The notes under the pieces: generated by a model | What the model saw: the letters and a program-made list of their open reading frames with translations, nothing else | What the model was told of the DNA's origin: nothing | The model's database searches: none | Assembly (NCBI GenBank): GCA_020627945.1 | Contig: JAHDFW010000006.1 | Location: 1-52,439 of the forward strand | DNA: 52,439 bases | DNA from: Cytophagales bacterium | Lineage (GTDB): Bacteria; Bacteroidota; Bacteroidia; Cytophagales; JAHDFW01 | Direction of reading: 5' to 3' | Translations under genes and position numbers: made by a program | In this document: positions 1 through 52,439 of the stretch, piece by piece | How the letters are laid out: every line of letters starts with the position of its first letter | Numbering within the stretch: position 1 is the first letter of the stretch

Positions 1-119
1 ACACTTAACTTTTCAGTAAACTTCCCCCAATTTTGCTCCTCTAGCAAATCAGCGTATTGAGTTCGCCAACGTTGCGAAAAATAATCTGGGAGATTTTTTA
101 GTAGACAATTTATTTCCAT
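1..119 (-). CDS. Partial CDS (first 39 codons, continues past the window start), function unknown
   Basis: A minus-strand ATG at 117-119 opens a frame with no stop down to position 1: MEINCLLKNLPDYFSQRWRTQYADLLEEQNWGKFTEKLS. It is cut off by the window edge and too short to assign. Confidence 0.3.
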   Translation of the reverse strand, partial: MEINCLLKNLPDYFSQRWRTQYADLLEEQNWGKFTEKLS

Positions 120-186
120 GGCGTAAAATAACTTAGCAACTACGCACTGAATTTTCGTTACAAACTTTTTATGTTTTCACAGCTGT

Positions 187-684
187 TCAAGGTACTTTTT
201 CCACAGTACATTTCAGTAGCTTCTTCATTCGTCCAAGCAATAAATTTCTTGAAATAATATACGCGCCATGAATAAATAACCTAAACAAGAGAGCCATAAT
301 GGTAAATGGTATTATAGCAAAAAATACACTTGGATCAAGTTCAGATATTTTGGTATCGGAAAAAATAAAAAATCCTAAAGGAATGCAAGGAATCACAACT
401 AGCCAAACATAATACAACCAAAAGAACGCTGGGTGTAATTGAGTTGTCAAATCTATTCGATTTTCGTCAGCTCGAGTTCCTTCACATTTGCACGCAGGGC
501 CCACACCAATGGTTGAACTAATCAATTTGAACCCACTCTCTGTTACTTGTCCTATGAATGATTTATTCGTTATGGTAGAAGTTAAACTACTGCTCTTATA
601 AGTATTAGCTAAGAGTGCCGCAGTAAAATCTTCCTGATTGGACTCATGAACTAACTTGTAATTATTCCTACTTCTATTTTGCAT
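187..684 (-). CDS. Hypothetical membrane protein (soluble N-terminal part of about 85 aa, then 2-3 predicted TM helices)
   Basis: 165-aa ORF with an ATG start 14 nt after the stop of the upstream gene. Hydrophobic stretches FFWLYYVWLVVIPCIPLGFFIF and FFAIIPFTIMALLFRLFIHGAYII. I recognise no family motif. Confidence 0.55.
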   Translation of the reverse strand: MQNRSRNNYKLVHESNQEDFTAALLANTYKSSSLTSTITNKSFIGQVTESGFKLISSTIGVGPACKCEGTRADENRIDLTTQLHPAFFWLYYVWLVVIPCIPLGFFIFSDTKISELDPSVFFAIIPFTIMALLFRLFIHGAYIISRNLLLGRMKKLLKCTVEKVP

Positions 685-698
685 TGATAAATGGAACG

Positions 699-1322
699 TT
701 ATACAACATCTAACTCAGGAGTTTCGTTATTCTCTTCTACGTATTCATTAATTTTCGGTTGTAAAATCCATACCCCCACAAAGAAAAACCAGATCATAAA
801 AAACTCTCCCGCATAATCCGAAAACGATAGTTCTTTTTGCAACTCAACCGTTTTAATAGTCTTTGATACAAAGTACAGATTATATAAGCTGCAAAACATG
901 GCGAACAAATGAAGTGGCACAATGGCCAAAAACGTAATTCCAAAAAGTGAAGGATCGTTTTCGTGACCTATCATATTCGTTACCGAAAACCCCATAAAGC
1001 TGAAAAATATCAGCATATAGATTAATGGAAAGAAAAATGTGAATCTAAAAAACTTGGTTTTCATTCGAAGGTGTTCTGGGATTTTTGATTGCAAACCGAC
1101 ACCTACAGCCCAATGCCAACCATAAGTAATAAACATAACGAGTAACATTATTATTGCATACAACACCATTCCAGCGACCATTCCGCCTACTTCAGGCCGG
1201 CCTCCAGAAGAATTTAACGAAGCAATAAAAACAAAAATCCAGATAAAATAAAAGAACATCGGTACTCCGAACATTAATAGAAACAACTGCCAATGTTTAG
1301 CTTTTAGAAAGAGGTTGGTCAT
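699..1322 (-). CDS. Hypothetical polytopic membrane protein (about 6 TM helices)
   Basis: 207-aa ORF starting 73 nt downstream of the NRPS stop on the same strand. It has several long hydrophobic segments (LFLLMFGVPMFFYFIWIFVFIASL, MVAGMVLYAIIMLLVMFITYGW, FFFPLIYMLIFFSFMGF, FFMIWFFFVGVWIL). No catalytic motif recognised. Confidence 0.65.
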   Translation of the reverse strand: MTNLFLKAKHWQLFLLMFGVPMFFYFIWIFVFIASLNSSGGRPEVGGMVAGMVLYAIIMLLVMFITYGWHWAVGVGLQSKIPEHLRMKTKFFRFTFFFPLIYMLIFFSFMGFSVTNMIGHENDPSLFGITFLAIVPLHLFAMFCSLYNLYFVSKTIKTVELQKELSFSDYAGEFFMIWFFFVGVWILQPKINEYVEENNETPELDVV

Positions 1323-1395
1323 GAGTTTATTTTGTGTGTTTAACGATTAATTGTTCTCAAATTAATAATTTCCTTTAGATTACGTTGCAATTGCC

Positions 1396-4300
1396 TTAAA
1401 AATCAAAATCAAAATCTTCCCCTTCTTCTCGCTCCTCAATGCTTGTATTCTCAGTTTGTTCAACTAATTTAATCTCCGCAATTTTAATTTCTGGATTTCG
1501 TACAACCTCTTTTATTATATTCAAAACGGCTTCGGAAAACTCCTTAACCTGTTCTTCTGTAAATAAATCAGTGTTATATTCAAAAGCAAAACGAAACATT
1601 TCTCGACTTAGCGTTCCATAAAGCCATAGGTCGTACTTAGCAAAATTTAATTTCGTACTAACGGGCTTAATGGTTAAATCATTTACTTGATCTGGTGAAT
1701 CCCCACTTCCATGTTCACTTAGATCACCAAAATCATTCCATGAAAGTCCTTCGTTCACCAACGGCAGTCTACTATCATCTCTTTCTGGCTTAAGATCATC
1801 TAACAGCTTATCAAAAGGATAGTCCTGTCGATCAAAAACTTCTAAGGTTTGGGCCTTAACCTCTTGAAGTAATTCAATAAACGAGTGATTCGATTGCACC
1901 TCATTTCTCAATGCCAACATGTTGACATAATAACCGATCTGATTTTGTAATTCAGCTCTATTTCTTCCAGAAACTGGTGTTCCAATTACGATGTCATTTT
2001 GACCACTATATCTATACAGCAAAATCGACATTACCGTTTGCATTACTATGAATTCAGAAGTATTCCAATGATGCTTTACCAACTTGGTCAACTTTCTCGA
2101 TTCTTCAATGCTTAACTCAAAAACATGACGATCTCCTTTGTACGTTTTTTCAGTTGGACGGTCTTGAAAAGTAGGAAGTTGTAATGGCTTAACCTTACCT
2201 GAAAACTTATTTTTCCAGAATTCCGATAAACCTACTTCCGATCCATCAGCTATCAAAGCATTATGCCATGATGCAAAATCCTTGTATTGAATTTTTAATG
2301 GTTGTAAAGAAGGCTCTTTACCTGCATCAAAAGTAGCATAGACCTGCATTGCCTCTTTCATAAATAGTTCCATGGACCATCCATCACTAATGATATGGTG
2401 CATATTCAACCCAACTGCATACTGATTATCATCCACTTTAAAAACAGAGACTTTAAACAGTACATCGTTAAGAAGATCCAACGATTGATTGGCGTGTGTG
2501 GACAATGCTTTCTTCAATTCTTTCTGGTCAATCTCAACTAACTCAGTCTTTACATAATTCGGTTCCTCAATTATCTGGCTAGGCACTCCGCTAGAATCAA
2601 TAATTCTGGTTCTTAAAATTTCATGTCGCTGGACCATGTAGAATATCATACGTTCAAAAGCCTCAAAATTTAGCTGCCCTTGAATGTTAAATGCTAACGG
2701 AATATTAAACGTCGATGATGCCCCTTCACGAAGATATGACACCCAAAGCATTTGTTGAGCATGAGATAAAGGATAAGAATCTTGAGGTTCTAAAGGCCGA
2801 ATTGGATCTATTAGTATTGGCTTATTAATTTTCAATAACTCAACTTGATCTTTAAGCACTGGGCTCAAGAAAATATCTTTGATACTTAGTGGTAGGTTCA
2901 TTTCCTCTCTAACCAAATTAGACAATTGAGTAGCCTTTAAAGAGTGTCCTCCGATTTGGAAAAAATGCGATTCCATTCCAATCACATCTACTCCAAGGAC
3001 TCTTGTCCAGAGATTGACCAATGCCTTTTCAAGTTTAGTCGATGGTAAAGTGAGCACACCCGACTCAACTTCGTTTAATGCTAAAAACGGATCTGGTAAT
3101 TTTCTTCGATTGATCTTACCATTCTGTGTCAACTCAAATGATTCAACCAAAACAACAATCGAAGGAATCATATATTCTGGTAATTGATGTCTTAATTGAT
3201 CTCTTATGAACTCTTCGGATAAACCTTGACTGTCTTCCAAGTCTCGCACATATGCTACAATTAATTTGTCGTTCGTTTCAGTATTTTGAGTTACTATCAC
3301 TAAAGATTCTCCAACACCTTCTAATTGATTTATCGCTGATTCAATTTCCCCTAATTCAATACGGTATCCACGAATCTTAACCTGACTATCTTTTCTTCCT
3401 CCAAACTCCAATTCACCTTTGCGATTCCATCGCCCCAAATCACCTGAACGATAAACCACGCCTTGATCATAAGGATTCTCAATAAATCGATCTTTTGTCA
3501 ATTCTTCGCGATGCAAATAGCCCTGAGTAACTTGTGGTCCACCAATACAAATTTCTCCCCATACGCCATGAGGAACGGCCTTTAGAGCATCATCCAAAAT
3601 TAATATTTGATTATTTGAGGTTGGGTTACCTATTACATTTCCATGTAACTCAATTTTCGGATCAAAATCATAAGCGGTGCAAAACACCGTTGCTTCCGTA
3701 GGACCATAAAACACCGTGATTTTGGCATTTACAAATGTTGATGTCAAATCATGTAGTAACTCATTAGGAACCAAATCCCCACCTAGGCAAACTTGTTTAA
3801 TGTGATTAAAATCAGATCTAATATCGAGCGTATTTATAGAATCTACAATTTGCCGCATTAACGCAGGAACAGTGTGGAATACAGTACATACCTTAAGCTT
3901 CTCAACTAACAAACTGGAATCCAGTAAATCTTCTTTCTCCAATATCAATGTTCCACCTCCTTTCAGTAAGGCTGCAAATTGCTCAAAGAAAGAAATATCA
4001 AAAGCATTAGAAGCCATGAATGGCAGTAAATCATTCTCAGTAAGGCCATTAACTTCATCCAATGAAGATGCAAAGTTGAATAGATTACCATGGCTAACCT
4101 CCACTCCTTTTGGCTTCCCTGTCGAACCTGAAGTATATATGACATATGCTATATCAGAGTGTTTAACTGATCGAGCATTGATTGTCGCTTCCTGATTCCA
4201 ATTAAATTTCGTCAGGTCAATTTGGTCAATTGATTGCATATTTAACCCTGAGGCGACGTTGCTAATGATCAACTTTGCCTTACTATCATTCAGGATGTAC

Positions 4301-7300
4301 TCCTTTCTCTCTGTTGGATAGTCTACATCTATTGGAATATAAACTAACCCCAATTTAAGAAGAGCCAAAATAGTTGCTGTCAGTTCAGGTCCTCGACTCA
4401 TATGAACAACCACACGATCCCCTAAACCATATTTAGACCCCAACATTGCTGCCAAAACGTTTACCCTATGAAATAAAGTACTGTAAGTCCATTCAACGTC
4501 TCTAAACTTAAGAGCTACATTATCGGATACTAGATTAGCTTGATTTTGAATTAGATCTACGAAAACTTTCTCATTTGAAATAACCTTATTCTTATGAGAA
4601 TTCTTGGGTACTAAATCTGTAATACTTTGAACTGCAACAACGCTTAAATCACTAATTTTTGACTTCGGTTCTGCAACAATTGATTCCAACAACAACACAA
4701 AACCATCAGCCATACGTTGGATAGTTTGTTTATCAAATAAATGTGTGGCGTAGGTTAACGTTCCAACTAACTGATCTTTTAATTCTCTTAAATCTAAACT
4801 TAGATCAAACTTCGCAACTTTCTTAGTTGATCCAAAAGGTTTTAGAATCAGATTTTCCCTTATTTTATTTTCTTTCGAAGGTTCCTGCTCTCGGTAATTC
4901 AACAAGCTAAACATTGTTTCAAAAATTGGATTACGAGAAGGGTCTCTTGGAACGTCTAACAATTCTATTATTTCCTCAAATTGATATTCTTCATGTTCAA
5001 TTGCTGCAAGGTATGTCTGAGCGACTTGGTTTAAATAATCATTGAAGTTTAACTTAACATCTGGATAGGTTCTTATTGCTAATGAATTCACAAACATCCC
5101 TATGGTTCGATCAAGGTCAGAATGAACGCGACCTGCTGAAGGAATTCCTACGATTAGATCATATTGACCTGTATACTTCGAGAGCAGGATCTTATATATG
5201 CTCAGCAATCCCGCAAATAAAGTCACATTAGAATCAGCACAAATTGTTTTAAACTTATCCAGCAATTCTGATGGTATAGAAAGAGAGACATCATTGCCGT
5301 TAAATTTTTGAACTTTAGGGCGAGAATAGTCCAATGGCAATTGAAGCAACGGCAACTCTCCGTCTAGTTGTCCTTTCCAGTAATTTTCAAGTTGCTCAAA
5401 CTCCCCTTTTCTTCTTCGATCGTTTTGCCAATGAGCAAATTCCTTGTATTGAAGCGGCTCAGTATCATTAATAACACCTGCATAACCTTGTTTAAACTCT
5501 TTAACTAATATTTGAATGGAGTTTCCATCCGAAATGATGTGATGCAAATCCACTAACAAAACATGTCGATTGGTAGCAATGCGCAAGATCTCAACTCGGA
5601 TTAGGACATCATCAGCCAGATTGAATGGTCTAACAAAAGATTTCACAATATCTTCTGCCTCCTCTTCAGTAACTGAATGAACATTAATGGTAAGGTTAAC
5701 CCTATCATTTATCACTTGATAATTATGCTCTCCTTCAGCTATAAAGTTACTTCTCAAACTTTCATGTCGATCTACAAGACCTTGAAATGATTCTATTACT
5801 TTATTTACATCCAACTCTCCTTCAATCTCCATGATTGCTGGCATATTGTAAAAAGTAGACTGCTCATCGAAGCGATTCAGAAAATACATTCTTTGCTGAG
5901 CTGCGGATAATTCATATTTAGCATCTGCATTAAATACTCTAGGAATGAATTCATCTTTAGATTCCGAAGAGTTCTGAGCAATAATATAAATGGCCAAATC
6001 CTGTATTGTAGGATTGTTAAAAACATTAGCTAGAGTAATATTTACCGCAAAATGCTTTTTAATAGAATTAACCAAGGACATGGCCTTTAAAGAATGTCCT
6101 CCCACATCGAAAAAGCTACTAACTGTGGAAAGTCGCTCTTGATCCACTCCTAACACTTCAGACCAAATTTGCACCAATTTCTGCTCGGTATGATTGGTTG
6201 GTAGTTGCACTTCAACAACATTCAATTCTGGTAATGGAAGTGCTTTTTTGTCCACCTTCAAATGTCGAGTCAGTGGAATTGAATCTATTTCCATCACATG
6301 AGTAGGGATCATATACTCTGGCATCGACTTGCGAAGAAAAGGTTTGACATCAGGCAATTTGATGCCGTCTCCAACCAAATATGCACATAGAAACTTTTCC
6401 TGATTGTCTTGCTCCAAAGCAACAACTACGGCTTCTTTTACCTCTGCAATTTCAAGAAGGCATTGTTCTATTTCTTGTGGCTCTATTCGATAACCTCGAA
6501 TTTTCACCTGATCATTTGTTCTTCCTAAAAACTGTAATTCTCCATTATGATTCCATTGTACCAAATCACCCGTTCTATACAACCTTTCCTTTGAATCAAA
6601 AGGACTTTGAATAAATCTGTCGTGAGTTAATTTTTCTCTATTCAGGTACGAGCGTGCCACTCCTGCTCCACCAATAACGAGTTCCCCAGGAACTCCCGTA
6701 GGTTGCAACCTTAAATACTCATCTAAGACTAAAACGTACGTATTATTTATCGGTTTACCGATCTGAATAAAATCAGTATCATGATTCGTATATTTTTGAT
6801 AAGTTACACAAACCGTTCCTTCTGTCGGACCATACGTATTGTAAATCGTAGCGTAATTTTTTAGGTTAGAAACATAGCTTGGTTTTAGCACATCTCCTCC
6901 ACTGATGCAAATTTTTAAACTTTGGAAAGAAGTTAGTTTATTCAACTCATTCAAAAGCAACGGAGAACAAGTAATCATGCTAACTTTGTTGCTCCTTAGC
7001 AAATATTCTAACTGATCTAAATCTGTGACCTGCTCTCTTTTCGCGATAACAATTTGTCCCCCAACTAGCTGCGCAGGATAAAACTCTTCTACAAAAGCAT
7101 CAAAAGTGTATCTTGTTTGTTGTAGAACAACCTCTTCATGATTTAACGCAAATTCCTTTTGAAATGCTTCAACATAAGAAGATAGATTTCGATGCTCAAT
7201 TAAGCACCCTTTTGGCTGTCCCGTAGTACCAGAAGTATAAATAACATAAGATAAACTTTCAGGGTTAAACTGAACCTTTGGATTGCCAGATGATTGATTT

Positions 7301-10300
7301 TGAACCTCTGAATTATTGTAGAAAACATAACGAGAATCGCGTATAGTTTCTTTATCAGTTATTACCAGAAGAGGTTGAGCATCATTTAGAATAAATTCAA
7401 CTCGATCCTGTGGGTATTCTGGGTCAAGGGGCAAATATGCCGCTCCACTTTTCAAAATCCCCCATATGGAAGCAAACATTTCAAACCCTGGTTCCATTAA
7501 TATTCCAACCAAGGTATCTCTACCTGCACCCTTTTGAATCAAATAGTGAGCAACCTTATTGGCCTCGCTATTCAGTTCAAAGTAAGTCATTGTCCGATCC
7601 TCAAATTTTAATGCGACCTTATCAGAAGATTGCTCGACTTGTTTCTCAAATTGTTGAACAACACTATCATTTGAGTACTTCCATGACAGATTATTAAATT
7701 GTGTTAAGATCAAATCACGTTCATTTTGATCCATCAGTGCAATTCTACTTAAATCCTCTTTTGGTTTACTAATAAGGTTAGAAAGCAGCATCACAAACCG
7801 TTGATGCAATGACTCGATATCGTCTTTATCAAAAAATCGTTTTTGGTAGGACCACGTAAGTTCTAGGATTCCCTTTATGTTTTTGTTAGACTCATTAATA
7901 TGTATAGAAAGAGGACTTGAATCATACCCCGGATACCCATATTGCATGCTGTAACGATCTTCATGAACATCCTGATGACCAATCAAATTCACGTTTAATA
8001 ACTCATTCGCATCTATGTTATGTTGCCTACGAAGTTCTTCGGCTAAAAGGTCAAACGGATATTTTTGATATTGTTTAAGAATTGGATTTAATATATCCGA
8101 AACCTCTTGCAAGAGAGTATCAAAACTGCTGGTTTGCTCTACTTTGACTTTTACAGGGATAGTACTTACAAACATTCCAGAAGTATCCTGATCTATTTTT
8201 GAACTTCTTCCATGATTTACTCCTCCGATAATTACCTCATCTTCATAATTCTCATTGTAGGAACGTAAAAATACAGACAGTGCAGTAAGCAATATTTTGT
8301 ACAAGGACATTCCAGATTCCTCACAATAGCGCAGTAAATCTTGCCTTATATTCGATTCGAAGGCTATAGCTAAATGATCTGATTTAAGTGAATCCGACTT
8401 CGGTGCTGGAATAAACGAAGAGCGTTCAGGAATTGGCAGCAAATGTTGCTTCCAAAACTTTAAATGTTCAACGCTTGCATCTGAGTTAAGATATTTTCGT
8501 TCATTCTCAACGAAATCTAAATAATCTGGCAACGGCTCGCTATGAGGTTTATCACCAGATTTCAAAACTTCTAAAGCCTTGTAAACTTGATCACAAACAA
8601 GGAATATCGTCCAACCATCTCCAATTAAGTGATGTAAGTTCACCAAGTACATGGTTTGATCCTTAAACTCAACAATCTTGAAAGCAAACAATGGACCTCC
8701 TTCCAAGTTAAATGTAGTTTGTGCAAAAGGTTCTAAAACTTCACGCTTTAAATGTTCTTCACCATTTAGCCCGCATTTTATGGATTCAACATTTATTTCA
8801 TCCAAAGGAGGTGAAACATATTGATAAGGTTCCGAATTACCGTCTACCACCTTGATCCTTAATCTCAATGCTTGATTTTGATTTACGACATGCCTAAAAG
8901 CTTCTTTCAACAACTCATGATCTACATTTTCAGATAAGCCTATTAAAAATGCAGTATTATTAACAGAGGTATTCTCATAGATTTTTTCGGTAAAATAAAT
9001 TCTCCGTTGTGCATGTGAAAGGCCTGCAAGGTGCTTATTATTCCCACCTCCTGATAAATCTCCAATTCTTCTTTTTGGATTGCTAATTCCTTCTTTTAAG
9101 AGCAATTTAAATTGTCTCAGATAAGATTTGATTGTCTCAGGTTTGTATAAAGAAGATTTATACTCAACGCGCAACATGATTTTTTCACGATGTTCAAAAG
9201 CATACATCGTCAAGTCTACCTTTGCACTATTGGTAACTTCAAACGTATCATCCAGCGCACTTACATTGTTCAATTCCTCTTTGCCTAACATGTTCTGAAC
9301 AATCAAAGAAAAATCTGTAAGTGGGTTTCTTCCAGGTTCGGTTTTTATTTGCAAATCATTTAGTAGAACATCATATGGATAAAGTTGATTTTCAAATGCC
9401 TGAATGGACTCTTTCTTAACTTGGTTGATAAACTCAATAAAGCTCAATTCAGGCTTAGGCTTGTTCCTCATCAATACCGTTGAAATAAACAGTCCCATGG
9501 TATTTTGGAAAGCCTCTTCTGTCCTACCCGCAACGGGCGAACCAATAATAATGTCTTTTTCTCCTGTTTGTTTGTGTAATAATAATTGGTAACCAGCCAA
9601 CAGAACCATGTATAAGGTCATCTGATTTTTAGCACAAAACTCTCTAACCAAATCAGTTAATTCAGAATCCAATTCAAGATTATACATTCCACCTTCAAAA
9701 TACTGACCTGAACCTCGTGGATAATCCGTTTCTAAAGCAACTGATGGCAACTTTCCGCTAAGCTTTTTCAACCAGAATTCTCTTTGATCATTTAGGTTAC
9801 CAGCTTTTAATTGCTCATTAATCCATTCAGAATAGTCTTTGTATTGCAGTCCTTGAGTTGGTAATATTTCTCCTTTAAGCAGATTCTTAAATTCGTTGGT
9901 AAGTCTTTGTCTAGAGGAACCATCTGAAATAATGTGGTGAATGTCATGAAACAAATAGAATTGTTGTTCGTCTGTTTCAACTAAAGCGGCTCTGTACAAA
10001 GGAGCTTGATCCAAATAAAATGGTTGAGTATATTTTGTTACTACTGAATCTAATTCAGAAGATTTAATTCTAACATGCTCTAATTTAAAATCAACCCAGT
10101 CATGTACTTTTTGCATCACATCTTGCCCATGTTGAACAAATGAAGTTCGCAAAGGTTCGTGTCTCTCAATTAATAGTTCTAATGCTTCTTGAATGGATAG
10201 GTATTCTACGTCTGAGCCCAAATATTCCAAAGAAGGCATATTGAAAATATTGGAATCAGGATATTTATGATGCAAGAAATAGAAGTTGTTTTGAGCGGCT

Positions 10301-13300
10301 GTAGTTGAATACAAATCCTTTACAGGTGATTCAATAGGCGAATCCAACGTTGAGGTTGCTAACACTCCATTTCCTAAATTTTGAATTGCAGAGGCCAGCA
10401 TCTTAATTGTGGGGTTTTCGAACAAAACACGAAGAGGGATAGTTAGTCCTTCCTGTGCTTTAAATTTTGCGGCAAATTGAGTCGCTTTCAAACTATGTCC
10501 ACCCAACTGGAAGAAGTTTGAGTTTCTTCCTACTTGATCGACTTGTAATAACTCTTTCCAAATTGCTGCTAGTTCCGACTCCAATCCTTCAAAAGGTTGT
10601 TCAAATTCTTCTTTCTTTATTCCATCTAGGTTATACGAAGGGAATGAGCTTCTATCGATCTTGCCGTTAGGAGTTCGAGGGAATTTGTCCATTAGTACAA
10701 AGTCCGTAGGAATCATTACCTCGGGCAATCTTGTAGCAAGAACCGTTCTTATTTCCATAAAATCAGTTTCCTCACCTATGTAATACCCAATTAAAAAATC
10801 GTCCCCCTCTTTCGTATGATTTAGAACCACTGCCTGCTCAATTTGAGGAAGATTCGTCATACTGTGTTGTACTTCCTGAACATCAATTCGAACTCCTCTA
10901 ATTTTAACTTGAAAATCCTTTCTTCCAGAAACCTCAAGTTCGCCATCTACGTTAAACCGTCCTAAATCGCCAGTTTTAAAGAATCTTTTTCCATCAATTT
11001 GAATAAACGATGCCTCATTTAAAACTTCTTGGTCAAGATATCCCGAGGTTACATATGGACTGTAAACCAGGATCTCCCCATATGATAAATCACCTACTAA
11101 AGTCCCATGCTCTGAAAGAATCTTTATCTCTGTCCTTCCTACGGGTTTACCTGCAGATAAAGAGTTTTTCACGGGACCATTATACCTAGTAAATTGATTA
11201 AAAGTATTCAGAGTAGACTCCGTAGAACCGTAGCTTACCACGAACTTTGCCTTTTCATTGGATATAGATTCGAATAATTGATAATTCGAATAGGAAGTTG
11301 CTTCCCCTGTCATTTTGAATGTTTGAATCGCATCAAAACTTCGATGTAAGTTCGAATTTGCAAATTCTTTAAAAACAGATGGAACAGAGTGCCAAATCGT
11401 GATATTGTTTTGAATTAACCAATCTCCAAGTTCAACTAGATCAGTACTATTTTTAAACGAATGCGGCCAATAGGATGCTCCATTTAACAAAGCTCCAAAC
11501 ACATCGTTTACAAACGAATCAAAATTGATAGAGGAAAAGCCGGTTAACCTATCATTGGAGTCAATTTCCATCAAGGTGGAATAATTCGAGATGAAATGCA
11601 TTACCGCACCATGTGTTTGAGCAATTGCTTTAGGAACGCCGGTACTGCCTGAGGTGAAAAGTATATATGCTAAATTCGAAACTGACAAATTTGGAGTTGT
11701 GACCTCCACTTCTTCTTTAGGCAACTTTGAATCTAAAATCCAAACATGATCAAATTGTACTCCAAAATCGTTACATCTCGATTCATTATCTTCGTCCGTA
11801 ATCAAACAGTTTAAATCAACCGTTTTAATAATCTGTTCGATACGATAATTCGGATACGAAGGATCAATTGGAACATAATGATTTCCAGACTTCAACACAG
11901 CCAACAACGCGATTACCATTCGTTCATCATGAGAACAAGATATCCCTATAGGTTGATTGAAAATATTTTGGTCAATAAGGTCCTTAACGACAGCATTTAC
12001 CTTGTTCAGTAAATCTTTATAAGTCCATAATTCATTCCTTCCTCCAATTGCTAAACGGCCTGAATATTGTTTTGCTACGAATTCAAAACGGTCTATTAGG
12101 TTCCTTTCAGGTGAATACCAATCCATATCCGACACATCACCTGTCCAAGTAACATTCCTCTGGAGTACATCTTGAATCTTAATGGAAGGATGATCTACAA
12201 TTTGATCAATCAGTTTTTCAAACTTCTCAAAGATCAGTTCAATCGATTCAGGTCTGTAGAGCTCATTTTTATATAAACAGTTAAACCCTATTCCATCGGG
12301 AAATTCTGAAACATAAATATTTAGATCAAACTTCGTGGGAATATCATTAGTCCTATGTTTTTTATCTTTCGTATGAGACTCAACATTTTTGGTTTCCCCA
12401 TAGTTGAGTACATTTAGAAATACCGACGCAATAGGAAAACGATTTAAGTCTCTCGGAACGTTTAATTCCTCTACCAACTGCTCAAAAGGGTATTCCTGAT
12501 ACTCTAATGCTTTAACCGTATCTTTCTTGATCTCGCGATAAAACTGTTCAAATGTGAATTCTGGATCAATTTGACTCCGAAGAACCAGCGTATTTAAGAA
12601 AAAGCCATTTAAATACTTGAGTTGTTCATGAGTACGTCCTGCCGATGGAGTACCAATTATCAGATCCTGCTGCCCAGTAATTTCAAATAAAGTGATTTTA
12701 AGGGCTGCATTCAGAAACATGAATAAACTTGAATTCTGCCCTTTTATAAATTTGTTCATTTTAGCCTGTGAAGATGAACTCAAACTAAATGAAAATGAAC
12801 TTCCAGAATTCTTAAGCCTAGTCTTTTGAGCATAGTCTACAGGTAACTGCAGCACTGGCAATTCTCCTGACAATGCATTATGCCAATACGATTTTGCAGC
12901 TTTAAACTCATCACTTGCTAGTCGCTTATTCTGCCAATGCCCAAATTCTTTGTACTGTACTTTTAGTTCTGGCAAATTGTGATCTCGACCTTCAACCAAA
13001 CTTTCGTATAATTCCTTAAAGTCTGACCTTAAAACATCTAGTGACCAACCATCCGTGATGATATGATGCAAATTAAAAATCAAATACGATTGCTCACCTG
13101 TTAGTAGGGCACAACGAAATAGAGGTCCTTTCTCAAGATTAAAATCATGGTTTACTTCCTGCTGAAAATGGTTTTCTAAGAGCAATTCAAACCCAGAATC
13201 ATGATGTTCAATAACCTGCAAAAAAGCGGAATCAACCGCATTGATTTTTTGCATTGGAACGCCATCTATTTCTTGAAATGAAGTCCTTAAGGTTTCGTGT

Positions 13301-16300
13301 CTTTCTACTAACGAAATTAATGCTTGCTTAACCAATTTTAAATCAGAATCATCGGGGAGCTTTTGCTTAAACGTCATGTTATATTCCGACGATCCATCAA
13401 GAATTTTATCAAGCAACCATAAACGTTTTTGTGCTGCTGAGACCTCATAAAAGTCCGAATTAGGAAGCAATGGAATATCTTTAACATTTGTCGAACCCAT
13501 ACTGTGATCGACTAATTGGTCAATTTTTAGAGCAAGTGTCCTTACCGTTGGATATTCAAATAAATCTAAAAGGCGCAATTCCGAAGTCCATTTATTTTGC
13601 GCGGAGGCAATAACCGTAGCACCTCTTAAAGAATGTCCACCTAACTCAAAAAAGCTATCGTCTATCCCAAAATCATTCTTTTCTAGAACTTTTGTCCAAA
13701 TTTTGTATAAATCAATCTCCGTCTGACTTTTAGGAGCGGAAAATTCGTGTTTGGCAGTAGTATTACCTACAATATTATAATGATCCAGTTTGCTTGATTT
13801 GCTCCGAATCTCTTCGAATTCCTCCGAAGTAAGAAGGAGCAGATCTCCTAAAACTACATTCTGATCAGCTCCAAAAGCTTCCAACACCTGTTGTAATCCA
13901 TTTGCTAGATTCTCGATGGTTGCCTCTCGAAAAAGGTCTTTCCGATAGTTAAACTGAAACGCCAAATTAGTTTTTGAAAGACTTGCAGAAACAGTAATAT
14001 CAAACTTAGCGACCTCCGAACCTGATTCAATCTTAGAAACCATAAGTGCTTCAGAAGACTCTACGTTCAAATCCTCAAAAGTTAACACATTTAACATTAC
14101 ATCAAATAAAGGGTTTCGAGCTAGATCTCTTTTTATATCAAGTTCTGCTACAAGCTCTTCAAACGGATAGTCCTGATTTTCAAACGCATTCACAGTTTGA
14201 TTTTTGACTAAGAAAAGGTAATCTTCTATTCTCAAATTCTTTTCTGGTCGCAAACGTATTGGCAAAGTGTTGACAAACATCCCTAATACTCGTTTCAAAT
14301 CTGGATGCTTACGACCCGACGAAGCTGTACCTATAACTAAATCTTCCTGACCAGAATATTTACTCAACACAATGCTTAGTGCAGATATCACTAAAGTGAA
14401 CGGAGTTAACTGCAATTGTTCGGAAACTAAATTCAGTTTTTCCAGTATTGAAGAATCGACCTTCAGATAATAACTTCCACCTTCATGCCCTATATGAGAT
14501 GGTCGGTTAAAATCCAATGGAAGTGCCAACGTTTCAGGTAATACATTAAATTGATTTAACCAATATTCTCTTTCAACCTGAAATTGTGGAAGTTCACGCT
14601 TTCGGCTTTGCTGCTGTGCATACTCCTTATATTGAACCGATAGAGGCTCTAATTCCTCACCTTTAATCAGGTTAAGAAAATCAGAAGTTAAAATCTGCAT
14701 GGAGCCTCCATCTGAAATTATATGAGGCATATCAAACATCAGATAGCCTTTCTCTTTTTCTAATTTGAGAAATTCAGCTCGAAGCAAAGGTGGATGACTC
14801 AAGTCGAATGGTTTAACGAAATCCTTAAAATGCTTTTTAGCATCTAGGAATGAATCAACAGAAGTTTTTTTCAATTCAAAGTCTACATTTTCAACAATCT
14901 TCTGAACAGGAACACCTCCTTTCATTTCAAAAGAAGTCTTAAAACCTTCGTGCCTTTCAAACAATGTAATAATGGCATTTTCCAGTGATTCTAAATCAAT
15001 TTCACCTTCCAATTGAAGCATTGCAGGCATATTGTATTGAATGGAATTTCGACTTAACTGTGTTGTCAAAAACATCCTTTGCTGCGCTGGAGATAAAGGA
15101 TAAAATTCCAACTCCTCGGATGATCCAATTAAAGAGGCTGAAACCTCCTTAAAATTCTCGAAGTTCTCAGCCAGTTTTTGAACCGTAGGAAACTCAAACA
15201 ACTTTGAATATGCTATTTCAACTCCTAGTTGCTTGCTAACTTCACCTAATAATTCTATTACCTTAAGCGAGTGTCCGCCCAACCTAAAAAAATTATCGGT
15301 TACACCTACCTGTTCTTTTTCAAGAACTTGCTCCCAAATTTGAACTAGTTGTATTTCTATAATGGAAGAAGGAGCAACATATTCCTCCTCTAAATTATTA
15401 CCAACAGCATCTGGTTGTGGCAACAACTGCTTATCTATTTTTCCATTTGGAGTTAATGGAATTTGATCAAGTTCAATAAAGTATGAAGGCACCATGTAAT
15501 ACGGAAGTACCTCCTGCAAATGCTTTTTTAGTCCCTCTAGGTCTAAAAGATCTGAATAGACCAAATAAGCACATAAGTAATACAAGCCAGAACCATCTTT
15601 GTAGGGTATAACAGCACATTCCGTGATTTTAGGCTGTTCTAAGATAACATGTTCGATTTCTCCTGGTTCTACCCTGAATCCACGAATCTGAATTTGATGA
15701 TCACTTCTCCCTAAAAACTCAATATTTCCGTCTTCAATCCATCTGCCAACATCTCCCGTTTTATACATTACTTGCTCAGGAAAATATGGATTCTGGATAA
15801 AACGTTCTGAAGAATCAATTTCAGGATTAATGTATCCAGAACTTAGATTATCACCTCCCAAATAGATTTCACCTTGCATCCCAACAGGCACCAATTTCAG
15901 TTCCTTATCTAGAATATATACTTGGTTGTTAAAGATTGGTTTACCTACTGGAATGTTTACATAATTTTTTCGGACGTGATAAGTTGTTGAAATGATCGTA
16001 TTCTCCGTAGGGCCATAAACATTTACCAATTCAAATGATCCTGATTCAAACTTATTAAGCTTATCACCCCCTGTTAATAAATATCTTAACGAGTTATTCT
16101 TCTGTTCAAGGAAAAGTTCGCACGCTTGAGTAGGAATAAAAATTATTGAAATCTGATTCTTTTCTAAGTAGCTATTAAGTGCTCCCATGTCCAAACGAAT
16201 TTCTTCTGGAATCAAGTGCAGTGTACTTCCCGCAACAAGATTGGACACAATTTCCATATTGGATATATCAAAACTAAATCCTGCGTACTTAGCCGTATGA

Positions 16301-19300
16301 TCTTTTTTAGTAACTCCAAACTCTTCGAGATACCAGCCAGTAATATTTCTTAACGCTCTATGTGGAGTTTTAACCCCCTTTGGTTTACCTGTAGAACCTG
16401 ACGTATAAATAATACATGCGGTGTTATCCAAATCAATTTCTACGTTAGGATTATCTTCCGAACTTGTAAAAACTTCTTCTGCATCAGTTGCTACCCGAAT
16501 AATTTCAGAATCGCTGAGAAACTCTTTATTCTCAGAAGTTACAAAAAATTTGGCGTTTGCAGCTTCTAGCATATATTGCACACGTGCTTCAGGGAATTTA
16601 GTATCAATACATAAAACCGCTCCTCCACTCTTTAATACAGCTAATTCTGCAATCACCATATCCAAACCAATGGATGAACGAACTCCAACCACATCTTCCT
16701 TAGTTAGACCTTGCGACAACAAACAATTAGCAAGTTGGTTGGCTCTTACATTTAATTCCTGGTAGGTTAAACTTTGTTCTTCGAACACCAAGGCAACATG
16801 ATTTGGAGAATCAACAACCACATTCTCAAAGTCTCTAATAATGTTTTTAGAAACTTTTAAGTCTCGTGTAGTAGCATTAAAATCTTTAAGTAGAAGTTGT
16901 TTCTCTGATTCAGTAATCAACGAAATTTCTCCAATTCTGCTCGTAGGATTTGTCGCCATCTCCTGCAATACCAGCACTAAACTTTCAAGCATTTTATTTA
17001 TGCTCGATGAATGAAATAATTCGGATCGATAACCAAACGTAAATCGTATTGAATCCTCAGAAACCAATGCATGAACAGTAATATCAAATTTAGCCTCTCT
17101 CTCATTAACCGTTTCCGCACTGATTTTCAACCCTGATTCCGAATCGCCCGTGTTCTCCTGAACATCCATGCTAAACATGATATCGAACAAGGGATTTCTT
17201 GAAAGATCTCGCTCAATTTGCAGTTCCTTCAGCAAGTTTTCTAAAGGAAAAGCCTCATGCTCATGACATTCAATAGTATTTTTAACTACCTCTTGAAGAA
17301 AGCTAAGAATAGAAATTTGCTCTGATGGAAAATTGCGCATTGGGATAGTATTCACAAACATCCCAACCATTGAATTAAATTCAGTTCTACCTCTACCCGC
17401 ATTAATTGTACCTAGCACTAAATCTTCTTGACCTGAGTATTTATGAAATAGAATATTTAACCCAGTTAATAATACGTTGAACAATGTGGTATTATTCTCC
17501 TGAGCTAGTTTATTCAAATGTCCAGTAAGATCTTTGTTGATCAAAACACTTTCTACTCCTCCTTTAACTGAAATAACAGAAGGTCTTTTAAAATCAAGAG
17601 GTAAAGCGAGTGACTCTGGCAGAGTAGAATAACGTGTCAACCAAAATTTTTGATCTTCTGCACCTTTCTCGGATTGGATGTGGTTAAATCTCCATTCTGC
17701 AAAATCCTTATATGTGTATTCAATTGGAGTAAGTTCTTTTCCCGAATACAACTGAATAAATTCGGAAGTAATAATTTTCATCGATGCCCCATCAGATACG
17801 ATGTGATGCATGTCAAACGCTAGATAATGCTCTGATGAATTTACCTGATATATTTCAACCTTAAACAATGATTCAGAGGATAAATCAAAAGGTTGTACAA
17901 ATTTCTTAAAATGTTCTTTGGCTTCGCTGACATTCTTAACCTGATAGTGTACCAATTTGGAATTGGTAGCAGGATTAACCACTTGAACCGGTTCGTTCTT
18001 AACAACCAGAAAAGAGGTTCTAAGACTTTCATGACGAGCAACAAGCTTATTAATCGCTTCTTCAACTTTCTCAAGGTTCAACTCACCATCTAATTTTAAA
18101 AACCCAGGCATGTTGTACTGAATGGAATCCGGAATCATTTGATGAGTCAGAAACATTCTTTTTTGAGCGGGAGATAAAACGTAGAATTCTTGATGATCAA
18201 CTTTAGGAATACTGGTTAATTTGTGATCGGTAGTAGATTCTAAATACTGAACTATACCCTTAACTGTTGGATTTAGAAATAACTCCTTAAGTGGAACTTC
18301 CACGTTCAGCGTCGACTGAATCTCACTCAACAATTCCACCGCTTTTAGAGAGTGTCCTCCCAATTTAAAGAAGCTATGGGTAAGACCAATAGATTCAACA
18401 TTTAGTATTTCTTCCCAAATTTGACAAAGTTGTTTTTCAAGATTTGATTCAGGAGCAACATACTCTAAATCTGCAGCAGATAAATCGGGAACTGGAAGTC
18501 TCTTGATATCAATTTTCCCATTGGCGGTTAAAGGGAATTCCTCAATTCTCATAACCAAAGAAGGCACCATGTATGCAGGTAGTTTTTTCCTTAATTCCTG
18601 ATCCATTAAACCAATAACATTTTCTTGATTTTTTGAATCTATCGTTACATATGCAACCAAATGATTTTCTGTACCCTCTTTATGAACCAAAACCAAAGCC
18701 TGACCAATAAACGAAAGATCATTAAGTGCTGATTGTACCTCTCCGATCTCAATACGATAACCTCGTATTTTAACCTGATTATCTTTTCGGCCTTTGAAAT
18801 TCAGTACTCCCTGTTCATCCCAGAACCCCAAATCACCAGTAGCGTACATCAAAGAATTTGAGTATTTTGATTGAAAATATTTCATTTCAGTCAGCTCCTG
18901 CTGATTCCAGTACCCTTTTGTCACTGAAGGGCCTGCAATATGAATTTCACCTATAACTCCCTTAGGACATAATTTCTTTTCATCATCTAGAATAAGAAGA
19001 GCGTTGTTGGGGATTGGTCTACCAATTGGGTTCGAAGCTATAACTAAGCCTTCCTGATAATCAAATACGCTACAAAAAATTGTACCTTCTGTTGGTCCAT
19101 ACAGAATTTTAATCTGGCTCTTAGGAAAAACATTCTGCATTTTAGGTAAGAGATCACTTGGAACTGCGTCTCCTCCAACATACACCTGCCTCATGTTCGA
19201 ACACGTTCTACCCTCTGTTTCATAAAAACGTACAACCTGGGTCATCAGAGCAGGAACTGTATGAAACAAAGTAGACTGATCTAAAACTTCTAATAAAGAT

Positions 19301-22300
19301 TCTTTTTCTAACACCTGATCTTTATCCAAAAGGATAGTCTTACCACCTTTGATCATTGCATTAAACAGCTCAAAAAATGATATATCAAATGCGTGAGAAG
19401 CTACAAAGGGCATCACATCACTTGATTTTATCTTATTAAGATGGTCTATTTCTTGAAGAAAAGAAGCAAGGTTCCCATGATTAACTAATACTCCTTTAGG
19501 TTTACCAGTACTCCCTGATGTGTAAATAATATAGGCATTATCTTCAGGTTCTATTTTTGCTAATTCAGAACTAACCTCCACTGTACTTAGGTCCTTGAAT
19601 AATTCCTTTACTTGAAGCTCTTCTACTGAACTAGAATATGTATTTTGACTATTGGAATCAGTTATTATTATTTTAGCTCCGCTATCTTCGACGATATGCT
19701 TAACCCTTTCTTCAGGATATTGTAGATCAGCAGGAACATAAACCGCACCTGCTTTCATTATTGCAAGCAGACATTCCACCAATTCCAAGCTCCTACTCGC
19801 ATATAGAACTACCCGATCACCTTTACTTACGCCTAAATCAATAAATTTGGAAGCCAATTTTGAGGAGTTATCTTCCAACTCGGCAAACGTTCTCGTAAGT
19901 TCACCATATTCCAGTGCAATACCTTGAGGGTTCTTGAGGGCTGCCTTGGAAAATAGAGAGATCAAATTGTTATTAATATCTATTTCTAGTCTAGCACCAG
20001 TACTACTTAAAACGACATCTTGTTCTTCTTCAGAATTTAGCAGCTGAATATCACCTATTGATTTAGCACTAACTAATTGCTCTAAGACCCTAACGTAAGA
20101 GCTGCTTAATCGTTGGATTGTGGATTCTCTAAAAAGAGAGGTGGCATAATTGAAATTAATAGATAGGCCTTCAATGTTTTCAGACGTTGTTAAACTTAAA
20201 TCAAATTTCGAAATGCCAGATGGATTGCTCATTTGCTCAAACTTCACCTCATCAGATTGTATAACCTCGCTTTCCAAATTCAGTAGAGAAAACATGGTAC
20301 TAAAAAGAGGATTTCTGGCTGGATTTCTTTCCAAGTTTAAATCATCTATAAGATCCTCTAATTGATATTCTTGATTTTCGACGGCCAGCATGCTAGTTTC
20401 AGCAACTTCTTTAACGTATTGGGATATAGTCTTACTCGAATCAGGTTTGGACCGAATTACCAGCGTATTTACGAACATTCCAATCATGCGATTCACCTGA
20501 GCCATTGAGCGACCAGAAGCTGGCGTACCAACTATTATATCATTTATGCCAGAATAATTACTTAGTAAAATCTTGTACGCACTAAGCAAAATCACAAAAA
20601 GCGTAGTATTGTTATCGCTAGCCAAATGACGTAGTTGTTCTGTCAAAGAATTATCTACGAAAGTAGAAGTCCAAGCTCCATCAAACTGCTGAATTGCAGG
20701 TCTATTAAAGTCATATGGTAATTCAAGAATCGGTATTTCATCCTCAAATTGATTTAACCAAAAAGCACGTTGCTTTACTAATAACCCACTTAAAAGTTGT
20801 TGCTGTTGCCATTCAGCATAATCATGATACTCGAGATCCAGAAGGGACAATTCAATCCCGTGATAGAGTTGAGTAAATTCCTCCATTAATATATTAAGAG
20901 AAATACCATCCGCAATGATGTGATGAATATCACAAAATAGGATAGATACATTATTGGGCGTCTTCAATAATTTGAAACGAAAGCAAGGTCCCTGCTCCAA
21001 ATTAAAAGGTTGAATAAAAGTTCTTAAAAAATCATAATCGGACGATTCACAAGCTTCCTGATGCAATTCAAACGAACTTTCTTCATAAATTTGCTGAACA
21101 TTTTTACCATTCTTCACATGAAATGTAGTTCGTAATGCAGAATGTCTCTTGATCAATTTTTCAAAGGCCAAATTGGCTTTCTCCCAGTCCAATGATCCTG
21201 TAACCTTAATGAACATTGGCATGTTATAAGCTACACTCTCTGGATCCAATTTGTACAGAAGCCACATTCTACTTTGAGCAGAGGATTGCAAATAGAACGG
21301 TTTAAGGTCCGAGAAAGGAATAACTTCTTCTGCATTCAAACCAGTTTCCAATTCCTCAAATTCTCCAGCAAACAATTCAATTGTGGGATTAGCAAAAAGC
21401 ATTTTAACCGATGCCTCCTTATTGGTCTGTTCTCTTACTAAAGTAATCAACCTATTTGCCAACAATGAATGACCTCCTAACTCGAAAAAATTATCTGAGA
21501 CACCAATTTGTTCTTTCTTAAATACATCCTGCCAAATCTCAACTAACAGTTTTTCAGCTTCTGTCCTTGGAGCTTTATAGACATTAATTCCAGAGTAATA
21601 TTCAGCTGCATTGGGAAGACTTTTTCGGTCTATTTTCCCATTAGATGTCAAAGGAAAGTGGTCTAGACGAATGATATAAGAAGGAATCATGTAGGTTGGC
21701 AAATCCTTCTTCAAATGGTCTTTAAGTTCACTTTCGTCAAATGCATCTGGATTACAAACCACAAATGCTACAATATATTTTTCCAGGTTCTCGGGATTTG
21801 CCTGATCCAAAACCAATACCTCCTGGATCGCTTGATGCTGCCCTATCCTACTTTGAATTTCTCCTAATTCAACCCTATAACCTCTAATTTTAACCTGATA
21901 ATCATTTCTTCCCTCGAAATATAAATTCCCATCATAACCCCACTTGGCTAAATCACCTGTTCGATAAATAAGTCCTTCTCCATAGGGATTGGACACAAAT
22001 TTCTTTTCATTTAGGTTTTCTCGATTCCAATAACCTTTAGTAACAGATGTACCTGCAACGCAGAGCTCTCCTATTACTCCTTGAGGGCAGACTTTCAGCT
22101 GATCATCTAATACGAATATCCTGCTATTAGGTATAGCTCTACCTATAGGATTTAGATGGATTTTTTCGGTTTTCAGGTAATCATAGACACTACAGAAAAT
22201 CGTTGCTTCAGTTGGACCATAAAGTATTTTAACCTCTGCATTCGGAAAAACGGCTTGTATTTTAGGTACTAATTCGGACGGCACTGCATCTCCACCTACA

Positions 22301-23844
22301 AATGTCATTCTCATATTTTCTGCCACTTTACCGTTCTGTTCAAGGTAAGTAACGACCTGAGACATAAGTGCAGGTACCGTATGAAACAAAGTACATTGTT
22401 CTATTACTCCAATAAATTTATCGTTATCGAGTATTTGATCTTTGTCCAACAGAATAGTTTTTCCTCCACTCAGAATGGCCCCAAACAACTCAAAAAAAGA
22501 TATATCGAAAGCATGAGAAGCCAGAAATGGCATCACATCATGAGTACCGAACTTAAAGTTCGCTTTAACACTTGCTGTAAAAGAATCTAAATTACCATAA
22601 GAGACCAATACTCCTTTAGGTTTACCGGTACTTCCAGAAGTGTAGATTATATACGCGCTGTCATTAGATGTAATATCGGTGTTAAGATTTGCTGCAGAGT
22701 ATAATTCCAGGTTTTGAGTAATGGAATTGATGGTTAGGATTTCAACTTCCACACTTTCCAATGTTAACTCCGTTTGGTCTGTCACAACGTATGTCGCACC
22801 ACAATCTTCCAGCATATAATTTACTCTATCCTTAGGATATTGTAAATCAGCTGGAACATAAACCGCCCCAATTTTAAAAATGGCTAGAAGCACCTGAACT
22901 AAAGAAAGCTCTCGGTTTACATACAAAACTACACGATCTCCTTTAGTAACTCCTAGCTCTTGAATTTTTCGAGCTAGTTGATTGGACTTTGAGTTTAGTT
23001 CGGCGTAGGTAATTTGCTGTTCTTTAAATTCCAGACAAATCTTATCCGCATATTGGTGTGCCATCTTTTCAAACTGATGCACAAAACCTTGACTTTCTTT
23101 ATAATCTAATACAGCACCTTTACCTAAATTCAGAATTTGATCTTGTTTCTGGTCTTGCAAAAAATTAAAATCCCGAATCGGTAGATCCATACAATCCACT
23201 ATTCGTTGCAAAAAGTCTTTTAACAAAGTACTGAAGTCATTCAACCATTGCGGGTGATACATAGTTGGATTGAAATGAAAATCTAAAGAATCATCTTGTC
23301 TCAGTATAATTCTCAAATTATGACTCCAATCATTGTGCTCCAGTTCATGCAAATTCTCTAGCAAAAACTGTACATCAGGAATTGCCCAACCTTCTCGTTC
23401 AATTACATTTCGACATTCTTCACCTTGATTTTGAAAGGCTCCTACCACATTTTCCTTCACTTTGGCAAGAACCTGCTTGAAAGAATATTGGTTACTTATT
23501 TCGGTAGTTAATACCAGAGGATAACTTTCTGAAATTTTAGAATTGACCCTAAACGAGTTAGAAGATATCGTAATAAAATCCTGCCTCAAATACTGTTGAA
23601 GTAAAACCTTTAAAGCAGAAGAAACAACCGTAAATAAAGCCAAATCAGATTTTGCCAAAACAGACCTCACTTTACTCAACTCTAACTGGCATGAATAAGA
23701 ATCAAAATCAAGTTGATTTTGTTTATCAGCAATAAGACCAAATTTTAATGTTGAAAAATCAGGTGCTTTATCATGGTAAACTTTATACCAATATTCTTCC
23801 CTTATCTTCTGTTTTAATAAAGATTCCTGAGCCCCCGACGACAT
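1396..23844 (-). CDS. Nonribosomal peptide synthetase, single 7482-aa polypeptide; domain order C'(half)-A1-T1-C2-A2-T2-C3-A3-T3-C4-T4-C5-A5-T5-C6-C7-A7-T7-C8-A8-T8-C9
   Basis: An unbroken 7482-codon frame in an AT-rich sequence. There are seven GGHSL carrier motifs, with Ser at aa 793, 1832, 2859, 3405, 4451, 5918 and 6968. There are six adenylation cores (YTSGSTGKPKG-type, YGPTE, Y.TGD, KIRG.R.E.GE, NGK.D). There are eight condensation His motifs at aa 974, 2013, 3040 (PHIISDG), 3593, 4636, 5071, 6101 and 7149. Spacing between T serines is about 1030-1050 aa for normal modules, 546 aa where no A domain is present, and 1467 aa where two C domains are present. Confidence 0.98.
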   Translation of the reverse strand: MSSGAQESLLKQKIREEYWYKVYHDKAPDFSTLKFGLIADKQNQLDFDSYSCQLELSKVRSVLAKSDLALFTVVSSALKVLLQQYLRQDFITISSNSFRVNSKISESYPLVLTTEISNQYSFKQVLAKVKENVVGAFQNQGEECRNVIEREGWAIPDVQFLLENLHELEHNDWSHNLRIILRQDDSLDFHFNPTMYHPQWLNDFSTLLKDFLQRIVDCMDLPIRDFNFLQDQKQDQILNLGKGAVLDYKESQGFVHQFEKMAHQYADKICLEFKEQQITYAELNSKSNQLARKIQELGVTKGDRVVLYVNRELSLVQVLLAIFKIGAVYVPADLQYPKDRVNYMLEDCGATYVVTDQTELTLESVEVEILTINSITQNLELYSAANLNTDITSNDSAYIIYTSGSTGKPKGVLVSYGNLDSFTASVKANFKFGTHDVMPFLASHAFDISFFELFGAILSGGKTILLDKDQILDNDKFIGVIEQCTLFHTVPALMSQVVTYLEQNGKVAENMRMTFVGGDAVPSELVPKIQAVFPNAEVKILYGPTEATIFCSVYDYLKTEKIHLNPIGRAIPNSRIFVLDDQLKVCPQGVIGELCVAGTSVTKGYWNRENLNEKKFVSNPYGEGLIYRTGDLAKWGYDGNLYFEGRNDYQVKIRGYRVELGEIQSRIGQHQAIQEVLVLDQANPENLEKYIVAFVVCNPDAFDESELKDHLKKDLPTYMIPSYIIRLDHFPLTSNGKIDRKSLPNAAEYYSGINVYKAPRTEAEKLLVEIWQDVFKKEQIGVSDNFFELGGHSLLANRLITLVREQTNKEASVKMLFANPTIELFAGEFEELETGLNAEEVIPFSDLKPFYLQSSAQSRMWLLYKLDPESVAYNMPMFIKVTGSLDWEKANLAFEKLIKRHSALRTTFHVKNGKNVQQIYEESSFELHQEACESSDYDFLRTFIQPFNLEQGPCFRFKLLKTPNNVSILFCDIHHIIADGISLNILMEEFTQLYHGIELSLLDLEYHDYAEWQQQQLLSGLLVKQRAFWLNQFEDEIPILELPYDFNRPAIQQFDGAWTSTFVDNSLTEQLRHLASDNNTTLFVILLSAYKILLSNYSGINDIIVGTPASGRSMAQVNRMIGMFVNTLVIRSKPDSSKTISQYVKEVAETSMLAVENQEYQLEDLIDDLNLERNPARNPLFSTMFSLLNLESEVIQSDEVKFEQMSNPSGISKFDLSLTTSENIEGLSINFNYATSLFRESTIQRLSSSYVRVLEQLVSAKSIGDIQLLNSEEEQDVVLSSTGARLEIDINNNLISLFSKAALKNPQGIALEYGELTRTFAELEDNSSKLASKFIDLGVSKGDRVVLYASRSLELVECLLAIMKAGAVYVPADLQYPEERVKHIVEDSGAKIIITDSNSQNTYSSSVEELQVKELFKDLSTVEVSSELAKIEPEDNAYIIYTSGSTGKPKGVLVNHGNLASFLQEIDHLNKIKSSDVMPFVASHAFDISFFELFNAMIKGGKTILLDKDQVLEKESLLEVLDQSTLFHTVPALMTQVVRFYETEGRTCSNMRQVYVGGDAVPSDLLPKMQNVFPKSQIKILYGPTEGTIFCSVFDYQEGLVIASNPIGRPIPNNALLILDDEKKLCPKGVIGEIHIAGPSVTKGYWNQQELTEMKYFQSKYSNSLMYATGDLGFWDEQGVLNFKGRKDNQVKIRGYRIEIGEVQSALNDLSFIGQALVLVHKEGTENHLVAYVTIDSKNQENVIGLMDQELRKKLPAYMVPSLVMRIEEFPLTANGKIDIKRLPVPDLSAADLEYVAPESNLEKQLCQIWEEILNVESIGLTHSFFKLGGHSLKAVELLSEIQSTLNVEVPLKELFLNPTVKGIVQYLESTTDHKLTSIPKVDHQEFYVLSPAQKRMFLTHQMIPDSIQYNMPGFLKLDGELNLEKVEEAINKLVARHESLRTSFLVVKNEPVQVVNPATNSKLVHYQVKNVSEAKEHFKKFVQPFDLSSESLFKVEIYQVNSSEHYLAFDMHHIVSDGASMKIITSEFIQLYSGKELTPIEYTYKDFAEWRFNHIQSEKGAEDQKFWLTRYSTLPESLALPLDFKRPSVISVKGGVESVLINKDLTGHLNKLAQENNTTLFNVLLTGLNILFHKYSGQEDLVLGTINAGRGRTEFNSMVGMFVNTIPMRNFPSEQISILSFLQEVVKNTIECHEHEAFPLENLLKELQIERDLSRNPLFDIMFSMDVQENTGDSESGLKISAETVNEREAKFDITVHALVSEDSIRFTFGYRSELFHSSSINKMLESLVLVLQEMATNPTSRIGEISLITESEKQLLLKDFNATTRDLKVSKNIIRDFENVVVDSPNHVALVFEEQSLTYQELNVRANQLANCLLSQGLTKEDVVGVRSSIGLDMVIAELAVLKSGGAVLCIDTKFPEARVQYMLEAANAKFFVTSENKEFLSDSEIIRVATDAEEVFTSSEDNPNVEIDLDNTACIIYTSGSTGKPKGVKTPHRALRNITGWYLEEFGVTKKDHTAKYAGFSFDISNMEIVSNLVAGSTLHLIPEEIRLDMGALNSYLEKNQISIIFIPTQACELFLEQKNNSLRYLLTGGDKLNKFESGSFELVNVYGPTENTIISTTYHVRKNYVNIPVGKPIFNNQVYILDKELKLVPVGMQGEIYLGGDNLSSGYINPEIDSSERFIQNPYFPEQVMYKTGDVGRWIEDGNIEFLGRSDHQIQIRGFRVEPGEIEHVILEQPKITECAVIPYKDGSGLYYLCAYLVYSDLLDLEGLKKHLQEVLPYYMVPSYFIELDQIPLTPNGKIDKQLLPQPDAVGNNLEEEYVAPSSIIEIQLVQIWEQVLEKEQVGVTDNFFRLGGHSLKVIELLGEVSKQLGVEIAYSKLFEFPTVQKLAENFENFKEVSASLIGSSEELEFYPLSPAQQRMFLTTQLSRNSIQYNMPAMLQLEGEIDLESLENAIITLFERHEGFKTSFEMKGGVPVQKIVENVDFELKKTSVDSFLDAKKHFKDFVKPFDLSHPPLLRAEFLKLEKEKGYLMFDMPHIISDGGSMQILTSDFLNLIKGEELEPLSVQYKEYAQQQSRKRELPQFQVEREYWLNQFNVLPETLALPLDFNRPSHIGHEGGSYYLKVDSSILEKLNLVSEQLQLTPFTLVISALSIVLSKYSGQEDLVIGTASSGRKHPDLKRVLGMFVNTLPIRLRPEKNLRIEDYLFLVKNQTVNAFENQDYPFEELVAELDIKRDLARNPLFDVMLNVLTFEDLNVESSEALMVSKIESGSEVAKFDITVSASLSKTNLAFQFNYRKDLFREATIENLANGLQQVLEAFGADQNVVLGDLLLLTSEEFEEIRSKSSKLDHYNIVGNTTAKHEFSAPKSQTEIDLYKIWTKVLEKNDFGIDDSFFELGGHSLRGATVIASAQNKWTSELRLLDLFEYPTVRTLALKIDQLVDHSMGSTNVKDIPLLPNSDFYEVSAAQKRLWLLDKILDGSSEYNMTFKQKLPDDSDLKLVKQALISLVERHETLRTSFQEIDGVPMQKINAVDSAFLQVIEHHDSGFELLLENHFQQEVNHDFNLEKGPLFRCALLTGEQSYLIFNLHHIITDGWSLDVLRSDFKELYESLVEGRDHNLPELKVQYKEFGHWQNKRLASDEFKAAKSYWHNALSGELPVLQLPVDYAQKTRLKNSGSSFSFSLSSSSQAKMNKFIKGQNSSLFMFLNAALKITLFEITGQQDLIIGTPSAGRTHEQLKYLNGFFLNTLVLRSQIDPEFTFEQFYREIKKDTVKALEYQEYPFEQLVEELNVPRDLNRFPIASVFLNVLNYGETKNVESHTKDKKHRTNDIPTKFDLNIYVSEFPDGIGFNCLYKNELYRPESIELIFEKFEKLIDQIVDHPSIKIQDVLQRNVTWTGDVSDMDWYSPERNLIDRFEFVAKQYSGRLAIGGRNELWTYKDLLNKVNAVVKDLIDQNIFNQPIGISCSHDERMVIALLAVLKSGNHYVPIDPSYPNYRIEQIIKTVDLNCLITDEDNESRCNDFGVQFDHVWILDSKLPKEEVEVTTPNLSVSNLAYILFTSGSTGVPKAIAQTHGAVMHFISNYSTLMEIDSNDRLTGFSSINFDSFVNDVFGALLNGASYWPHSFKNSTDLVELGDWLIQNNITIWHSVPSVFKEFANSNLHRSFDAIQTFKMTGEATSYSNYQLFESISNEKAKFVVSYGSTESTLNTFNQFTRYNGPVKNSLSAGKPVGRTEIKILSEHGTLVGDLSYGEILVYSPYVTSGYLDQEVLNEASFIQIDGKRFFKTGDLGRFNVDGELEVSGRKDFQVKIRGVRIDVQEVQHSMTNLPQIEQAVVLNHTKEGDDFLIGYYIGEETDFMEIRTVLATRLPEVMIPTDFVLMDKFPRTPNGKIDRSSFPSYNLDGIKKEEFEQPFEGLESELAAIWKELLQVDQVGRNSNFFQLGGHSLKATQFAAKFKAQEGLTIPLRVLFENPTIKMLASAIQNLGNGVLATSTLDSPIESPVKDLYSTTAAQNNFYFLHHKYPDSNIFNMPSLEYLGSDVEYLSIQEALELLIERHEPLRTSFVQHGQDVMQKVHDWVDFKLEHVRIKSSELDSVVTKYTQPFYLDQAPLYRAALVETDEQQFYLFHDIHHIISDGSSRQRLTNEFKNLLKGEILPTQGLQYKDYSEWINEQLKAGNLNDQREFWLKKLSGKLPSVALETDYPRGSGQYFEGGMYNLELDSELTDLVREFCAKNQMTLYMVLLAGYQLLLHKQTGEKDIIIGSPVAGRTEEAFQNTMGLFISTVLMRNKPKPELSFIEFINQVKKESIQAFENQLYPYDVLLNDLQIKTEPGRNPLTDFSLIVQNMLGKEELNNVSALDDTFEVTNSAKVDLTMYAFEHREKIMLRVEYKSSLYKPETIKSYLRQFKLLLKEGISNPKRRIGDLSGGGNNKHLAGLSHAQRRIYFTEKIYENTSVNNTAFLIGLSENVDHELLKEAFRHVVNQNQALRLRIKVVDGNSEPYQYVSPPLDEINVESIKCGLNGEEHLKREVLEPFAQTTFNLEGGPLFAFKIVEFKDQTMYLVNLHHLIGDGWTIFLVCDQVYKALEVLKSGDKPHSEPLPDYLDFVENERKYLNSDASVEHLKFWKQHLLPIPERSSFIPAPKSDSLKSDHLAIAFESNIRQDLLRYCEESGMSLYKILLTALSVFLRSYNENYEDEVIIGGVNHGRSSKIDQDTSGMFVSTIPVKVKVEQTSSFDTLLQEVSDILNPILKQYQKYPFDLLAEELRRQHNIDANELLNVNLIGHQDVHEDRYSMQYGYPGYDSSPLSIHINESNKNIKGILELTWSYQKRFFDKDDIESLHQRFVMLLSNLISKPKEDLSRIALMDQNERDLILTQFNNLSWKYSNDSVVQQFEKQVEQSSDKVALKFEDRTMTYFELNSEANKVAHYLIQKGAGRDTLVGILMEPGFEMFASIWGILKSGAAYLPLDPEYPQDRVEFILNDAQPLLVITDKETIRDSRYVFYNNSEVQNQSSGNPKVQFNPESLSYVIYTSGTTGQPKGCLIEHRNLSSYVEAFQKEFALNHEEVVLQQTRYTFDAFVEEFYPAQLVGGQIVIAKREQVTDLDQLEYLLRSNKVSMITCSPLLLNELNKLTSFQSLKICISGGDVLKPSYVSNLKNYATIYNTYGPTEGTVCVTYQKYTNHDTDFIQIGKPINNTYVLVLDEYLRLQPTGVPGELVIGGAGVARSYLNREKLTHDRFIQSPFDSKERLYRTGDLVQWNHNGELQFLGRTNDQVKIRGYRIEPQEIEQCLLEIAEVKEAVVVALEQDNQEKFLCAYLVGDGIKLPDVKPFLRKSMPEYMIPTHVMEIDSIPLTRHLKVDKKALPLPELNVVEVQLPTNHTEQKLVQIWSEVLGVDQERLSTVSSFFDVGGHSLKAMSLVNSIKKHFAVNITLANVFNNPTIQDLAIYIIAQNSSESKDEFIPRVFNADAKYELSAAQQRMYFLNRFDEQSTFYNMPAIMEIEGELDVNKVIESFQGLVDRHESLRSNFIAEGEHNYQVINDRVNLTINVHSVTEEEAEDIVKSFVRPFNLADDVLIRVEILRIATNRHVLLVDLHHIISDGNSIQILVKEFKQGYAGVINDTEPLQYKEFAHWQNDRRRKGEFEQLENYWKGQLDGELPLLQLPLDYSRPKVQKFNGNDVSLSIPSELLDKFKTICADSNVTLFAGLLSIYKILLSKYTGQYDLIVGIPSAGRVHSDLDRTIGMFVNSLAIRTYPDVKLNFNDYLNQVAQTYLAAIEHEEYQFEEIIELLDVPRDPSRNPIFETMFSLLNYREQEPSKENKIRENLILKPFGSTKKVAKFDLSLDLRELKDQLVGTLTYATHLFDKQTIQRMADGFVLLLESIVAEPKSKISDLSVVAVQSITDLVPKNSHKNKVISNEKVFVDLIQNQANLVSDNVALKFRDVEWTYSTLFHRVNVLAAMLGSKYGLGDRVVVHMSRGPELTATILALLKLGLVYIPIDVDYPTERKEYILNDSKAKLIISNVASGLNMQSIDQIDLTKFNWNQEATINARSVKHSDIAYVIYTSGSTGKPKGVEVSHGNLFNFASSLDEVNGLTENDLLPFMASNAFDISFFEQFAALLKGGGTLILEKEDLLDSSLLVEKLKVCTVFHTVPALMRQIVDSINTLDIRSDFNHIKQVCLGGDLVPNELLHDLTSTFVNAKITVFYGPTEATVFCTAYDFDPKIELHGNVIGNPTSNNQILILDDALKAVPHGVWGEICIGGPQVTQGYLHREELTKDRFIENPYDQGVVYRSGDLGRWNRKGELEFGGRKDSQVKIRGYRIELGEIESAINQLEGVGESLVIVTQNTETNDKLIVAYVRDLEDSQGLSEEFIRDQLRHQLPEYMIPSIVVLVESFELTQNGKINRRKLPDPFLALNEVESGVLTLPSTKLEKALVNLWTRVLGVDVIGMESHFFQIGGHSLKATQLSNLVREEMNLPLSIKDIFLSPVLKDQVELLKINKPILIDPIRPLEPQDSYPLSHAQQMLWVSYLREGASSTFNIPLAFNIQGQLNFEAFERMIFYMVQRHEILRTRIIDSSGVPSQIIEEPNYVKTELVEIDQKELKKALSTHANQSLDLLNDVLFKVSVFKVDDNQYAVGLNMHHIISDGWSMELFMKEAMQVYATFDAGKEPSLQPLKIQYKDFASWHNALIADGSEVGLSEFWKNKFSGKVKPLQLPTFQDRPTEKTYKGDRHVFELSIEESRKLTKLVKHHWNTSEFIVMQTVMSILLYRYSGQNDIVIGTPVSGRNRAELQNQIGYYVNMLALRNEVQSNHSFIELLQEVKAQTLEVFDRQDYPFDKLLDDLKPERDDSRLPLVNEGLSWNDFGDLSEHGSGDSPDQVNDLTIKPVSTKLNFAKYDLWLYGTLSREMFRFAFEYNTDLFTEEQVKEFSEAVLNIIKEVVRNPEIKIAEIKLVEQTENTSIEEREEGEDFDFDF
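1480..2784 (-). other. NRPS terminal condensation domain C9, followed by a short acidic tail
   Basis: SHAQQMLWV, RHEILRTRI, HHIISDGWS (aa 7149-7155, nt 2380-2400), IGYYVNMLALR. The protein ends ...EEREEGEDFDFDF with no GxSxG thioesterase or reductase. Confidence 0.85.
2815..3018 (-). other. NRPS carrier domain T8
   Basis: FFQIGGHSL; Ser6968 codon at 2941-2943. Confidence 0.85.
3022..4557 (-). other. NRPS adenylation domain A8 (paralog of A1/A2)
   Basis: AYVIYTSGSTGKPKG (Lys6577 at 4114-4116), ASNAFDISFFEQF, FHTVPALM, YGPTE, YRSGD, GRKDSQVKIRGYRIELGEI, NGKINRR. Confidence 0.85.
4615..5922 (-). other. NRPS condensation domain C8
   Basis: SAAQQRMYFL, RHESLRSNF, HHIISDG (aa 6101-6107, nt 5524-5544), GMFVNSLAIR, RNPIFE. 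Confidence 0.85.
5965..6171 (-). other. NRPS carrier domain T7
   Basis: FFDVGGHSL; Ser5918 codon at 6091-6093. Confidence 0.85.
6175..7707 (-). other. NRPS adenylation domain A7
   Basis: MTYFELN, SYVIYTSGTTGQPKG (Lys5545 at 7210-7212), YGPTE, YRTGD, GRTNDQVKIRGYRIEPQEI. The A10 motif is variant, RHLKVDKK, with the Lys retained. Confidence 0.85.
7720..9030 (-). other. NRPS condensation domain C7 (second of the C-C tandem)
   Basis: It starts right after the linker DLSGGGNNKH (nt 9031-9054). Motifs: LSHAQRRIYF, QNQALRLRI, HHLIGDG (aa 5071-5077, nt 8614-8634), SGMFVSTIPVK. Confidence 0.8.
9055..10323 (-). other. NRPS condensation domain C6 (first of a C-C tandem)
   Basis: TAAQNNFYFL (C1 motif without the usual Arg), RHEPLRTSF, HHIISDG (aa 4636-4642, nt 9919-9939), MGLFISTVLMR, RNPLTD. 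Confidence 0.8.
10366..10572 (-). other. NRPS carrier domain T5
   Basis: FFQLGGHSL; Ser4451 codon at 10492-10494. Confidence 0.85.
10576..12126 (-). other. NRPS adenylation domain A5 (divergent)
   Basis: LAYILFTSGSTGVPKA (Lys4072 at 11629-11631), YGSTE instead of YGPTE, FKTGD, GRKDFQVKIRGVRIDVQEV, NGKIDRS. Confidence 0.8.
12145..13461 (-). other. NRPS condensation domain C5
   Basis: SAAQKRLWLL, RHETLRTSF, HHIITDG (aa 3593-3599, nt 13048-13068), NGFFLNTLVLR. Confidence 0.85.
13510..13728 (-). other. NRPS carrier domain T4 (follows C4 directly, with no A domain between)
   Basis: FFELGGHSL; Ser3405 codon at 13630-13632. It lies only 546 aa after the T3 serine. Confidence 0.85.
13825..15105 (-). 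other. NRPS condensation domain C4 (His motif variant PHIISDG)
   Basis: SPAQQRMFL, RHEGFKTSF, MFDMPHIISDG (Pro3040-His3041, nt 14707-14727), GMFVNTLPIR, RNPLFD. Confidence 0.85.
15139..15345 (-). other. NRPS carrier domain T3
   Basis: FFRLGGHSL; Ser2859 codon at 15268-15270. Confidence 0.85.
15349..16881 (-). other. NRPS adenylation domain A3
   Basis: LTYQELN, ACIIYTSGSTGKPKG (Lys2487 at 16384-16386), YGPTE, YKTGD, GRSDHQIQIRGFRVEPGEI, NGKIDKQ. Confidence 0.85.
16891..18186 (-). other. NRPS condensation domain C3
   Basis: SPAQKRMFL, RHESLRTSF, HHIVSDG (aa 2013-2019, nt 17788-17808), GMFVNTIPMR, RNPLFD. Confidence 0.85.
18220..18426 (-). other. NRPS carrier domain T2
   Basis: FFKLGGHSL; Ser1832 codon at 18349-18351. 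Confidence 0.85.
18430..19992 (-). other. NRPS adenylation domain A2 (paralog of A1)
   Basis: AYIIYTSGSTGKPKG (Lys1448 at 19501-19503), ASHAFDISFFELF, FHTVPALM, YGPTE, YATGD, GRKDNQVKIRGYRIEIGEV, NGKIDIK. Confidence 0.85.
20005..21303 (-). other. NRPS condensation domain C2
   Basis: SSAQSRMWLL, RHSALRTTF, HHIIADG (aa 974-980, nt 20905-20925), GMFVNTL, RNPLF. Confidence 0.85.
21340..21543 (-). other. NRPS carrier (T/PCP) domain T1
   Basis: FFELGGHSL; Ser793 codon at 21466-21468. Confidence 0.85.
21550..23112 (-). other. NRPS adenylation domain A1
   Basis: ITYAELN, AYIIYTSGSTGKPKG (Lys408 at 22621-22623), YGPTE, YRTGD, GRNDYQVKIRGYRVELGEI, NGKIDRK. Confidence 0.85.
23125..23844 (-). other. 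NRPS N-terminal half condensation domain (C-terminal lobe only, no catalytic His motif)
   Basis: aa 1-240 align to the post-HHxxxDG half of the other C domains. EEYWYKVY..APDFSTLKF resembles YW...L..P.L.LP, and LFTVVSSALKVLLQQY resembles TLF..LL.AY..LL. The segment ends in the linker-like IRDFNFLQDQKQDQIL. There is no SxAQxR, RHExLRT or HHxxxDG. Only 159 nt of non-coding DNA lie upstream. Confidence 0.6.
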
Positions 23845-24003
23845 AGTTTAGTTATAGTTGAATATTAAAGATAGAAAGGTTGATGTTACTTTGCAATTAA
23901 ATCAAACCGCAAATTTGTTTAAACAATTTTCAGCTTTGCATAATTTAAAAAAGTATTAGCTGAGTTGAACACTAGATCCAGTCAAAACAGATAAGGTTCA
24001 CAT

Positions 24004-24396
24004 TTATTCCTTTGTGAAATACTCTATAAAATCTCTTACACTTAACATTTGCGTAAGCAAACTATCTGGCAAAGGTTTTTCAAACTCCTTTTCAAACTCC
24101 ATTACCAATTCAATCTGGTCTAATGAATCTGCACCAAAATCATCGAATATATCATCGTCAAGAACCATCTCTTCCTTTTCAACTCCTAGTTTATCAACGA
24201 AGATATCATAGGCAACTTGCTCTGGAGTTCTATTGGCCAAGGCCTGAGCTTTTTCAATAGAATCACGCTTCGGATAAGTCCAAATTCCATCCTGATGATG
24301 ATATACAGAATCGGGTAACGGATCAGGGTTTACAAAATTTCGTTCAAAAAATGTCTTTTTTTTCAGCTTCCTTGCTAGTATCGGCTTGTTGTTCAC
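24004..24396 (-). CDS. Free-standing acyl/peptidyl carrier protein (ACP-like) with an N-terminal extension of about 55 aa
   Basis: The C-terminal ~75 aa match the ACP fold and phosphopantetheine site: IFVDKLGVEKEE....FGADSLDQIELVMEFEKEF. The only canonical start in frame is GTG at 24394-24396, because an in-frame stop sits at 24412-24414. It lies 54 nt downstream of the UvrA-like gene and 159 nt upstream of the NRPS. Confidence 0.8.
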   Translation of the reverse strand: MNNKPILARKLKKKTFFERNFVNPDPLPDSVYHHQDGIWTYPKRDSIEKAQALANRTPEQVAYDIFVDKLGVEKEEMVLDDDIFDDFGADSLDQIELVMEFEKEFEKPLPDSLLTQMLSVRDFIEYFTKE

Positions 24397-24450
24397 AAGA
24401 TTTTGTCGCAGTTAACAACACCGAAATAATTATTAAAAATCTCATCGTAC

Positions 24451-27400
24451 TTACTTTAATTTTCCTGATTCCAGCCTATATACTTTTTGTGCTGCTTCAA
24501 TCATTGTTTGATTATGTTCAATAAAAATCAATGTGTCTCCTTTCTCAACAATTGACCTAAACACTTTAATTAATTTAATCACATCAAAATAATGAAGTCC
24601 AGTACTGGGTTCATCGAAGAGATATAAGGTTATCCCTTTTCTCTTTTGAATTAGGGAATTTGCTAGTTTCAACCTTTGGGCTTCTCCGCCAGATAATGTG
24701 TTTCCTGCCTGACCAAGAATCAAATGTCCAAGTCCTAAATCCACTAAAATCTGTAATTGCTCAATCAACGGTTCGGTTTCAAAAAATCGAATTGCTTCAC
24801 CGACCGTCAAATCTAATACCTGACCTATATTAAGAGCTTTCCACTTAACTTGCTGTACGTTCTCATTGTAGCGTGTACCATTACAAATATCGCAGTCCAA
24901 CCAAACATCACTCATAAAGTCCATGCTAGTTTTTACTTTTCCATGACCTGCACAGTTGGAACATTTCCCATTCTTACTTTGGTAAGAAAAATCTGCTTTT
25001 TTGAGATTTTGATTTTTGGCATCCTCGGTTTTAGAAAAGAGCATTTGAATTTTCTCAAGCATCCCTAAATAGGTCACTGGCGTACTCAATCGATTCTGTA
25101 AAAGTAATTCCTGATCAATCAGTAAAACATTATCAAATTGATCCAAACCGTAAATCTCATCGCATTCGATTGGTCTGCTTTTTAAATATGATTTATACAA
25201 AACATCTTTGACCAAACTAGATTTACCACTTCCTGAAACTCCTGTAATCGCAATTAACTGTTGTGATTGAAATTCAACATTTATCTTCTGAAGGTTATTT
25301 GCACTGGCACCACTAATTCCAAATGCAAGTCCCTCTTGAGTATCTATTAAGATTTGTTTGGAAGATTCTTGAAGCATTTGGTATGTGAGAGATTGCTTCT
25401 CGTTAAAAACACCTTCCGTCACACCTTGATAAATTACCTCCCCTCCCTCTCTACCTGCACCTGGTCCTAGTTCAATTAGATAATCTGCTTCCTGAATAAA
25501 TGTAGGATCATGCTCGACCACAACAACAGTATTCCCGTTAGCAACGACCTTTTTCAACGCTTTTGTTAAAACTTTAATCTGAACACTATCTAAGCCGATT
25601 GTTGGTTCATCTAACACATAGGTAACTCCAAATAGATGTGTTGACAATTGGCCTGCCAACATAACTCGTTGCCTCTCTCCTCCTGACAAAGTAGCTATTG
25701 AACGGTCTAATGTTAAATATCCAAGTCCGAGAGCCTTCATCGTATTTAAAGTAGTCTCAACCGCAGGAATCACTTTTTTCACAATTGCTTTTTCTACGGA
25801 ATCAGAATGAACAAAATCCTCTCCCAATAAAACTAACAACTCTGAAATATTTAAGCTCGTAAATTGATGAATATTCTTTCCTTGAAACCTTATATCTAGT
25901 AATTCTTGCTTCAAACGGCCACCACCACAAGCATTACAAATCACTGGATTTAGCAATTCTTCTAGAGACTTAATATTCTTATTTAATTTCTTGCGTTCAT
26001 ACTCATCATCAATATAACCACAAAATCCTAACCATTTTGCTGAAACGGCTTGAACACCAGAGCGAGATTTAGTCTTGAATTCCCACTCCGTATCCCAAAC
26101 CTGATCTCCTGTTCCATGCAAAATTATATTTTGAACATGCTCCGACAACTTACTCCAAGGTTCATTAAGATCGAACTGATTCTTTCTAGCTACTTCCTTA
26201 AGAATGGCTACAAACTGACCATCGGGGTTTGAATAATACCCTATTGCCTTGTTATTAGAAATTGCCCCATCTAAAATGGTTTTTGAGTGATCTATAATAA
26301 TCTCATCAGGATCGCAAGTTAGAATATTCCCCACTCCTTCACATTGAGAGCATGCACCTAAATGATGATTGAAAGAAAAATGTTGTGCTGAAAATTCAAC
26401 GCCCGTACTCTGTGCAATTCTTGAATACAAAAGACGAAAAGACTCATATGCTCCAGATAAAGTACCAACTGTGGATCTTTTTGAAGCCCCACCTCCTTTA
26501 CGATTAATTCCAATGGCTGGACCTAATCCTGAGAAAGATTGAATTTGAGCAACATTCGTCTGGTTTACAAAACTTCGACTGTATACGGAAAGAGACTCCA
26601 AAAATCTCGTATTCGCTTCCGAAAATAATGTATCATATACTAGTGACGATTTTCCACTTCCCGAAAGACCCGTAACTACTGTCAATTGGTTCTTTGGAAT
26701 CCTTACGTCAATATTCTTTAGCCCATGGGTTTCAACTCCATTTAACACAATATTTTTGGTGAAACTATTTATAGTCTTAGCTTGCAATAAAGGGGGCACA
26801 ATTCTTTCTCGATTAGGAACTCCTTGAAATACTATAGTTCCTCCTTGCTGACCTCCCGTAGGTCCAAGTTCGATATGCCAGTCGCATGCTTCAATAATGG
26901 ACTCATGTTGTTCTATACAAACAATTGTATTCCCATTCTGTTTGATTCTTTCAAACATTGCGAGCAATGATTGAATATTGGAATAGTGTAATCCAATGGT
27001 TGGTTCCACTATAATGTAAAGAGTATCTCCAGTATCTTTTTTCTGAAGTTGATTGGCAATTTTTATTCGTTGCGCTTCACCACCAGACAATGTGGTTGAT
27101 GATTGACCTAATGTGAGGTAGCCCAAGCCTATCTCCTGCAAGATTTCCAATCCAGACAGAATTTTATTTTGACCCTCAAAAAAAACTATAGCTTCATTAA
27201 TGGACAATTTATAAATATCCGCGATGGACCTTCCTTGGTACCTAACACGCAACGTATCTTGATTAAATCGATCTCCATTACAATCACCACAAATTAAATC
27301 TACGTCACCAAGAAAGTGCATTCCGATTTGTGTTTTGCCTGCGCCCTGACAAGTTTCACATCTTCCCCCCTTATTGTTAAAAGAAAATCTAGACTTCGAA

Positions 27401-29193
27401 TATCCAAAAGACTTAGCATCGGATTGCTTAGCAAACAAATCGCGAATATGATCTGAAATATTCAAGTAGGTTGCGGCATTACTTCTAGGTGTTTTTCCTA
27501 TTGGTGAATGATCTATAAAAATCAGTTTATCAATTTTATTCAAGTTCTCAATACTAGTTATTGCACTTGAATCATAATTCTGTCCATCGAGAAATTGAGT
27601 AACCGACTTTAACAAAATTTCTTTCACTAGGCTTGATTTTCCTGAACCAGAAGGACCACTGACTACGTTAAATTCACCTAGACGAAATTCAACGTCAATA
27701 TTCTTCAAATTTCTGGTTCTACAACCTATTAATTTTAAAGCATCTCCATTTGAAACCGTAGAACTCTTCTCAATTTTAGATACTGGATTTACAAGCGCTT
27801 CGTAAGTTGGGCTTATACTTTTGAGGGTTTGATCTTTGATAAAATTCGATAATTCACCATTATAAATCAGTTCTCCTCCATGCACACCTGCTTTTGGTCC
27901 TATTTCGATTATATGATCTGCATTCCGTATGGTTTCTAAATCATGTTCAACTACAATGACCGTATTTCCCTTCTGCACCAATTTCCTTAGCTGATAAATC
28001 ATTCGGTGCTTCTCGTCCAAATCCAAACCAATTGAAGGTTCATCGAAAATATAAAGCACGTCACTTAAAGGCATTAAGATTTGATTAGCGACTCTGAGTC
28101 TCTGTATTTCACTTGATCGAAGAGTATTCGAAGGTCTATTCAAAGTTAAATGTCCTAAACCAAGATCAACCAACACGTTTATTTTAGCACTAATTTTTTC
28201 TTTAATTTTCAGCCCTACTTTGTTCCACTTATTAGCATTTATCCAATTCTTTAATTCATGCAATTCGAAACTCGACACTTCCGCTATTGTAGCTCCATTA
28301 ACATATACACTTAAAGCATCTTGATTTAAACGTGTCCCATCACATGACTGACACACAACCGAGCTTACATATTTTAGAATATTGGCGTTTCGGTCTCTTC
28401 GAAGAATGTCCGACATAATCGGCATCATTCCTCTATAATACCCTTCTTCTCTAGGTTTAGCTTTAATCCCAGTCCACTTAAGGCGAGATTCTAAACTGTG
28501 TTTACCAAATGGAACTTTTATTTTCTCACTTCCATAAAGGATCACTTTCTGCTGTTCATTGGTTAGTTCGTCCCAAGGTATGTCCACGTTAAATCCTTCT
28601 GCTTCACAAACCTGATTAAGAACATCTATGGTTACTTGTGAATACATTATATATCCTGTTGGAAGGGTTGGTGCCAAAGCTCCTTCCCTTAGCGTCTTTT
28701 CAGGATGCACTACGAGCTTATTTAAATCAATTTTCTCCTCGTTCCCAATTCCATTACATTGCTGACATTTACCTGCTACTGAATTAAATGAGAAAAGTGC
28801 TCTAGACAACTGAATTTCACGATCTGTTGTACCTGTTCTTGCAAACAACAATCGAAGCAAACCATAAAGATCGGACATAGTGCCTACCGTCGATCTGGCA
28901 TGCATTCCAGAAGTTTGTTGACCTATAGCAATTACAGGAGAAAGGCCTTCTATTTCATCAACATCTGGACGGTTTAACTTTCCTACAAACTGGCGTGCAA
29001 AAGAAGGAAGAGTTTCGAAATACCTTCGTTGACCTTCCTTAGCTATTATATCAAAAACTAAACTTGATTTTCCTGATCCAGAAATCCCTGTAACAACGAT
29101 AAATTTGTTGTGAGGAACCTTGAGAGATACGTTTTTGAGGTTATTAGTATTCGCCCCTTTGATAGAAATATTCGCATGCCTATTCAAATTCAT
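24451..29193 (-). CDS. Tandem-fused double UvrA-like ABC ATPase (two complete UvrB-binding-domain-less UvrA units in one 1580-aa protein)
   Basis: Four Walker A sites: GISGSGKSS (Lys42), GPSGSGKSS, GLSGSGKSS (Lys848 at 26650-26652) and GVSGSGKSS. Signature motifs: LRSSE (degenerate), LSGGEAQRIKIANQL, LSGGERQRVMLAGQL, LSGGEAQRLKLANSL. UvrA-type CxxC zinc modules are present in each half: CQQC/CQSC/CETC..CGDC and CSQC/CNAC/CSNC..CDIC. In both halves the LLFARxG-like segment runs almost straight into LFSFN...C..C, so the ~135-aa UvrB-binding insert of canonical UvrA is missing. Confidence 0.9.
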   Translation of the reverse strand: MNLNRHANISIKGANTNNLKNVSLKVPHNKFIVVTGISGSGKSSLVFDIIAKEGQRRYFETLPSFARQFVGKLNRPDVDEIEGLSPVIAIGQQTSGMHARSTVGTMSDLYGLLRLLFARTGTTDREIQLSRALFSFNSVAGKCQQCNGIGNEEKIDLNKLVVHPEKTLREGALAPTLPTGYIMYSQVTIDVLNQVCEAEGFNVDIPWDELTNEQQKVILYGSEKIKVPFGKHSLESRLKWTGIKAKPREEGYYRGMMPIMSDILRRDRNANILKYVSSVVCQSCDGTRLNQDALSVYVNGATIAEVSSFELHELKNWINANKWNKVGLKIKEKISAKINVLVDLGLGHLTLNRPSNTLRSSEIQRLRVANQILMPLSDVLYIFDEPSIGLDLDEKHRMIYQLRKLVQKGNTVIVVEHDLETIRNADHIIEIGPKAGVHGGELIYNGELSNFIKDQTLKSISPTYEALVNPVSKIEKSSTVSNGDALKLIGCRTRNLKNIDVEFRLGEFNVVSGPSGSGKSSLVKEILLKSVTQFLDGQNYDSSAITSIENLNKIDKLIFIDHSPIGKTPRSNAATYLNISDHIRDLFAKQSDAKSFGYSKSRFSFNNKGGRCETCQGAGKTQIGMHFLGDVDLICGDCNGDRFNQDTLRVRYQGRSIADIYKLSINEAIVFFEGQNKILSGLEILQEIGLGYLTLGQSSTTLSGGEAQRIKIANQLQKKDTGDTLYIIVEPTIGLHYSNIQSLLAMFERIKQNGNTIVCIEQHESIIEACDWHIELGPTGGQQGGTIVFQGVPNRERIVPPLLQAKTINSFTKNIVLNGVETHGLKNIDVRIPKNQLTVVTGLSGSGKSSLVYDTLFSEANTRFLESLSVYSRSFVNQTNVAQIQSFSGLGPAIGINRKGGGASKRSTVGTLSGAYESFRLLYSRIAQSTGVEFSAQHFSFNHHLGACSQCEGVGNILTCDPDEIIIDHSKTILDGAISNNKAIGYYSNPDGQFVAILKEVARKNQFDLNEPWSKLSEHVQNIILHGTGDQVWDTEWEFKTKSRSGVQAVSAKWLGFCGYIDDEYERKKLNKNIKSLEELLNPVICNACGGGRLKQELLDIRFQGKNIHQFTSLNISELLVLLGEDFVHSDSVEKAIVKKVIPAVETTLNTMKALGLGYLTLDRSIATLSGGERQRVMLAGQLSTHLFGVTYVLDEPTIGLDSVQIKVLTKALKKVVANGNTVVVVEHDPTFIQEADYLIELGPGAGREGGEVIYQGVTEGVFNEKQSLTYQMLQESSKQILIDTQEGLAFGISGASANNLQKINVEFQSQQLIAITGVSGSGKSSLVKDVLYKSYLKSRPIECDEIYGLDQFDNVLLIDQELLLQNRLSTPVTYLGMLEKIQMLFSKTEDAKNQNLKKADFSYQSKNGKCSNCAGHGKVKTSMDFMSDVWLDCDICNGTRYNENVQQVKWKALNIGQVLDLTVGEAIRFFETEPLIEQLQILVDLGLGHLILGQAGNTLSGGEAQRLKLANSLIQKRKGITLYLFDEPSTGLHYFDVIKLIKVFRSIVEKGDTLIFIEHNQTMIEAAQKVYRLESGKLK

Positions 29194-29229
29194 ACGACGA
29201 AATTAAGGAATAATCCTGCAATAATTTCC

Positions 29230-32200
29230 CTATCGAGTAAACACCTTACGTTTAAAGATCTGATCTCCTATATTTATTGAAAAATAGTAGACACCAGCAC
29301 TCAGGTTCATTGACACAAAAGTTAAATCAACTTTGTTACCAGACATTATTCCGTTTCGAGTTTCTAAAACCTGCCCAATTGAGTTAGTCATTTGAACCTT
29401 ATACGGAGTTTTGTCAGTTGTACTTAACTGAACTTGAATTACGCCATTTAAATTATGGATACTAACATTCCCGTTATTTTTGTCTCCTAAACAATTCCCA
29501 TAAATACTTAGCACCTCACTGTACGATTCTTCCCCATTCAAATTAACTTGAACTAAACGATAGTAACTGGTTTTATCATTTTCGTCAGCTATTTGGAAAG
29601 AATATGGTTCAAAAGAATTGTTGGTTTTCATTCTATCAACCACTGTTACCTGTTCAAATCTAACTCCATCTTCGCTTTTCTCAATTCGATAATGATCTAA
29701 TCCCGCTGGAGCAACCCCTAACCACTTAAAAAGAATATTTGCGCCCAAACACCTCCCATGAAATGATAAAATGTTAATAGGCATTGGAGCACTTGTAAGT
29801 AAGTTACAGTTAGCCGCATCCTGATAGCCCGGATCCATTTCCGTACTCGACCCATCATAAGCAGATGCTCCTTGCCAAGAAGTCAAAGTTCCATGTTTTG
29901 TGGCATTATGATAAACAATACTTGCTCCATTAGGGCTCCAATAGTTATTATTATCCAGTGACGTAGGGTTACTGGCTGTATTCTGCCAGATTATACCCGC
30001 ATCATCATCAGTTGAAGATGTTGTATAGAAATTGTTACCAGTAATGGTCCAAAACTTTAAGCCGTTTACATCTGGTCCATTAACACATGTTTTAAGATTG
30101 TAAAAGTTATTATTCGTTAATTGATAACTAAGGTTGTTGGCATTATTAACTCCATAATCATTACTGCAGAAAAAGTTGCTCGTTATATTCCATACAAATG
30201 CATTTCCAGATCCAGTCCCAATTCCATTCTCTCCGTTAATGAATGAGTTACCACTGATAGTTCCACGAGTTTGAGTATTTAGAAACAGACAACTACTTCC
30301 CACAGTATTATCCAACATAGTAACACTTGAGTTTGACAGAGTCCAATCTCTACATTCAGTTGACAAATTAATTCCTAAATAGGCACCAGACGCATTATGC
30401 TCAAACACACAATTATCAACGGTTACATGATCCGTAAAGAATGCATAAAAAATATCGTTAGCTCCATTTTGAATGAACGTACTATTCCTGAAGGTCAAAT
30501 AATCGTTCCACGTTACTCCACTTCCTGTTGATCTAATTACCTGTCCTGCTCCATTGGATGTCCATTGCACATCTTTAACTTCCCAATACAGTTTTTCATT
30601 GAAAAAGATTCCAGTCCCAGTTGAGGTGATGTTTGTCGAAGTACCTGTTCCTTCAATGGTAATAATATTACCTGAAGTACCAGAAACGGGTACCGTTGCT
30701 TGTGCCCAGCCCGTATAAGTTCCAGCATCTATTCTTATTACATCTCCTGGATTCAAAGCAATGTTTGTAAATAAATCATCTAACGATAAAAGTGGATCAC
30801 CAATCCCTCCTCTGTTTCCAGCCGCATAAGTATTACCTAACGCAGTACACCACACATCACCAGTAGCATTATTATCGTTAATGTAGTAAGTTGGAGCATC
30901 TGTTGGAGTAAAAGAAAATTCCGTTCCATAGGTAGTACCGATAGAATTGGTTGCATAAGCCTGAAAATAATAAGTGGTTCCGTTTGTCAAACCAGACAAG
31001 GTAGTTGAAAAAGCACCCGCAAGGTCACTCGTTCCAACTTCGACATGAGTTCCCGAAGGAGCCGTAAAACCTGATGTTGTACTCCAATAAAAACCATAGG
31101 ATGTAACGGGATCTCCGCCATTTGAAGTAATGTTACCGTTTAAGGTTCCCATACCATTAAAAGTAGAAGTAGCAGTACTTGTATTCACAGTAGGTTCTTC
31201 CGCCATATTTGTAATTGTAACGGTTACATTCTCGGTGCCTTCACAACCGCTTCCATCAGTGATAGTAACCGTATAAATTGTGGTAGAATTTGGCGAAACG
31301 CTTATAGAAGGAGTAGTTTCTCCGTTACTCCACAAATATGTACCTCCTCCAGTAGCTGTAAGTGTTGTGAATTCTCGAATTTCAACTCCATTAAGGATTC
31401 CGTTATCAACCGTCGCAGCGGAAGTTACCATAATATTGCCCGAAGCATCTGAAGAAGTAACTCCCTCCGAATAATAAATTCCATCATGCCCCACGGTTGC
31501 ATGAATATCAAAATCATCCTCAAATTTCTGTGTACCTGCTCCGTCCGTAACGTCTACATCAAATATCCTAGCATTAGGAACAGTCCAATAATCCTCACGC
31601 AAATGTACTCGTACAAAATAATTGGTATTAGCTGTAAGTCCAGTGGCTGTTACTGAAACGGGATTCCCCCATAAAACAGAGTTATAAACATCGTTGGGTG
31701 CAATATCAACAAGTCCCAACGGATTTGACAATGCATCAGCAGAACCTCCTACATTTCCAACAGGGCTATAAGAATTATCATCTTGCCAATCTCCAGTTAC
31801 TCCACCTCCTGCATTGATGAGAAGAACTTCAGGATTATTAATGGTTACATCAGGAATATTGGCCGGGGTAAATGTACAAGCTGCTGCGGTGGTAAAACTA
31901 ATCTCTGTTCCATAGGTAGTCCCTTCACTATTGGTAGCGTATGCTTGAAAATAATAAGTAGTATTTGCACTAAGTCCTGCAATATTCGCTAAAAAGGCTC
32001 CTGTAAAATCGGTTGTTCCTACAACAACATGATTGCCAGCAGGCGCCGTAAATCCCATGGTTGTACTCCAATAAAATCCATAAGACGTTATTGCTCGATT
32101 CCCGTTTGAAGTAATTGTACCATTAAGATTTGCTGAAACGGATGTTACACTAGTCGCAGCGTTTGTATTTACAGATGGCGGAGCAGGTGGTTGACTCCAA

Positions 32201-32280
32201 CTTTTAATACTAAAACTTAGGATTATAAAGATTCCTAAAAGCCCCTTCAAAATGCTTCGAATTGTAGCTACATTTTCCAT
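29230..32280 (-). CDS. Secreted multidomain surface protein with a T9SS type A C-terminal sorting domain (two Fn3-like repeats, malectin-like domain, right-handed beta-helix region)
   Basis: Signal peptide MENVATIRSILKGLLGIFIILSFSIKSWSQ. Two ~100-aa repeats (..TSYGFYWSTT.GFTAP.G.HV.VGT.D..GAF...L.GL...TTYYFQAYATNS.GTTYGTE.SFT). Malectin-like LLINAGGG..GDWQDDNSY. An Asn/Gly/Thr-rich parallel beta-helix-like middle section. Por-secretion-tail-like C-terminus (..LSAGVYYFSINIGDQIFKRKVFTR). Confidence 0.85.
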   Translation of the reverse strand: MENVATIRSILKGLLGIFIILSFSIKSWSQPPAPPSVNTNAATSVTSVSANLNGTITSNGNRAITSYGFYWSTTMGFTAPAGNHVVVGTTDFTGAFLANIAGLSANTTYYFQAYATNSEGTTYGTEISFTTAAACTFTPANIPDVTINNPEVLLINAGGGVTGDWQDDNSYSPVGNVGGSADALSNPLGLVDIAPNDVYNSVLWGNPVSVTATGLTANTNYFVRVHLREDYWTVPNARIFDVDVTDGAGTQKFEDDFDIHATVGHDGIYYSEGVTSSDASGNIMVTSAATVDNGILNGVEIREFTTLTATGGGTYLWSNGETTPSISVSPNSTTIYTVTITDGSGCEGTENVTVTITNMAEEPTVNTSTATSTFNGMGTLNGNITSNGGDPVTSYGFYWSTTSGFTAPSGTHVEVGTSDLAGAFSTTLSGLTNGTTYYFQAYATNSIGTTYGTEFSFTPTDAPTYYINDNNATGDVWCTALGNTYAAGNRGGIGDPLLSLDDLFTNIALNPGDVIRIDAGTYTGWAQATVPVSGTSGNIITIEGTGTSTNITSTGTGIFFNEKLYWEVKDVQWTSNGAGQVIRSTGSGVTWNDYLTFRNSTFIQNGANDIFYAFFTDHVTVDNCVFEHNASGAYLGINLSTECRDWTLSNSSVTMLDNTVGSSCLFLNTQTRGTISGNSFINGENGIGTGSGNAFVWNITSNFFCSNDYGVNNANNLSYQLTNNNFYNLKTCVNGPDVNGLKFWTITGNNFYTTSSTDDDAGIIWQNTASNPTSLDNNNYWSPNGASIVYHNATKHGTLTSWQGASAYDGSSTEMDPGYQDAANCNLLTSAPMPINILSFHGRCLGANILFKWLGVAPAGLDHYRIEKSEDGVRFEQVTVVDRMKTNNSFEPYSFQIADENDKTSYYRLVQVNLNGEESYSEVLSIYGNCLGDKNNGNVSIHNLNGVIQVQLSTTDKTPYKVQMTNSIGQVLETRNGIMSGNKVDLTFVSMNLSAGVYYFSINIGDQIFKRKVFTR

Positions 32281-32379
32281 ATTTACAACCTATGTACACC
32301 AATACCTCCAACAACACCATCGAGAAATACGCTGTTACTATCAAAGACGCCTTTAACTACCCTTTTCTCAAATCAAAAT

Positions 32380-33933
32380 TTACTCTAGAATAATAAATTC
32401 CACCCTCCTATTCAATTTACGATCTTCTTCTGTTAGGTTTTTAACTATTGGATGACGCTCACCCCAACCTACCGTTTTCAGTCGACTTTTTTTAATACCT
32501 TTTTCTACCAATATTGTTTTGATTCTTTTGGCACGAGCCTCAGACAAATCATTATTATAGGTAGTGGTACCTTCACTACTTGTGTGTCCTTCTATCGAAA
32601 TATGAATCTCCGGATTTTCCGTTAAAATGGTAGCCAGTTTTTCCACTACAGGCAATGAAATATCTCTCAATGTATCAGTAGACACTAAAAAGTATAAATT
32701 CTCCAGTTTGATTTGATCTCCTGCTTTGTAAGGTTTCATCCAAATCATATGTTCCATTTCTGAATCTTCAGATTCAAGTACTGGAGTTGCTACCATACCA
32801 TGATGTTCATGATATTTAGGCTTAAGAATGGTCAAATTGTAGTTTTGTCCTTTCTCTAATTCAACCTCGTATTGTCCCTTGTTATTGGAATTAACTTTGG
32901 CAACCTCATTATTTTCCTGATCCGTAATTAAGATCTCAACAGACAGTGGATCTCCTGTTGCCGTATCCTTTACCATTCCTTTCACCATGAATTCCTTGGT
33001 ATAAACTGGTTCAGGTATTTTCGTACTTGCTTCGTAAATATCCAAGTCTTTATTCTCTCTGTTACTAGAAAAGTAAAACTTGCCATTATCAGAAGCAGTA
33101 AAATAACAATCCATTGCTGTAGAGTTTACCTTATCACCAAGATTCACAGGATCACTCCACTTTGTCCAAGAATCATCTAATCTTTCACTAACATAAATAT
33201 CGGCATCGCCATATCCATCTTTGCGACCGTTTGTGGAAAAATAAAGGTGTTTCATATCCTCACTTAAGTAAGGACTCATTTCGAACCCTGCCGTATTGAT
33301 CTTGGCTCCAAGCGATTTTAAAGCAGTCCATTGTCCATCCTTCTTCAAGGACACGTACAAATCTTCTTGTCCCATTGAATCGTCTCCTTTAATTGAAACC
33401 AGAAGAACCTTCTCATCATGTGTAATATAGAAGTCATAAAAGGCTCCGTCATATTTCAATTTTGGAACCTTAATTATACTTGGCATCGTCCAGGCATGTC
33501 TTCCAGCTTTTTTGGTAGACGCAATTCCAAACTCAAGTTCTTTTGTAGTTTGATAGGTATTTAATAAAAAGTAATTTCCATCTACGCCTCTTCCTATTAT
33601 AGAGTTATCCCATTCATTATTTAAAGTTGTTTCCAATTCAGCAGTTTGCCACTGATCCTCCCCAGTCTTTATGCTTTCCCAAATATCCTGGTTGATTGAT
33701 CGCTTATCATAACCTACATTAGCCTTATGCCCAGCTCGTGTAAAATACATGATAGAGGCATCTGCACTTAGAATTGGTTTCAACTCATTTGCAGAACTAT
33801 TTACTTCTTCACCTAAGCGAATTACTTCCGTAATCTTAGGTATCTCCTGTGCATTAATGTTTGATGCCACAGTTATAATGAACATTCCCAGAATGCTCAC
33901 CTTTGTTAAATTATTAAATGATCGAAAAAGCAT
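32380..33933 (-). CDS. PorE-like OmpA-family protein (TolB-like beta-propeller, carboxypeptidase-regulatory-like domain, OmpA_C peptidoglycan-binding domain)
   Basis: Signal peptide. Propeller-type repeats (E..P.LS.D...MYF.., DIY....). CRD-like VKGMVKDTATGDPLSVEILITDQENNEVAKVNSNNKGQYEVEL. OmpA_C motifs (IEGHTSSEGTTTYNNDLSEARAKRI..., NRRVEFIILE). Confidence 0.85.
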   Translation of the reverse strand: MLFRSFNNLTKVSILGMFIITVASNINAQEIPKITEVIRLGEEVNSSANELKPILSADASIMYFTRAGHKANVGYDKRSINQDIWESIKTGEDQWQTAELETTLNNEWDNSIIGRGVDGNYFLLNTYQTTKELEFGIASTKKAGRHAWTMPSIIKVPKLKYDGAFYDFYITHDEKVLLVSIKGDDSMGQEDLYVSLKKDGQWTALKSLGAKINTAGFEMSPYLSEDMKHLYFSTNGRKDGYGDADIYVSERLDDSWTKWSDPVNLGDKVNSTAMDCYFTASDNGKFYFSSNRENKDLDIYEASTKIPEPVYTKEFMVKGMVKDTATGDPLSVEILITDQENNEVAKVNSNNKGQYEVELEKGQNYNLTILKPKYHEHHGMVATPVLESEDSEMEHMIWMKPYKAGDQIKLENLYFLVSTDTLRDISLPVVEKLATILTENPEIHISIEGHTSSEGTTTYNNDLSEARAKRIKTILVEKGIKKSRLKTVGWGERHPIVKNLTEEDRKLNRRVEFIILE

Positions 33934-33942
33934 ACCCCGTAA

Positions 33943-34950
33943 TTATTTATCCAATTTTACTCCTAAAACCACTTCATGTCCACCTGCGCTATAATTACGT
34001 AAGCCAGATGTGTTAAAATCATATGAATAACTAACTCTTATTTTGTCATTCAATTTATATCCTATCATAGCGGCAATAGCATCCTGATTTCTGTAAGAAA
34101 GTCCACCGGTTAAACGATCTTTATCTACTCTTACATTAAGATCGAAAACCATTGATGCTCCTGCAACAGATTTAACGAATGTACTCGTAGTTATTTTCAT
34201 ATCGTTTTCCAACGTATGTATGTAACCAGCCATAATGTTATGGTGTGTTTTCAATGAATTAACGGTAGCCGAATTAAAACTAACACGATCCCCTAATAGT
34301 TGCCCTGTTGAATAGCCCGCAAAGAATTTTTCATGATATAAGTAAAAACCTAGGTTGAAGTCAAACATTGCTCTACCATCATTCTCCGCTGCAAAACGCG
34401 CATACGTTGCATCATTGTCAATTTCCAATTGATTGTTGCCTGCAAAAGATAAAGTATAATACCCTAAGCTTCCTCCCAGTCCTAAATTCAACTTAGGGTT
34501 CAAAGCCACATGGGCAGCATAACTACCTGTTACACCGCTTTTGGTAAAATCTCCATTATTATCATTTATAAAAACACCTCCTACTCCATGCTTTACAGTT
34601 CCACGACCAGATTCACGCTGAGTAAAATGATAGTCATTTGCATTTGGAACCCTAAGCGCTAAAGGCTGATGTTCTGCTTCTGTTTCCTTTATGAAACTTT
34701 TCTGTGCACCAGCGTAAAAGGTTGTTGGTTCTTGTCCAAATCCAGCCCATTGTTTTCTATATCCAACAATACCATATGATCCATCGGTCAAACCTGTTGC
34801 GGCCGGATTTACAAGGAATCTATTTTCTAAATACTGAGTAAACTGTGGTAATTGTTGTGCATAAGAATAGGATGCAGCAAACATCACCAGTAACAAAACC
34901 ATGATAGCTTTGTTACGCTTAATAATACGTTTAAAATGTGTTTTGAGCAT
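33943..34950 (-). CDS. T9SS PorP/SprF-family outer-membrane beta-barrel protein
   Basis: Characteristic N-terminus after the signal peptide, AQQLPQFTQYLENRFLVNPAATG. Beta-strand-rich sequence ending in an aromatic-rich barrel terminus. It sits next to a type B CTD cargo gene. Confidence 0.85.
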   Translation of the reverse strand: MLKTHFKRIIKRNKAIMVLLLVMFAASYSYAQQLPQFTQYLENRFLVNPAATGLTDGSYGIVGYRKQWAGFGQEPTTFYAGAQKSFIKETEAEHQPLALRVPNANDYHFTQRESGRGTVKHGVGGVFINDNNGDFTKSGVTGSYAAHVALNPKLNLGLGGSLGYYTLSFAGNNQLEIDNDATYARFAAENDGRAMFDFNLGFYLYHEKFFAGYSTGQLLGDRVSFNSATVNSLKTHHNIMAGYIHTLENDMKITTSTFVKSVAGASMVFDLNVRVDKDRLTGGLSYRNQDAIAAMIGYKLNDKIRVSYSYDFNTSGLRNYSAGGHEVVLGVKLDK

Positions 34951-35075
34951 TATTTAAAACTAAACAAGTGTTATATATCCAACTAAATTTCGGACAAGTT
35001 AGGAAAAAAAACATAACTAATTGTATATTTTACAATTTCTTTTTGTTTCTTTGGATTAAACAAAATTAATACACT

Positions 35076-38000
35076 GTGAAATTACGTTTAACCCGCATCA
35101 TTCCAATCTTAGTATTCTGTTCATTAACCTTATTAATGTCGAGATGCTCAACCGACATGAAATTCAATAATGCGAAGGCTGCTTTTTCTGAAGATTTGAC
35201 ATTTGGTAATGCACCAAATGAAAAGACCAAAGACGCTAGAAAGGCAACAATCATGCAACAATTATCAGTTCGTTCTATTTTTGAAAAAGGAATCACTTTT
35301 ACGGAGAACAAAGGACAACTTAAACGTTTTCACGATGTTGCCGATTCTAAATTAGGTGACATTAAATATTATACACGTAGTTTCGGTGGAACTGCCTACT
35401 TCATGCCTAAAGGAATTGGGTTTGGTTTCTTAAAAAACGAAAGTACTTCGAATAAAAACTCATCGGAGTCTCCTATTTACAATTCAATAAACTTTAATCT
35501 ATTATTCGATGGGGCTAACTCTGATGTAAGTATTATTTCTGAAAATAAACAACCAGGAATTCTTAATTACTTCGTTGGTCCATCGGAAAACCACGTTAAT
35601 AACATTGCTTCTTACGAGACTGTATCTTACAAAAATCTTTATGCTAATATTGATCTGAAATATTATGAAAATAATGGAAGTCTTAAGTATGACTACTTAA
35701 TTCATCCTGCAGGTGAAGTTTCAGATATCTCGATGCACTATGAGGGAATTAAAAATGCAGTATTGAACGAGCAAGGAGAGTTGGAAATTGAAACTAGCTG
35801 GGGAGTGCTAAAAGATGCTGCTCCGTATAGTTACCAATTAATAAATGGATCAAAGCAAGAAATTGATGTTCGTTACACGCTTTCAGAAAATGGAAATATT
35901 GGGTTTAAAGTTTTTGAAGAATATGACCGTTCCAAAACATTGGTAATAGACCCACCTACCTTAGAATGGGCAAGTTTAGTTGGAACTAACACTGGATACG
36001 GATATCTAATGGATATAGAAATTGATGCGGACGGAAATATTTACGGAACGGGTAATCATAATACTGGATTCGCCGCTAATAGTCAAAACTCTTTTGAATC
36101 TACCATCCACGGTGGAGACGATCCTTTTGTGTTCAAATTATCTTCAGATGGAACTACCTTATTATATGCTGGATATGTTGGTGGAGACGGAGGAATTGTG
36201 AATGAAAGATCTTGGGGAATAGCGGTTAATAGCAACGGAGAAGCTTACATTGCGGGGCATGTTAGTGAAGCTTCAAGATTTCCTTTTACTAGCGGAGTAG
36301 TTCAAAATACCATTGCAGGAGGTATCGATATGTTTGTTACAAAAATTAATGCAGCAGGAACAGCTCTTGCCTACTCAACATTCTACGGTGGCGCTGGTGA
36401 AGACCGAGCATATTCGATTGATGTGGATAGTGCTGGCAATGCATATGTAACTGGAGCTACAACTTCAAGCGCTAGTTTTTCAAGTGGTTCCAATATTGAA
36501 CAGAGCACTTATGCTGGAGCTTTAGACGCCTTTGTTTTAAGATTAAACAGTGATGCGAGTGCCGTTGATTTTTGCACCTATCTTGGTGGAACTGGGGATG
36601 ATCTTGGACGTTCTATAGCGGTCAATAATACTGGTATATATATTACTGGGGCAAGTGCATCTTCTTCAGGCGTTGCAAAGACTGGAGCAGCAGATGCTTC
36701 TTTTGCAGGAGGTGCAGCAGATGCGTTCATTTGTAAATTCGACTTTGATGGTTCTCAGACATATGGAACATATATTGGAGGAAGTGATGAAGACAAAGGA
36801 GAAGACATTGCGGTTAAGCCTAATGGCGAAGCAATAATATCTGGTTACACTCGTTCTACGTTCTCTCAAGGTTTTCCTTCTGTTAACCCAGTTCAAACTG
36901 ATAATAAAGGGCTAAGAGACGCTTTTGTAACAAGAGTAAGTGCGGATGGTTCTTCGGTACTAAGTTCTACGTTTATGGGAACAGCACAGGAAGAGAACTT
37001 AAGAAACTCCACTCCATTTGTATTAGACCCAGCACAAAAAGCTGCAGGAGTAGATGTTAGTGCCAATGGAGAAATAGCCTTTGTATTGACTACTGCTACG
37101 ACAGGTTTACCAACCGTTAATGCAATTACTTCTACTCCACAAGGAGGTTCTGTAGGACTTGGAGATGCTTATTTATGTGTATTATCAAGTGACGGAGATA
37201 GCATTATTTTCTCAACCTATTTTGGAGGTTCTGCTAATGATTATACTACGGGAGGTGTTAAATTCAATGGCAACTCTGTTTATTTAGCAGGTTCTAGTCA
37301 CTCTCCTAGTTTGCCAACTACCGCTGGAGTTTATCAGGCCACAAGATCTGGTGGTGGTGATATCCCGTTCGTGGTTAAATACAGTTGCATTTATAGCACT
37401 GAATTAGATACGCCATCGACCGTTAATACTTGTAATTACTTTGTATTACCCGAAATTGCTGGAAATTTCCTTTCTGGAAATGAAGCATACTTTGTTGACA
37501 GTATAGGAACTGGATTAATGCCTGGTGACACGATTTTCTCAACTTCTACGATTCACATTTTAGATTCTAACAATAAATGTATGAATCAGGTTAAATTCGA
37601 CGTAAATATACTTGAAGCAACTACCATTAATAGTTTACCAGATTCAACCTATTGCGAGTACTATGTACTTCCTTCAATTGAAGGAATCAATCTTACGGGG
37701 AATGAAGCATACTTTATTGATAGCACTGGAACTAAACTAGACAATGGAGATACTATCTTTCAATCTTCAACAATTCACATTTTAGACACTTTCAATAATT
37801 GTTTGATTAATTCTAAATTTTCAGTGGAAATTGAGGACTGCCCACCGCCTCCTCCTGTTGATTCTTGTATTTTATCCGTTCCTAATGCTTTTACTCCTGA
37901 TGGAGACGGTGTAAATGACGTATGGAATATTGGATGTATAAGTGAATACCCAGATGCTGTTGTGAAAGTTTATAACAGATGGGGAACAATTGTTCATGAA

Positions 38001-38126
38001 ACCACAGGTGCTAATTACGTGGCATGGGATGGTTCGGAATTACCAGTTGGTTCATTTGTTTACACCATTGAATTAAACGACGGAAGTTCTGAAAACATGA
38101 AAGGGACTCTTACTTTGGTTAGATAA
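35076..38126 (+). CDS. Secreted SBBP beta-propeller-repeat protein with a T9SS type B (gliding-motility-associated) C-terminal sorting domain
   Basis: GTG start with signal/lipoprotein-like MKLRLTRIIPILVFCSLTLLMSRCS. Repeated SBBP-like units (YLGG.G.D.G..IAV...G..YI.G). Two ~70-aa repeats at 37410-37838. Type B CTD motif VPNAFTPDGDGVNDVWNI...VKVYNRWGTIVHE. Confidence 0.85.
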   Translation: MKLRLTRIIPILVFCSLTLLMSRCSTDMKFNNAKAAFSEDLTFGNAPNEKTKDARKATIMQQLSVRSIFEKGITFTENKGQLKRFHDVADSKLGDIKYYTRSFGGTAYFMPKGIGFGFLKNESTSNKNSSESPIYNSINFNLLFDGANSDVSIISENKQPGILNYFVGPSENHVNNIASYETVSYKNLYANIDLKYYENNGSLKYDYLIHPAGEVSDISMHYEGIKNAVLNEQGELEIETSWGVLKDAAPYSYQLINGSKQEIDVRYTLSENGNIGFKVFEEYDRSKTLVIDPPTLEWASLVGTNTGYGYLMDIEIDADGNIYGTGNHNTGFAANSQNSFESTIHGGDDPFVFKLSSDGTTLLYAGYVGGDGGIVNERSWGIAVNSNGEAYIAGHVSEASRFPFTSGVVQNTIAGGIDMFVTKINAAGTALAYSTFYGGAGEDRAYSIDVDSAGNAYVTGATTSSASFSSGSNIEQSTYAGALDAFVLRLNSDASAVDFCTYLGGTGDDLGRSIAVNNTGIYITGASASSSGVAKTGAADASFAGGAADAFICKFDFDGSQTYGTYIGGSDEDKGEDIAVKPNGEAIISGYTRSTFSQGFPSVNPVQTDNKGLRDAFVTRVSADGSSVLSSTFMGTAQEENLRNSTPFVLDPAQKAAGVDVSANGEIAFVLTTATTGLPTVNAITSTPQGGSVGLGDAYLCVLSSDGDSIIFSTYFGGSANDYTTGGVKFNGNSVYLAGSSHSPSLPTTAGVYQATRSGGGDIPFVVKYSCIYSTELDTPSTVNTCNYFVLPEIAGNFLSGNEAYFVDSIGTGLMPGDTIFSTSTIHILDSNNKCMNQVKFDVNILEATTINSLPDSTYCEYYVLPSIEGINLTGNEAYFIDSTGTKLDNGDTIFQSSTIHILDTFNNCLINSKFSVEIEDCPPPPPVDSCILSVPNAFTPDGDGVNDVWNIGCISEYPDAVVKVYNRWGTIVHETTGANYVAWDGSELPVGSFVYTIELNDGSSENMKGTLTLVR

Positions 38127-38259
38127 TAACTTTAACGAATGAAAAAGATTACCATTTTGAAACCAAAAAGCTAGAATAAAACAACCCTAATAAATAAAAT
38201 AATTAGATAAGGTAACATCCAAAACCCTGTGACAACTTAGACTATCATGGATAATTTAG

Positions 38260-38267
38260 TATATTTG
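38260..38267 (+). promoter_or_regulatory. Candidate Bacteroidota -7 promoter box (TAnnTTTG) for the TPR gene
   Basis: TATATTTG is an exact match to the TAnnTTTG consensus, 48 nt upstream of the ATG at 38315. I saw no clear -33 TTG partner. Confidence 0.3.
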
Positions 38268-38314
38268 ATATAACATCATAGATAATATTCATCTAAATTA
38301 ATGTATAGAATTCC

Positions 38315-39475
38315 ATGGCTCTTCGTTTATCACTTACCATCTTTTTAGGGATTGCACTTATATTTTCATCATCTAATGTGATGGGACAAAGTTTCAAGTC
38401 CGAATATTATTTAGTCGACACTCTTGATCTACAAAATTTCTCAAAAGAAGATAAACGTGTTTTAGATTCAGCCCTTACCATTTATCATAATGCTAAGGAT
38501 GACACGGCTAAACTTCAAGCAATTAGTGTAGCAATAGAAGGAATTGAACATGATCATTGGGTAAAATACAACCAACTGCTCCAAGAACAATGTGAAATTC
38601 ATCTAGGACGTAAAGACCTGTCAAAAGCTGAAAGGCTCAGTTTCCTAAAACTTAAAGCAGGAGCTCTAAACAATATGGGTTATTACTATAATGATATTCT
38701 AAATGATTTATTCATGGCAGAGATGTATTACAATGATGCCCTCAAAATAGAAAAAGAAGAAGGTTTTGAAGAAGATGCTGCGATGACCATGTTAAACATT
38801 GGCTCACTCAATCAAATTAAAGGAGATCATGCAACTGCCATTAACATTTTTAAAGAGTCCCTCGAAATTTTCAAAAAACACAAGAATGATCATGGACTTT
38901 TAAACGTGTACAATAACTTGGGAAGTGTTTATGTAAATAAAAAGGATTTTAAAAGTGCCAAGCACTACTATCATTTGGGCCTTGACTTAGCTAAAAAAGG
39001 GGGCAACAAAATGAACATAATTCGACTTTATCGAAACATTTCCTCACTTGCTTTAGAAACCAACCAGCCTGACTCATCATTATATTATGTTAATAATGGA
39101 TTATTAATACTAAAAGATTTAGGTGCTCCTCGATTTGAAACTTCGTTATTGCAAATTGGGGCAGAAGCCCACCTTGCTCAAAGTGACACAAGTAATGCTT
39201 GGGACCTATTAAACAAAGCTTTGGTTTTAGCTAAAAAATCTAATGAACAAGCTAGAATTTCATCACTTCACCTTGTTATGGGACAAATAAACCTTAATCA
39301 ACACAACTTACAAGAAGCTATTAAACACGGTGATTTGGCACTTAATTCTGCTAGACTTATAGAATACAACATCCTGATAAAAGAAGGATTAACTTTCTTG
39401 AGAAAAGTGTACACCAAAACAAAGAATAGTGAGAAAATAAAATCGATAGATGCAGAGCTGCAATTACTGAAGTGA
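38315..39475 (+). CDS. Secreted tetratricopeptide-repeat (TPR) protein
   Basis: Signal peptide MALRLSLTIFLGIALIFSSSNVMGQ, followed by repeated 34-40-aa units of the type N.G..Y....D...A...Y...L.I.... Confidence 0.75.
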   Translation: MALRLSLTIFLGIALIFSSSNVMGQSFKSEYYLVDTLDLQNFSKEDKRVLDSALTIYHNAKDDTAKLQAISVAIEGIEHDHWVKYNQLLQEQCEIHLGRKDLSKAERLSFLKLKAGALNNMGYYYNDILNDLFMAEMYYNDALKIEKEEGFEEDAAMTMLNIGSLNQIKGDHATAINIFKESLEIFKKHKNDHGLLNVYNNLGSVYVNKKDFKSAKHYYHLGLDLAKKGGNKMNIIRLYRNISSLALETNQPDSSLYYVNNGLLILKDLGAPRFETSLLQIGAEAHLAQSDTSNAWDLLNKALVLAKKSNEQARISSLHLVMGQINLNQHNLQEAIKHGDLALNSARLIEYNILIKEGLTFLRKVYTKTKNSEKIKSIDAELQLLK

Positions 39476-39612
39476 TTGATCTAGTCACATATATTACTCT
39501 TATCAACTTTTATCTTATAACTAAAATACTCTTTAGATTCCCCGAAACCTTTTAGGTTTTCTAGATTCTTGCATATTAAAAACTTATATTGGTCCAATAT
39601 TGTTTTAACGTT

Positions 39613-41103
39613 ATGAGAATTTTAAGCCTTACCTTTTTTATCGTGTTTTTGAGCAATGTGTTAATTGCGCAAAAAAGACAAATCCAAGTTGACACTACAG
39701 TTGTTACTAGCCATAGTACAACCATTAATGGTCAGAAAATAAAGTATGAAGCTCGTACGGGCACTCAACCTCTTTGGGACCAGGATGGCAGTCCAATTGC
39801 GACTCTTTATTACACGTATTACAAACGCACGGATGTTAAAAACACCTCTGAAAGACCTTTGCTTATCTCTTTTAATGGAGGTCCGGGTTCAGCTTCTGTG
39901 TGGATGCATATTGCTTATACAGGTCCTCAGATCCTGAAAATAGACGATGAAGGCTACCCTGTTCAACCATATGGTATTAAAGAAAATCCTTACTCCGTTT
40001 TAGATGTTGCGGACATCGTTTTCGTAAACCCAGTGAATACAGGATATTCTAGAATGATACCTAACAAAGAAGGTAAATATCCTGATAAGAAAAAATTCTT
40101 CGGAATCAACGCCGATATCAAGTATTTGGCGGATTGGTTAAATACTTTTGTAACCAGAAATGAACGATGGTTATCTCCTAAATATTTGATTGGTGAAAGT
40201 TATGGAGGAACAAGAGTCTCTGGTTTAGCTTTAGAATTACAGGCAAAACAATGGATGTATTTAAACGGTGTAATTTTAGTATCACCCGCTGATTATAAAG
40301 TATTTGAATCAGATGCACCAATCTCCTCTTCACTAAACCTTCCTTACTTTACCGCAGCAGCTTGGTATCATAAGGTTCTTGATCCTAAATTACAATCTAA
40401 GGATTTGCTCGAGATATTACCCGAAGCGGAAAAATTTGCAATAGACAAATATATGCCTGCATTAGCAAAGGGAAGTTCATTAACGGAAGCGGAAAAAAAC
40501 GAGCTCGCAAAATCAGTTTCATACTATTCGGGAGTTGATGCACAAGATATTCTTGATCACAACTTAAGAATACCAACTAACTACTTTTGGAAATCTCTTT
40601 TGAAAGACAAATCGGCTAATACCATTGGTAGACTTGATTCAAGATATTTGGGAATTGATAAAATGAAAGCAGGCGAATCTCCGGATTTCAACCCAGAACT
40701 AACTTCGTGGCTTCACTCTTTTACTCCTGCTATAAACTACTACATTAGAGAACATCTAAAATTCAAAACGGACATTAAATATAACATGTTTGGCAGTGTT
40801 TATCCATGGGACAGACAAAACAACAATGTAAGAGACAACCTAAGAAAAGCTATGGCTCAAAACCCTTACTTAAACATACTTTTCCAAACTGGATATTACG
40901 ATGGGGCAACAACCTATTTCAACTCTAAGTATACTATGTGGCAAATCGATCCAAGTGGACAAATGAAAGATCGTATGGATTTTAAAGGTTATCGAAGCGG
41001 ACACATGATGTATTTGAGAAGCGAAGATTTAAAATCAGCAAATGACCATTTAAGAGAATTTATTAAGAATTCTAATCCAAATGGGAAGAGTGCTAAGTAT
41101 TAA
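39613..41103 (+). CDS. Peptidase S10 family serine carboxypeptidase (secreted)
   Basis: NGGPGSAS, catalytic-Ser motif GESYGG, and C-terminal His motif RSGHMMY. The ORF track begins at TTG 39589, but ATG 39613 gives a normal signal peptide (MRILSLTFFIVFLSNVLIAQ). Confidence 0.85.
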   Translation: MRILSLTFFIVFLSNVLIAQKRQIQVDTTVVTSHSTTINGQKIKYEARTGTQPLWDQDGSPIATLYYTYYKRTDVKNTSERPLLISFNGGPGSASVWMHIAYTGPQILKIDDEGYPVQPYGIKENPYSVLDVADIVFVNPVNTGYSRMIPNKEGKYPDKKKFFGINADIKYLADWLNTFVTRNERWLSPKYLIGESYGGTRVSGLALELQAKQWMYLNGVILVSPADYKVFESDAPISSSLNLPYFTAAAWYHKVLDPKLQSKDLLEILPEAEKFAIDKYMPALAKGSSLTEAEKNELAKSVSYYSGVDAQDILDHNLRIPTNYFWKSLLKDKSANTIGRLDSRYLGIDKMKAGESPDFNPELTSWLHSFTPAINYYIREHLKFKTDIKYNMFGSVYPWDRQNNNVRDNLRKAMAQNPYLNILFQTGYYDGATTYFNSKYTMWQIDPSGQMKDRMDFKGYRSGHMMYLRSEDLKSANDHLREFIKNSNPNGKSAKY

Positions 41104-42119
41104 TACTGCTTATATCTAGGTGTTCTTATCGGAGGCTTTTGCTTAGTGATTTCTGGTAAATAATAAGCAATCATAATCTCGTGACTGGTACCTGCTTTTG
41201 CACGTGTACCTGCTACCACTGCATCCAAAGCATACCCAACCTTAAGTTGATTATCATCCATAAAGGAAGTTCCAACTAAAAGACCAAACGCTCCTCCTTG
41301 TCTGAAGTTTAGACCTCCCCAGTGCTTTTCTTCAAGATCAATTCTACCACCAATTTCAAATGAGTGTGTGTAGCGAGTTGAATAGGCAAAATCTGTCTTA
41401 AATAATGCTGTAGGTGTTAATACCATATCACGGTCAAGCTCAATGCGATATCCTGCGGTGATATACATATGACGTTGCGTACCGTGATCTACATTATTTT
41501 GAGCCCAAGAACTTTGACCTCCATAGCTAAATTCATCCTCCAGCAATTTATTCATACTTACACCAACATAAAATTTGTCATGCTCATACCATAATCCAGC
41601 TCCCATATCGATAAGGTTTTCTACCCACCTGTTTTGATCCGGAATAGCATAATCAATTGGAATAGACTGGACACCATCCGAAGGTCTCCACTCGATATCT
41701 TTTCTACCTATCAGAACATTAGAAAAAGATCCTTGAACTCCAAGGCTTAGTCTCCCCTTTCCTACTACAATATGTTTCGAAAGAGATAAATTCACAGTGG
41801 TAGTTCTAAGGCTCGGTTGAATATCATTGATCAAGTTTAACCCTATCCCTCCATTGATTGGGAGTAATGGTAAATCTGCGCTCAGCAAATTTGTATTACC
41901 CGCTGTACCATCGTCAAAATCACTAGTATATCCCAACCATTGATTACGGTAGATACCTCTAATTACAGGTGCTTTTTGAATTCCTGCGTATGCTGGATTC
42001 AGATACATTCCATTAAAAGCGTAGTGAGAGAACTGCGCATCCTGTTGAGCATTTGCAGAAAAACTTAACCCTACAAGAATAATGCTGATTGGAAGTAAGT
42101 ATTTTTTTAAAGTTGTCAT
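41100..42119 (-). CDS. T9SS PorP/SprF-family outer-membrane protein
   Basis: Signal peptide, then AQQDAQFSHYAFNGMYLNPAYAG (PorP/SprF N-terminal signature). It is the last gene of a cargo / PorE-like / PorP string. Confidence 0.85.
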   Translation of the reverse strand: MTTLKKYLLPISIILVGLSFSANAQQDAQFSHYAFNGMYLNPAYAGIQKAPVIRGIYRNQWLGYTSDFDDGTAGNTNLLSADLPLLPINGGIGLNLINDIQPSLRTTTVNLSLSKHIVVGKGRLSLGVQGSFSNVLIGRKDIEWRPSDGVQSIPIDYAIPDQNRWVENLIDMGAGLWYEHDKFYVGVSMNKLLEDEFSYGGQSSWAQNNVDHGTQRHMYITAGYRIELDRDMVLTPTALFKTDFAYSTRYTHSFEIGGRIDLEEKHWGGLNFRQGGAFGLLVGTSFMDDNQLKVGYALDAVVAGTRAKAGTSHEIMIAYYLPEITKQKPPIRTPRYKQY

Positions 42120-42162
42120 ACGAATTTCAATATTTTGGATAATTTAATAATGAGTCTGTTTA

Positions 42163-44511
42163 TTACTCACCTCCATTACTCTTATTTTTCTCTTCTAATT
42201 CCTTAAGCTTTCTCTCCATCTCTTTGTACTTCTCCTCCATCTCTTGATATTTTTTCTCCTTCTCTTCAAGCTCTTTCTCCTTGGCCTTTTCCAACTGCTT
42301 CTCCTCATCTTCCAACTCGTGGAAATGCTTCTCAATTTTTGCTAATCTTTCCTTTTTATTCAGGTACTCCTGATAAGCCGTAGGATTATCATCTTTACTG
42401 ATTTTCAATTTTTCGAAAATCGCAATATCTCTTTTCAGTTCCTCTATCATGAGGTACTCTTCATCCATTTGTTCATGACGTGCTTCTTCCTCTGCCCTTA
42501 TTCTTGCTTTCTCCTGCTCTCTTTTGTACTCTTCAAACTTCTCATCATTTACATTTTGAACTCCAAGAATCTTAATTTCGGTTCTACGATTCGCCTGATG
42601 CTCTTCTTCACTACAGTTAATTCCATCTTTACATCTATTCAGAAGATTAGATTCTCCATATCCTTTAGCTACAATTCTATCTTTGATAATATTGCCATTT
42701 TCTACCAAATAAGACACCGTACTCTCTGCTCGTTTTGTTGAAAGCATAAAGTTATTCGCCTCACTATCACGACTATCAGTATGTGAACCTAACTCAATTG
42801 AAATCCCAGGATTATCTTGTAGAAATTCGATCAATTTATTTAACTCTTTAGCTGCATCTGCTCGGATACCAAACTGTCCAACATCGAATAGAATATCGTT
42901 TATATCGTACCCTAATTCTTTTACATCATAACTGTCTTTGTCACCAAACTTTTTAAGGGCAACAAGTTCTTTTATAACATAATCACCGTCCTTATTTTTC
43001 TGATTCTTTTCGATCTCTGCCATATCCAGCGTAAAAGTTAACACTGAAGTAAAAAATGAATCCTTGGCTACTTTAATTTTATAAATTCCGTCTTTGTGTA
43101 ACTGGTGTCGATAATGTCCTTTTTCGTCGGAGAAGTTATTTTCAACTTCCTTCCCATCCTCAATAAGTGTAATTCCTGCATGATCCAAATTAGATGTACT
43201 ACTTTTTACTTCTAAATCCAAAAAGTAGAATGGGATGATCTGTTCTTTAAAACTATAGATATCGTCACTTCCTTGACCTCCTTTGCGATTAGAACATAAA
43301 AAACCATTCAATTTATCCGTGTAAACAATTCCAAAATCATCATATACAGTGTTTATCGTTTTACCTAGATTCACAGGTTTACCCGTTAATTTACCGTCTT
43401 CGGCAATCACTTTAAACAAATCCATTCCTCCATAACCTACATGACCATCAGAAGCAAAATAGAAAGACCCATTTTCATGAATAAAAGGGAACATTTCATT
43501 TCCGAACGTATTGTATGTTTTTCCCATATTTTTAGGAGAAGCAAATTGTCCATTTTTATGCGATGCTCTCCACAAATCAAGACCTCCACGTCCTCCTTTA
43601 CGATCCGAAACGAAATACAAATACTTACCATCTCTAGAAAAAAGTGGACATCCATCCCATTTCATAGGTTCATTGATCTCCAATGAAGTAGGTTCACTCC
43701 AATTTCCATCACTTTGTTTAGTAGAAACATATAAATCTACATCTTGCGAATCCTCTTTTTTATCACCAGAATTACTTCGGGCAAAAACCATAATTTTTCC
43801 ATCGGGAGAAAATGTTGCGCTTGCTTCATGTTTATTTGGAGTATTAATCATACCGTTCTCCTCTAAAGCAGAAACTCCTCCTGAACCAGCTTTATATAAA
43901 TTAGAGAAACCATAACCTGATCCACCGTAAACTTCTCCCTCACCACGAGAAGATGCAAAAACAAGTTCATCACCCATTTGTACAGGAGAATAATCCTCTG
44001 CTGGACTATTTAGATACGTTGCATTCTTTAAGGTGTAAGACCATTTTGTAAATGGAAGTTTTTCAATTTTTGAAATCTTCTTAGCTTCATATTTAGCACG
44101 TTTTTGAAGATTGCGATTCTTAACTTCTTTCTGATATTTATTTAAAACTTCTACAGCTTCATCATACTTACCAACACTCTTCAATGATAAACCATAATAA
44201 AGAGGGGCCTTAACTTTACTACTTCCTTGATCCACGGCTTTTTCGTAGAAAGGAGTCGCATCCTGCATTCTATTGGACATTCGATAGGATTCTCCAATCT
44301 GGTATTGCAAATCAGCCGAAGTATCGCCTTTTTCAACCGCATTTTGATAATTAGCAATCGCTTCTTCGTAATTGCCATTATTAAAAGATTCGTTGCCCTT
44401 TTTAGTAAAGTAACCAGCATTCTTACAGGCACTAAAAAAGAACGAACAACCTAATATTACAGTAGCAACCGTTGCTATTCTGTAAGATCTGAAATTTGAT
44501 ATAATCTTCAC
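42163..44511 (-). CDS. PorE-like OmpA-family lipoprotein (TPR, TolB-like beta-propeller, CRD-like domain, OmpA_C, and a C-terminal E/K-rich coiled-coil tail)
   Basis: GTG start with lipobox-like ILGCSFFFSAC. TPR-like NGNYEEAIANYQNAVEKGD.. Propeller repeats (E..P..S.DG..L.F.S.R.GG.GG.DL...). OmpA_C motifs (ELGSHTDSRDSEANNFMLSTKRAEST..., NRRTEIKIL). The last ~130 aa are rich in E, K and R. Confidence 0.85.
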   Translation of the reverse strand: MKIISNFRSYRIATVATVILGCSFFFSACKNAGYFTKKGNESFNNGNYEEAIANYQNAVEKGDTSADLQYQIGESYRMSNRMQDATPFYEKAVDQGSSKVKAPLYYGLSLKSVGKYDEAVEVLNKYQKEVKNRNLQKRAKYEAKKISKIEKLPFTKWSYTLKNATYLNSPAEDYSPVQMGDELVFASSRGEGEVYGGSGYGFSNLYKAGSGGVSALEENGMINTPNKHEASATFSPDGKIMVFARSNSGDKKEDSQDVDLYVSTKQSDGNWSEPTSLEINEPMKWDGCPLFSRDGKYLYFVSDRKGGRGGLDLWRASHKNGQFASPKNMGKTYNTFGNEMFPFIHENGSFYFASDGHVGYGGMDLFKVIAEDGKLTGKPVNLGKTINTVYDDFGIVYTDKLNGFLCSNRKGGQGSDDIYSFKEQIIPFYFLDLEVKSSTSNLDHAGITLIEDGKEVENNFSDEKGHYRHQLHKDGIYKIKVAKDSFFTSVLTFTLDMAEIEKNQKNKDGDYVIKELVALKKFGDKDSYDVKELGYDINDILFDVGQFGIRADAAKELNKLIEFLQDNPGISIELGSHTDSRDSEANNFMLSTKRAESTVSYLVENGNIIKDRIVAKGYGESNLLNRCKDGINCSEEEHQANRRTEIKILGVQNVNDEKFEEYKREQEKARIRAEEEARHEQMDEEYLMIEELKRDIAIFEKLKISKDDNPTAYQEYLNKKERLAKIEKHFHELEDEEKQLEKAKEKELEEKEKKYQEMEEKYKEMERKLKELEEKNKSNGGE

Positions 44512-44530
44512 AACTTTACTTATTAGGGGG

Positions 44531-47173
44531 TTAACGGGATATTAAAAACCAAGCTTTAAAACTTACCAACTCTTGATTTTGACGAGATGATAATGTGCAA
44601 TAATACTTTCCATCTACAAGGTTATCTCCATCCCATGTATTATCATAGTTGAAGATTTGAGCGACCTTTTTACCCCATCTATTATAAACAGTAAGATCCC
44701 ATCCTTCTTCCAAACAGTTAATAATGAGATAATCATTAATCCCATCACCATTTGGAGTTAAAATATTAGGAATCGCCATGTTCGGAACGATTACTTTTTG
44801 AACTGCCGTATCTAAACATCCGTTAATTGTTTCAGTAGTCAAGGTCAAATCGTACTCACCTGACACTACATACTCATGTTCCATTGGATCAGCTCCAACA
44901 AATGATTGACCATCAGCAAAATCCCAAGTTTGAATTACTGCGTCAGAACTAGTAAAATTCTCTATGGTCACAATCACAGGACATTCTACGCTATCATAAC
45001 TCACCACAAAATCCGGAGCACCATCTCTCACATGTACAATAACAGAATCTCTTGCCTCACACTCTTCTCCTAACTTCAAGTCGACATAGAAAATCACGCT
45101 ATCCTCATCAAATACTTTGGTTACTGTATTTGAGGTATCAGCATTTTCAACCAACGAAGCGGGGGACCAAGTATAACTAGTTTCTCCAAACGAAGGCCCC
45201 GTATACAATGCACTTAAATTAGCCACCTCGCCTTTACATATATTCTGATCTTGCGTATTTAAATCAGACGCATATACATCCGCTGTTGAAGCCGTAAAAT
45301 CTAACTGATAACCATCTTGATCATTACTATAATTAGTAATTACCACTGCATAGGTGTTTCCTTCTACCACAGGAAATGGATCTTCATTTTGATCTCCTGT
45401 TTGTCCATTAGGTCCAGTAGGTCCTGAGCTTCCTGACCAGTTACAACTTACAGCTCCATCCTCATGTAAAGTCTCACAAGAATGATCTGGTCCTGTAATA
45501 TCAAACACTGCCCAATCATAATCATTGGTAGGATCATTTGGAGTCAATGTAAAATTAAGATCTCCGTTACCCGGCACGGTAAAAGTATACCAAGCACTGT
45601 TAACTTCTACCTCTCCAGGAGGTCCTCCACTAGCTTGTCCAAAACAAGTATTGGTAGTACTGAACTCATATAAAATTTCACCTTCGCCTTCAAAAGATTG
45701 ATCTTGTGTATAAATTCCTAAACATAAAGGTTGTGCTCCTGCACAATCTTGAATCCCAGGCACCGGGCATGGTCCTTCTTCTAAATCAAAATCGAAAGAA
45801 GTTGAACTTGGAAAACCATCAGTTGAAACCACAATGTAATACGTGGTACCCGCCATTAAAGTCTTTTTATAAATCTGAAGTGAAGAAGACCCTGTAGATT
45901 GAGCTATACAATTAACACCTGCGGCATCTGGACAGTCGTCCAATAAAAATACGCCCGTTGAAAAATCTGCGTTAGTAATATTAATAGAAACACAAGTATC
46001 ATTAGATGGAGTATACTCAAAAACATAATCTTCGCCATCCATATAAAAGCTACCGCATCCCATAGAGGAGTTATAATCGTTTCCAAAACATGAAGTTGTC
46101 ATTCCAGATTCAGAATAAGACCCTGTAATAACATGTGGATTTGAACAAGAACTTCCTACAGCCCCTGCGGTAGTACTTGAAATATCTATATCAAAAACAA
46201 TAGATTGAGCTCCGCCGAATGATGGATCGGAAGAAACCACTATATAATAGGTCCCAGGACTAACTACTGCATTAAGAGATGCATTATTTCCAGTAGCATC
46301 TTCAATACAATTGGTACCACTTCCATCAGGACAGCCATCTAAGATGAATACCCCTGCATCGAAACTGGTCGAGGTTAATGATACACTTATACACTCATCA
46401 GTTGTAGCAGTATACTCGTATATAAAGTCATTTCCATTCATGTAGTTGCTTCCACATGCATCAGAAGAAGAATAATTACTTCCATAGTACAATGTGTTAA
46501 CCCCTGTTTCCATAAATGGTAGTGAAGTGATGACACTAGGAGTATCGCAATTCACACCTTCTATTGGAACACAAAAACCATCATCTGTTACTGCTAATGG
46601 ATTGTAGTTAATCGCTGTAGAATCTGTACATCCTGCTACTTGACATGTTCCTCCTGATACCGCAAGAGTTACATCTGTCATAGAACCATAGGTAAACGAG
46701 GCACAAGGATCCAAAGGAAGGGTCCCATTTTCTTGTTGTGAAATTCTCATTCTCTTGTTCCCATCACAAACCCAAGTTGGAACAGTAAATGAAAACGCCT
46801 GAACACTTGCCGTAGAAGGTGCAGTCCCTGACCAAGTCCCAATTACTTCACTTTGCTCAAAAACATTATCATCATCAAAATCGATCCACACCTGTGCTGT
46901 ATTAGTGAATGAAGAAGCACATGAAGAAAACTCAATATTCAACGTATAGGTACTATCTGCTTTTAAATCAGCCGACTGACTTCCCGTTAAATCTTCAAGT
47001 CCAGAAGTTCCTGGACAACTTACACCGACATTAATATTGGTGGTTTCTCCATTCAAGGAAAAGGCTCCAACATCTGAATCAAAAGTAGAACTAGGTCCTC
47101 CAGAAACACAATATTGCGAATGTGCACTAAATGAATAACCTATTAAAAATACGATCGGAATTAACTTTTTCAT
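44531..47173 (-). CDS. Secreted multidomain protein with a T9SS type B C-terminal sorting domain (GEVED-like N-terminal domain, repeated Cys-containing modules, PKD-like domain)
   Basis: Signal peptide MKKLIPIVFLIGYSFSAHSQ. GEVED-like AQVWIDFDDDNVFEQSEVIG. Two ~125-aa repeats (aa 208-332 and 342-465). PKD-like WDFADGQS...HEYVVSGEYDLTLT. Type B CTD IPNILTPNGDGINDYLII...LTVYNRWGKKV. Confidence 0.85.
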   Translation of the reverse strand: MKKLIPIVFLIGYSFSAHSQYCVSGGPSSTFDSDVGAFSLNGETTNINVGVSCPGTSGLEDLTGSQSADLKADSTYTLNIEFSSCASSFTNTAQVWIDFDDDNVFEQSEVIGTWSGTAPSTASVQAFSFTVPTWVCDGNKRMRISQQENGTLPLDPCASFTYGSMTDVTLAVSGGTCQVAGCTDSTAINYNPLAVTDDGFCVPIEGVNCDTPSVITSLPFMETGVNTLYYGSNYSSSDACGSNYMNGNDFIYEYTATTDECISVSLTSTSFDAGVFILDGCPDGSGTNCIEDATGNNASLNAVVSPGTYYIVVSSDPSFGGAQSIVFDIDISSTTAGAVGSSCSNPHVITGSYSESGMTTSCFGNDYNSSMGCGSFYMDGEDYVFEYTPSNDTCVSINITNADFSTGVFLLDDCPDAAGVNCIAQSTGSSSLQIYKKTLMAGTTYYIVVSTDGFPSSTSFDFDLEEGPCPVPGIQDCAGAQPLCLGIYTQDQSFEGEGEILYEFSTTNTCFGQASGGPPGEVEVNSAWYTFTVPGNGDLNFTLTPNDPTNDYDWAVFDITGPDHSCETLHEDGAVSCNWSGSSGPTGPNGQTGDQNEDPFPVVEGNTYAVVITNYSNDQDGYQLDFTASTADVYASDLNTQDQNICKGEVANLSALYTGPSFGETSYTWSPASLVENADTSNTVTKVFDEDSVIFYVDLKLGEECEARDSVIVHVRDGAPDFVVSYDSVECPVIVTIENFTSSDAVIQTWDFADGQSFVGADPMEHEYVVSGEYDLTLTTETINGCLDTAVQKVIVPNMAIPNILTPNGDGINDYLIINCLEEGWDLTVYNRWGKKVAQIFNYDNTWDGDNLVDGKYYCTLSSRQNQELVSFKAWFLISR

Positions 47174-47185
47174 GATAATAGATTA

Positions 47186-47596
47186 TTAATTTTTGTAGTA
47201 TGATTTGTTCTTTACCGAAATGAACTTTAATTCAAAATCCGTATTAAACGACTTAAAAAGCTTCCTTACTTCTTCAAGATCCGTTACCGAATAATACCTT
47301 AGCTGGTAATAATTATGCTCCTTTTTCAACTCATTGAAAGATACTACTTTGTAAAGTTTCAGGATTTCAGGTTTAACCAATTTTAGGTCAATTTCATTAG
47401 TTAATTGAAAGCGAGCCTCAATTATACTATTCTCAACTTTCTTAGATCTAAAGTCAAATGATGATTTTTGGTCTTGGCCAAATCCTTGTTCCGCAGATAA
47501 TACCAATAGCAGAACTACAAAAATCGCAGGGAAGATTTTTTTCATAACGTTTAAACTAGTGTTTTCTCTAGGCTTATTATAAAGAACAGTTTTCAA
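47186..47596 (-). CDS. Small hypothetical secreted protein
   Basis: It lies 12 nt upstream of the type B cargo gene on the same strand. The internal Met at 47545 gives a clean signal peptide (MKKIFPAIFVVLLLVLSAEQGFGQ) and is the more likely start. No recognisable motif. Confidence 0.55.
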   Translation of the reverse strand: MKTVLYNKPRENTSLNVMKKIFPAIFVVLLLVLSAEQGFGQDQKSSFDFRSKKVENSIIEARFQLTNEIDLKLVKPEILKLYKVVSFNELKKEHNYYQLRYYSVTDLEEVRKLFKSFNTDFELKFISVKNKSYYKN

Positions 47597-47907
47597 CTAA
47601 CTTTATACTAACTAAGCACTTAGATTATATGCCATCTAATTAAGCACAAAAATATACATTAACAAATGACGCCATAAACTTATTGAATAGTATGGGAAAT
47701 TCAAATGGATTTCATCATATAGTTATGAAACTCCCAAGGTATTCTGGATTACAACGCTTCAATTCCTATGCGGAGATCACACTTTAGATATCTCGAGTAA
47801 TTCTGACATAAATTTACTGAGTAACGAAGCAACTCCATAAAAACGTTAATAACCAATATGTGGGATTGATAGAATTCATTACTTTTACTACATATTGATA
47901 AATCACC

Positions 47908-49158
47908 GTGATCGCCTATTATTTAATATTATTTGCTACAGGATTTTTGATCCTATACTCTTACCGAAGTGTACATTTGGTTACAAAACAACTTAGCAAT
48001 CGTTGGAAATGGATTGTCAGAATATCCTATTTGGTGGTCACAAGTTTCGTTTATCTTACAACGGTCTATATAGGTGTAAATCGCGATGACTTCCGAGACA
48101 ACCAATTCCTGTTAGATTATGCTGTTTCAGGTTCCATAACTTTATCAGTCACGTTACTTTCAATTTGTATTTTCCAACTCATTGCGGATCTAGTTCTTCT
48201 GATCAGAAGCACCTTGTGGAAAGTTAAAACTTCGAAAACTCAAGAATTGAATGCAGGATCGATGAGTCGAAGAACATTCCTTAACAAAACAGCATTAGGA
48301 ATTGGAGGTTTTATGCTAGGTTCATTTTTGTGGGGAACAACCAAAGGAAGATTTGGGTGGCGCATCTTAACTAATCAACTTTCTTTTGATAACCTTCCAA
48401 ATGCATTCGATGGGTTAAGAATTGTTCAAATTTCGGATTTACATTTGGGGAGCTTTAATAAAAACTTCGAACCGATGAAAGAAGCGGTTGAGATGATTAA
48501 CGAATTGAATCCTGATTATATCGTTTTTACTGGTGATTTGGTAAATGCAGATCCAGCAGAAGCTGAACCTTGGGTTGCAATATTTCAAGGGCTTAAAGCA
48601 AAACTTGGCAAATTCTCGGTATTAGGGAATCACGATTATGGCTGGGGAGAAGCCGTTACTGATGAAGAAAAAATTAAAAACAGTAATGGTGTTGCTGAAA
48701 TTAATCGAAAAATGGGATTCAACATATTGCTGAATGAACATAAAATTCTCGAAAAGGATGGGGATAAAATAGGATTAGTAGGCGTTGAAAACTGGGGCTA
48801 TTCCAAAGAAGGATGGTTCCCTACTAAAGGCGATTATAAAAAATCTATAGAAGGAATGGAAGATGTCCCGTTCAAAATCTTATTGAGCCATGACCCTACG
48901 CACTGGGATCATCATATTCTTGAAAAAGAAGATGTTGACCTTACTCTTGCAGGACATACACATGGAGGTCAAATGGGCGTAAGAATTCCAGGGTTATTTG
49001 AAATTAGTGCAGCAAAATTATTTTACAAACGATTTGCGGGACTTTACAAGCAAGGTAATCAACATTTATATGTGAATCGTGGAATGGGATTTCTGATCTT
49101 TCCAGGACGAGTTGGAATGCCTCCAGAAATCACGTTGCATGAGTTAAGAAAATCCTAA
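47908..49158 (+). CDS. Membrane-associated metallophosphoesterase (calcineurin-like, COG1408/YkuE-like)
   Basis: MPE motifs in order: QISDLHLG, FTGDLVN, LGNHDYG, LLSHDP, AGHTHGGQ. The N-terminal ~115 aa are hydrophobic (about 4 TM helices), followed by SRRTFLNKTALGIGG. GTG start. Confidence 0.85.
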   Translation: MIAYYLILFATGFLILYSYRSVHLVTKQLSNRWKWIVRISYLVVTSFVYLTTVYIGVNRDDFRDNQFLLDYAVSGSITLSVTLLSICIFQLIADLVLLIRSTLWKVKTSKTQELNAGSMSRRTFLNKTALGIGGFMLGSFLWGTTKGRFGWRILTNQLSFDNLPNAFDGLRIVQISDLHLGSFNKNFEPMKEAVEMINELNPDYIVFTGDLVNADPAEAEPWVAIFQGLKAKLGKFSVLGNHDYGWGEAVTDEEKIKNSNGVAEINRKMGFNILLNEHKILEKDGDKIGLVGVENWGYSKEGWFPTKGDYKKSIEGMEDVPFKILLSHDPTHWDHHILEKEDVDLTLAGHTHGGQMGVRIPGLFEISAAKLFYKRFAGLYKQGNQHLYVNRGMGFLIFPGRVGMPPEITLHELRKS

Positions 49159-49160
49159 AG

Positions 49161-49592
49161 TTATTCCTCGGCCGTGTGAGTTTCTATAACTTCCATTAAA
49201 TGTTCCTCTATAAAAGGCTTACTCAAAAATGCAGTAACTTCTGAATAAGATTCTACAGTTTTCTGTTTTTCCTCAAGTAATGCGGTTGTTACCATTACCA
49301 CAACCCTGCTTGTTTTTTGTTGCACAGGAAGTTTATGAAATGCTTCCAAGAATTCAACCCCATTCATCCTTGGCATGTTGATATCAAGAAAAATTAAATC
49401 AGGAGAAGGAAATTGATCTTCATCTCCATGATATTTATCTGTTCGGCAGATATATTCCAGTGCATCCTGACCATCCACACATACCTGAATATGATTAGCT
49501 ACTTCTAATCTGCTTAAAACCCTTTTATGAATATAATTGATTCCCTCATCATCATCCACTAACAAAATACAATTCACTTTTTCCAAAACCAA
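49161..49592 (-). CDS. Stand-alone response-regulator receiver domain (CheY-like)
   Basis: ILLVDDDE acidic pocket, phospho-acceptor context LIFLDINMPRMNG, conserved T (VVMVTT) and K (LSKPF). No output domain. The start could be TTG 49592 or GTG 49577. Confidence 0.85.
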   Translation of the reverse strand: MVLEKVNCILLVDDDEGINYIHKRVLSRLEVANHIQVCVDGQDALEYICRTDKYHGDEDQFPSPDLIFLDINMPRMNGVEFLEAFHKLPVQQKTSRVVVMVTTALLEEKQKTVESYSEVTAFLSKPFIEEHLMEVIETHTAEE

Positions 49593-49799
49593 TACTTATT
49601 CAACAAGCCTCGTTATCTTATTATTAAAGTCCAAATTACAAACTAATCCATAGGCAACGAAATTTCTTAGATCAAAGTACTTCTCATAACGTTGAATTAA
49701 ACTTCCGTTTTATCCAGCAAGGTTATTTATCCAACTATATATAGTTTTTTATTAATGCTTTGCGCCAAAATTAATATCTTAGGAGTCACTTAACCTATA

Positions 49800-52262
49800 T
49801 TGGACATAATGCTTAATAACAACAACATGCCTTCCATTAAAACCCTCTTCCTCTCCTTACTATCTTTGCTAATTTTTTCGTTTTCGGTGACTGCAAAAGA
49901 AGAAAATGAAGAACCTAAGAAAAAAAAGTATGCTGACATTATAACCAAAGATGCCATTTCAGATGAAGGGCTTTTTTCGGTTCACAAGGTTAAGGATAAG
50001 TACTACTACGAGATCCCGTTCTCAATGCTCGAAAAAGATATGCTTTGGGTTACTCGAATCTCTAAAATTGCTAACGGAATTGGTGGAGGGTATGTAAATG
50101 CTGGGTCAAAAATGAATGAGCAGGTAATCCGTTGGATAAGAAAGGATGATAAAATTATTCTTCGTTCTATTTCATTTGGAAGCATTGCGGAAGACAGTTT
50201 ACCTATTTTTGAATCCGTTGAGAACAACAATTATCACCCAATAATTGCCGCTTTAGATATTACTACCTATAACGATGATTCTACTTCAGCCCTAATCGAA
50301 GTTAATTCATTATTCTTAACAGACATCCAAACTTTTGGTGGACTTTCAAGTCAGATGCGCACAGATTATCAAGTTCGATCCCTAGATGCTTCAAGATGTT
50401 TTATTAACAGAATTGCAAGTTACCCGACCAACATTGAAGTACGTCATGATATGACCTACTCAGCGGGCAAACCTCCTTCTAACGTAAAAAGCGGCACCAT
50501 TTCTATGGAAATAGCGCAGTCTATGTATCTGTTACCTGAAAAACCGATGCAACCTCGATTGTTTGATAAACGGGTAGGTTGGTTTACGATTAGTCAAATT
50601 GACTATGGTTCAGACGCATTAAAAGCTGACAAAAAAACGTATATCCGACGTTGGAACCTTATCCCAAAAGACATTGAGGCATATAAGCGTGGAGAGTTAG
50701 TTGAACCTATAAAACCTATTGTATATTATCTTGATCCAGCAACTCCAACCAAATGGATTCCGTATTTCAAGCAAGGAATAGAAGATTGGCAAGCAGCGTT
50801 CGAGACGGCTGGGTTTAAGAATGCTATTGTTGCAAAAATACCTCCTACTAAAGAAGAAGACCCTGATTGGAGTCCAGAAGATGCTCGTTATTCAACGGTG
50901 CGATATGTTGCAACCACGACACGAAATGCGTTGGGACCAAGTGTAATTGATCCTAGGTCAGGAGAAATAATTGAAAGTGACATTGTTTGGTTTCACAATC
51001 ACTTACGCTCCTACCGCAATAGATATATGATTGAAACAGGTGCAGCCAACCCAAGTGCCCGCACTCTAGACACACCAGAAGAAGAGATTGGAGAAATGAT
51101 GCGTCGTGTAATTTCACATGAAGTAGGACATGCTCTAGGCTTACCTCACAATATGAAAGCAAGTTATGCCTATCCAACCGACTCACTACGTTCTGCTTCG
51201 TTTACTCAAAAATGGGGACTAGCAACAACAATCATGGATTATACACGCTACAACTATGTTGCTCAACCAGGAGATGAAGGTGTTCGTTGGGTTAGGATGT
51301 TAGGCCCCTACGACCTGTATGCTATCAACTGGGGATATCGTTTTATCCCAGAAGCTACTAATGCTAATTCTGAAAAGGAGACTTTGAATAAATGGATCAC
51401 CGATAAAAAAGGCGACCCTATGTATTTATTCGGGCAGCAACTTTGGCGACCTTTTGACCCTGCTTCTCAAACAGAATCAGTTGGAGATGATCCGATCAAA
51501 GCAAGCACCTATGCCCTATCTAACTTAAAAATCGTGGCTAAAAACCTTAAGGAATGGACCAGTACTCCAGGTGAAGGTTATGAAGATCTTAACGAGTTGT
51601 ATGGTGAATTAATTGGATGCTGGAGTCGATTTGCAAATCATGTAGTAGTGAATGTTGGAGGGGTATACGAAACACCACTTACTTCAGATCAAAAAGGAGT
51701 TATTTACGCTCATATCGCCAGAGATGAACAAATAAAGTCTATTAAGTTTTTAAATGAACATGTATTTGAAACACCTGTATGGCTTTTACCAAGATCTATT
51801 ATAGACAATATCAAACCAAATGGTTCTACCGATAGAATTAAAACCATGCAGAGTAAAATCTTAAGTAACTTACTGGTAAAAGAACGGTTAATGAGAATGG
51901 TAGACAATGAAGCATTGAATCCTGATAATGCTTATACGTTACATGAAATGCTTAAAGATCTTAGAAAAGGAATCTGGGCCGAAGTTGAAGAAAAAGCTAA
52001 CATTGATCCATATCGTAGAAACTTACAGAGGGAGCACGTGAAATACTTAATAAAACTAATGAATCAATCTTTCATGAACCCTGATGAAGTGGGTGCAGCC
52101 GCTCGAGGTGAATTATTAACTTTGAAGAAGATGGCTGAAAAAGGAAAAAAGAAGTATAAGAAGAATCGTGCGGTAAAAAATCATTTAGCTGATCTTGAGG
52201 CACAAATTAAGCTTTGTTTTAAAACTGCACCTGAGCCATCAAAACCTGTCGTGCAGAAATAA
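49800..52262 (+). CDS. Secreted zinc metalloprotease (metzincin-like HExxHxxGxxH; large Bacteroidota DUF5117/DUF4953-type architecture)
   Basis: HEVGHALGLPHN zinc-binding motif with a signal peptide. The track starts at TTG 49800, but ATG 49809 or ATG 49827 (MPSIKTLFLSLLSLLIFSFSVTA) are the more likely starts. Confidence 0.88.
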   Translation: MDIMLNNNNMPSIKTLFLSLLSLLIFSFSVTAKEENEEPKKKKYADIITKDAISDEGLFSVHKVKDKYYYEIPFSMLEKDMLWVTRISKIANGIGGGYVNAGSKMNEQVIRWIRKDDKIILRSISFGSIAEDSLPIFESVENNNYHPIIAALDITTYNDDSTSALIEVNSLFLTDIQTFGGLSSQMRTDYQVRSLDASRCFINRIASYPTNIEVRHDMTYSAGKPPSNVKSGTISMEIAQSMYLLPEKPMQPRLFDKRVGWFTISQIDYGSDALKADKKTYIRRWNLIPKDIEAYKRGELVEPIKPIVYYLDPATPTKWIPYFKQGIEDWQAAFETAGFKNAIVAKIPPTKEEDPDWSPEDARYSTVRYVATTTRNALGPSVIDPRSGEIIESDIVWFHNHLRSYRNRYMIETGAANPSARTLDTPEEEIGEMMRRVISHEVGHALGLPHNMKASYAYPTDSLRSASFTQKWGLATTIMDYTRYNYVAQPGDEGVRWVRMLGPYDLYAINWGYRFIPEATNANSEKETLNKWITDKKGDPMYLFGQQLWRPFDPASQTESVGDDPIKASTYALSNLKIVAKNLKEWTSTPGEGYEDLNELYGELIGCWSRFANHVVVNVGGVYETPLTSDQKGVIYAHIARDEQIKSIKFLNEHVFETPVWLLPRSIIDNIKPNGSTDRIKTMQSKILSNLLVKERLMRMVDNEALNPDNAYTLHEMLKDLRKGIWAEVEEKANIDPYRRNLQREHVKYLIKLMNQSFMNPDEVGAAARGELLTLKKMAEKGKKKYKKNRAVKNHLADLEAQIKLCFKTAPEPSKPVVQK

Positions 52263-52267
52263 TTGGT

Positions 52268-52291
52268 AATTGGTCAAACACTTGACCAATT
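52268..52291. terminator. Perfect 10-bp stem / 4-nt loop hairpin between convergent genes (candidate bidirectional terminator)
   Basis: AATTGGTCAA-ACAC-TTGACCAATT, 6 nt after the metalloprotease stop and 33 nt from the stop of the convergent partial CDS. The flanking T-tract is weak. Confidence 0.4.
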
Positions 52292-52323
52292 TGGTAGACT
52301 AGGAGTAACTCATTTAAAAGGAT

Positions 52324-52439
52324 TACTCCTTATAAACCTCTGCATAATTCATTACATAACTGCAATGATAAATATTATCTGCGTTGAGCCAAAAGACTCC
52401 TTTGATTGTAACTACTTCATCCATCTTAAAACTTACTTC
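52324..52439 (-). CDS. Partial CDS (C-terminal 38 codons, begins beyond the window end), function unknown
   Basis: Minus-strand frame open from the window edge: ...EVSFKMDEVVTIKGVFWLNADNIYHCSYVMNYAEVYKE, then TAA at 52324-52326. Confidence 0.3.

Follow-up and report, generated by a model that had tools for sequence, protein, structure and literature searches.

An intact NRPS gene at the end of a contig

The DNA analysed here (the window, a whole contig of 52,439 nucleotides from a Cytophagales bacterium) carries a genuine and intact orphan peptide-synthetase gene. The explanation that we favour, and that we consider fairly probable, is that this gene encodes a functional subunit of a nonribosomal peptide synthetase (NRPS) line in which an embedded C domain, C6, acylates at a Lys-like residue, that the partners of this subunit are encoded beyond the contig, and that the neighbouring UvrA-like gene is unrelated to it.

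The NRPS gene (1396..23844, minus strand) is a single ORF of 7482 codons encoding 7482 aa. Pfam searches on ten 750-aa pieces, motif scans and a C-domain HMM yielded the domain order c½-A-T-C-A-T-C-A-T-C-T-C-A-T-C-C-A-T-C-A-T-C, i.e., 6 A, 7 T and 8 full C domains plus an N-terminal C fragment, reproducing exactly the coordinates and domain counts of the first-pass annotation. The protein begins with the C fragment (c½, residues 5-245), A1 (258-737) and T1 (766-826), followed by C1 (844-1284), A2 (1299-1777) and T2 (1805-1868), by C2 (1881-2329), A3 (2340-2802) and T3 (2832-2893), and by a module without A domain, formed by C3x (2908-3353) and T4 (3379-3438). Then come C4 (3459-3910), A4 (3921-4395) and T5 (4424-4487), the tandem C5 (4505-4941) and C6 (4934-5390) with A5 (5399-5862) and T6 (5888-5954), C7 (5970-6418), A6 (6433-6910) and T7 (6941-7004), and finally C8 (7017-7476) with the tail EDFDFDF.

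The six AMP-binding matches have E values of 1e-50 to 1e-84 (Pfam), and the core motifs A3, A5, A7, A8, A9, and A10 are intact in all six A domains, with a divergent core motif A4 (SYGSTE). GGHS is present in each of the seven PP-binding matches (7/7), and HHxxxDG in seven of the eight full C domains, the eighth (C3x) having PHIISDG. The motif scan of the NRPS revealed no E, dual E/C, or Cy motifs. There is neither a TE nor an R domain for release, and the protein ends instead in C8, which resembles subunit-junction C domains. The analysis thus bore out that this T9SS-bearing contig of Bacteroidota carries an orphan NRPS that is both large and intact, with a stand-alone carrier protein adjoining it and no TE. 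The first-pass annotation had also remarked on the lack of any other usual NRPS accessory in the window. This holds for the window itself, where no signatures of TE, E, Cy, MT, MbtH, or PPTase (Pfam on ORFs of at least 100 aa; six-frame motif scans), no acyl-activating enzyme and no exporter were found, but it is a weak argument, since the window comprises the entire contig, of which only 1.4 kb remain past the NRPS stop. Neither tRNA genes nor repeats marking island borders were found.

The half C, the A-less module, the doubled C and the absent TE are four departures from the textbook architecture, and they could be interpreted as deletion or fusion scars of a decaying relic that makes nothing, in line with the absence of accessory genes from the window and with the lack of an ortholog. 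We judge this to be the least likely of the explanations considered. The frame is uninterrupted over 22.4 kb with all A, T and C core catalytic motifs intact, the composition of the NRPS is that of its flanks, and no trace of the absent C lobe, or of any A-T module, was detected in the upstream ACP or in the ACP-NRPS gap. Moreover, independent relatives have kept the half-C start, and the same is true of the C-C pair, of the PH variant, and of the C-terminal tail. Repeats inside the NRPS have an identity of 75% or less.

The tandem C5-C6 and the Lys-like A5 domain

The T5 domain is directly followed by C5 (9022..10332, minus strand), an elongation-type (LCL-like) domain that is most similar, among PDB entries, to the C domain of TycC6 (1.7e-79), and, after a linker of about 10 residues, by C6 (7675..9024, minus strand; motif HHLIGDG), which appears to be of the embedded starter (chain-initiating) type, giving the order T5-C5-C6-A5-T6 in one polypeptide. 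C6 is an outlier, as it scores 74-122 bits against its sibling C domains, whereas the siblings score 168-335 bits among themselves, and its match to the starter C of surfactin SrfAA (150 bits) is above that to any sibling. The context of such domains was analysed across 270 related NRPS proteins, which provided 929 C domains. Twelve of these domains are nearer to C6 than to the other C domains of the window; eight of these are N-terminal in their proteins, four lie directly after a C domain, and none (0/12) is found after a T domain, a position occupied by 711 of the remaining domains (Fisher p=2e-8). This context enrichment and the single reference sequence are the basis of the subtype call, suggesting that C6 probably belongs to the chain-initiating (starter) clade.

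The T-C-C-A order recurs as single full-length matches in four related proteins (P0297, P0377, P0398, and P0318). The A5 domain (6190..7662, minus strand), located after the pair in the window, has the 10-residue code DAETIGTVCK, which is Lys-like. The same code follows the embedded C-C pair in P0377 and P0318, the code being DAESIGTVCK in P0398 (9/10) and DVQEVGSIDK in P0297; a Lys- or Orn-type code is found directly after the embedded pair in all the cassettes found (5/5). The Lys code of BacB-M1 is DAESIGSV (PMC3207962) and the Orn code is DVGEIGSIDK (PMC3992020). No verifiable substrate match was obtained for the codes of A1, A2, and A6 (DIFH[FYC]G[LF][IV]FK), A3 (DIMFLGVIIK), or A4 (DSNHKTSLNK).

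A comparable arrangement is that of the icosalide synthetase IcoA from Burkholderia gladioli (PMC6553374), in which an elongation C domain is followed by an embedded starter C and then by A-T in one polypeptide. In this LCL-CI tandem, the embedded CI domain N-acylates the residue bound to the downstream PCP, as shown by intact-protein MS (PMC6553374; PMC10510592). Both in IcoA and in our model of the window NRPS, the starter-type C would open a second acylation mid-line. The two proteins come from different phyla and are likened here by domain order rather than by comparison with the IcoA sequence. They also differ in their ends, since IcoA has an N-terminal starter C and a TE where the window NRPS has a half C and a terminal C, and in the embedded module, which in IcoA loads Ser and gives an ester on the 3-hydroxyacyl chain, whereas the window NRPS and four relatives have a Lys/Orn-type code, so that a second amine would be available, unlike in IcoA. 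By analogy, the embedded 'second start' domain probably attaches a fatty acyl group or a second chain at lysine.

Module 4 (C3x-T4; 13480..15123, minus strand) contains no A domain, and thus, a neighbouring or trans-acting A domain would have to load T4. A-less modules loaded in trans are known, e.g., module 9 of the syringomycin synthetase SyrE, with SyrB1/SyrC, and that of ramoplanin. Like these, C3x-T4 has a C and a T domain and no A domain, but unlike the SyrE-type systems, a stand-alone A-T or aminoacyl-transferase gene is absent from the window. C3x retains the second His of the His motif, and the same PH variant is present in one NRPS of locus L084.

According to the mechanism that we propose, the chain would grow from A1-T1 through C1 and the successive modules up to T5, with T4 loaded as described. 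Once A5 has charged T6 with the Lys-like residue, C6 would most likely N-acylate this residue from an acyl thioester, and the acyl group might be carried by the FAS-type ACP, a role suggested by adjacency. C5 would then transfer the pentapeptide from T5 to another nucleophilic group of the T6 unit, which could be the remaining amine of the diamino acid or, as in icosalide, a hydroxyl carried by the acyl chain. Release functions or partner subunits would be located beyond the contig end; otherwise, C8 would release the chain. By analogy with IcoA, the product could be a branched or mid-chain-lipidated peptide. If this is true, the NRPS would represent a second and chemically different case of 'double priming' on one NRPS, where branching on a diamino acid would differ from the serine/3-hydroxyacyl ester logic of icosalide. 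It would also document mid-chain acylation, or branching, on a lysine for a phylum in which peptide chemistry has received little attention, and provide a reusable three-domain cassette for the engineering of branched lipopeptides.

The tandem unit has been seen in the window, in metagenomic NRPSs and in one Aminicenantes PKS-NRPS. We advance, as a tentative extension that we hold to be possible but doubtful, that the unit elongation C-starter C-A(Lys/Orn)-T may be a conserved device, present in more than one phylum, for branching or mid-chain lipid attachment on a diamino acid, fed here by a dedicated FAS-type ACP, and that the half C and the aromatic-acidic tail may constitute an undescribed docking pair joining subunits split between C and A.

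Relatives of the NRPS and the two ends of the protein

For the NRPS, no ortholog was found, and the identity to its relatives is 36-38% at best. A search with its N-terminal 845 aa retrieved only matches shorter than 1500 aa, the self-match being missing, and this negative result is weak because the index seems to contain no giant NRPSs. The relatives are few and distant (38% identity or less), and the NRPS is a member of a small metagenomic family with four common traits: an N-terminal half C, a terminal C with an aromatic-acidic tail, the lack of a TE, and a tandem C-C whose second C is of the starter type. The metagenomic P0297, P0377 (locus L084), and P0182 (locus L086) share the organization c½-A-T ... 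C-Cstarter-A(Lys/Orn)-T-C plus aromatic-acidic tail, also without TE, with an identity to the window NRPS of only about 32-38%. Unlike the window NRPS, they include E domains, comprise fewer modules and belong to multi-subunit clusters, and the C domain that precedes the starter-type C has SHxxxDG in these three proteins and HHxxxDG in the window NRPS.

The N-terminal half C (23110..23844, minus strand) consists of the C-terminal lobe only, spanning profile positions ~182-456 of the C-domain HMM. It has no HHxxxDG and begins at an 'EEYW' motif. The possibility that it is a deletion scar was rejected, since the identical start is found in 29 of 271 related NRPS proteins. The best match with a 'half C', P0254, was set aside, because a 190-aa C-fragment ORF just upstream of it indicates a split gene.

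At the other end, C8 and its tail (1399..2796, minus strand) show the motif HHIISDG and the terminal sequence ...EGEDFDFDF. C8 is LCL-like and matches the TycC6 C domain (5.5e-66). Among the proteins with a C domain at their C-terminus, 37 of 74 have an aromatic-x-aromatic tail, as compared to 6 of 196 others (p=8e-19). Consecutive NRPS genes, three in L084 and two in L086, offer the opportunity to look at the junctions, and in both loci every subunit that starts with c½ is preceded by a subunit ending in a C domain. Since the half-C start and the C8 + FDFDF tail sit at subunit junctions in the relatives, partner subunits or release functions are probably located beyond the contig end, and the NRPS would probably be one subunit of an assembly line cut off by that end. 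The description of the locus as a single-polypeptide system is therefore doubtful.

Alternatively, the protein might be self-contained and have no partners, starting with A1-T1, the half C being only a structural platform for A1, and with C8 acting like the terminal C domains of fungi, either closing the chain into a macrocycle or passing it to a small nucleophile. The absence of a TE everywhere and of an NRPS gene directly up- or downstream, as well as the intact motif of C8, agree with this explanation; the last NRPS gene of L084 likewise ends in C plus tail with no TE after it, and terminal C domains are able to release chains (PMC10510592). However, we consider it rather unlikely, as C8 is an ordinary LCL-like domain without the SHxxxD of the fungal CT domains, the two ends mark junctions between consecutive subunits in relatives, and the contig stops while an operon-like run of same-strand ORFs is still open.

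This run comprises a 207-aa multi-pass membrane protein (699..1322, minus strand) located 73 nt past the NRPS stop, with no family match, a 165-aa protein with a hydrophobic C-terminal part (187..684, minus strand), with no significant family match, and the beginning (39 codons) of another ORF, which the contig end truncates (1..119, minus strand). The latter was evaluated as the start of the next NRPS subunit and rejected, since 1609 of 2000 shuffles scored as well.

The double UvrA-like gene

The first-pass annotation had proposed a functional triad of NRPS, ACP and UvrA, resembling actinomycete pathways for DNA-binding peptides. In this scenario, the three genes would form one unit, the ACP carrying an aromatic starter and the UvrA-like protein providing self-resistance of the DrrC/Ecm16 type. 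The three genes certainly share a strand and are separated by 54 and 159 nt without a predicted terminator, and UvrA-like genes mark intercalator clusters in actinomycetes (PMC9328131, PMC10413001). Searches for sigma-70 and Bacteroidetes TAnnTTTG promoters and for terminators around the gene gaps gave nothing above chance.

The gene (24451..29193, minus strand) encodes a tandem UvrA-like ATPase of 1580 aa with four ATPase modules. Both halves lack the UvrB-binding domain, the alignments skipping UvrA residues ~118-270, a feature shared with class II UvrA proteins that also speaks for the triad, and each half aligns to DrUvrA2 (2VF7) in one piece. Nevertheless, the N-terminal half matches class I UvrA at 1e-192, 2VF7 at 1e-152 and Ecm16 (7SH1) at only 1e-126, the respective values for the C-terminal half being 1e-165, 1e-135, and 1e-112. 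Judged by these matches, both halves are nearer to canonical class I UvrA than to DrUvrA2 or Ecm16.

Homologues of the double UvrA, with 46-69% identity, are present in at least 80 species representatives of Bacteroidota, ranging over Flavobacteriales, Cytophagales, Saprospiraceae, and Bacteroidales. In a survey of 80 homologous loci with 10-kb flanks, no ACP was found beside the gene (0/80), no match to the C-domain part of the NRPS query was detected (0/80), and only two loci (2/80) had a distant A-domain (adenylate-forming) match. Conversely, the four related NRPS loci that were retrieved contain neither a UvrA nor an ACP, an outcome that the first-pass annotation had given as a refutation of the link, and the upstream PorP-OmpA-UvrA neighbourhood is syntenic with locus L055, which has no NRPS. 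The window also lacks aryl-acid ligase or chromophore genes, and the NRPS has no catalytic N-terminal C that could take a carrier-bound starter. These results make the DNA-binding-peptide unit very unlikely, and the self-resistance role does not fit a protein nearer to class I that does not travel with the NRPS. The double UvrA is most likely, from its distribution, a conserved chromosomal gene of Bacteroidota that abuts the cluster and is not part of the NRPS system.

The window protein and the Streptomyces class IIa proteins DrrC, Ecm16, and TrsM are all UvrA-derived ABC ATPases without UvrB-binding domain whose genes adjoin an NRPS. Unlike them, the window protein is a tandem duplication with no NRPS association across Bacteroidota and no intercalator chemistry nearby. 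A literature search did not provide a usable named class of duplicated UvrA. For the genome mining of Bacteroidota, where the 1580-aa tandem UvrA is common on chromosomes, a uvrA-like gene beside a cluster should not be taken as a marker of DNA intercalators, contrary to the case of Streptomyces.

The stand-alone ACP

Returning to the favoured explanation, in which C6 acylates the Lys-like residue, the ACP-like ORF (24004..24396, minus strand) encodes a FAS-type protein of 130 aa with the serine motif GADSLD and lies 159 bp upstream of the NRPS. The match to PF00550 (2.6e-12) covers only residues 64-126, and the AcpP-type NCBIfam models match below their cut-offs. No close homologues were found, the nearest relatives being housekeeping (acpP-fabF), phage or miscellaneous ACPs with no NRPS close by, and the 80 loci recovered in a metagenome scan with the ACP were generic ACP loci that contain no NRPS or UvrA. 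In the four related loci that have an embedded C-C pair, or one nearby, no stand-alone ACP was found (0/4), and therefore, the ACP is not a conserved partner of these NRPSs. No loading partner (acyl/aryl-AMP ligase or acyltransferase) is encoded in the window, although the cluster may run past the contig end.

The free carrier had been suggested to present the starter unit. This proposal fails at the N-terminus of the NRPS, since the C fragment has no catalytic lobe and a carrier-delivered starter is excluded there. An acyl group brought by a carrier might be used instead by C6, the embedded starter-type domain that the first-pass annotation had not recognised, and the ACP is, by adjacency alone, a candidate acyl donor for it.

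The start of the ACP is ambiguous, as a GTG codon gives the 130-aa protein and a TTG at codon 53 gives a canonical ACP of 78 aa. A signal-peptide-like ORF is located at 24347-24445, in a region (24340-24450) whose A8/T6 runs might conceal a frameshift, and its fusion to the ACP by such a frameshift would place the ACP outside the cytoplasm.

Organization of the NRPS locus

The NRPS gene (1396..23844, minus strand) encodes a protein of 7482 aa and shares its strand with the genes for a 130-aa ACP-like protein with a GTG start (24004..24396) and a 1580-aa double UvrA (24451..29193), as well as with two small ORFs (699..1322 and 187..684). The ORF map agrees to the base with the coordinates of the first-pass annotation. 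The contig, which the window covers entirely, terminates 1.4 kb downstream of the NRPS stop codon, and there a fourth same-strand ORF with the start MEINCLLKNLPDYFSQRWRTQYADLLEEQNWGKFTEKLS (1-119, minus, the strand of the NRPS operon) runs off the contig end, cut at base 1, without a recognisable NRPS start. Base composition is even throughout the locus, and the DNA repeats inside the NRPS gene are at most 75% identical, so that a collapsed assembly of this gene is unlikely. The remainder of the window contains T9SS cargo, PorP/SprF, and OmpA/PD40 genes, and thus its assignment to a T9SS-bearing member of the Bacteroidota is sound. These genes form two sets within 29230-47173, with PorP at 33943-34950 and 41100-42119 and the OmpA-like proteins at 32380-33933 and 42163-44511.

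Domain architecture of the synthetase

The protein fits the known kind of modular NRPS. Pfam searches on ten consecutive pieces, motif scans, and a C-domain HMM derived from the sequence of this protein gave the order c½(5-245)-A1-T1-C1-A2-T2-C2-A3-T3-C3x-T4-C4-A4-T5-C5-C6-A5-T6-C7-A6-T7-C8-tail, confirming the domains counted at first sight: six A domains, whose core motifs are intact, seven T domains with GGHS in each, and eight full C domains behind an N-terminal half C (c½) that spans only the C-terminal lobe of the C fold. HHxxxDG is present in seven of the full C domains. The other one, C3x of the A-less module 4 (13480-15123), has the unusual PHIISDG, which keeps the second His. This variant is also found in a related locus (L084, 1-8232), again in a C domain, there of the upstream NRPS; it is thus conserved and does not represent a lesion. 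No signature of E, dual E/C, Cy, TE, MbtH, or PPTase was detected anywhere in the window. The earlier remark that usual NRPS accessories are missing holds for these, with a scope limited by the nearby contig end.

Specificity codes were extracted against what we take to be the GrsA sequence, and DAWTIAAICK was recovered as a check. The codes of A1, A2, and A6 are near-identical (DIFH[FYC]G[LF][IV]FK), so that the same kind of residue is probably incorporated three times.

A starter-type C domain embedded in the assembly line

C5 is an ordinary elongation domain (match to the TycC6 C domain, 1.7e-79), and it is directly followed by the outlier of the set, C6, which scores 74-122 bits against its sibling C domains, whereas these score 168-335 bits against one another. 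C6 scored 150 bits against a sequence that we take to be the surfactin SrfAA starter domain and that behaves as a genuine C domain when tested. When 929 C domains from related NRPS proteins were each compared with all the C domains of the window, 12 were closer to C6 than to any other. Eight of these are placed at the protein N-terminus and four directly after another C domain, but none after a T domain, the position held by 711 of the rest (p=2e-8). This distribution is the signature of chain-initiating C domains, and by sequence C6 has the affinity of a starter type.

Four related proteins (P0297, P0377, P0398, and P0318) each have a single continuous match spanning C5 and C6. The A domain that follows the tandem has the code DAETIGTVCK in the window protein (A5), P0377, and P0318, DAESIGTVCK in P0398, and DVQEVGSIDK in P0297. 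These codes resemble the published Lys code of BacB-M1 (DAESIGSV; PMC3207962) and an Orn code (DVGEIGSIDK; PMC3992020), so that all five embedded cassettes precede a predicted diamino-acid module, A5 itself having a Lys-like code. The codes following the N-terminal C6-like starters are varied, unlike those of the embedded cassettes. P0318 (locus L087, from a Candidatus Aminicenantes MAG) and P0398 (L088) are PKS-NRPS hybrids of other lineages that carry the embedded C-Cstarter-A cassette, with DAETIGTVCK and DAESIGTVCK, respectively, suggesting movement or selection of the cassette as a whole.

An experimentally tested precedent is IcoA, the icosalide synthetase of Burkholderia gladioli, which also has an embedded chain-initiating domain, placed after an LCL domain. 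The downstream serine, bound to its PCP, is N-acylated by the embedded domain from a 3-hydroxyacyl thioester, and the hydroxyl of this acyl group is where the LCL domain subsequently captures the upstream chain (PMC6553374; PMC10510592). Unlike IcoA, the window NRPS has neither an N-terminal starter C domain nor a TE, and the residue at the branch module differs. The branching cassette of this intact orphan synthetase is unusual and apparently conserved.

In the proposed mechanism, C6 would acylate one amine of the T6-bound Lys with an acyl thioester, and C5 would link the T5-bound pentapeptide to the remaining Lys amine or to an acyl-chain hydroxyl. One further residue would come from C7 and A6, and C8 would pass the chain to a partner subunit or release it. 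The A domain that loads T4 would be a neighbouring one or act in trans.

Relatives of the synthetase and subunit ends

With T5-C5-C6 as query, exhaustive HMMER searching of 1.84 billion representatives yielded no ortholog of the NRPS, the best identity being 36-38%. A word-indexed protein search with the NRPS returned no protein above ~1500 aa, not even the 7482-aa protein itself; this database seems to be without giant synthetases, and its lack of an ortholog is uninformative alone. Novelty of the product would follow from the informative searches, in which no relative exceeded 38% identity.

P0297 and P0377 have the whole grammar of the window protein, i.e., half-C start (EEFWLDKL and EEYWLNYL, respectively; REEYWYKV in the window), tandem C-C, terminal C, and aromatic-acidic end (FGFDI and WDFEF; FDFDF in the window). 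P0377 belongs to a cluster (L084) of three consecutive NRPS genes with a CmlA-like hydroxylase, lacking TE, free ACP, and UvrA, where every c½ subunit comes after a subunit ending in a C domain and tail. The same junction is found at P0182 (L086); in both loci, C-tail and half C face each other. In a sample of 270 related NRPS proteins, 29 have a half-C start, and an aromatic-x-aromatic tail occurs in 37/74 C-ending proteins vs 6/196 others (p=8e-19). Such tails read, e.g., ...DFDF, ...EFNF, or ...DFEF, and the half C starts at an 'EYWxxKL' motif (P0254-P0403; window 1399-1440 and 23740-23844). Since both ends recur as family features, we rejected their interpretation as scars; they are most simply read as two faces of a subunit junction, and the aromatic tail may form a docking pair with the half C. 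The window protein probably belongs to a larger line as one of its subunits, or else C8 is its releasing domain.

The tandem UvrA is a phylum gene

In the first-pass annotation, the combination of NRPS, free carrier protein, and UvrA-like protein was likened to actinomycete pathways for DNA-binding peptides with DrrC/Ecm16-type self-resistance, a functional link of the three genes being drawn from their adjacency. Each UvrA half matches UvrA in two pieces, skipping residues ~118-270 (the UvrB-binding domain), and aligns in one piece with Deinococcus UvrA2; the architecture thus corresponds to a tandem of two class-II-like units, with four Walker A sites. By score, canonical UvrA is the closest of the three references for both halves (1e-192 and 1e-165), ahead of UvrA2 (1e-152 and 1e-135) and Ecm16 (1e-126 and 1e-112).

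Homologues of ~1590 aa with 64-68% identity to this tandem UvrA number more than 100 and include proteins from Saprospiraceae, Crocinitomicaceae, Fulvivirga, Dokdonia, Kordia, Polaribacter, Lewinella, and Roseivirga. A search covering a single genome of each species gave 141 relatives, and 80 loci (46-69% identity, flanks of up to 10 kb on each side) were kept. None of the 80 matched the window ACP, and in the 64 loci that include downstream sequence, phmmer on every flanking ORF gave no credible hit, even with the threshold at E<10. The first 1300 residues of the NRPS matched in two loci only, through the A-domain part (23-33% identity), and no C domain was matched. In L055 (Parvicellaceae), the PorP-OmpA-UvrA order reproduces the upstream side of the window, and nothing NRPS-like follows UvrA. 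On these results, the tandem UvrA is a chromosomal gene conserved in the phylum, whose position beside the NRPS is best read as coincidence. The functional link is thereby contradicted by an outcome named beforehand as refuting it. A DrrC/Ecm16-type system was also rejected, since the class IIa affinity was not found and the gene does not travel with the cluster. The self-resistance headline falls away; what remains is the orphan synthetase with its branching cassette, and possibly a docking system of C-tail and half C.

The tandem UvrA family (24451-29193 and the 80 loci) is highly conserved in the Bacteroidota, with 78% mean column identity among 10 members of different families, and no description of it was found in the searchable literature.

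The stand-alone ACP

The ACP is of the fatty-acid-synthase type, with a GADSLD motif and matches to AcpP models below cut-offs. Its 130 aa are a maximum: only residues 64-126 are ACP-like, and initiation at the TTG of codon 53 would yield the canonical 78 aa. No close homologue was found among 5.8 billion clusters (best matches 42-54% identity, core only). The contexts inspected for its relatives were acpP-fabF, phage, and a miscellaneous locus, and a metagenome scan gave 80 generic ACP loci, none with NRPS or UvrA. The 159-nt gap between ACP and NRPS is AT-rich and has stops in all frames, and the missing C lobe has left no remnant in it. The ACP is thus linked to the NRPS by position alone. 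It would be the natural candidate for the acyl carrier serving C6; no loading enzyme is visible, and the relatives of the NRPS have no such ACP.

A 32-codon ORF (MRFLIIISVLLTATKSCEQQADTSKEAEKKDIF, followed by a stop; 24347-24445, minus) resembling a signal or lipoprotein leader overlaps the ACP ORF at its start, in a different frame, and has A8 and T6 homopolymer runs at its own end. It may be a chance ORF in AT-rich DNA; alternatively, a one-base error in these runs would fuse the leader to the ACP frame, predicting an exported ACP-like protein.

Follow-up and report, generated by a model that had tools for sequence, protein, structure and literature searches.

A double-length UvrA-like protein of class II-type architecture beside a giant NRPS gene in a Cytophagales bacterium

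Class II UvrA proteins such as UvrA2 of Deinococcus radiodurans (DrUvrA2, PDB 2VF7/2VF8) are single homodimeric units of ~750–850 aa. Each unit carries two ABC nucleotide-binding domains plus an insertion domain and Zn modules 2 and 3, but has neither a UvrB-binding domain nor Zn module 1 (PMC5128194). Ecm16 (PDB 7SH1) and DrrC of Streptomyces, which like MtrX and others are UvrA-like proteins of drug self-resistance, are single units found inside known DNA-intercalator clusters; both also lack the UvrB-binding domain and keep the insertion domain. Ecm16 binds DNA, requires its ATPase, works without UvrA/B/C/D and does not complement uvrA (PMC9328131, PMC10192343), and both its DNA binding and its drug discrimination need the insertion domain (PMC10192343). 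UvrA paralogues without the UvrB-binding domain serve as mining markers for DNA-intercalator gene clusters (PMC10413001), and Cytophagales can carry several uvrA paralogues, as seen in a Fibrivirga genome (PMC11354047).

The window analysed here is a whole contig of 52,439 nt from a Cytophagales bacterium. In this window, two UvrA-like units are joined in one 1580-aa chain, unlike the single unit of class II UvrA, with the following layout:

24451..29193, minus strand: fused double UvrA-like ORF, intact frame, 1580 aa plus stop
26779..29193, minus strand: N-terminal UvrA unit, aa 1–805, class II-type architecture, aligned to DrUvrA2 in one stretch
24451..26778, minus strand: C-terminal UvrA unit, aa 806–1580, class II-type architecture, shortened at the C-terminus
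26752..26811, minus strand: inter-unit linker, aa 795–814, ~8–9 aa longer than in most relatives
28495..28728, minus strand: N-half insertion (UvrA DNA-binding) domain PF17755, aa 156–233 (Pfam)
25978..26313, minus strand: C-half insertion (UvrA DNA-binding) domain PF17755, aa 961–1072 (Pfam)

The two halves are 35.7% identical over 777 aa, and the NCBIfam UvrA equivalogs TIGR00630 and NF001503 match the ORF in four stretches with scores above their cut-offs. Eight CxxC pairs, at aa 143, 281, 612, 635, 948, 1086, 1411 and 1434, make up Zn modules 2 and 3 of each half and are invariant across 120 homologues, the set on which all motif conservation counts given here are based. The first-pass annotation had described the protein as tandem-duplicated, with two complete UvrA-like units fused head to tail, UvrA-type zinc modules in each half and four Walker A sites. 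The head-to-tail units, the zinc modules and all four Walker A motifs were located. The second unit, however, is not complete, as the whole family stops shortly past the last H-loop and is C-terminally shorter than class I UvrA; and the doubling stands, but not the recent event that the term implies, as the family comparison below indicates.

The class I UvrA proteins of E. coli, G. stearothermophilus (2R6F) and T. maritima (3PIH) are the best matches of the two halves (E ~1e-190 and 1e-165), and share with the double protein the core domains, Zn2, Zn3 and the insertion domain. By score, each half is nearer to class I UvrA than to DrUvrA2 or Ecm16, with N-/C-half bit scores of 644/556, 513/443 and 426/379, respectively, and Ecm16 is the most distant of the solved relatives compared. 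Each half aligned with class I UvrA (PDB 9gxk, 3pih and 2r6f) only in two pieces, and in both halves the class I chain skips from ~140 to ~270–281 where the query goes from ~123 to ~117–129. The jump means that both halves lack ~130–140 residues, which in class I UvrA form the UvrB-binding domain plus Zn module 1. In contrast, each half aligned end to end with DrUvrA2 (2vf7) in one continuous stretch, the N-half over 9–794 to 16–823 (E=1.5e-152) and the C-half over 13–740 to 18–775 (E=2.3e-131). The UvrB-interaction domain PF17760 was not found by Pfam in aa 90–300 or aa 895–1100, even at E<=10; the sole match in either region is the insertion domain PF17755, and PF17760 is likewise missing from the precomputed Pfam list for the ORF. 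The junctions are as follows:

28756..28854, minus strand: N-half junction LLFARTG...FSFNSVAGKCQQC, aa 114–146, the class I site of Zn module 1 and the UvrB-binding domain, here ~12 aa
26341..26433, minus strand: C-half junction LLYSRIA...FSFNHHLGACSQC, aa 921–951, UvrB-binding domain absent

Thus, the earlier claim that both halves are without the UvrB-binding domain is confirmed by the structure-chain alignments and by the absence of PF17760, and the alignments to UvrA, Ecm16 and DrUvrA2 found the domain in neither half. The ~12-aa spacing given for the N-half junction also holds, but the interval cited for it, nt 28783–28845, covers just part of the quoted peptide. As the UvrB-binding domain is gone from both halves, the protein cannot serve as a canonical UvrB-loading UvrA. 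Judged from its sequence, the architecture is of the UvrA2/DrrC/Ecm16 type.

Proteins with two UvrA units in one polypeptide have been seen before, including the ~1809-aa doubles of NF001885 (PRK00635), and the present protein joins this known, uncharacterised kind as a new member. Goosen and Moolenaar reportedly used the term class III UvrA for double-length UvrA proteins in 2008; our literature search found no published name or function for the double UvrA. The ORF differs from the NF001885 equivalog, scoring 954.4 bits against a cut-off of 3054. Many doubles of 1750–1960 aa keep an insert of ~135 aa at the UvrB-binding position in one unit, whereas the ~1590-aa family has it in neither. The units are orthologous to those of other doubles, which places the protein in the class II + class II fused type (~1570–1680 aa).

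Full-length homologues of ~1590 aa form at least 120 database clusters at 64–68% identity, and no relative was closer than 68% among the matches listed. Their sources span several Bacteroidota orders, with members in Saprospiraceae, Cytophagales and Flavobacteriales, and include Saprospiraceae, Fulvivirga, Ekhidna, Roseivirga, Cyclobacteriaceae, Crocinitomicaceae, Dokdonia, Kordia, Polaribacter and Lewinella; 15 genome loci with a homologue were identified, three of them on complete chromosomes, and the complete genomes that encode the fused protein include CP170456.1, CP121319.1 and OX044359.1. In a library of 1.84 billion proteins, the best 150 representatives at 50% identity are nearly all doubles of 1450–2340 aa, and among the 56 representatives of 1450–1700 aa, 54 have no insert at either junction. 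Among 57 divergent clusters, the nearest relative of the N-half is another N-half in 55, and that of the C-half another C-half in 54. On this sequence comparison, the fusion is ancient. Vertical inheritance of the gene is the best explanation, with synteny kept within the Fluviicola clade.

All four Walker B and signature positions were located in the ORF, and the motifs that define the ATP sites are listed below:

29062..29088, minus strand: Walker A GISGSGKSS, N-half ATP-binding domain I, proximal site, aa 36 (motif search)
27631..27657, minus strand: Walker A GPSGSGKSS, N-half ATP-binding domain II, distal site, aa 513, GK[ST] kept
26644..26670, minus strand: Walker A GLSGSGKSS, C-half ATP-binding domain I, aa 842 (motif search)
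25216..25242, minus strand: Walker A GVSGSGKSS, C-half ATP-binding domain II, aa 1318 (motif search)
28108..28122, minus strand: degenerate ABC signature I of the N-half, LRSSE for LSGGE (family L-R-[A/S]-S-E)
27001..27021, minus strand: degenerate Walker B of N-half domain II, LYIIVEP, Asp to Val (family I/T/V, never D)
26908..26913, minus strand: H-loop of N-half domain II, EQ for EH (Gln in 120/120)

[quoted passage not shown] All 120 relatives show changes in the N-half at signature I, at Walker B-II and at H-loop II, while the remaining three ATP sites have canonical motifs. The four Walker A motifs thus stand as first described, but one of the four ATP sites proves degenerate, which, like the shortened C-terminus, is a further difference from class II UvrA.

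Taken together, we consider it probable that the protein is an ancient, vertically inherited, chromosomal class II-type UvrA of the Bacteroidota, a single-chain pseudo-dimer that acts on DNA without UvrB. We infer the pseudo-dimer packing, the DNA binding and, by analogy, the biological role of the fused family. The two class II-type units, joined by a short linker, would sit against each other as the protomers do in a UvrA dimer. The packed units would then line a single DNA-binding groove with their two insertion domains and two Zn3 fingers, and would build four composite ABC sites, three of them catalytic. The N-half distal site keeps Walker A, but its signature, its Walker B Asp and its H-loop His are gone; it probably binds nucleotide without hydrolysis, which would give an asymmetric ATPase cycle. 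Having no UvrB-binding domain, the protein would not load UvrB; most likely it would scan DNA and, much like Ecm16 and DrrC, respond on its own to bulky ligands or distortions, and this action on DNA would be a general chromosomal function. Ecm16 and DrrC are a probable working analogy for such an ATP-dependent, UvrB-independent action.

A role as an accessory repair sensor, which passes lesions to a partner other than UvrB, e.g. a small GIY-YIG nuclease, or modulates canonical NER or mutagenesis, is somewhat unlikely. For the UvrA2 proteins of Pseudomonas putida and Xanthomonas, modulation of NER or mutagenesis has been proposed. Class II UvrA proteins have minor UV and mutagenesis phenotypes (PMC9328131), and both halves have kept the damage-sensing elements, namely the insertion domains and the Zn3 fingers. 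In four loci of the Fluviicola clade, a 95-aa GIY-YIG ORF lies ~160 nt upstream on the same strand. However, this neighbour is confined to that one clade; it is missing from the window and from beside the gene elsewhere, with just a weak GIY-YIG match ~7 kb off in locus L001. Furthermore, the related loci yielded no partner gene shared across families, and deletion of uvrA2 in D. radiodurans gives no UV phenotype (PMC9328131).

One part of the protein departs from its family:

24454..24477, minus strand: atypical C-terminal tail RLESGKLK, where 112–118 of 120 relatives have L-G-P-G-S-G

The relatives run 6–29 aa beyond the position of this tail, and the ORF is the sole sequence of the 120 without the further extension. 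A frameshift at the C-terminus was ruled out, the DNA showing substitutions and an in-frame stop. The replacement of so conserved a motif by these last eight residues would fit a decaying or non-functional copy, damaged at the time when the ACP–NRPS block came to lie beside it, but we regard this as highly improbable: the 1580-codon frame is intact, all remaining conserved motifs are retained, as are the eight CxxC pairs and the three canonical ATP sites, and the tail was changed by substitutions.

The profiles of anti-phage defence systems also match the protein, with PADLOC mad3 at E=2.7e-116 in four stretches and mad8 at E=4e-48, and in Fulvivirga marina the gene for the homologue sits immediately downstream of a type I R-M system and GmrSD. 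The profile matches fall on generic UvrA-type nucleotide-binding domains, all four of which match mad3, and most of the related loci lie outside defence islands. Among the window ORFs there is no methyltransferase and no gene of another defence family. A part in MADS-type defence is therefore extremely improbable, and membership in a MADS system was rejected, as the companion mad genes are absent from the window.

The gene lies directly upstream of a putative biosynthetic block:

24004..24396, minus strand: stand-alone ACP-like ORF, 54 nt downstream of the double UvrA gene
1396..23844, minus strand: 7482-aa NRPS, judged an unrelated neighbour

The giant NRPS that the first-pass annotation had placed next door is indeed there, with nine C, six A and seven PCP Pfam stretches. 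It is a seven-module linear assembly line with a terminal C domain, a layout that presumably differs from the quinomycin type. The double UvrA, ACP and NRPS are all on the same strand with gaps of 54 nt and 159 nt, and a terminator scan found no terminator-like site between them; co-transcription with the ACP and NRPS genes is therefore conceivable in this organism. Promoter and terminator scans of the intergenic regions counted no more sites than expected from shuffled sequence, and a search there for the Bacteroidetes −7 motif TAnnTTTG found none. On the opposite flank is a type IX secretion cargo cluster, which puts the gene at the cluster edge.

From this neighbourhood, the double UvrA had been read as a candidate self-resistance determinant; on this view it would have been recruited to the NRPS cluster in this lineage and would shield the producer's DNA from a DNA-binding nonribosomal peptide, as Ecm16 does against echinomycin. 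The shared strand and the short gaps are in its favour, as are the loss of the UvrB-binding domain from both halves, as in DrrC and Ecm16, and the use of UvrA-like genes in actinobacterial clusters as marks of DNA-intercalator producers (PMC10413001). The related loci, however, do not support it. An NRPS or ACP gene or homologue is present in none of the 19 distinct related loci, with flanks of up to 10 kb per side, so that the NRPS adjacency seen here has no conserved cluster association behind it; unlike Ecm16 and DrrC, the fused Bacteroidota family is not cluster-associated in 19/19 loci. The neighbours in these loci are unrelated, e.g. MetRS, TIM/PrmA/ClpS, type I R-M and glycosidases, and synteny around the homologues is preserved solely inside the Fluviicola clade. 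Conservation in relatives without the NRPS, which the first-pass annotation had named as a ground for dropping the resistance idea, thus holds in substance, but not in the same genomic place.

The NRPS itself has no relatives above 36% identity among 5.8 billion proteins. As genomes that lack this NRPS carry homologues of the double UvrA at 64–68% identity, and as the NRPS is without an orthologue, the two genes have differing histories. No genes that would supply an aromatic chromophore are visible in the window, and the NRPS is linear and ends in a C domain. The better scores of the halves with class I UvrA than with DrUvrA2 or Ecm16, and the position at the cluster edge beside the type IX secretion cargo genes, also argue against dedicated self-resistance. 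Given the at least 120 clusters of the family, the 19 loci without an NRPS and the orphan NRPS, the self-resistance reading was not upheld, and we consider it very unlikely. The adjacency to the NRPS is probably due to chance, because the family is old, widespread and unlinked to NRPS clusters. Insertion of the NRPS between conserved neighbours was also considered and is unsupported, since the 207-aa and 165-aa ORFs downstream of the NRPS are unrelated to the two ORFs of matching size near the homologue in locus L017 (tblastn). Separately, it is conceivable that this lineage alone recruited the gene into a cluster, given that no relative exceeds 68% identity among the matches listed.

A bolder view, which we think unlikely, is that the ~1590-aa double UvrA is a phylum-wide, UvrB-independent DNA guardian, in which fusion freed one ATP site for regulation and which may also have been co-opted here as the immunity gene for a DNA-binding product of the orphan NRPS. 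If true, it would imply an ATPase cycle with an asymmetry impossible for a homodimer, and the guarded group would be the aerobic Bacteroidota.

The preferred reading, a general chromosomal UvrB-independent UvrA, bears on how such genes are interpreted. The fused family is large and old, and its members are ordinary conserved chromosomal genes, so that the mining marker fails for them; a biosynthetic cluster next door is, by itself, weak evidence. The pipeline label ‘excinuclease ABC subunit UvrA’ claims more than the sequence supports for the fused family. [quoted passage not shown]

The fused double UvrA is read from an intact minus-strand frame, and its chain carries four nucleotide-binding motifs:

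24451..29193, minus strand: fused double UvrA ORF, frame intact, 1580 aa
aa 36, 513, 842 and 1318 of the chain: four Walker A motifs

The NCBIfam UvrA equivalogs TIGR00630 and NF001503 each match it in four stretches, and NF001885, an 1809-aa double-UvrA model, gives 954 bits, far below its cut-off of 3054. There are four Walker B and four signature positions, and eight CxxC pairs make up Zn modules 2 and 3 of both units; Zn module 1 is missing. The N-unit (~aa 1–805) and the C-unit (~aa 806–1580) are 35.7% identical over 777 aa. These data show that the UvrA core is duplicated within one chain with four Walker A sites, as the first-pass annotation proposed; of the two units that it called 'complete', the C-unit ends early. 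Both units also retain the insertion (DNA-binding) domain and the Zn3 finger.

Each unit served as its own query of all PDB sequences. Both align with class I UvrA (9gxk, 3pih, 2r6f and 3zqj) in two pieces: at the junction the query position goes from ~123 to ~117–129, whereas class I numbering skips from ~140 to ~270–281, and therefore ~130–140 residues are missing from both units. With D. radiodurans UvrA2 (2vf7), a single continuous alignment was obtained. A Pfam scan of aa 90–300 and aa 895–1100 returned PF17755, the insertion (DNA-binding) domain, as the sole family, with no match to PF17760, the UvrB-interaction domain, even at E ≤ 10. Judged from sequence, this shows that the known interface for UvrB cannot serve binding here. 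The earlier claim that both halves lack this domain is thus confirmed, and its inference that the protein is not the canonical NER UvrA was right; the junction peptide it cited is present, but the nucleotide range it gave was slightly short.

A homologue search across 5.8 billion proteins found at least 120 clusters of 1578–1660-aa proteins with 64–68% identity over 99–100% of the query; among the sources named are Saprospiraceae, Fulvivirga, Ekhidna, Roseivirga, Cyclobacteriaceae, Crocinitomicaceae, Dokdonia, Kordia, Polaribacter, Lewinella and Neolewinella. Scanning genomes at one per species gave 15 loci with fused uvrA, three of them on complete chromosomes. A contig binned as Gammaproteobacteria (L010, JBLHIB010000045.1) holds a member with 58% identity, although the family is otherwise from Bacteroidota; this reflects either mis-binning or horizontal transfer. 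The N-unit was also searched, without a profile, against 1.84 billion 50%-identity representatives, and the best 150 matches were almost all double-length (1450–2340 aa). They show two architectures: doubles of ~1570–1680 aa, in which both junctions are free of an insert, and doubles of ~1750–1960 aa, many of which, P0242 and P0255 among them, keep an insert of ~135 aa in one unit where the UvrB-binding domain would lie, so fusions of a class I-like with a class II-like unit also exist. After 57 divergent doubles were cut at the junction, the nearest relative of the N-unit was another N-unit in 55, and that of the C-unit another C-unit in 54. This grouping means that the units were fused before these clusters diverged and have stayed distinct from then on. 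The proposed tandem duplication holds in that two units are fused, but the event is old, not recent.

The alignment of 120 homologues shows canonical motifs at three of the four ATP sites. The N-unit signature I reads L-R-[A/S]-S-E, not LSGGE, and in ATP-binding domain II of the same unit the Walker B Asp is replaced by I, T or V and the H-loop His by Gln in all 120, with GK[ST] retained in Walker A. [quoted passage not shown] The four Walker A sites claimed at first pass are all present, but one ATP site is degenerate. More distant doubles vary: all four sites are canonical in some, the N-unit distal site has decayed further in many, and in a few it is the C-unit distal site that is lost. A parallel for a site that binds nucleotide but does not hydrolyse it comes from heterodimeric ABC proteins with their degenerate sites, and we infer from the residues that the N-unit distal site may behave likewise.

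The gene lies where two unrelated blocks meet, with ACP and NRPS downstream and type IX secretion cargo (PorP/SprF, an OmpA-like gene and an fn3/malectin protein) upstream:

1396..23844, minus strand: NRPS, 7482 aa, downstream of the ACP-like ORF after a 159 nt gap
24004..24396, minus strand: stand-alone ACP-like ORF, downstream of fused uvrA after a 54 nt gap
24454-24477, minus strand: C-terminal tail RLESGKLK of the double UvrA
29230-34950, minus strand: type IX secretion triad 1 (PorP/SprF, OmpA/PD40-type protein, large fn3/malectin cargo)
35076-38126, plus strand: further CHU_C cargo gene
41100-47173, minus strand: type IX secretion triad 2, paralogous to triad 1 (PorP/SprF, OmpA/PD40-type protein, large GEVED/PKD/CHU_C cargo)

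At the tail, 112–118 of 120 relatives have L-G-P-G-S-G followed by 6–29 aa more; the window copy differs by substitutions and an earlier stop, with no frameshift. This atypical tail lies directly at the border with the ACP–NRPS block. The ACP-like ORF has a GADSLD serine motif and an N-terminal extension of ~60 aa, and its GTG start is uncertain. A 32-codon ORF (MRFLIIISVLLTATKSC...) within 24004-24450 (minus strand) encodes a lipoprotein-like signal peptide; it starts a few nt past the uvrA stop and overlaps the ACP-like ORF in another frame. Pfam stretches in the NRPS number nine condensation-type, six adenylation and seven carrier. Self-mapping gives the domain order A-T / C-A-T / C-A-T / C-T / C-A-T / C-C-A-T / C-A-T / C, the C-T module having no A domain. 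Domain mapping found no thioesterase, and the first ~250 aa have no Pfam match, only a weak C-like trace.

Fused uvrA, ACP and NRPS are co-oriented with no terminator-like site between them, and no relative exceeds 68% identity among the matches listed, which leaves some room for a dedicated self-resistance gene linked to the NRPS. We consider this very unlikely. The window proteins were compared by tblastn with 20 related loci, 19 of them distinct and with flanks of up to 10 kb per side, and neither an NRPS nor an ACP homologue was found; annotated neighbours there are MetRS, TIM/PrmA/ClpS, type I R-M with GmrSD, glycosidases and others. At one of these, in Fulvivirga marina (L002, 177-9883), HsdM, HsdS, HsdR and a GmrSD-family endonuclease are encoded with fused uvrA directly downstream. 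Synteny is kept only within the Fluviicola/Crocinitomicaceae clade, as expected of a vertically inherited chromosomal gene. The gene is strongly conserved and the NRPS an orphan accessory (no relative above 36% identity in the database search), so the two have different histories. Their adjacency is probably coincidental. Nothing in the window, which spans the whole contig, indicates a DNA-binding product. Ecm16 and DrrC, both known resistance proteins, each consist of one unit and are encoded within DNA-intercalator clusters, whereas the present protein is double. Among solved relatives, Ecm16 lies farthest from both halves (426 and 379 bits; class I UvrA scores 644 and 556). The suggested resistance link to the NRPS is not borne out.

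Ecm16 binds DNA, requires ATP hydrolysis, and works without UvrA, UvrB, UvrC and UvrD; it cannot stand in for UvrA (PMC9328131, PMC10192343). By analogy, the two units of the double protein would pack like a UvrA dimer and hold duplex DNA in a common groove, an asymmetric ATPase cycle would serve to probe the DNA, and the response to bulky ligands or distortions would proceed without UvrB. The main alternative is an accessory repair role with a partner other than UvrB, for which a small nuclease-domain ORF just upstream at four Fluviicola-clade loci is a candidate:

L004 9551-9838, also at L005, L008 and L012, same strand as fused uvrA: GIY-YIG nuclease-domain ORF, 95 aa

It lies ~160 nt upstream of fused uvrA and is 75–82% identical across the four loci, but is absent next to the gene outside them, the window included. 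Two PADLOC models from the MADS anti-phage system also match the double UvrA, mad3 in four stretches (E = 2.7e-116) and mad8 (E = 4e-48); no other mad genes are present in the window, and the matches suggest that MADS contains UvrA-type nucleotide-binding domains.

We found no description of double UvrAs in the literature searched; Goosen and Moolenaar (2008) are said to have called them class III UvrA. The gene is one more example of a kind of UvrA paralogue that is known and abundant but uncharacterised. Modest new points are the ATP site that is degenerate throughout the family and the ancient separation of N-units from C-units.
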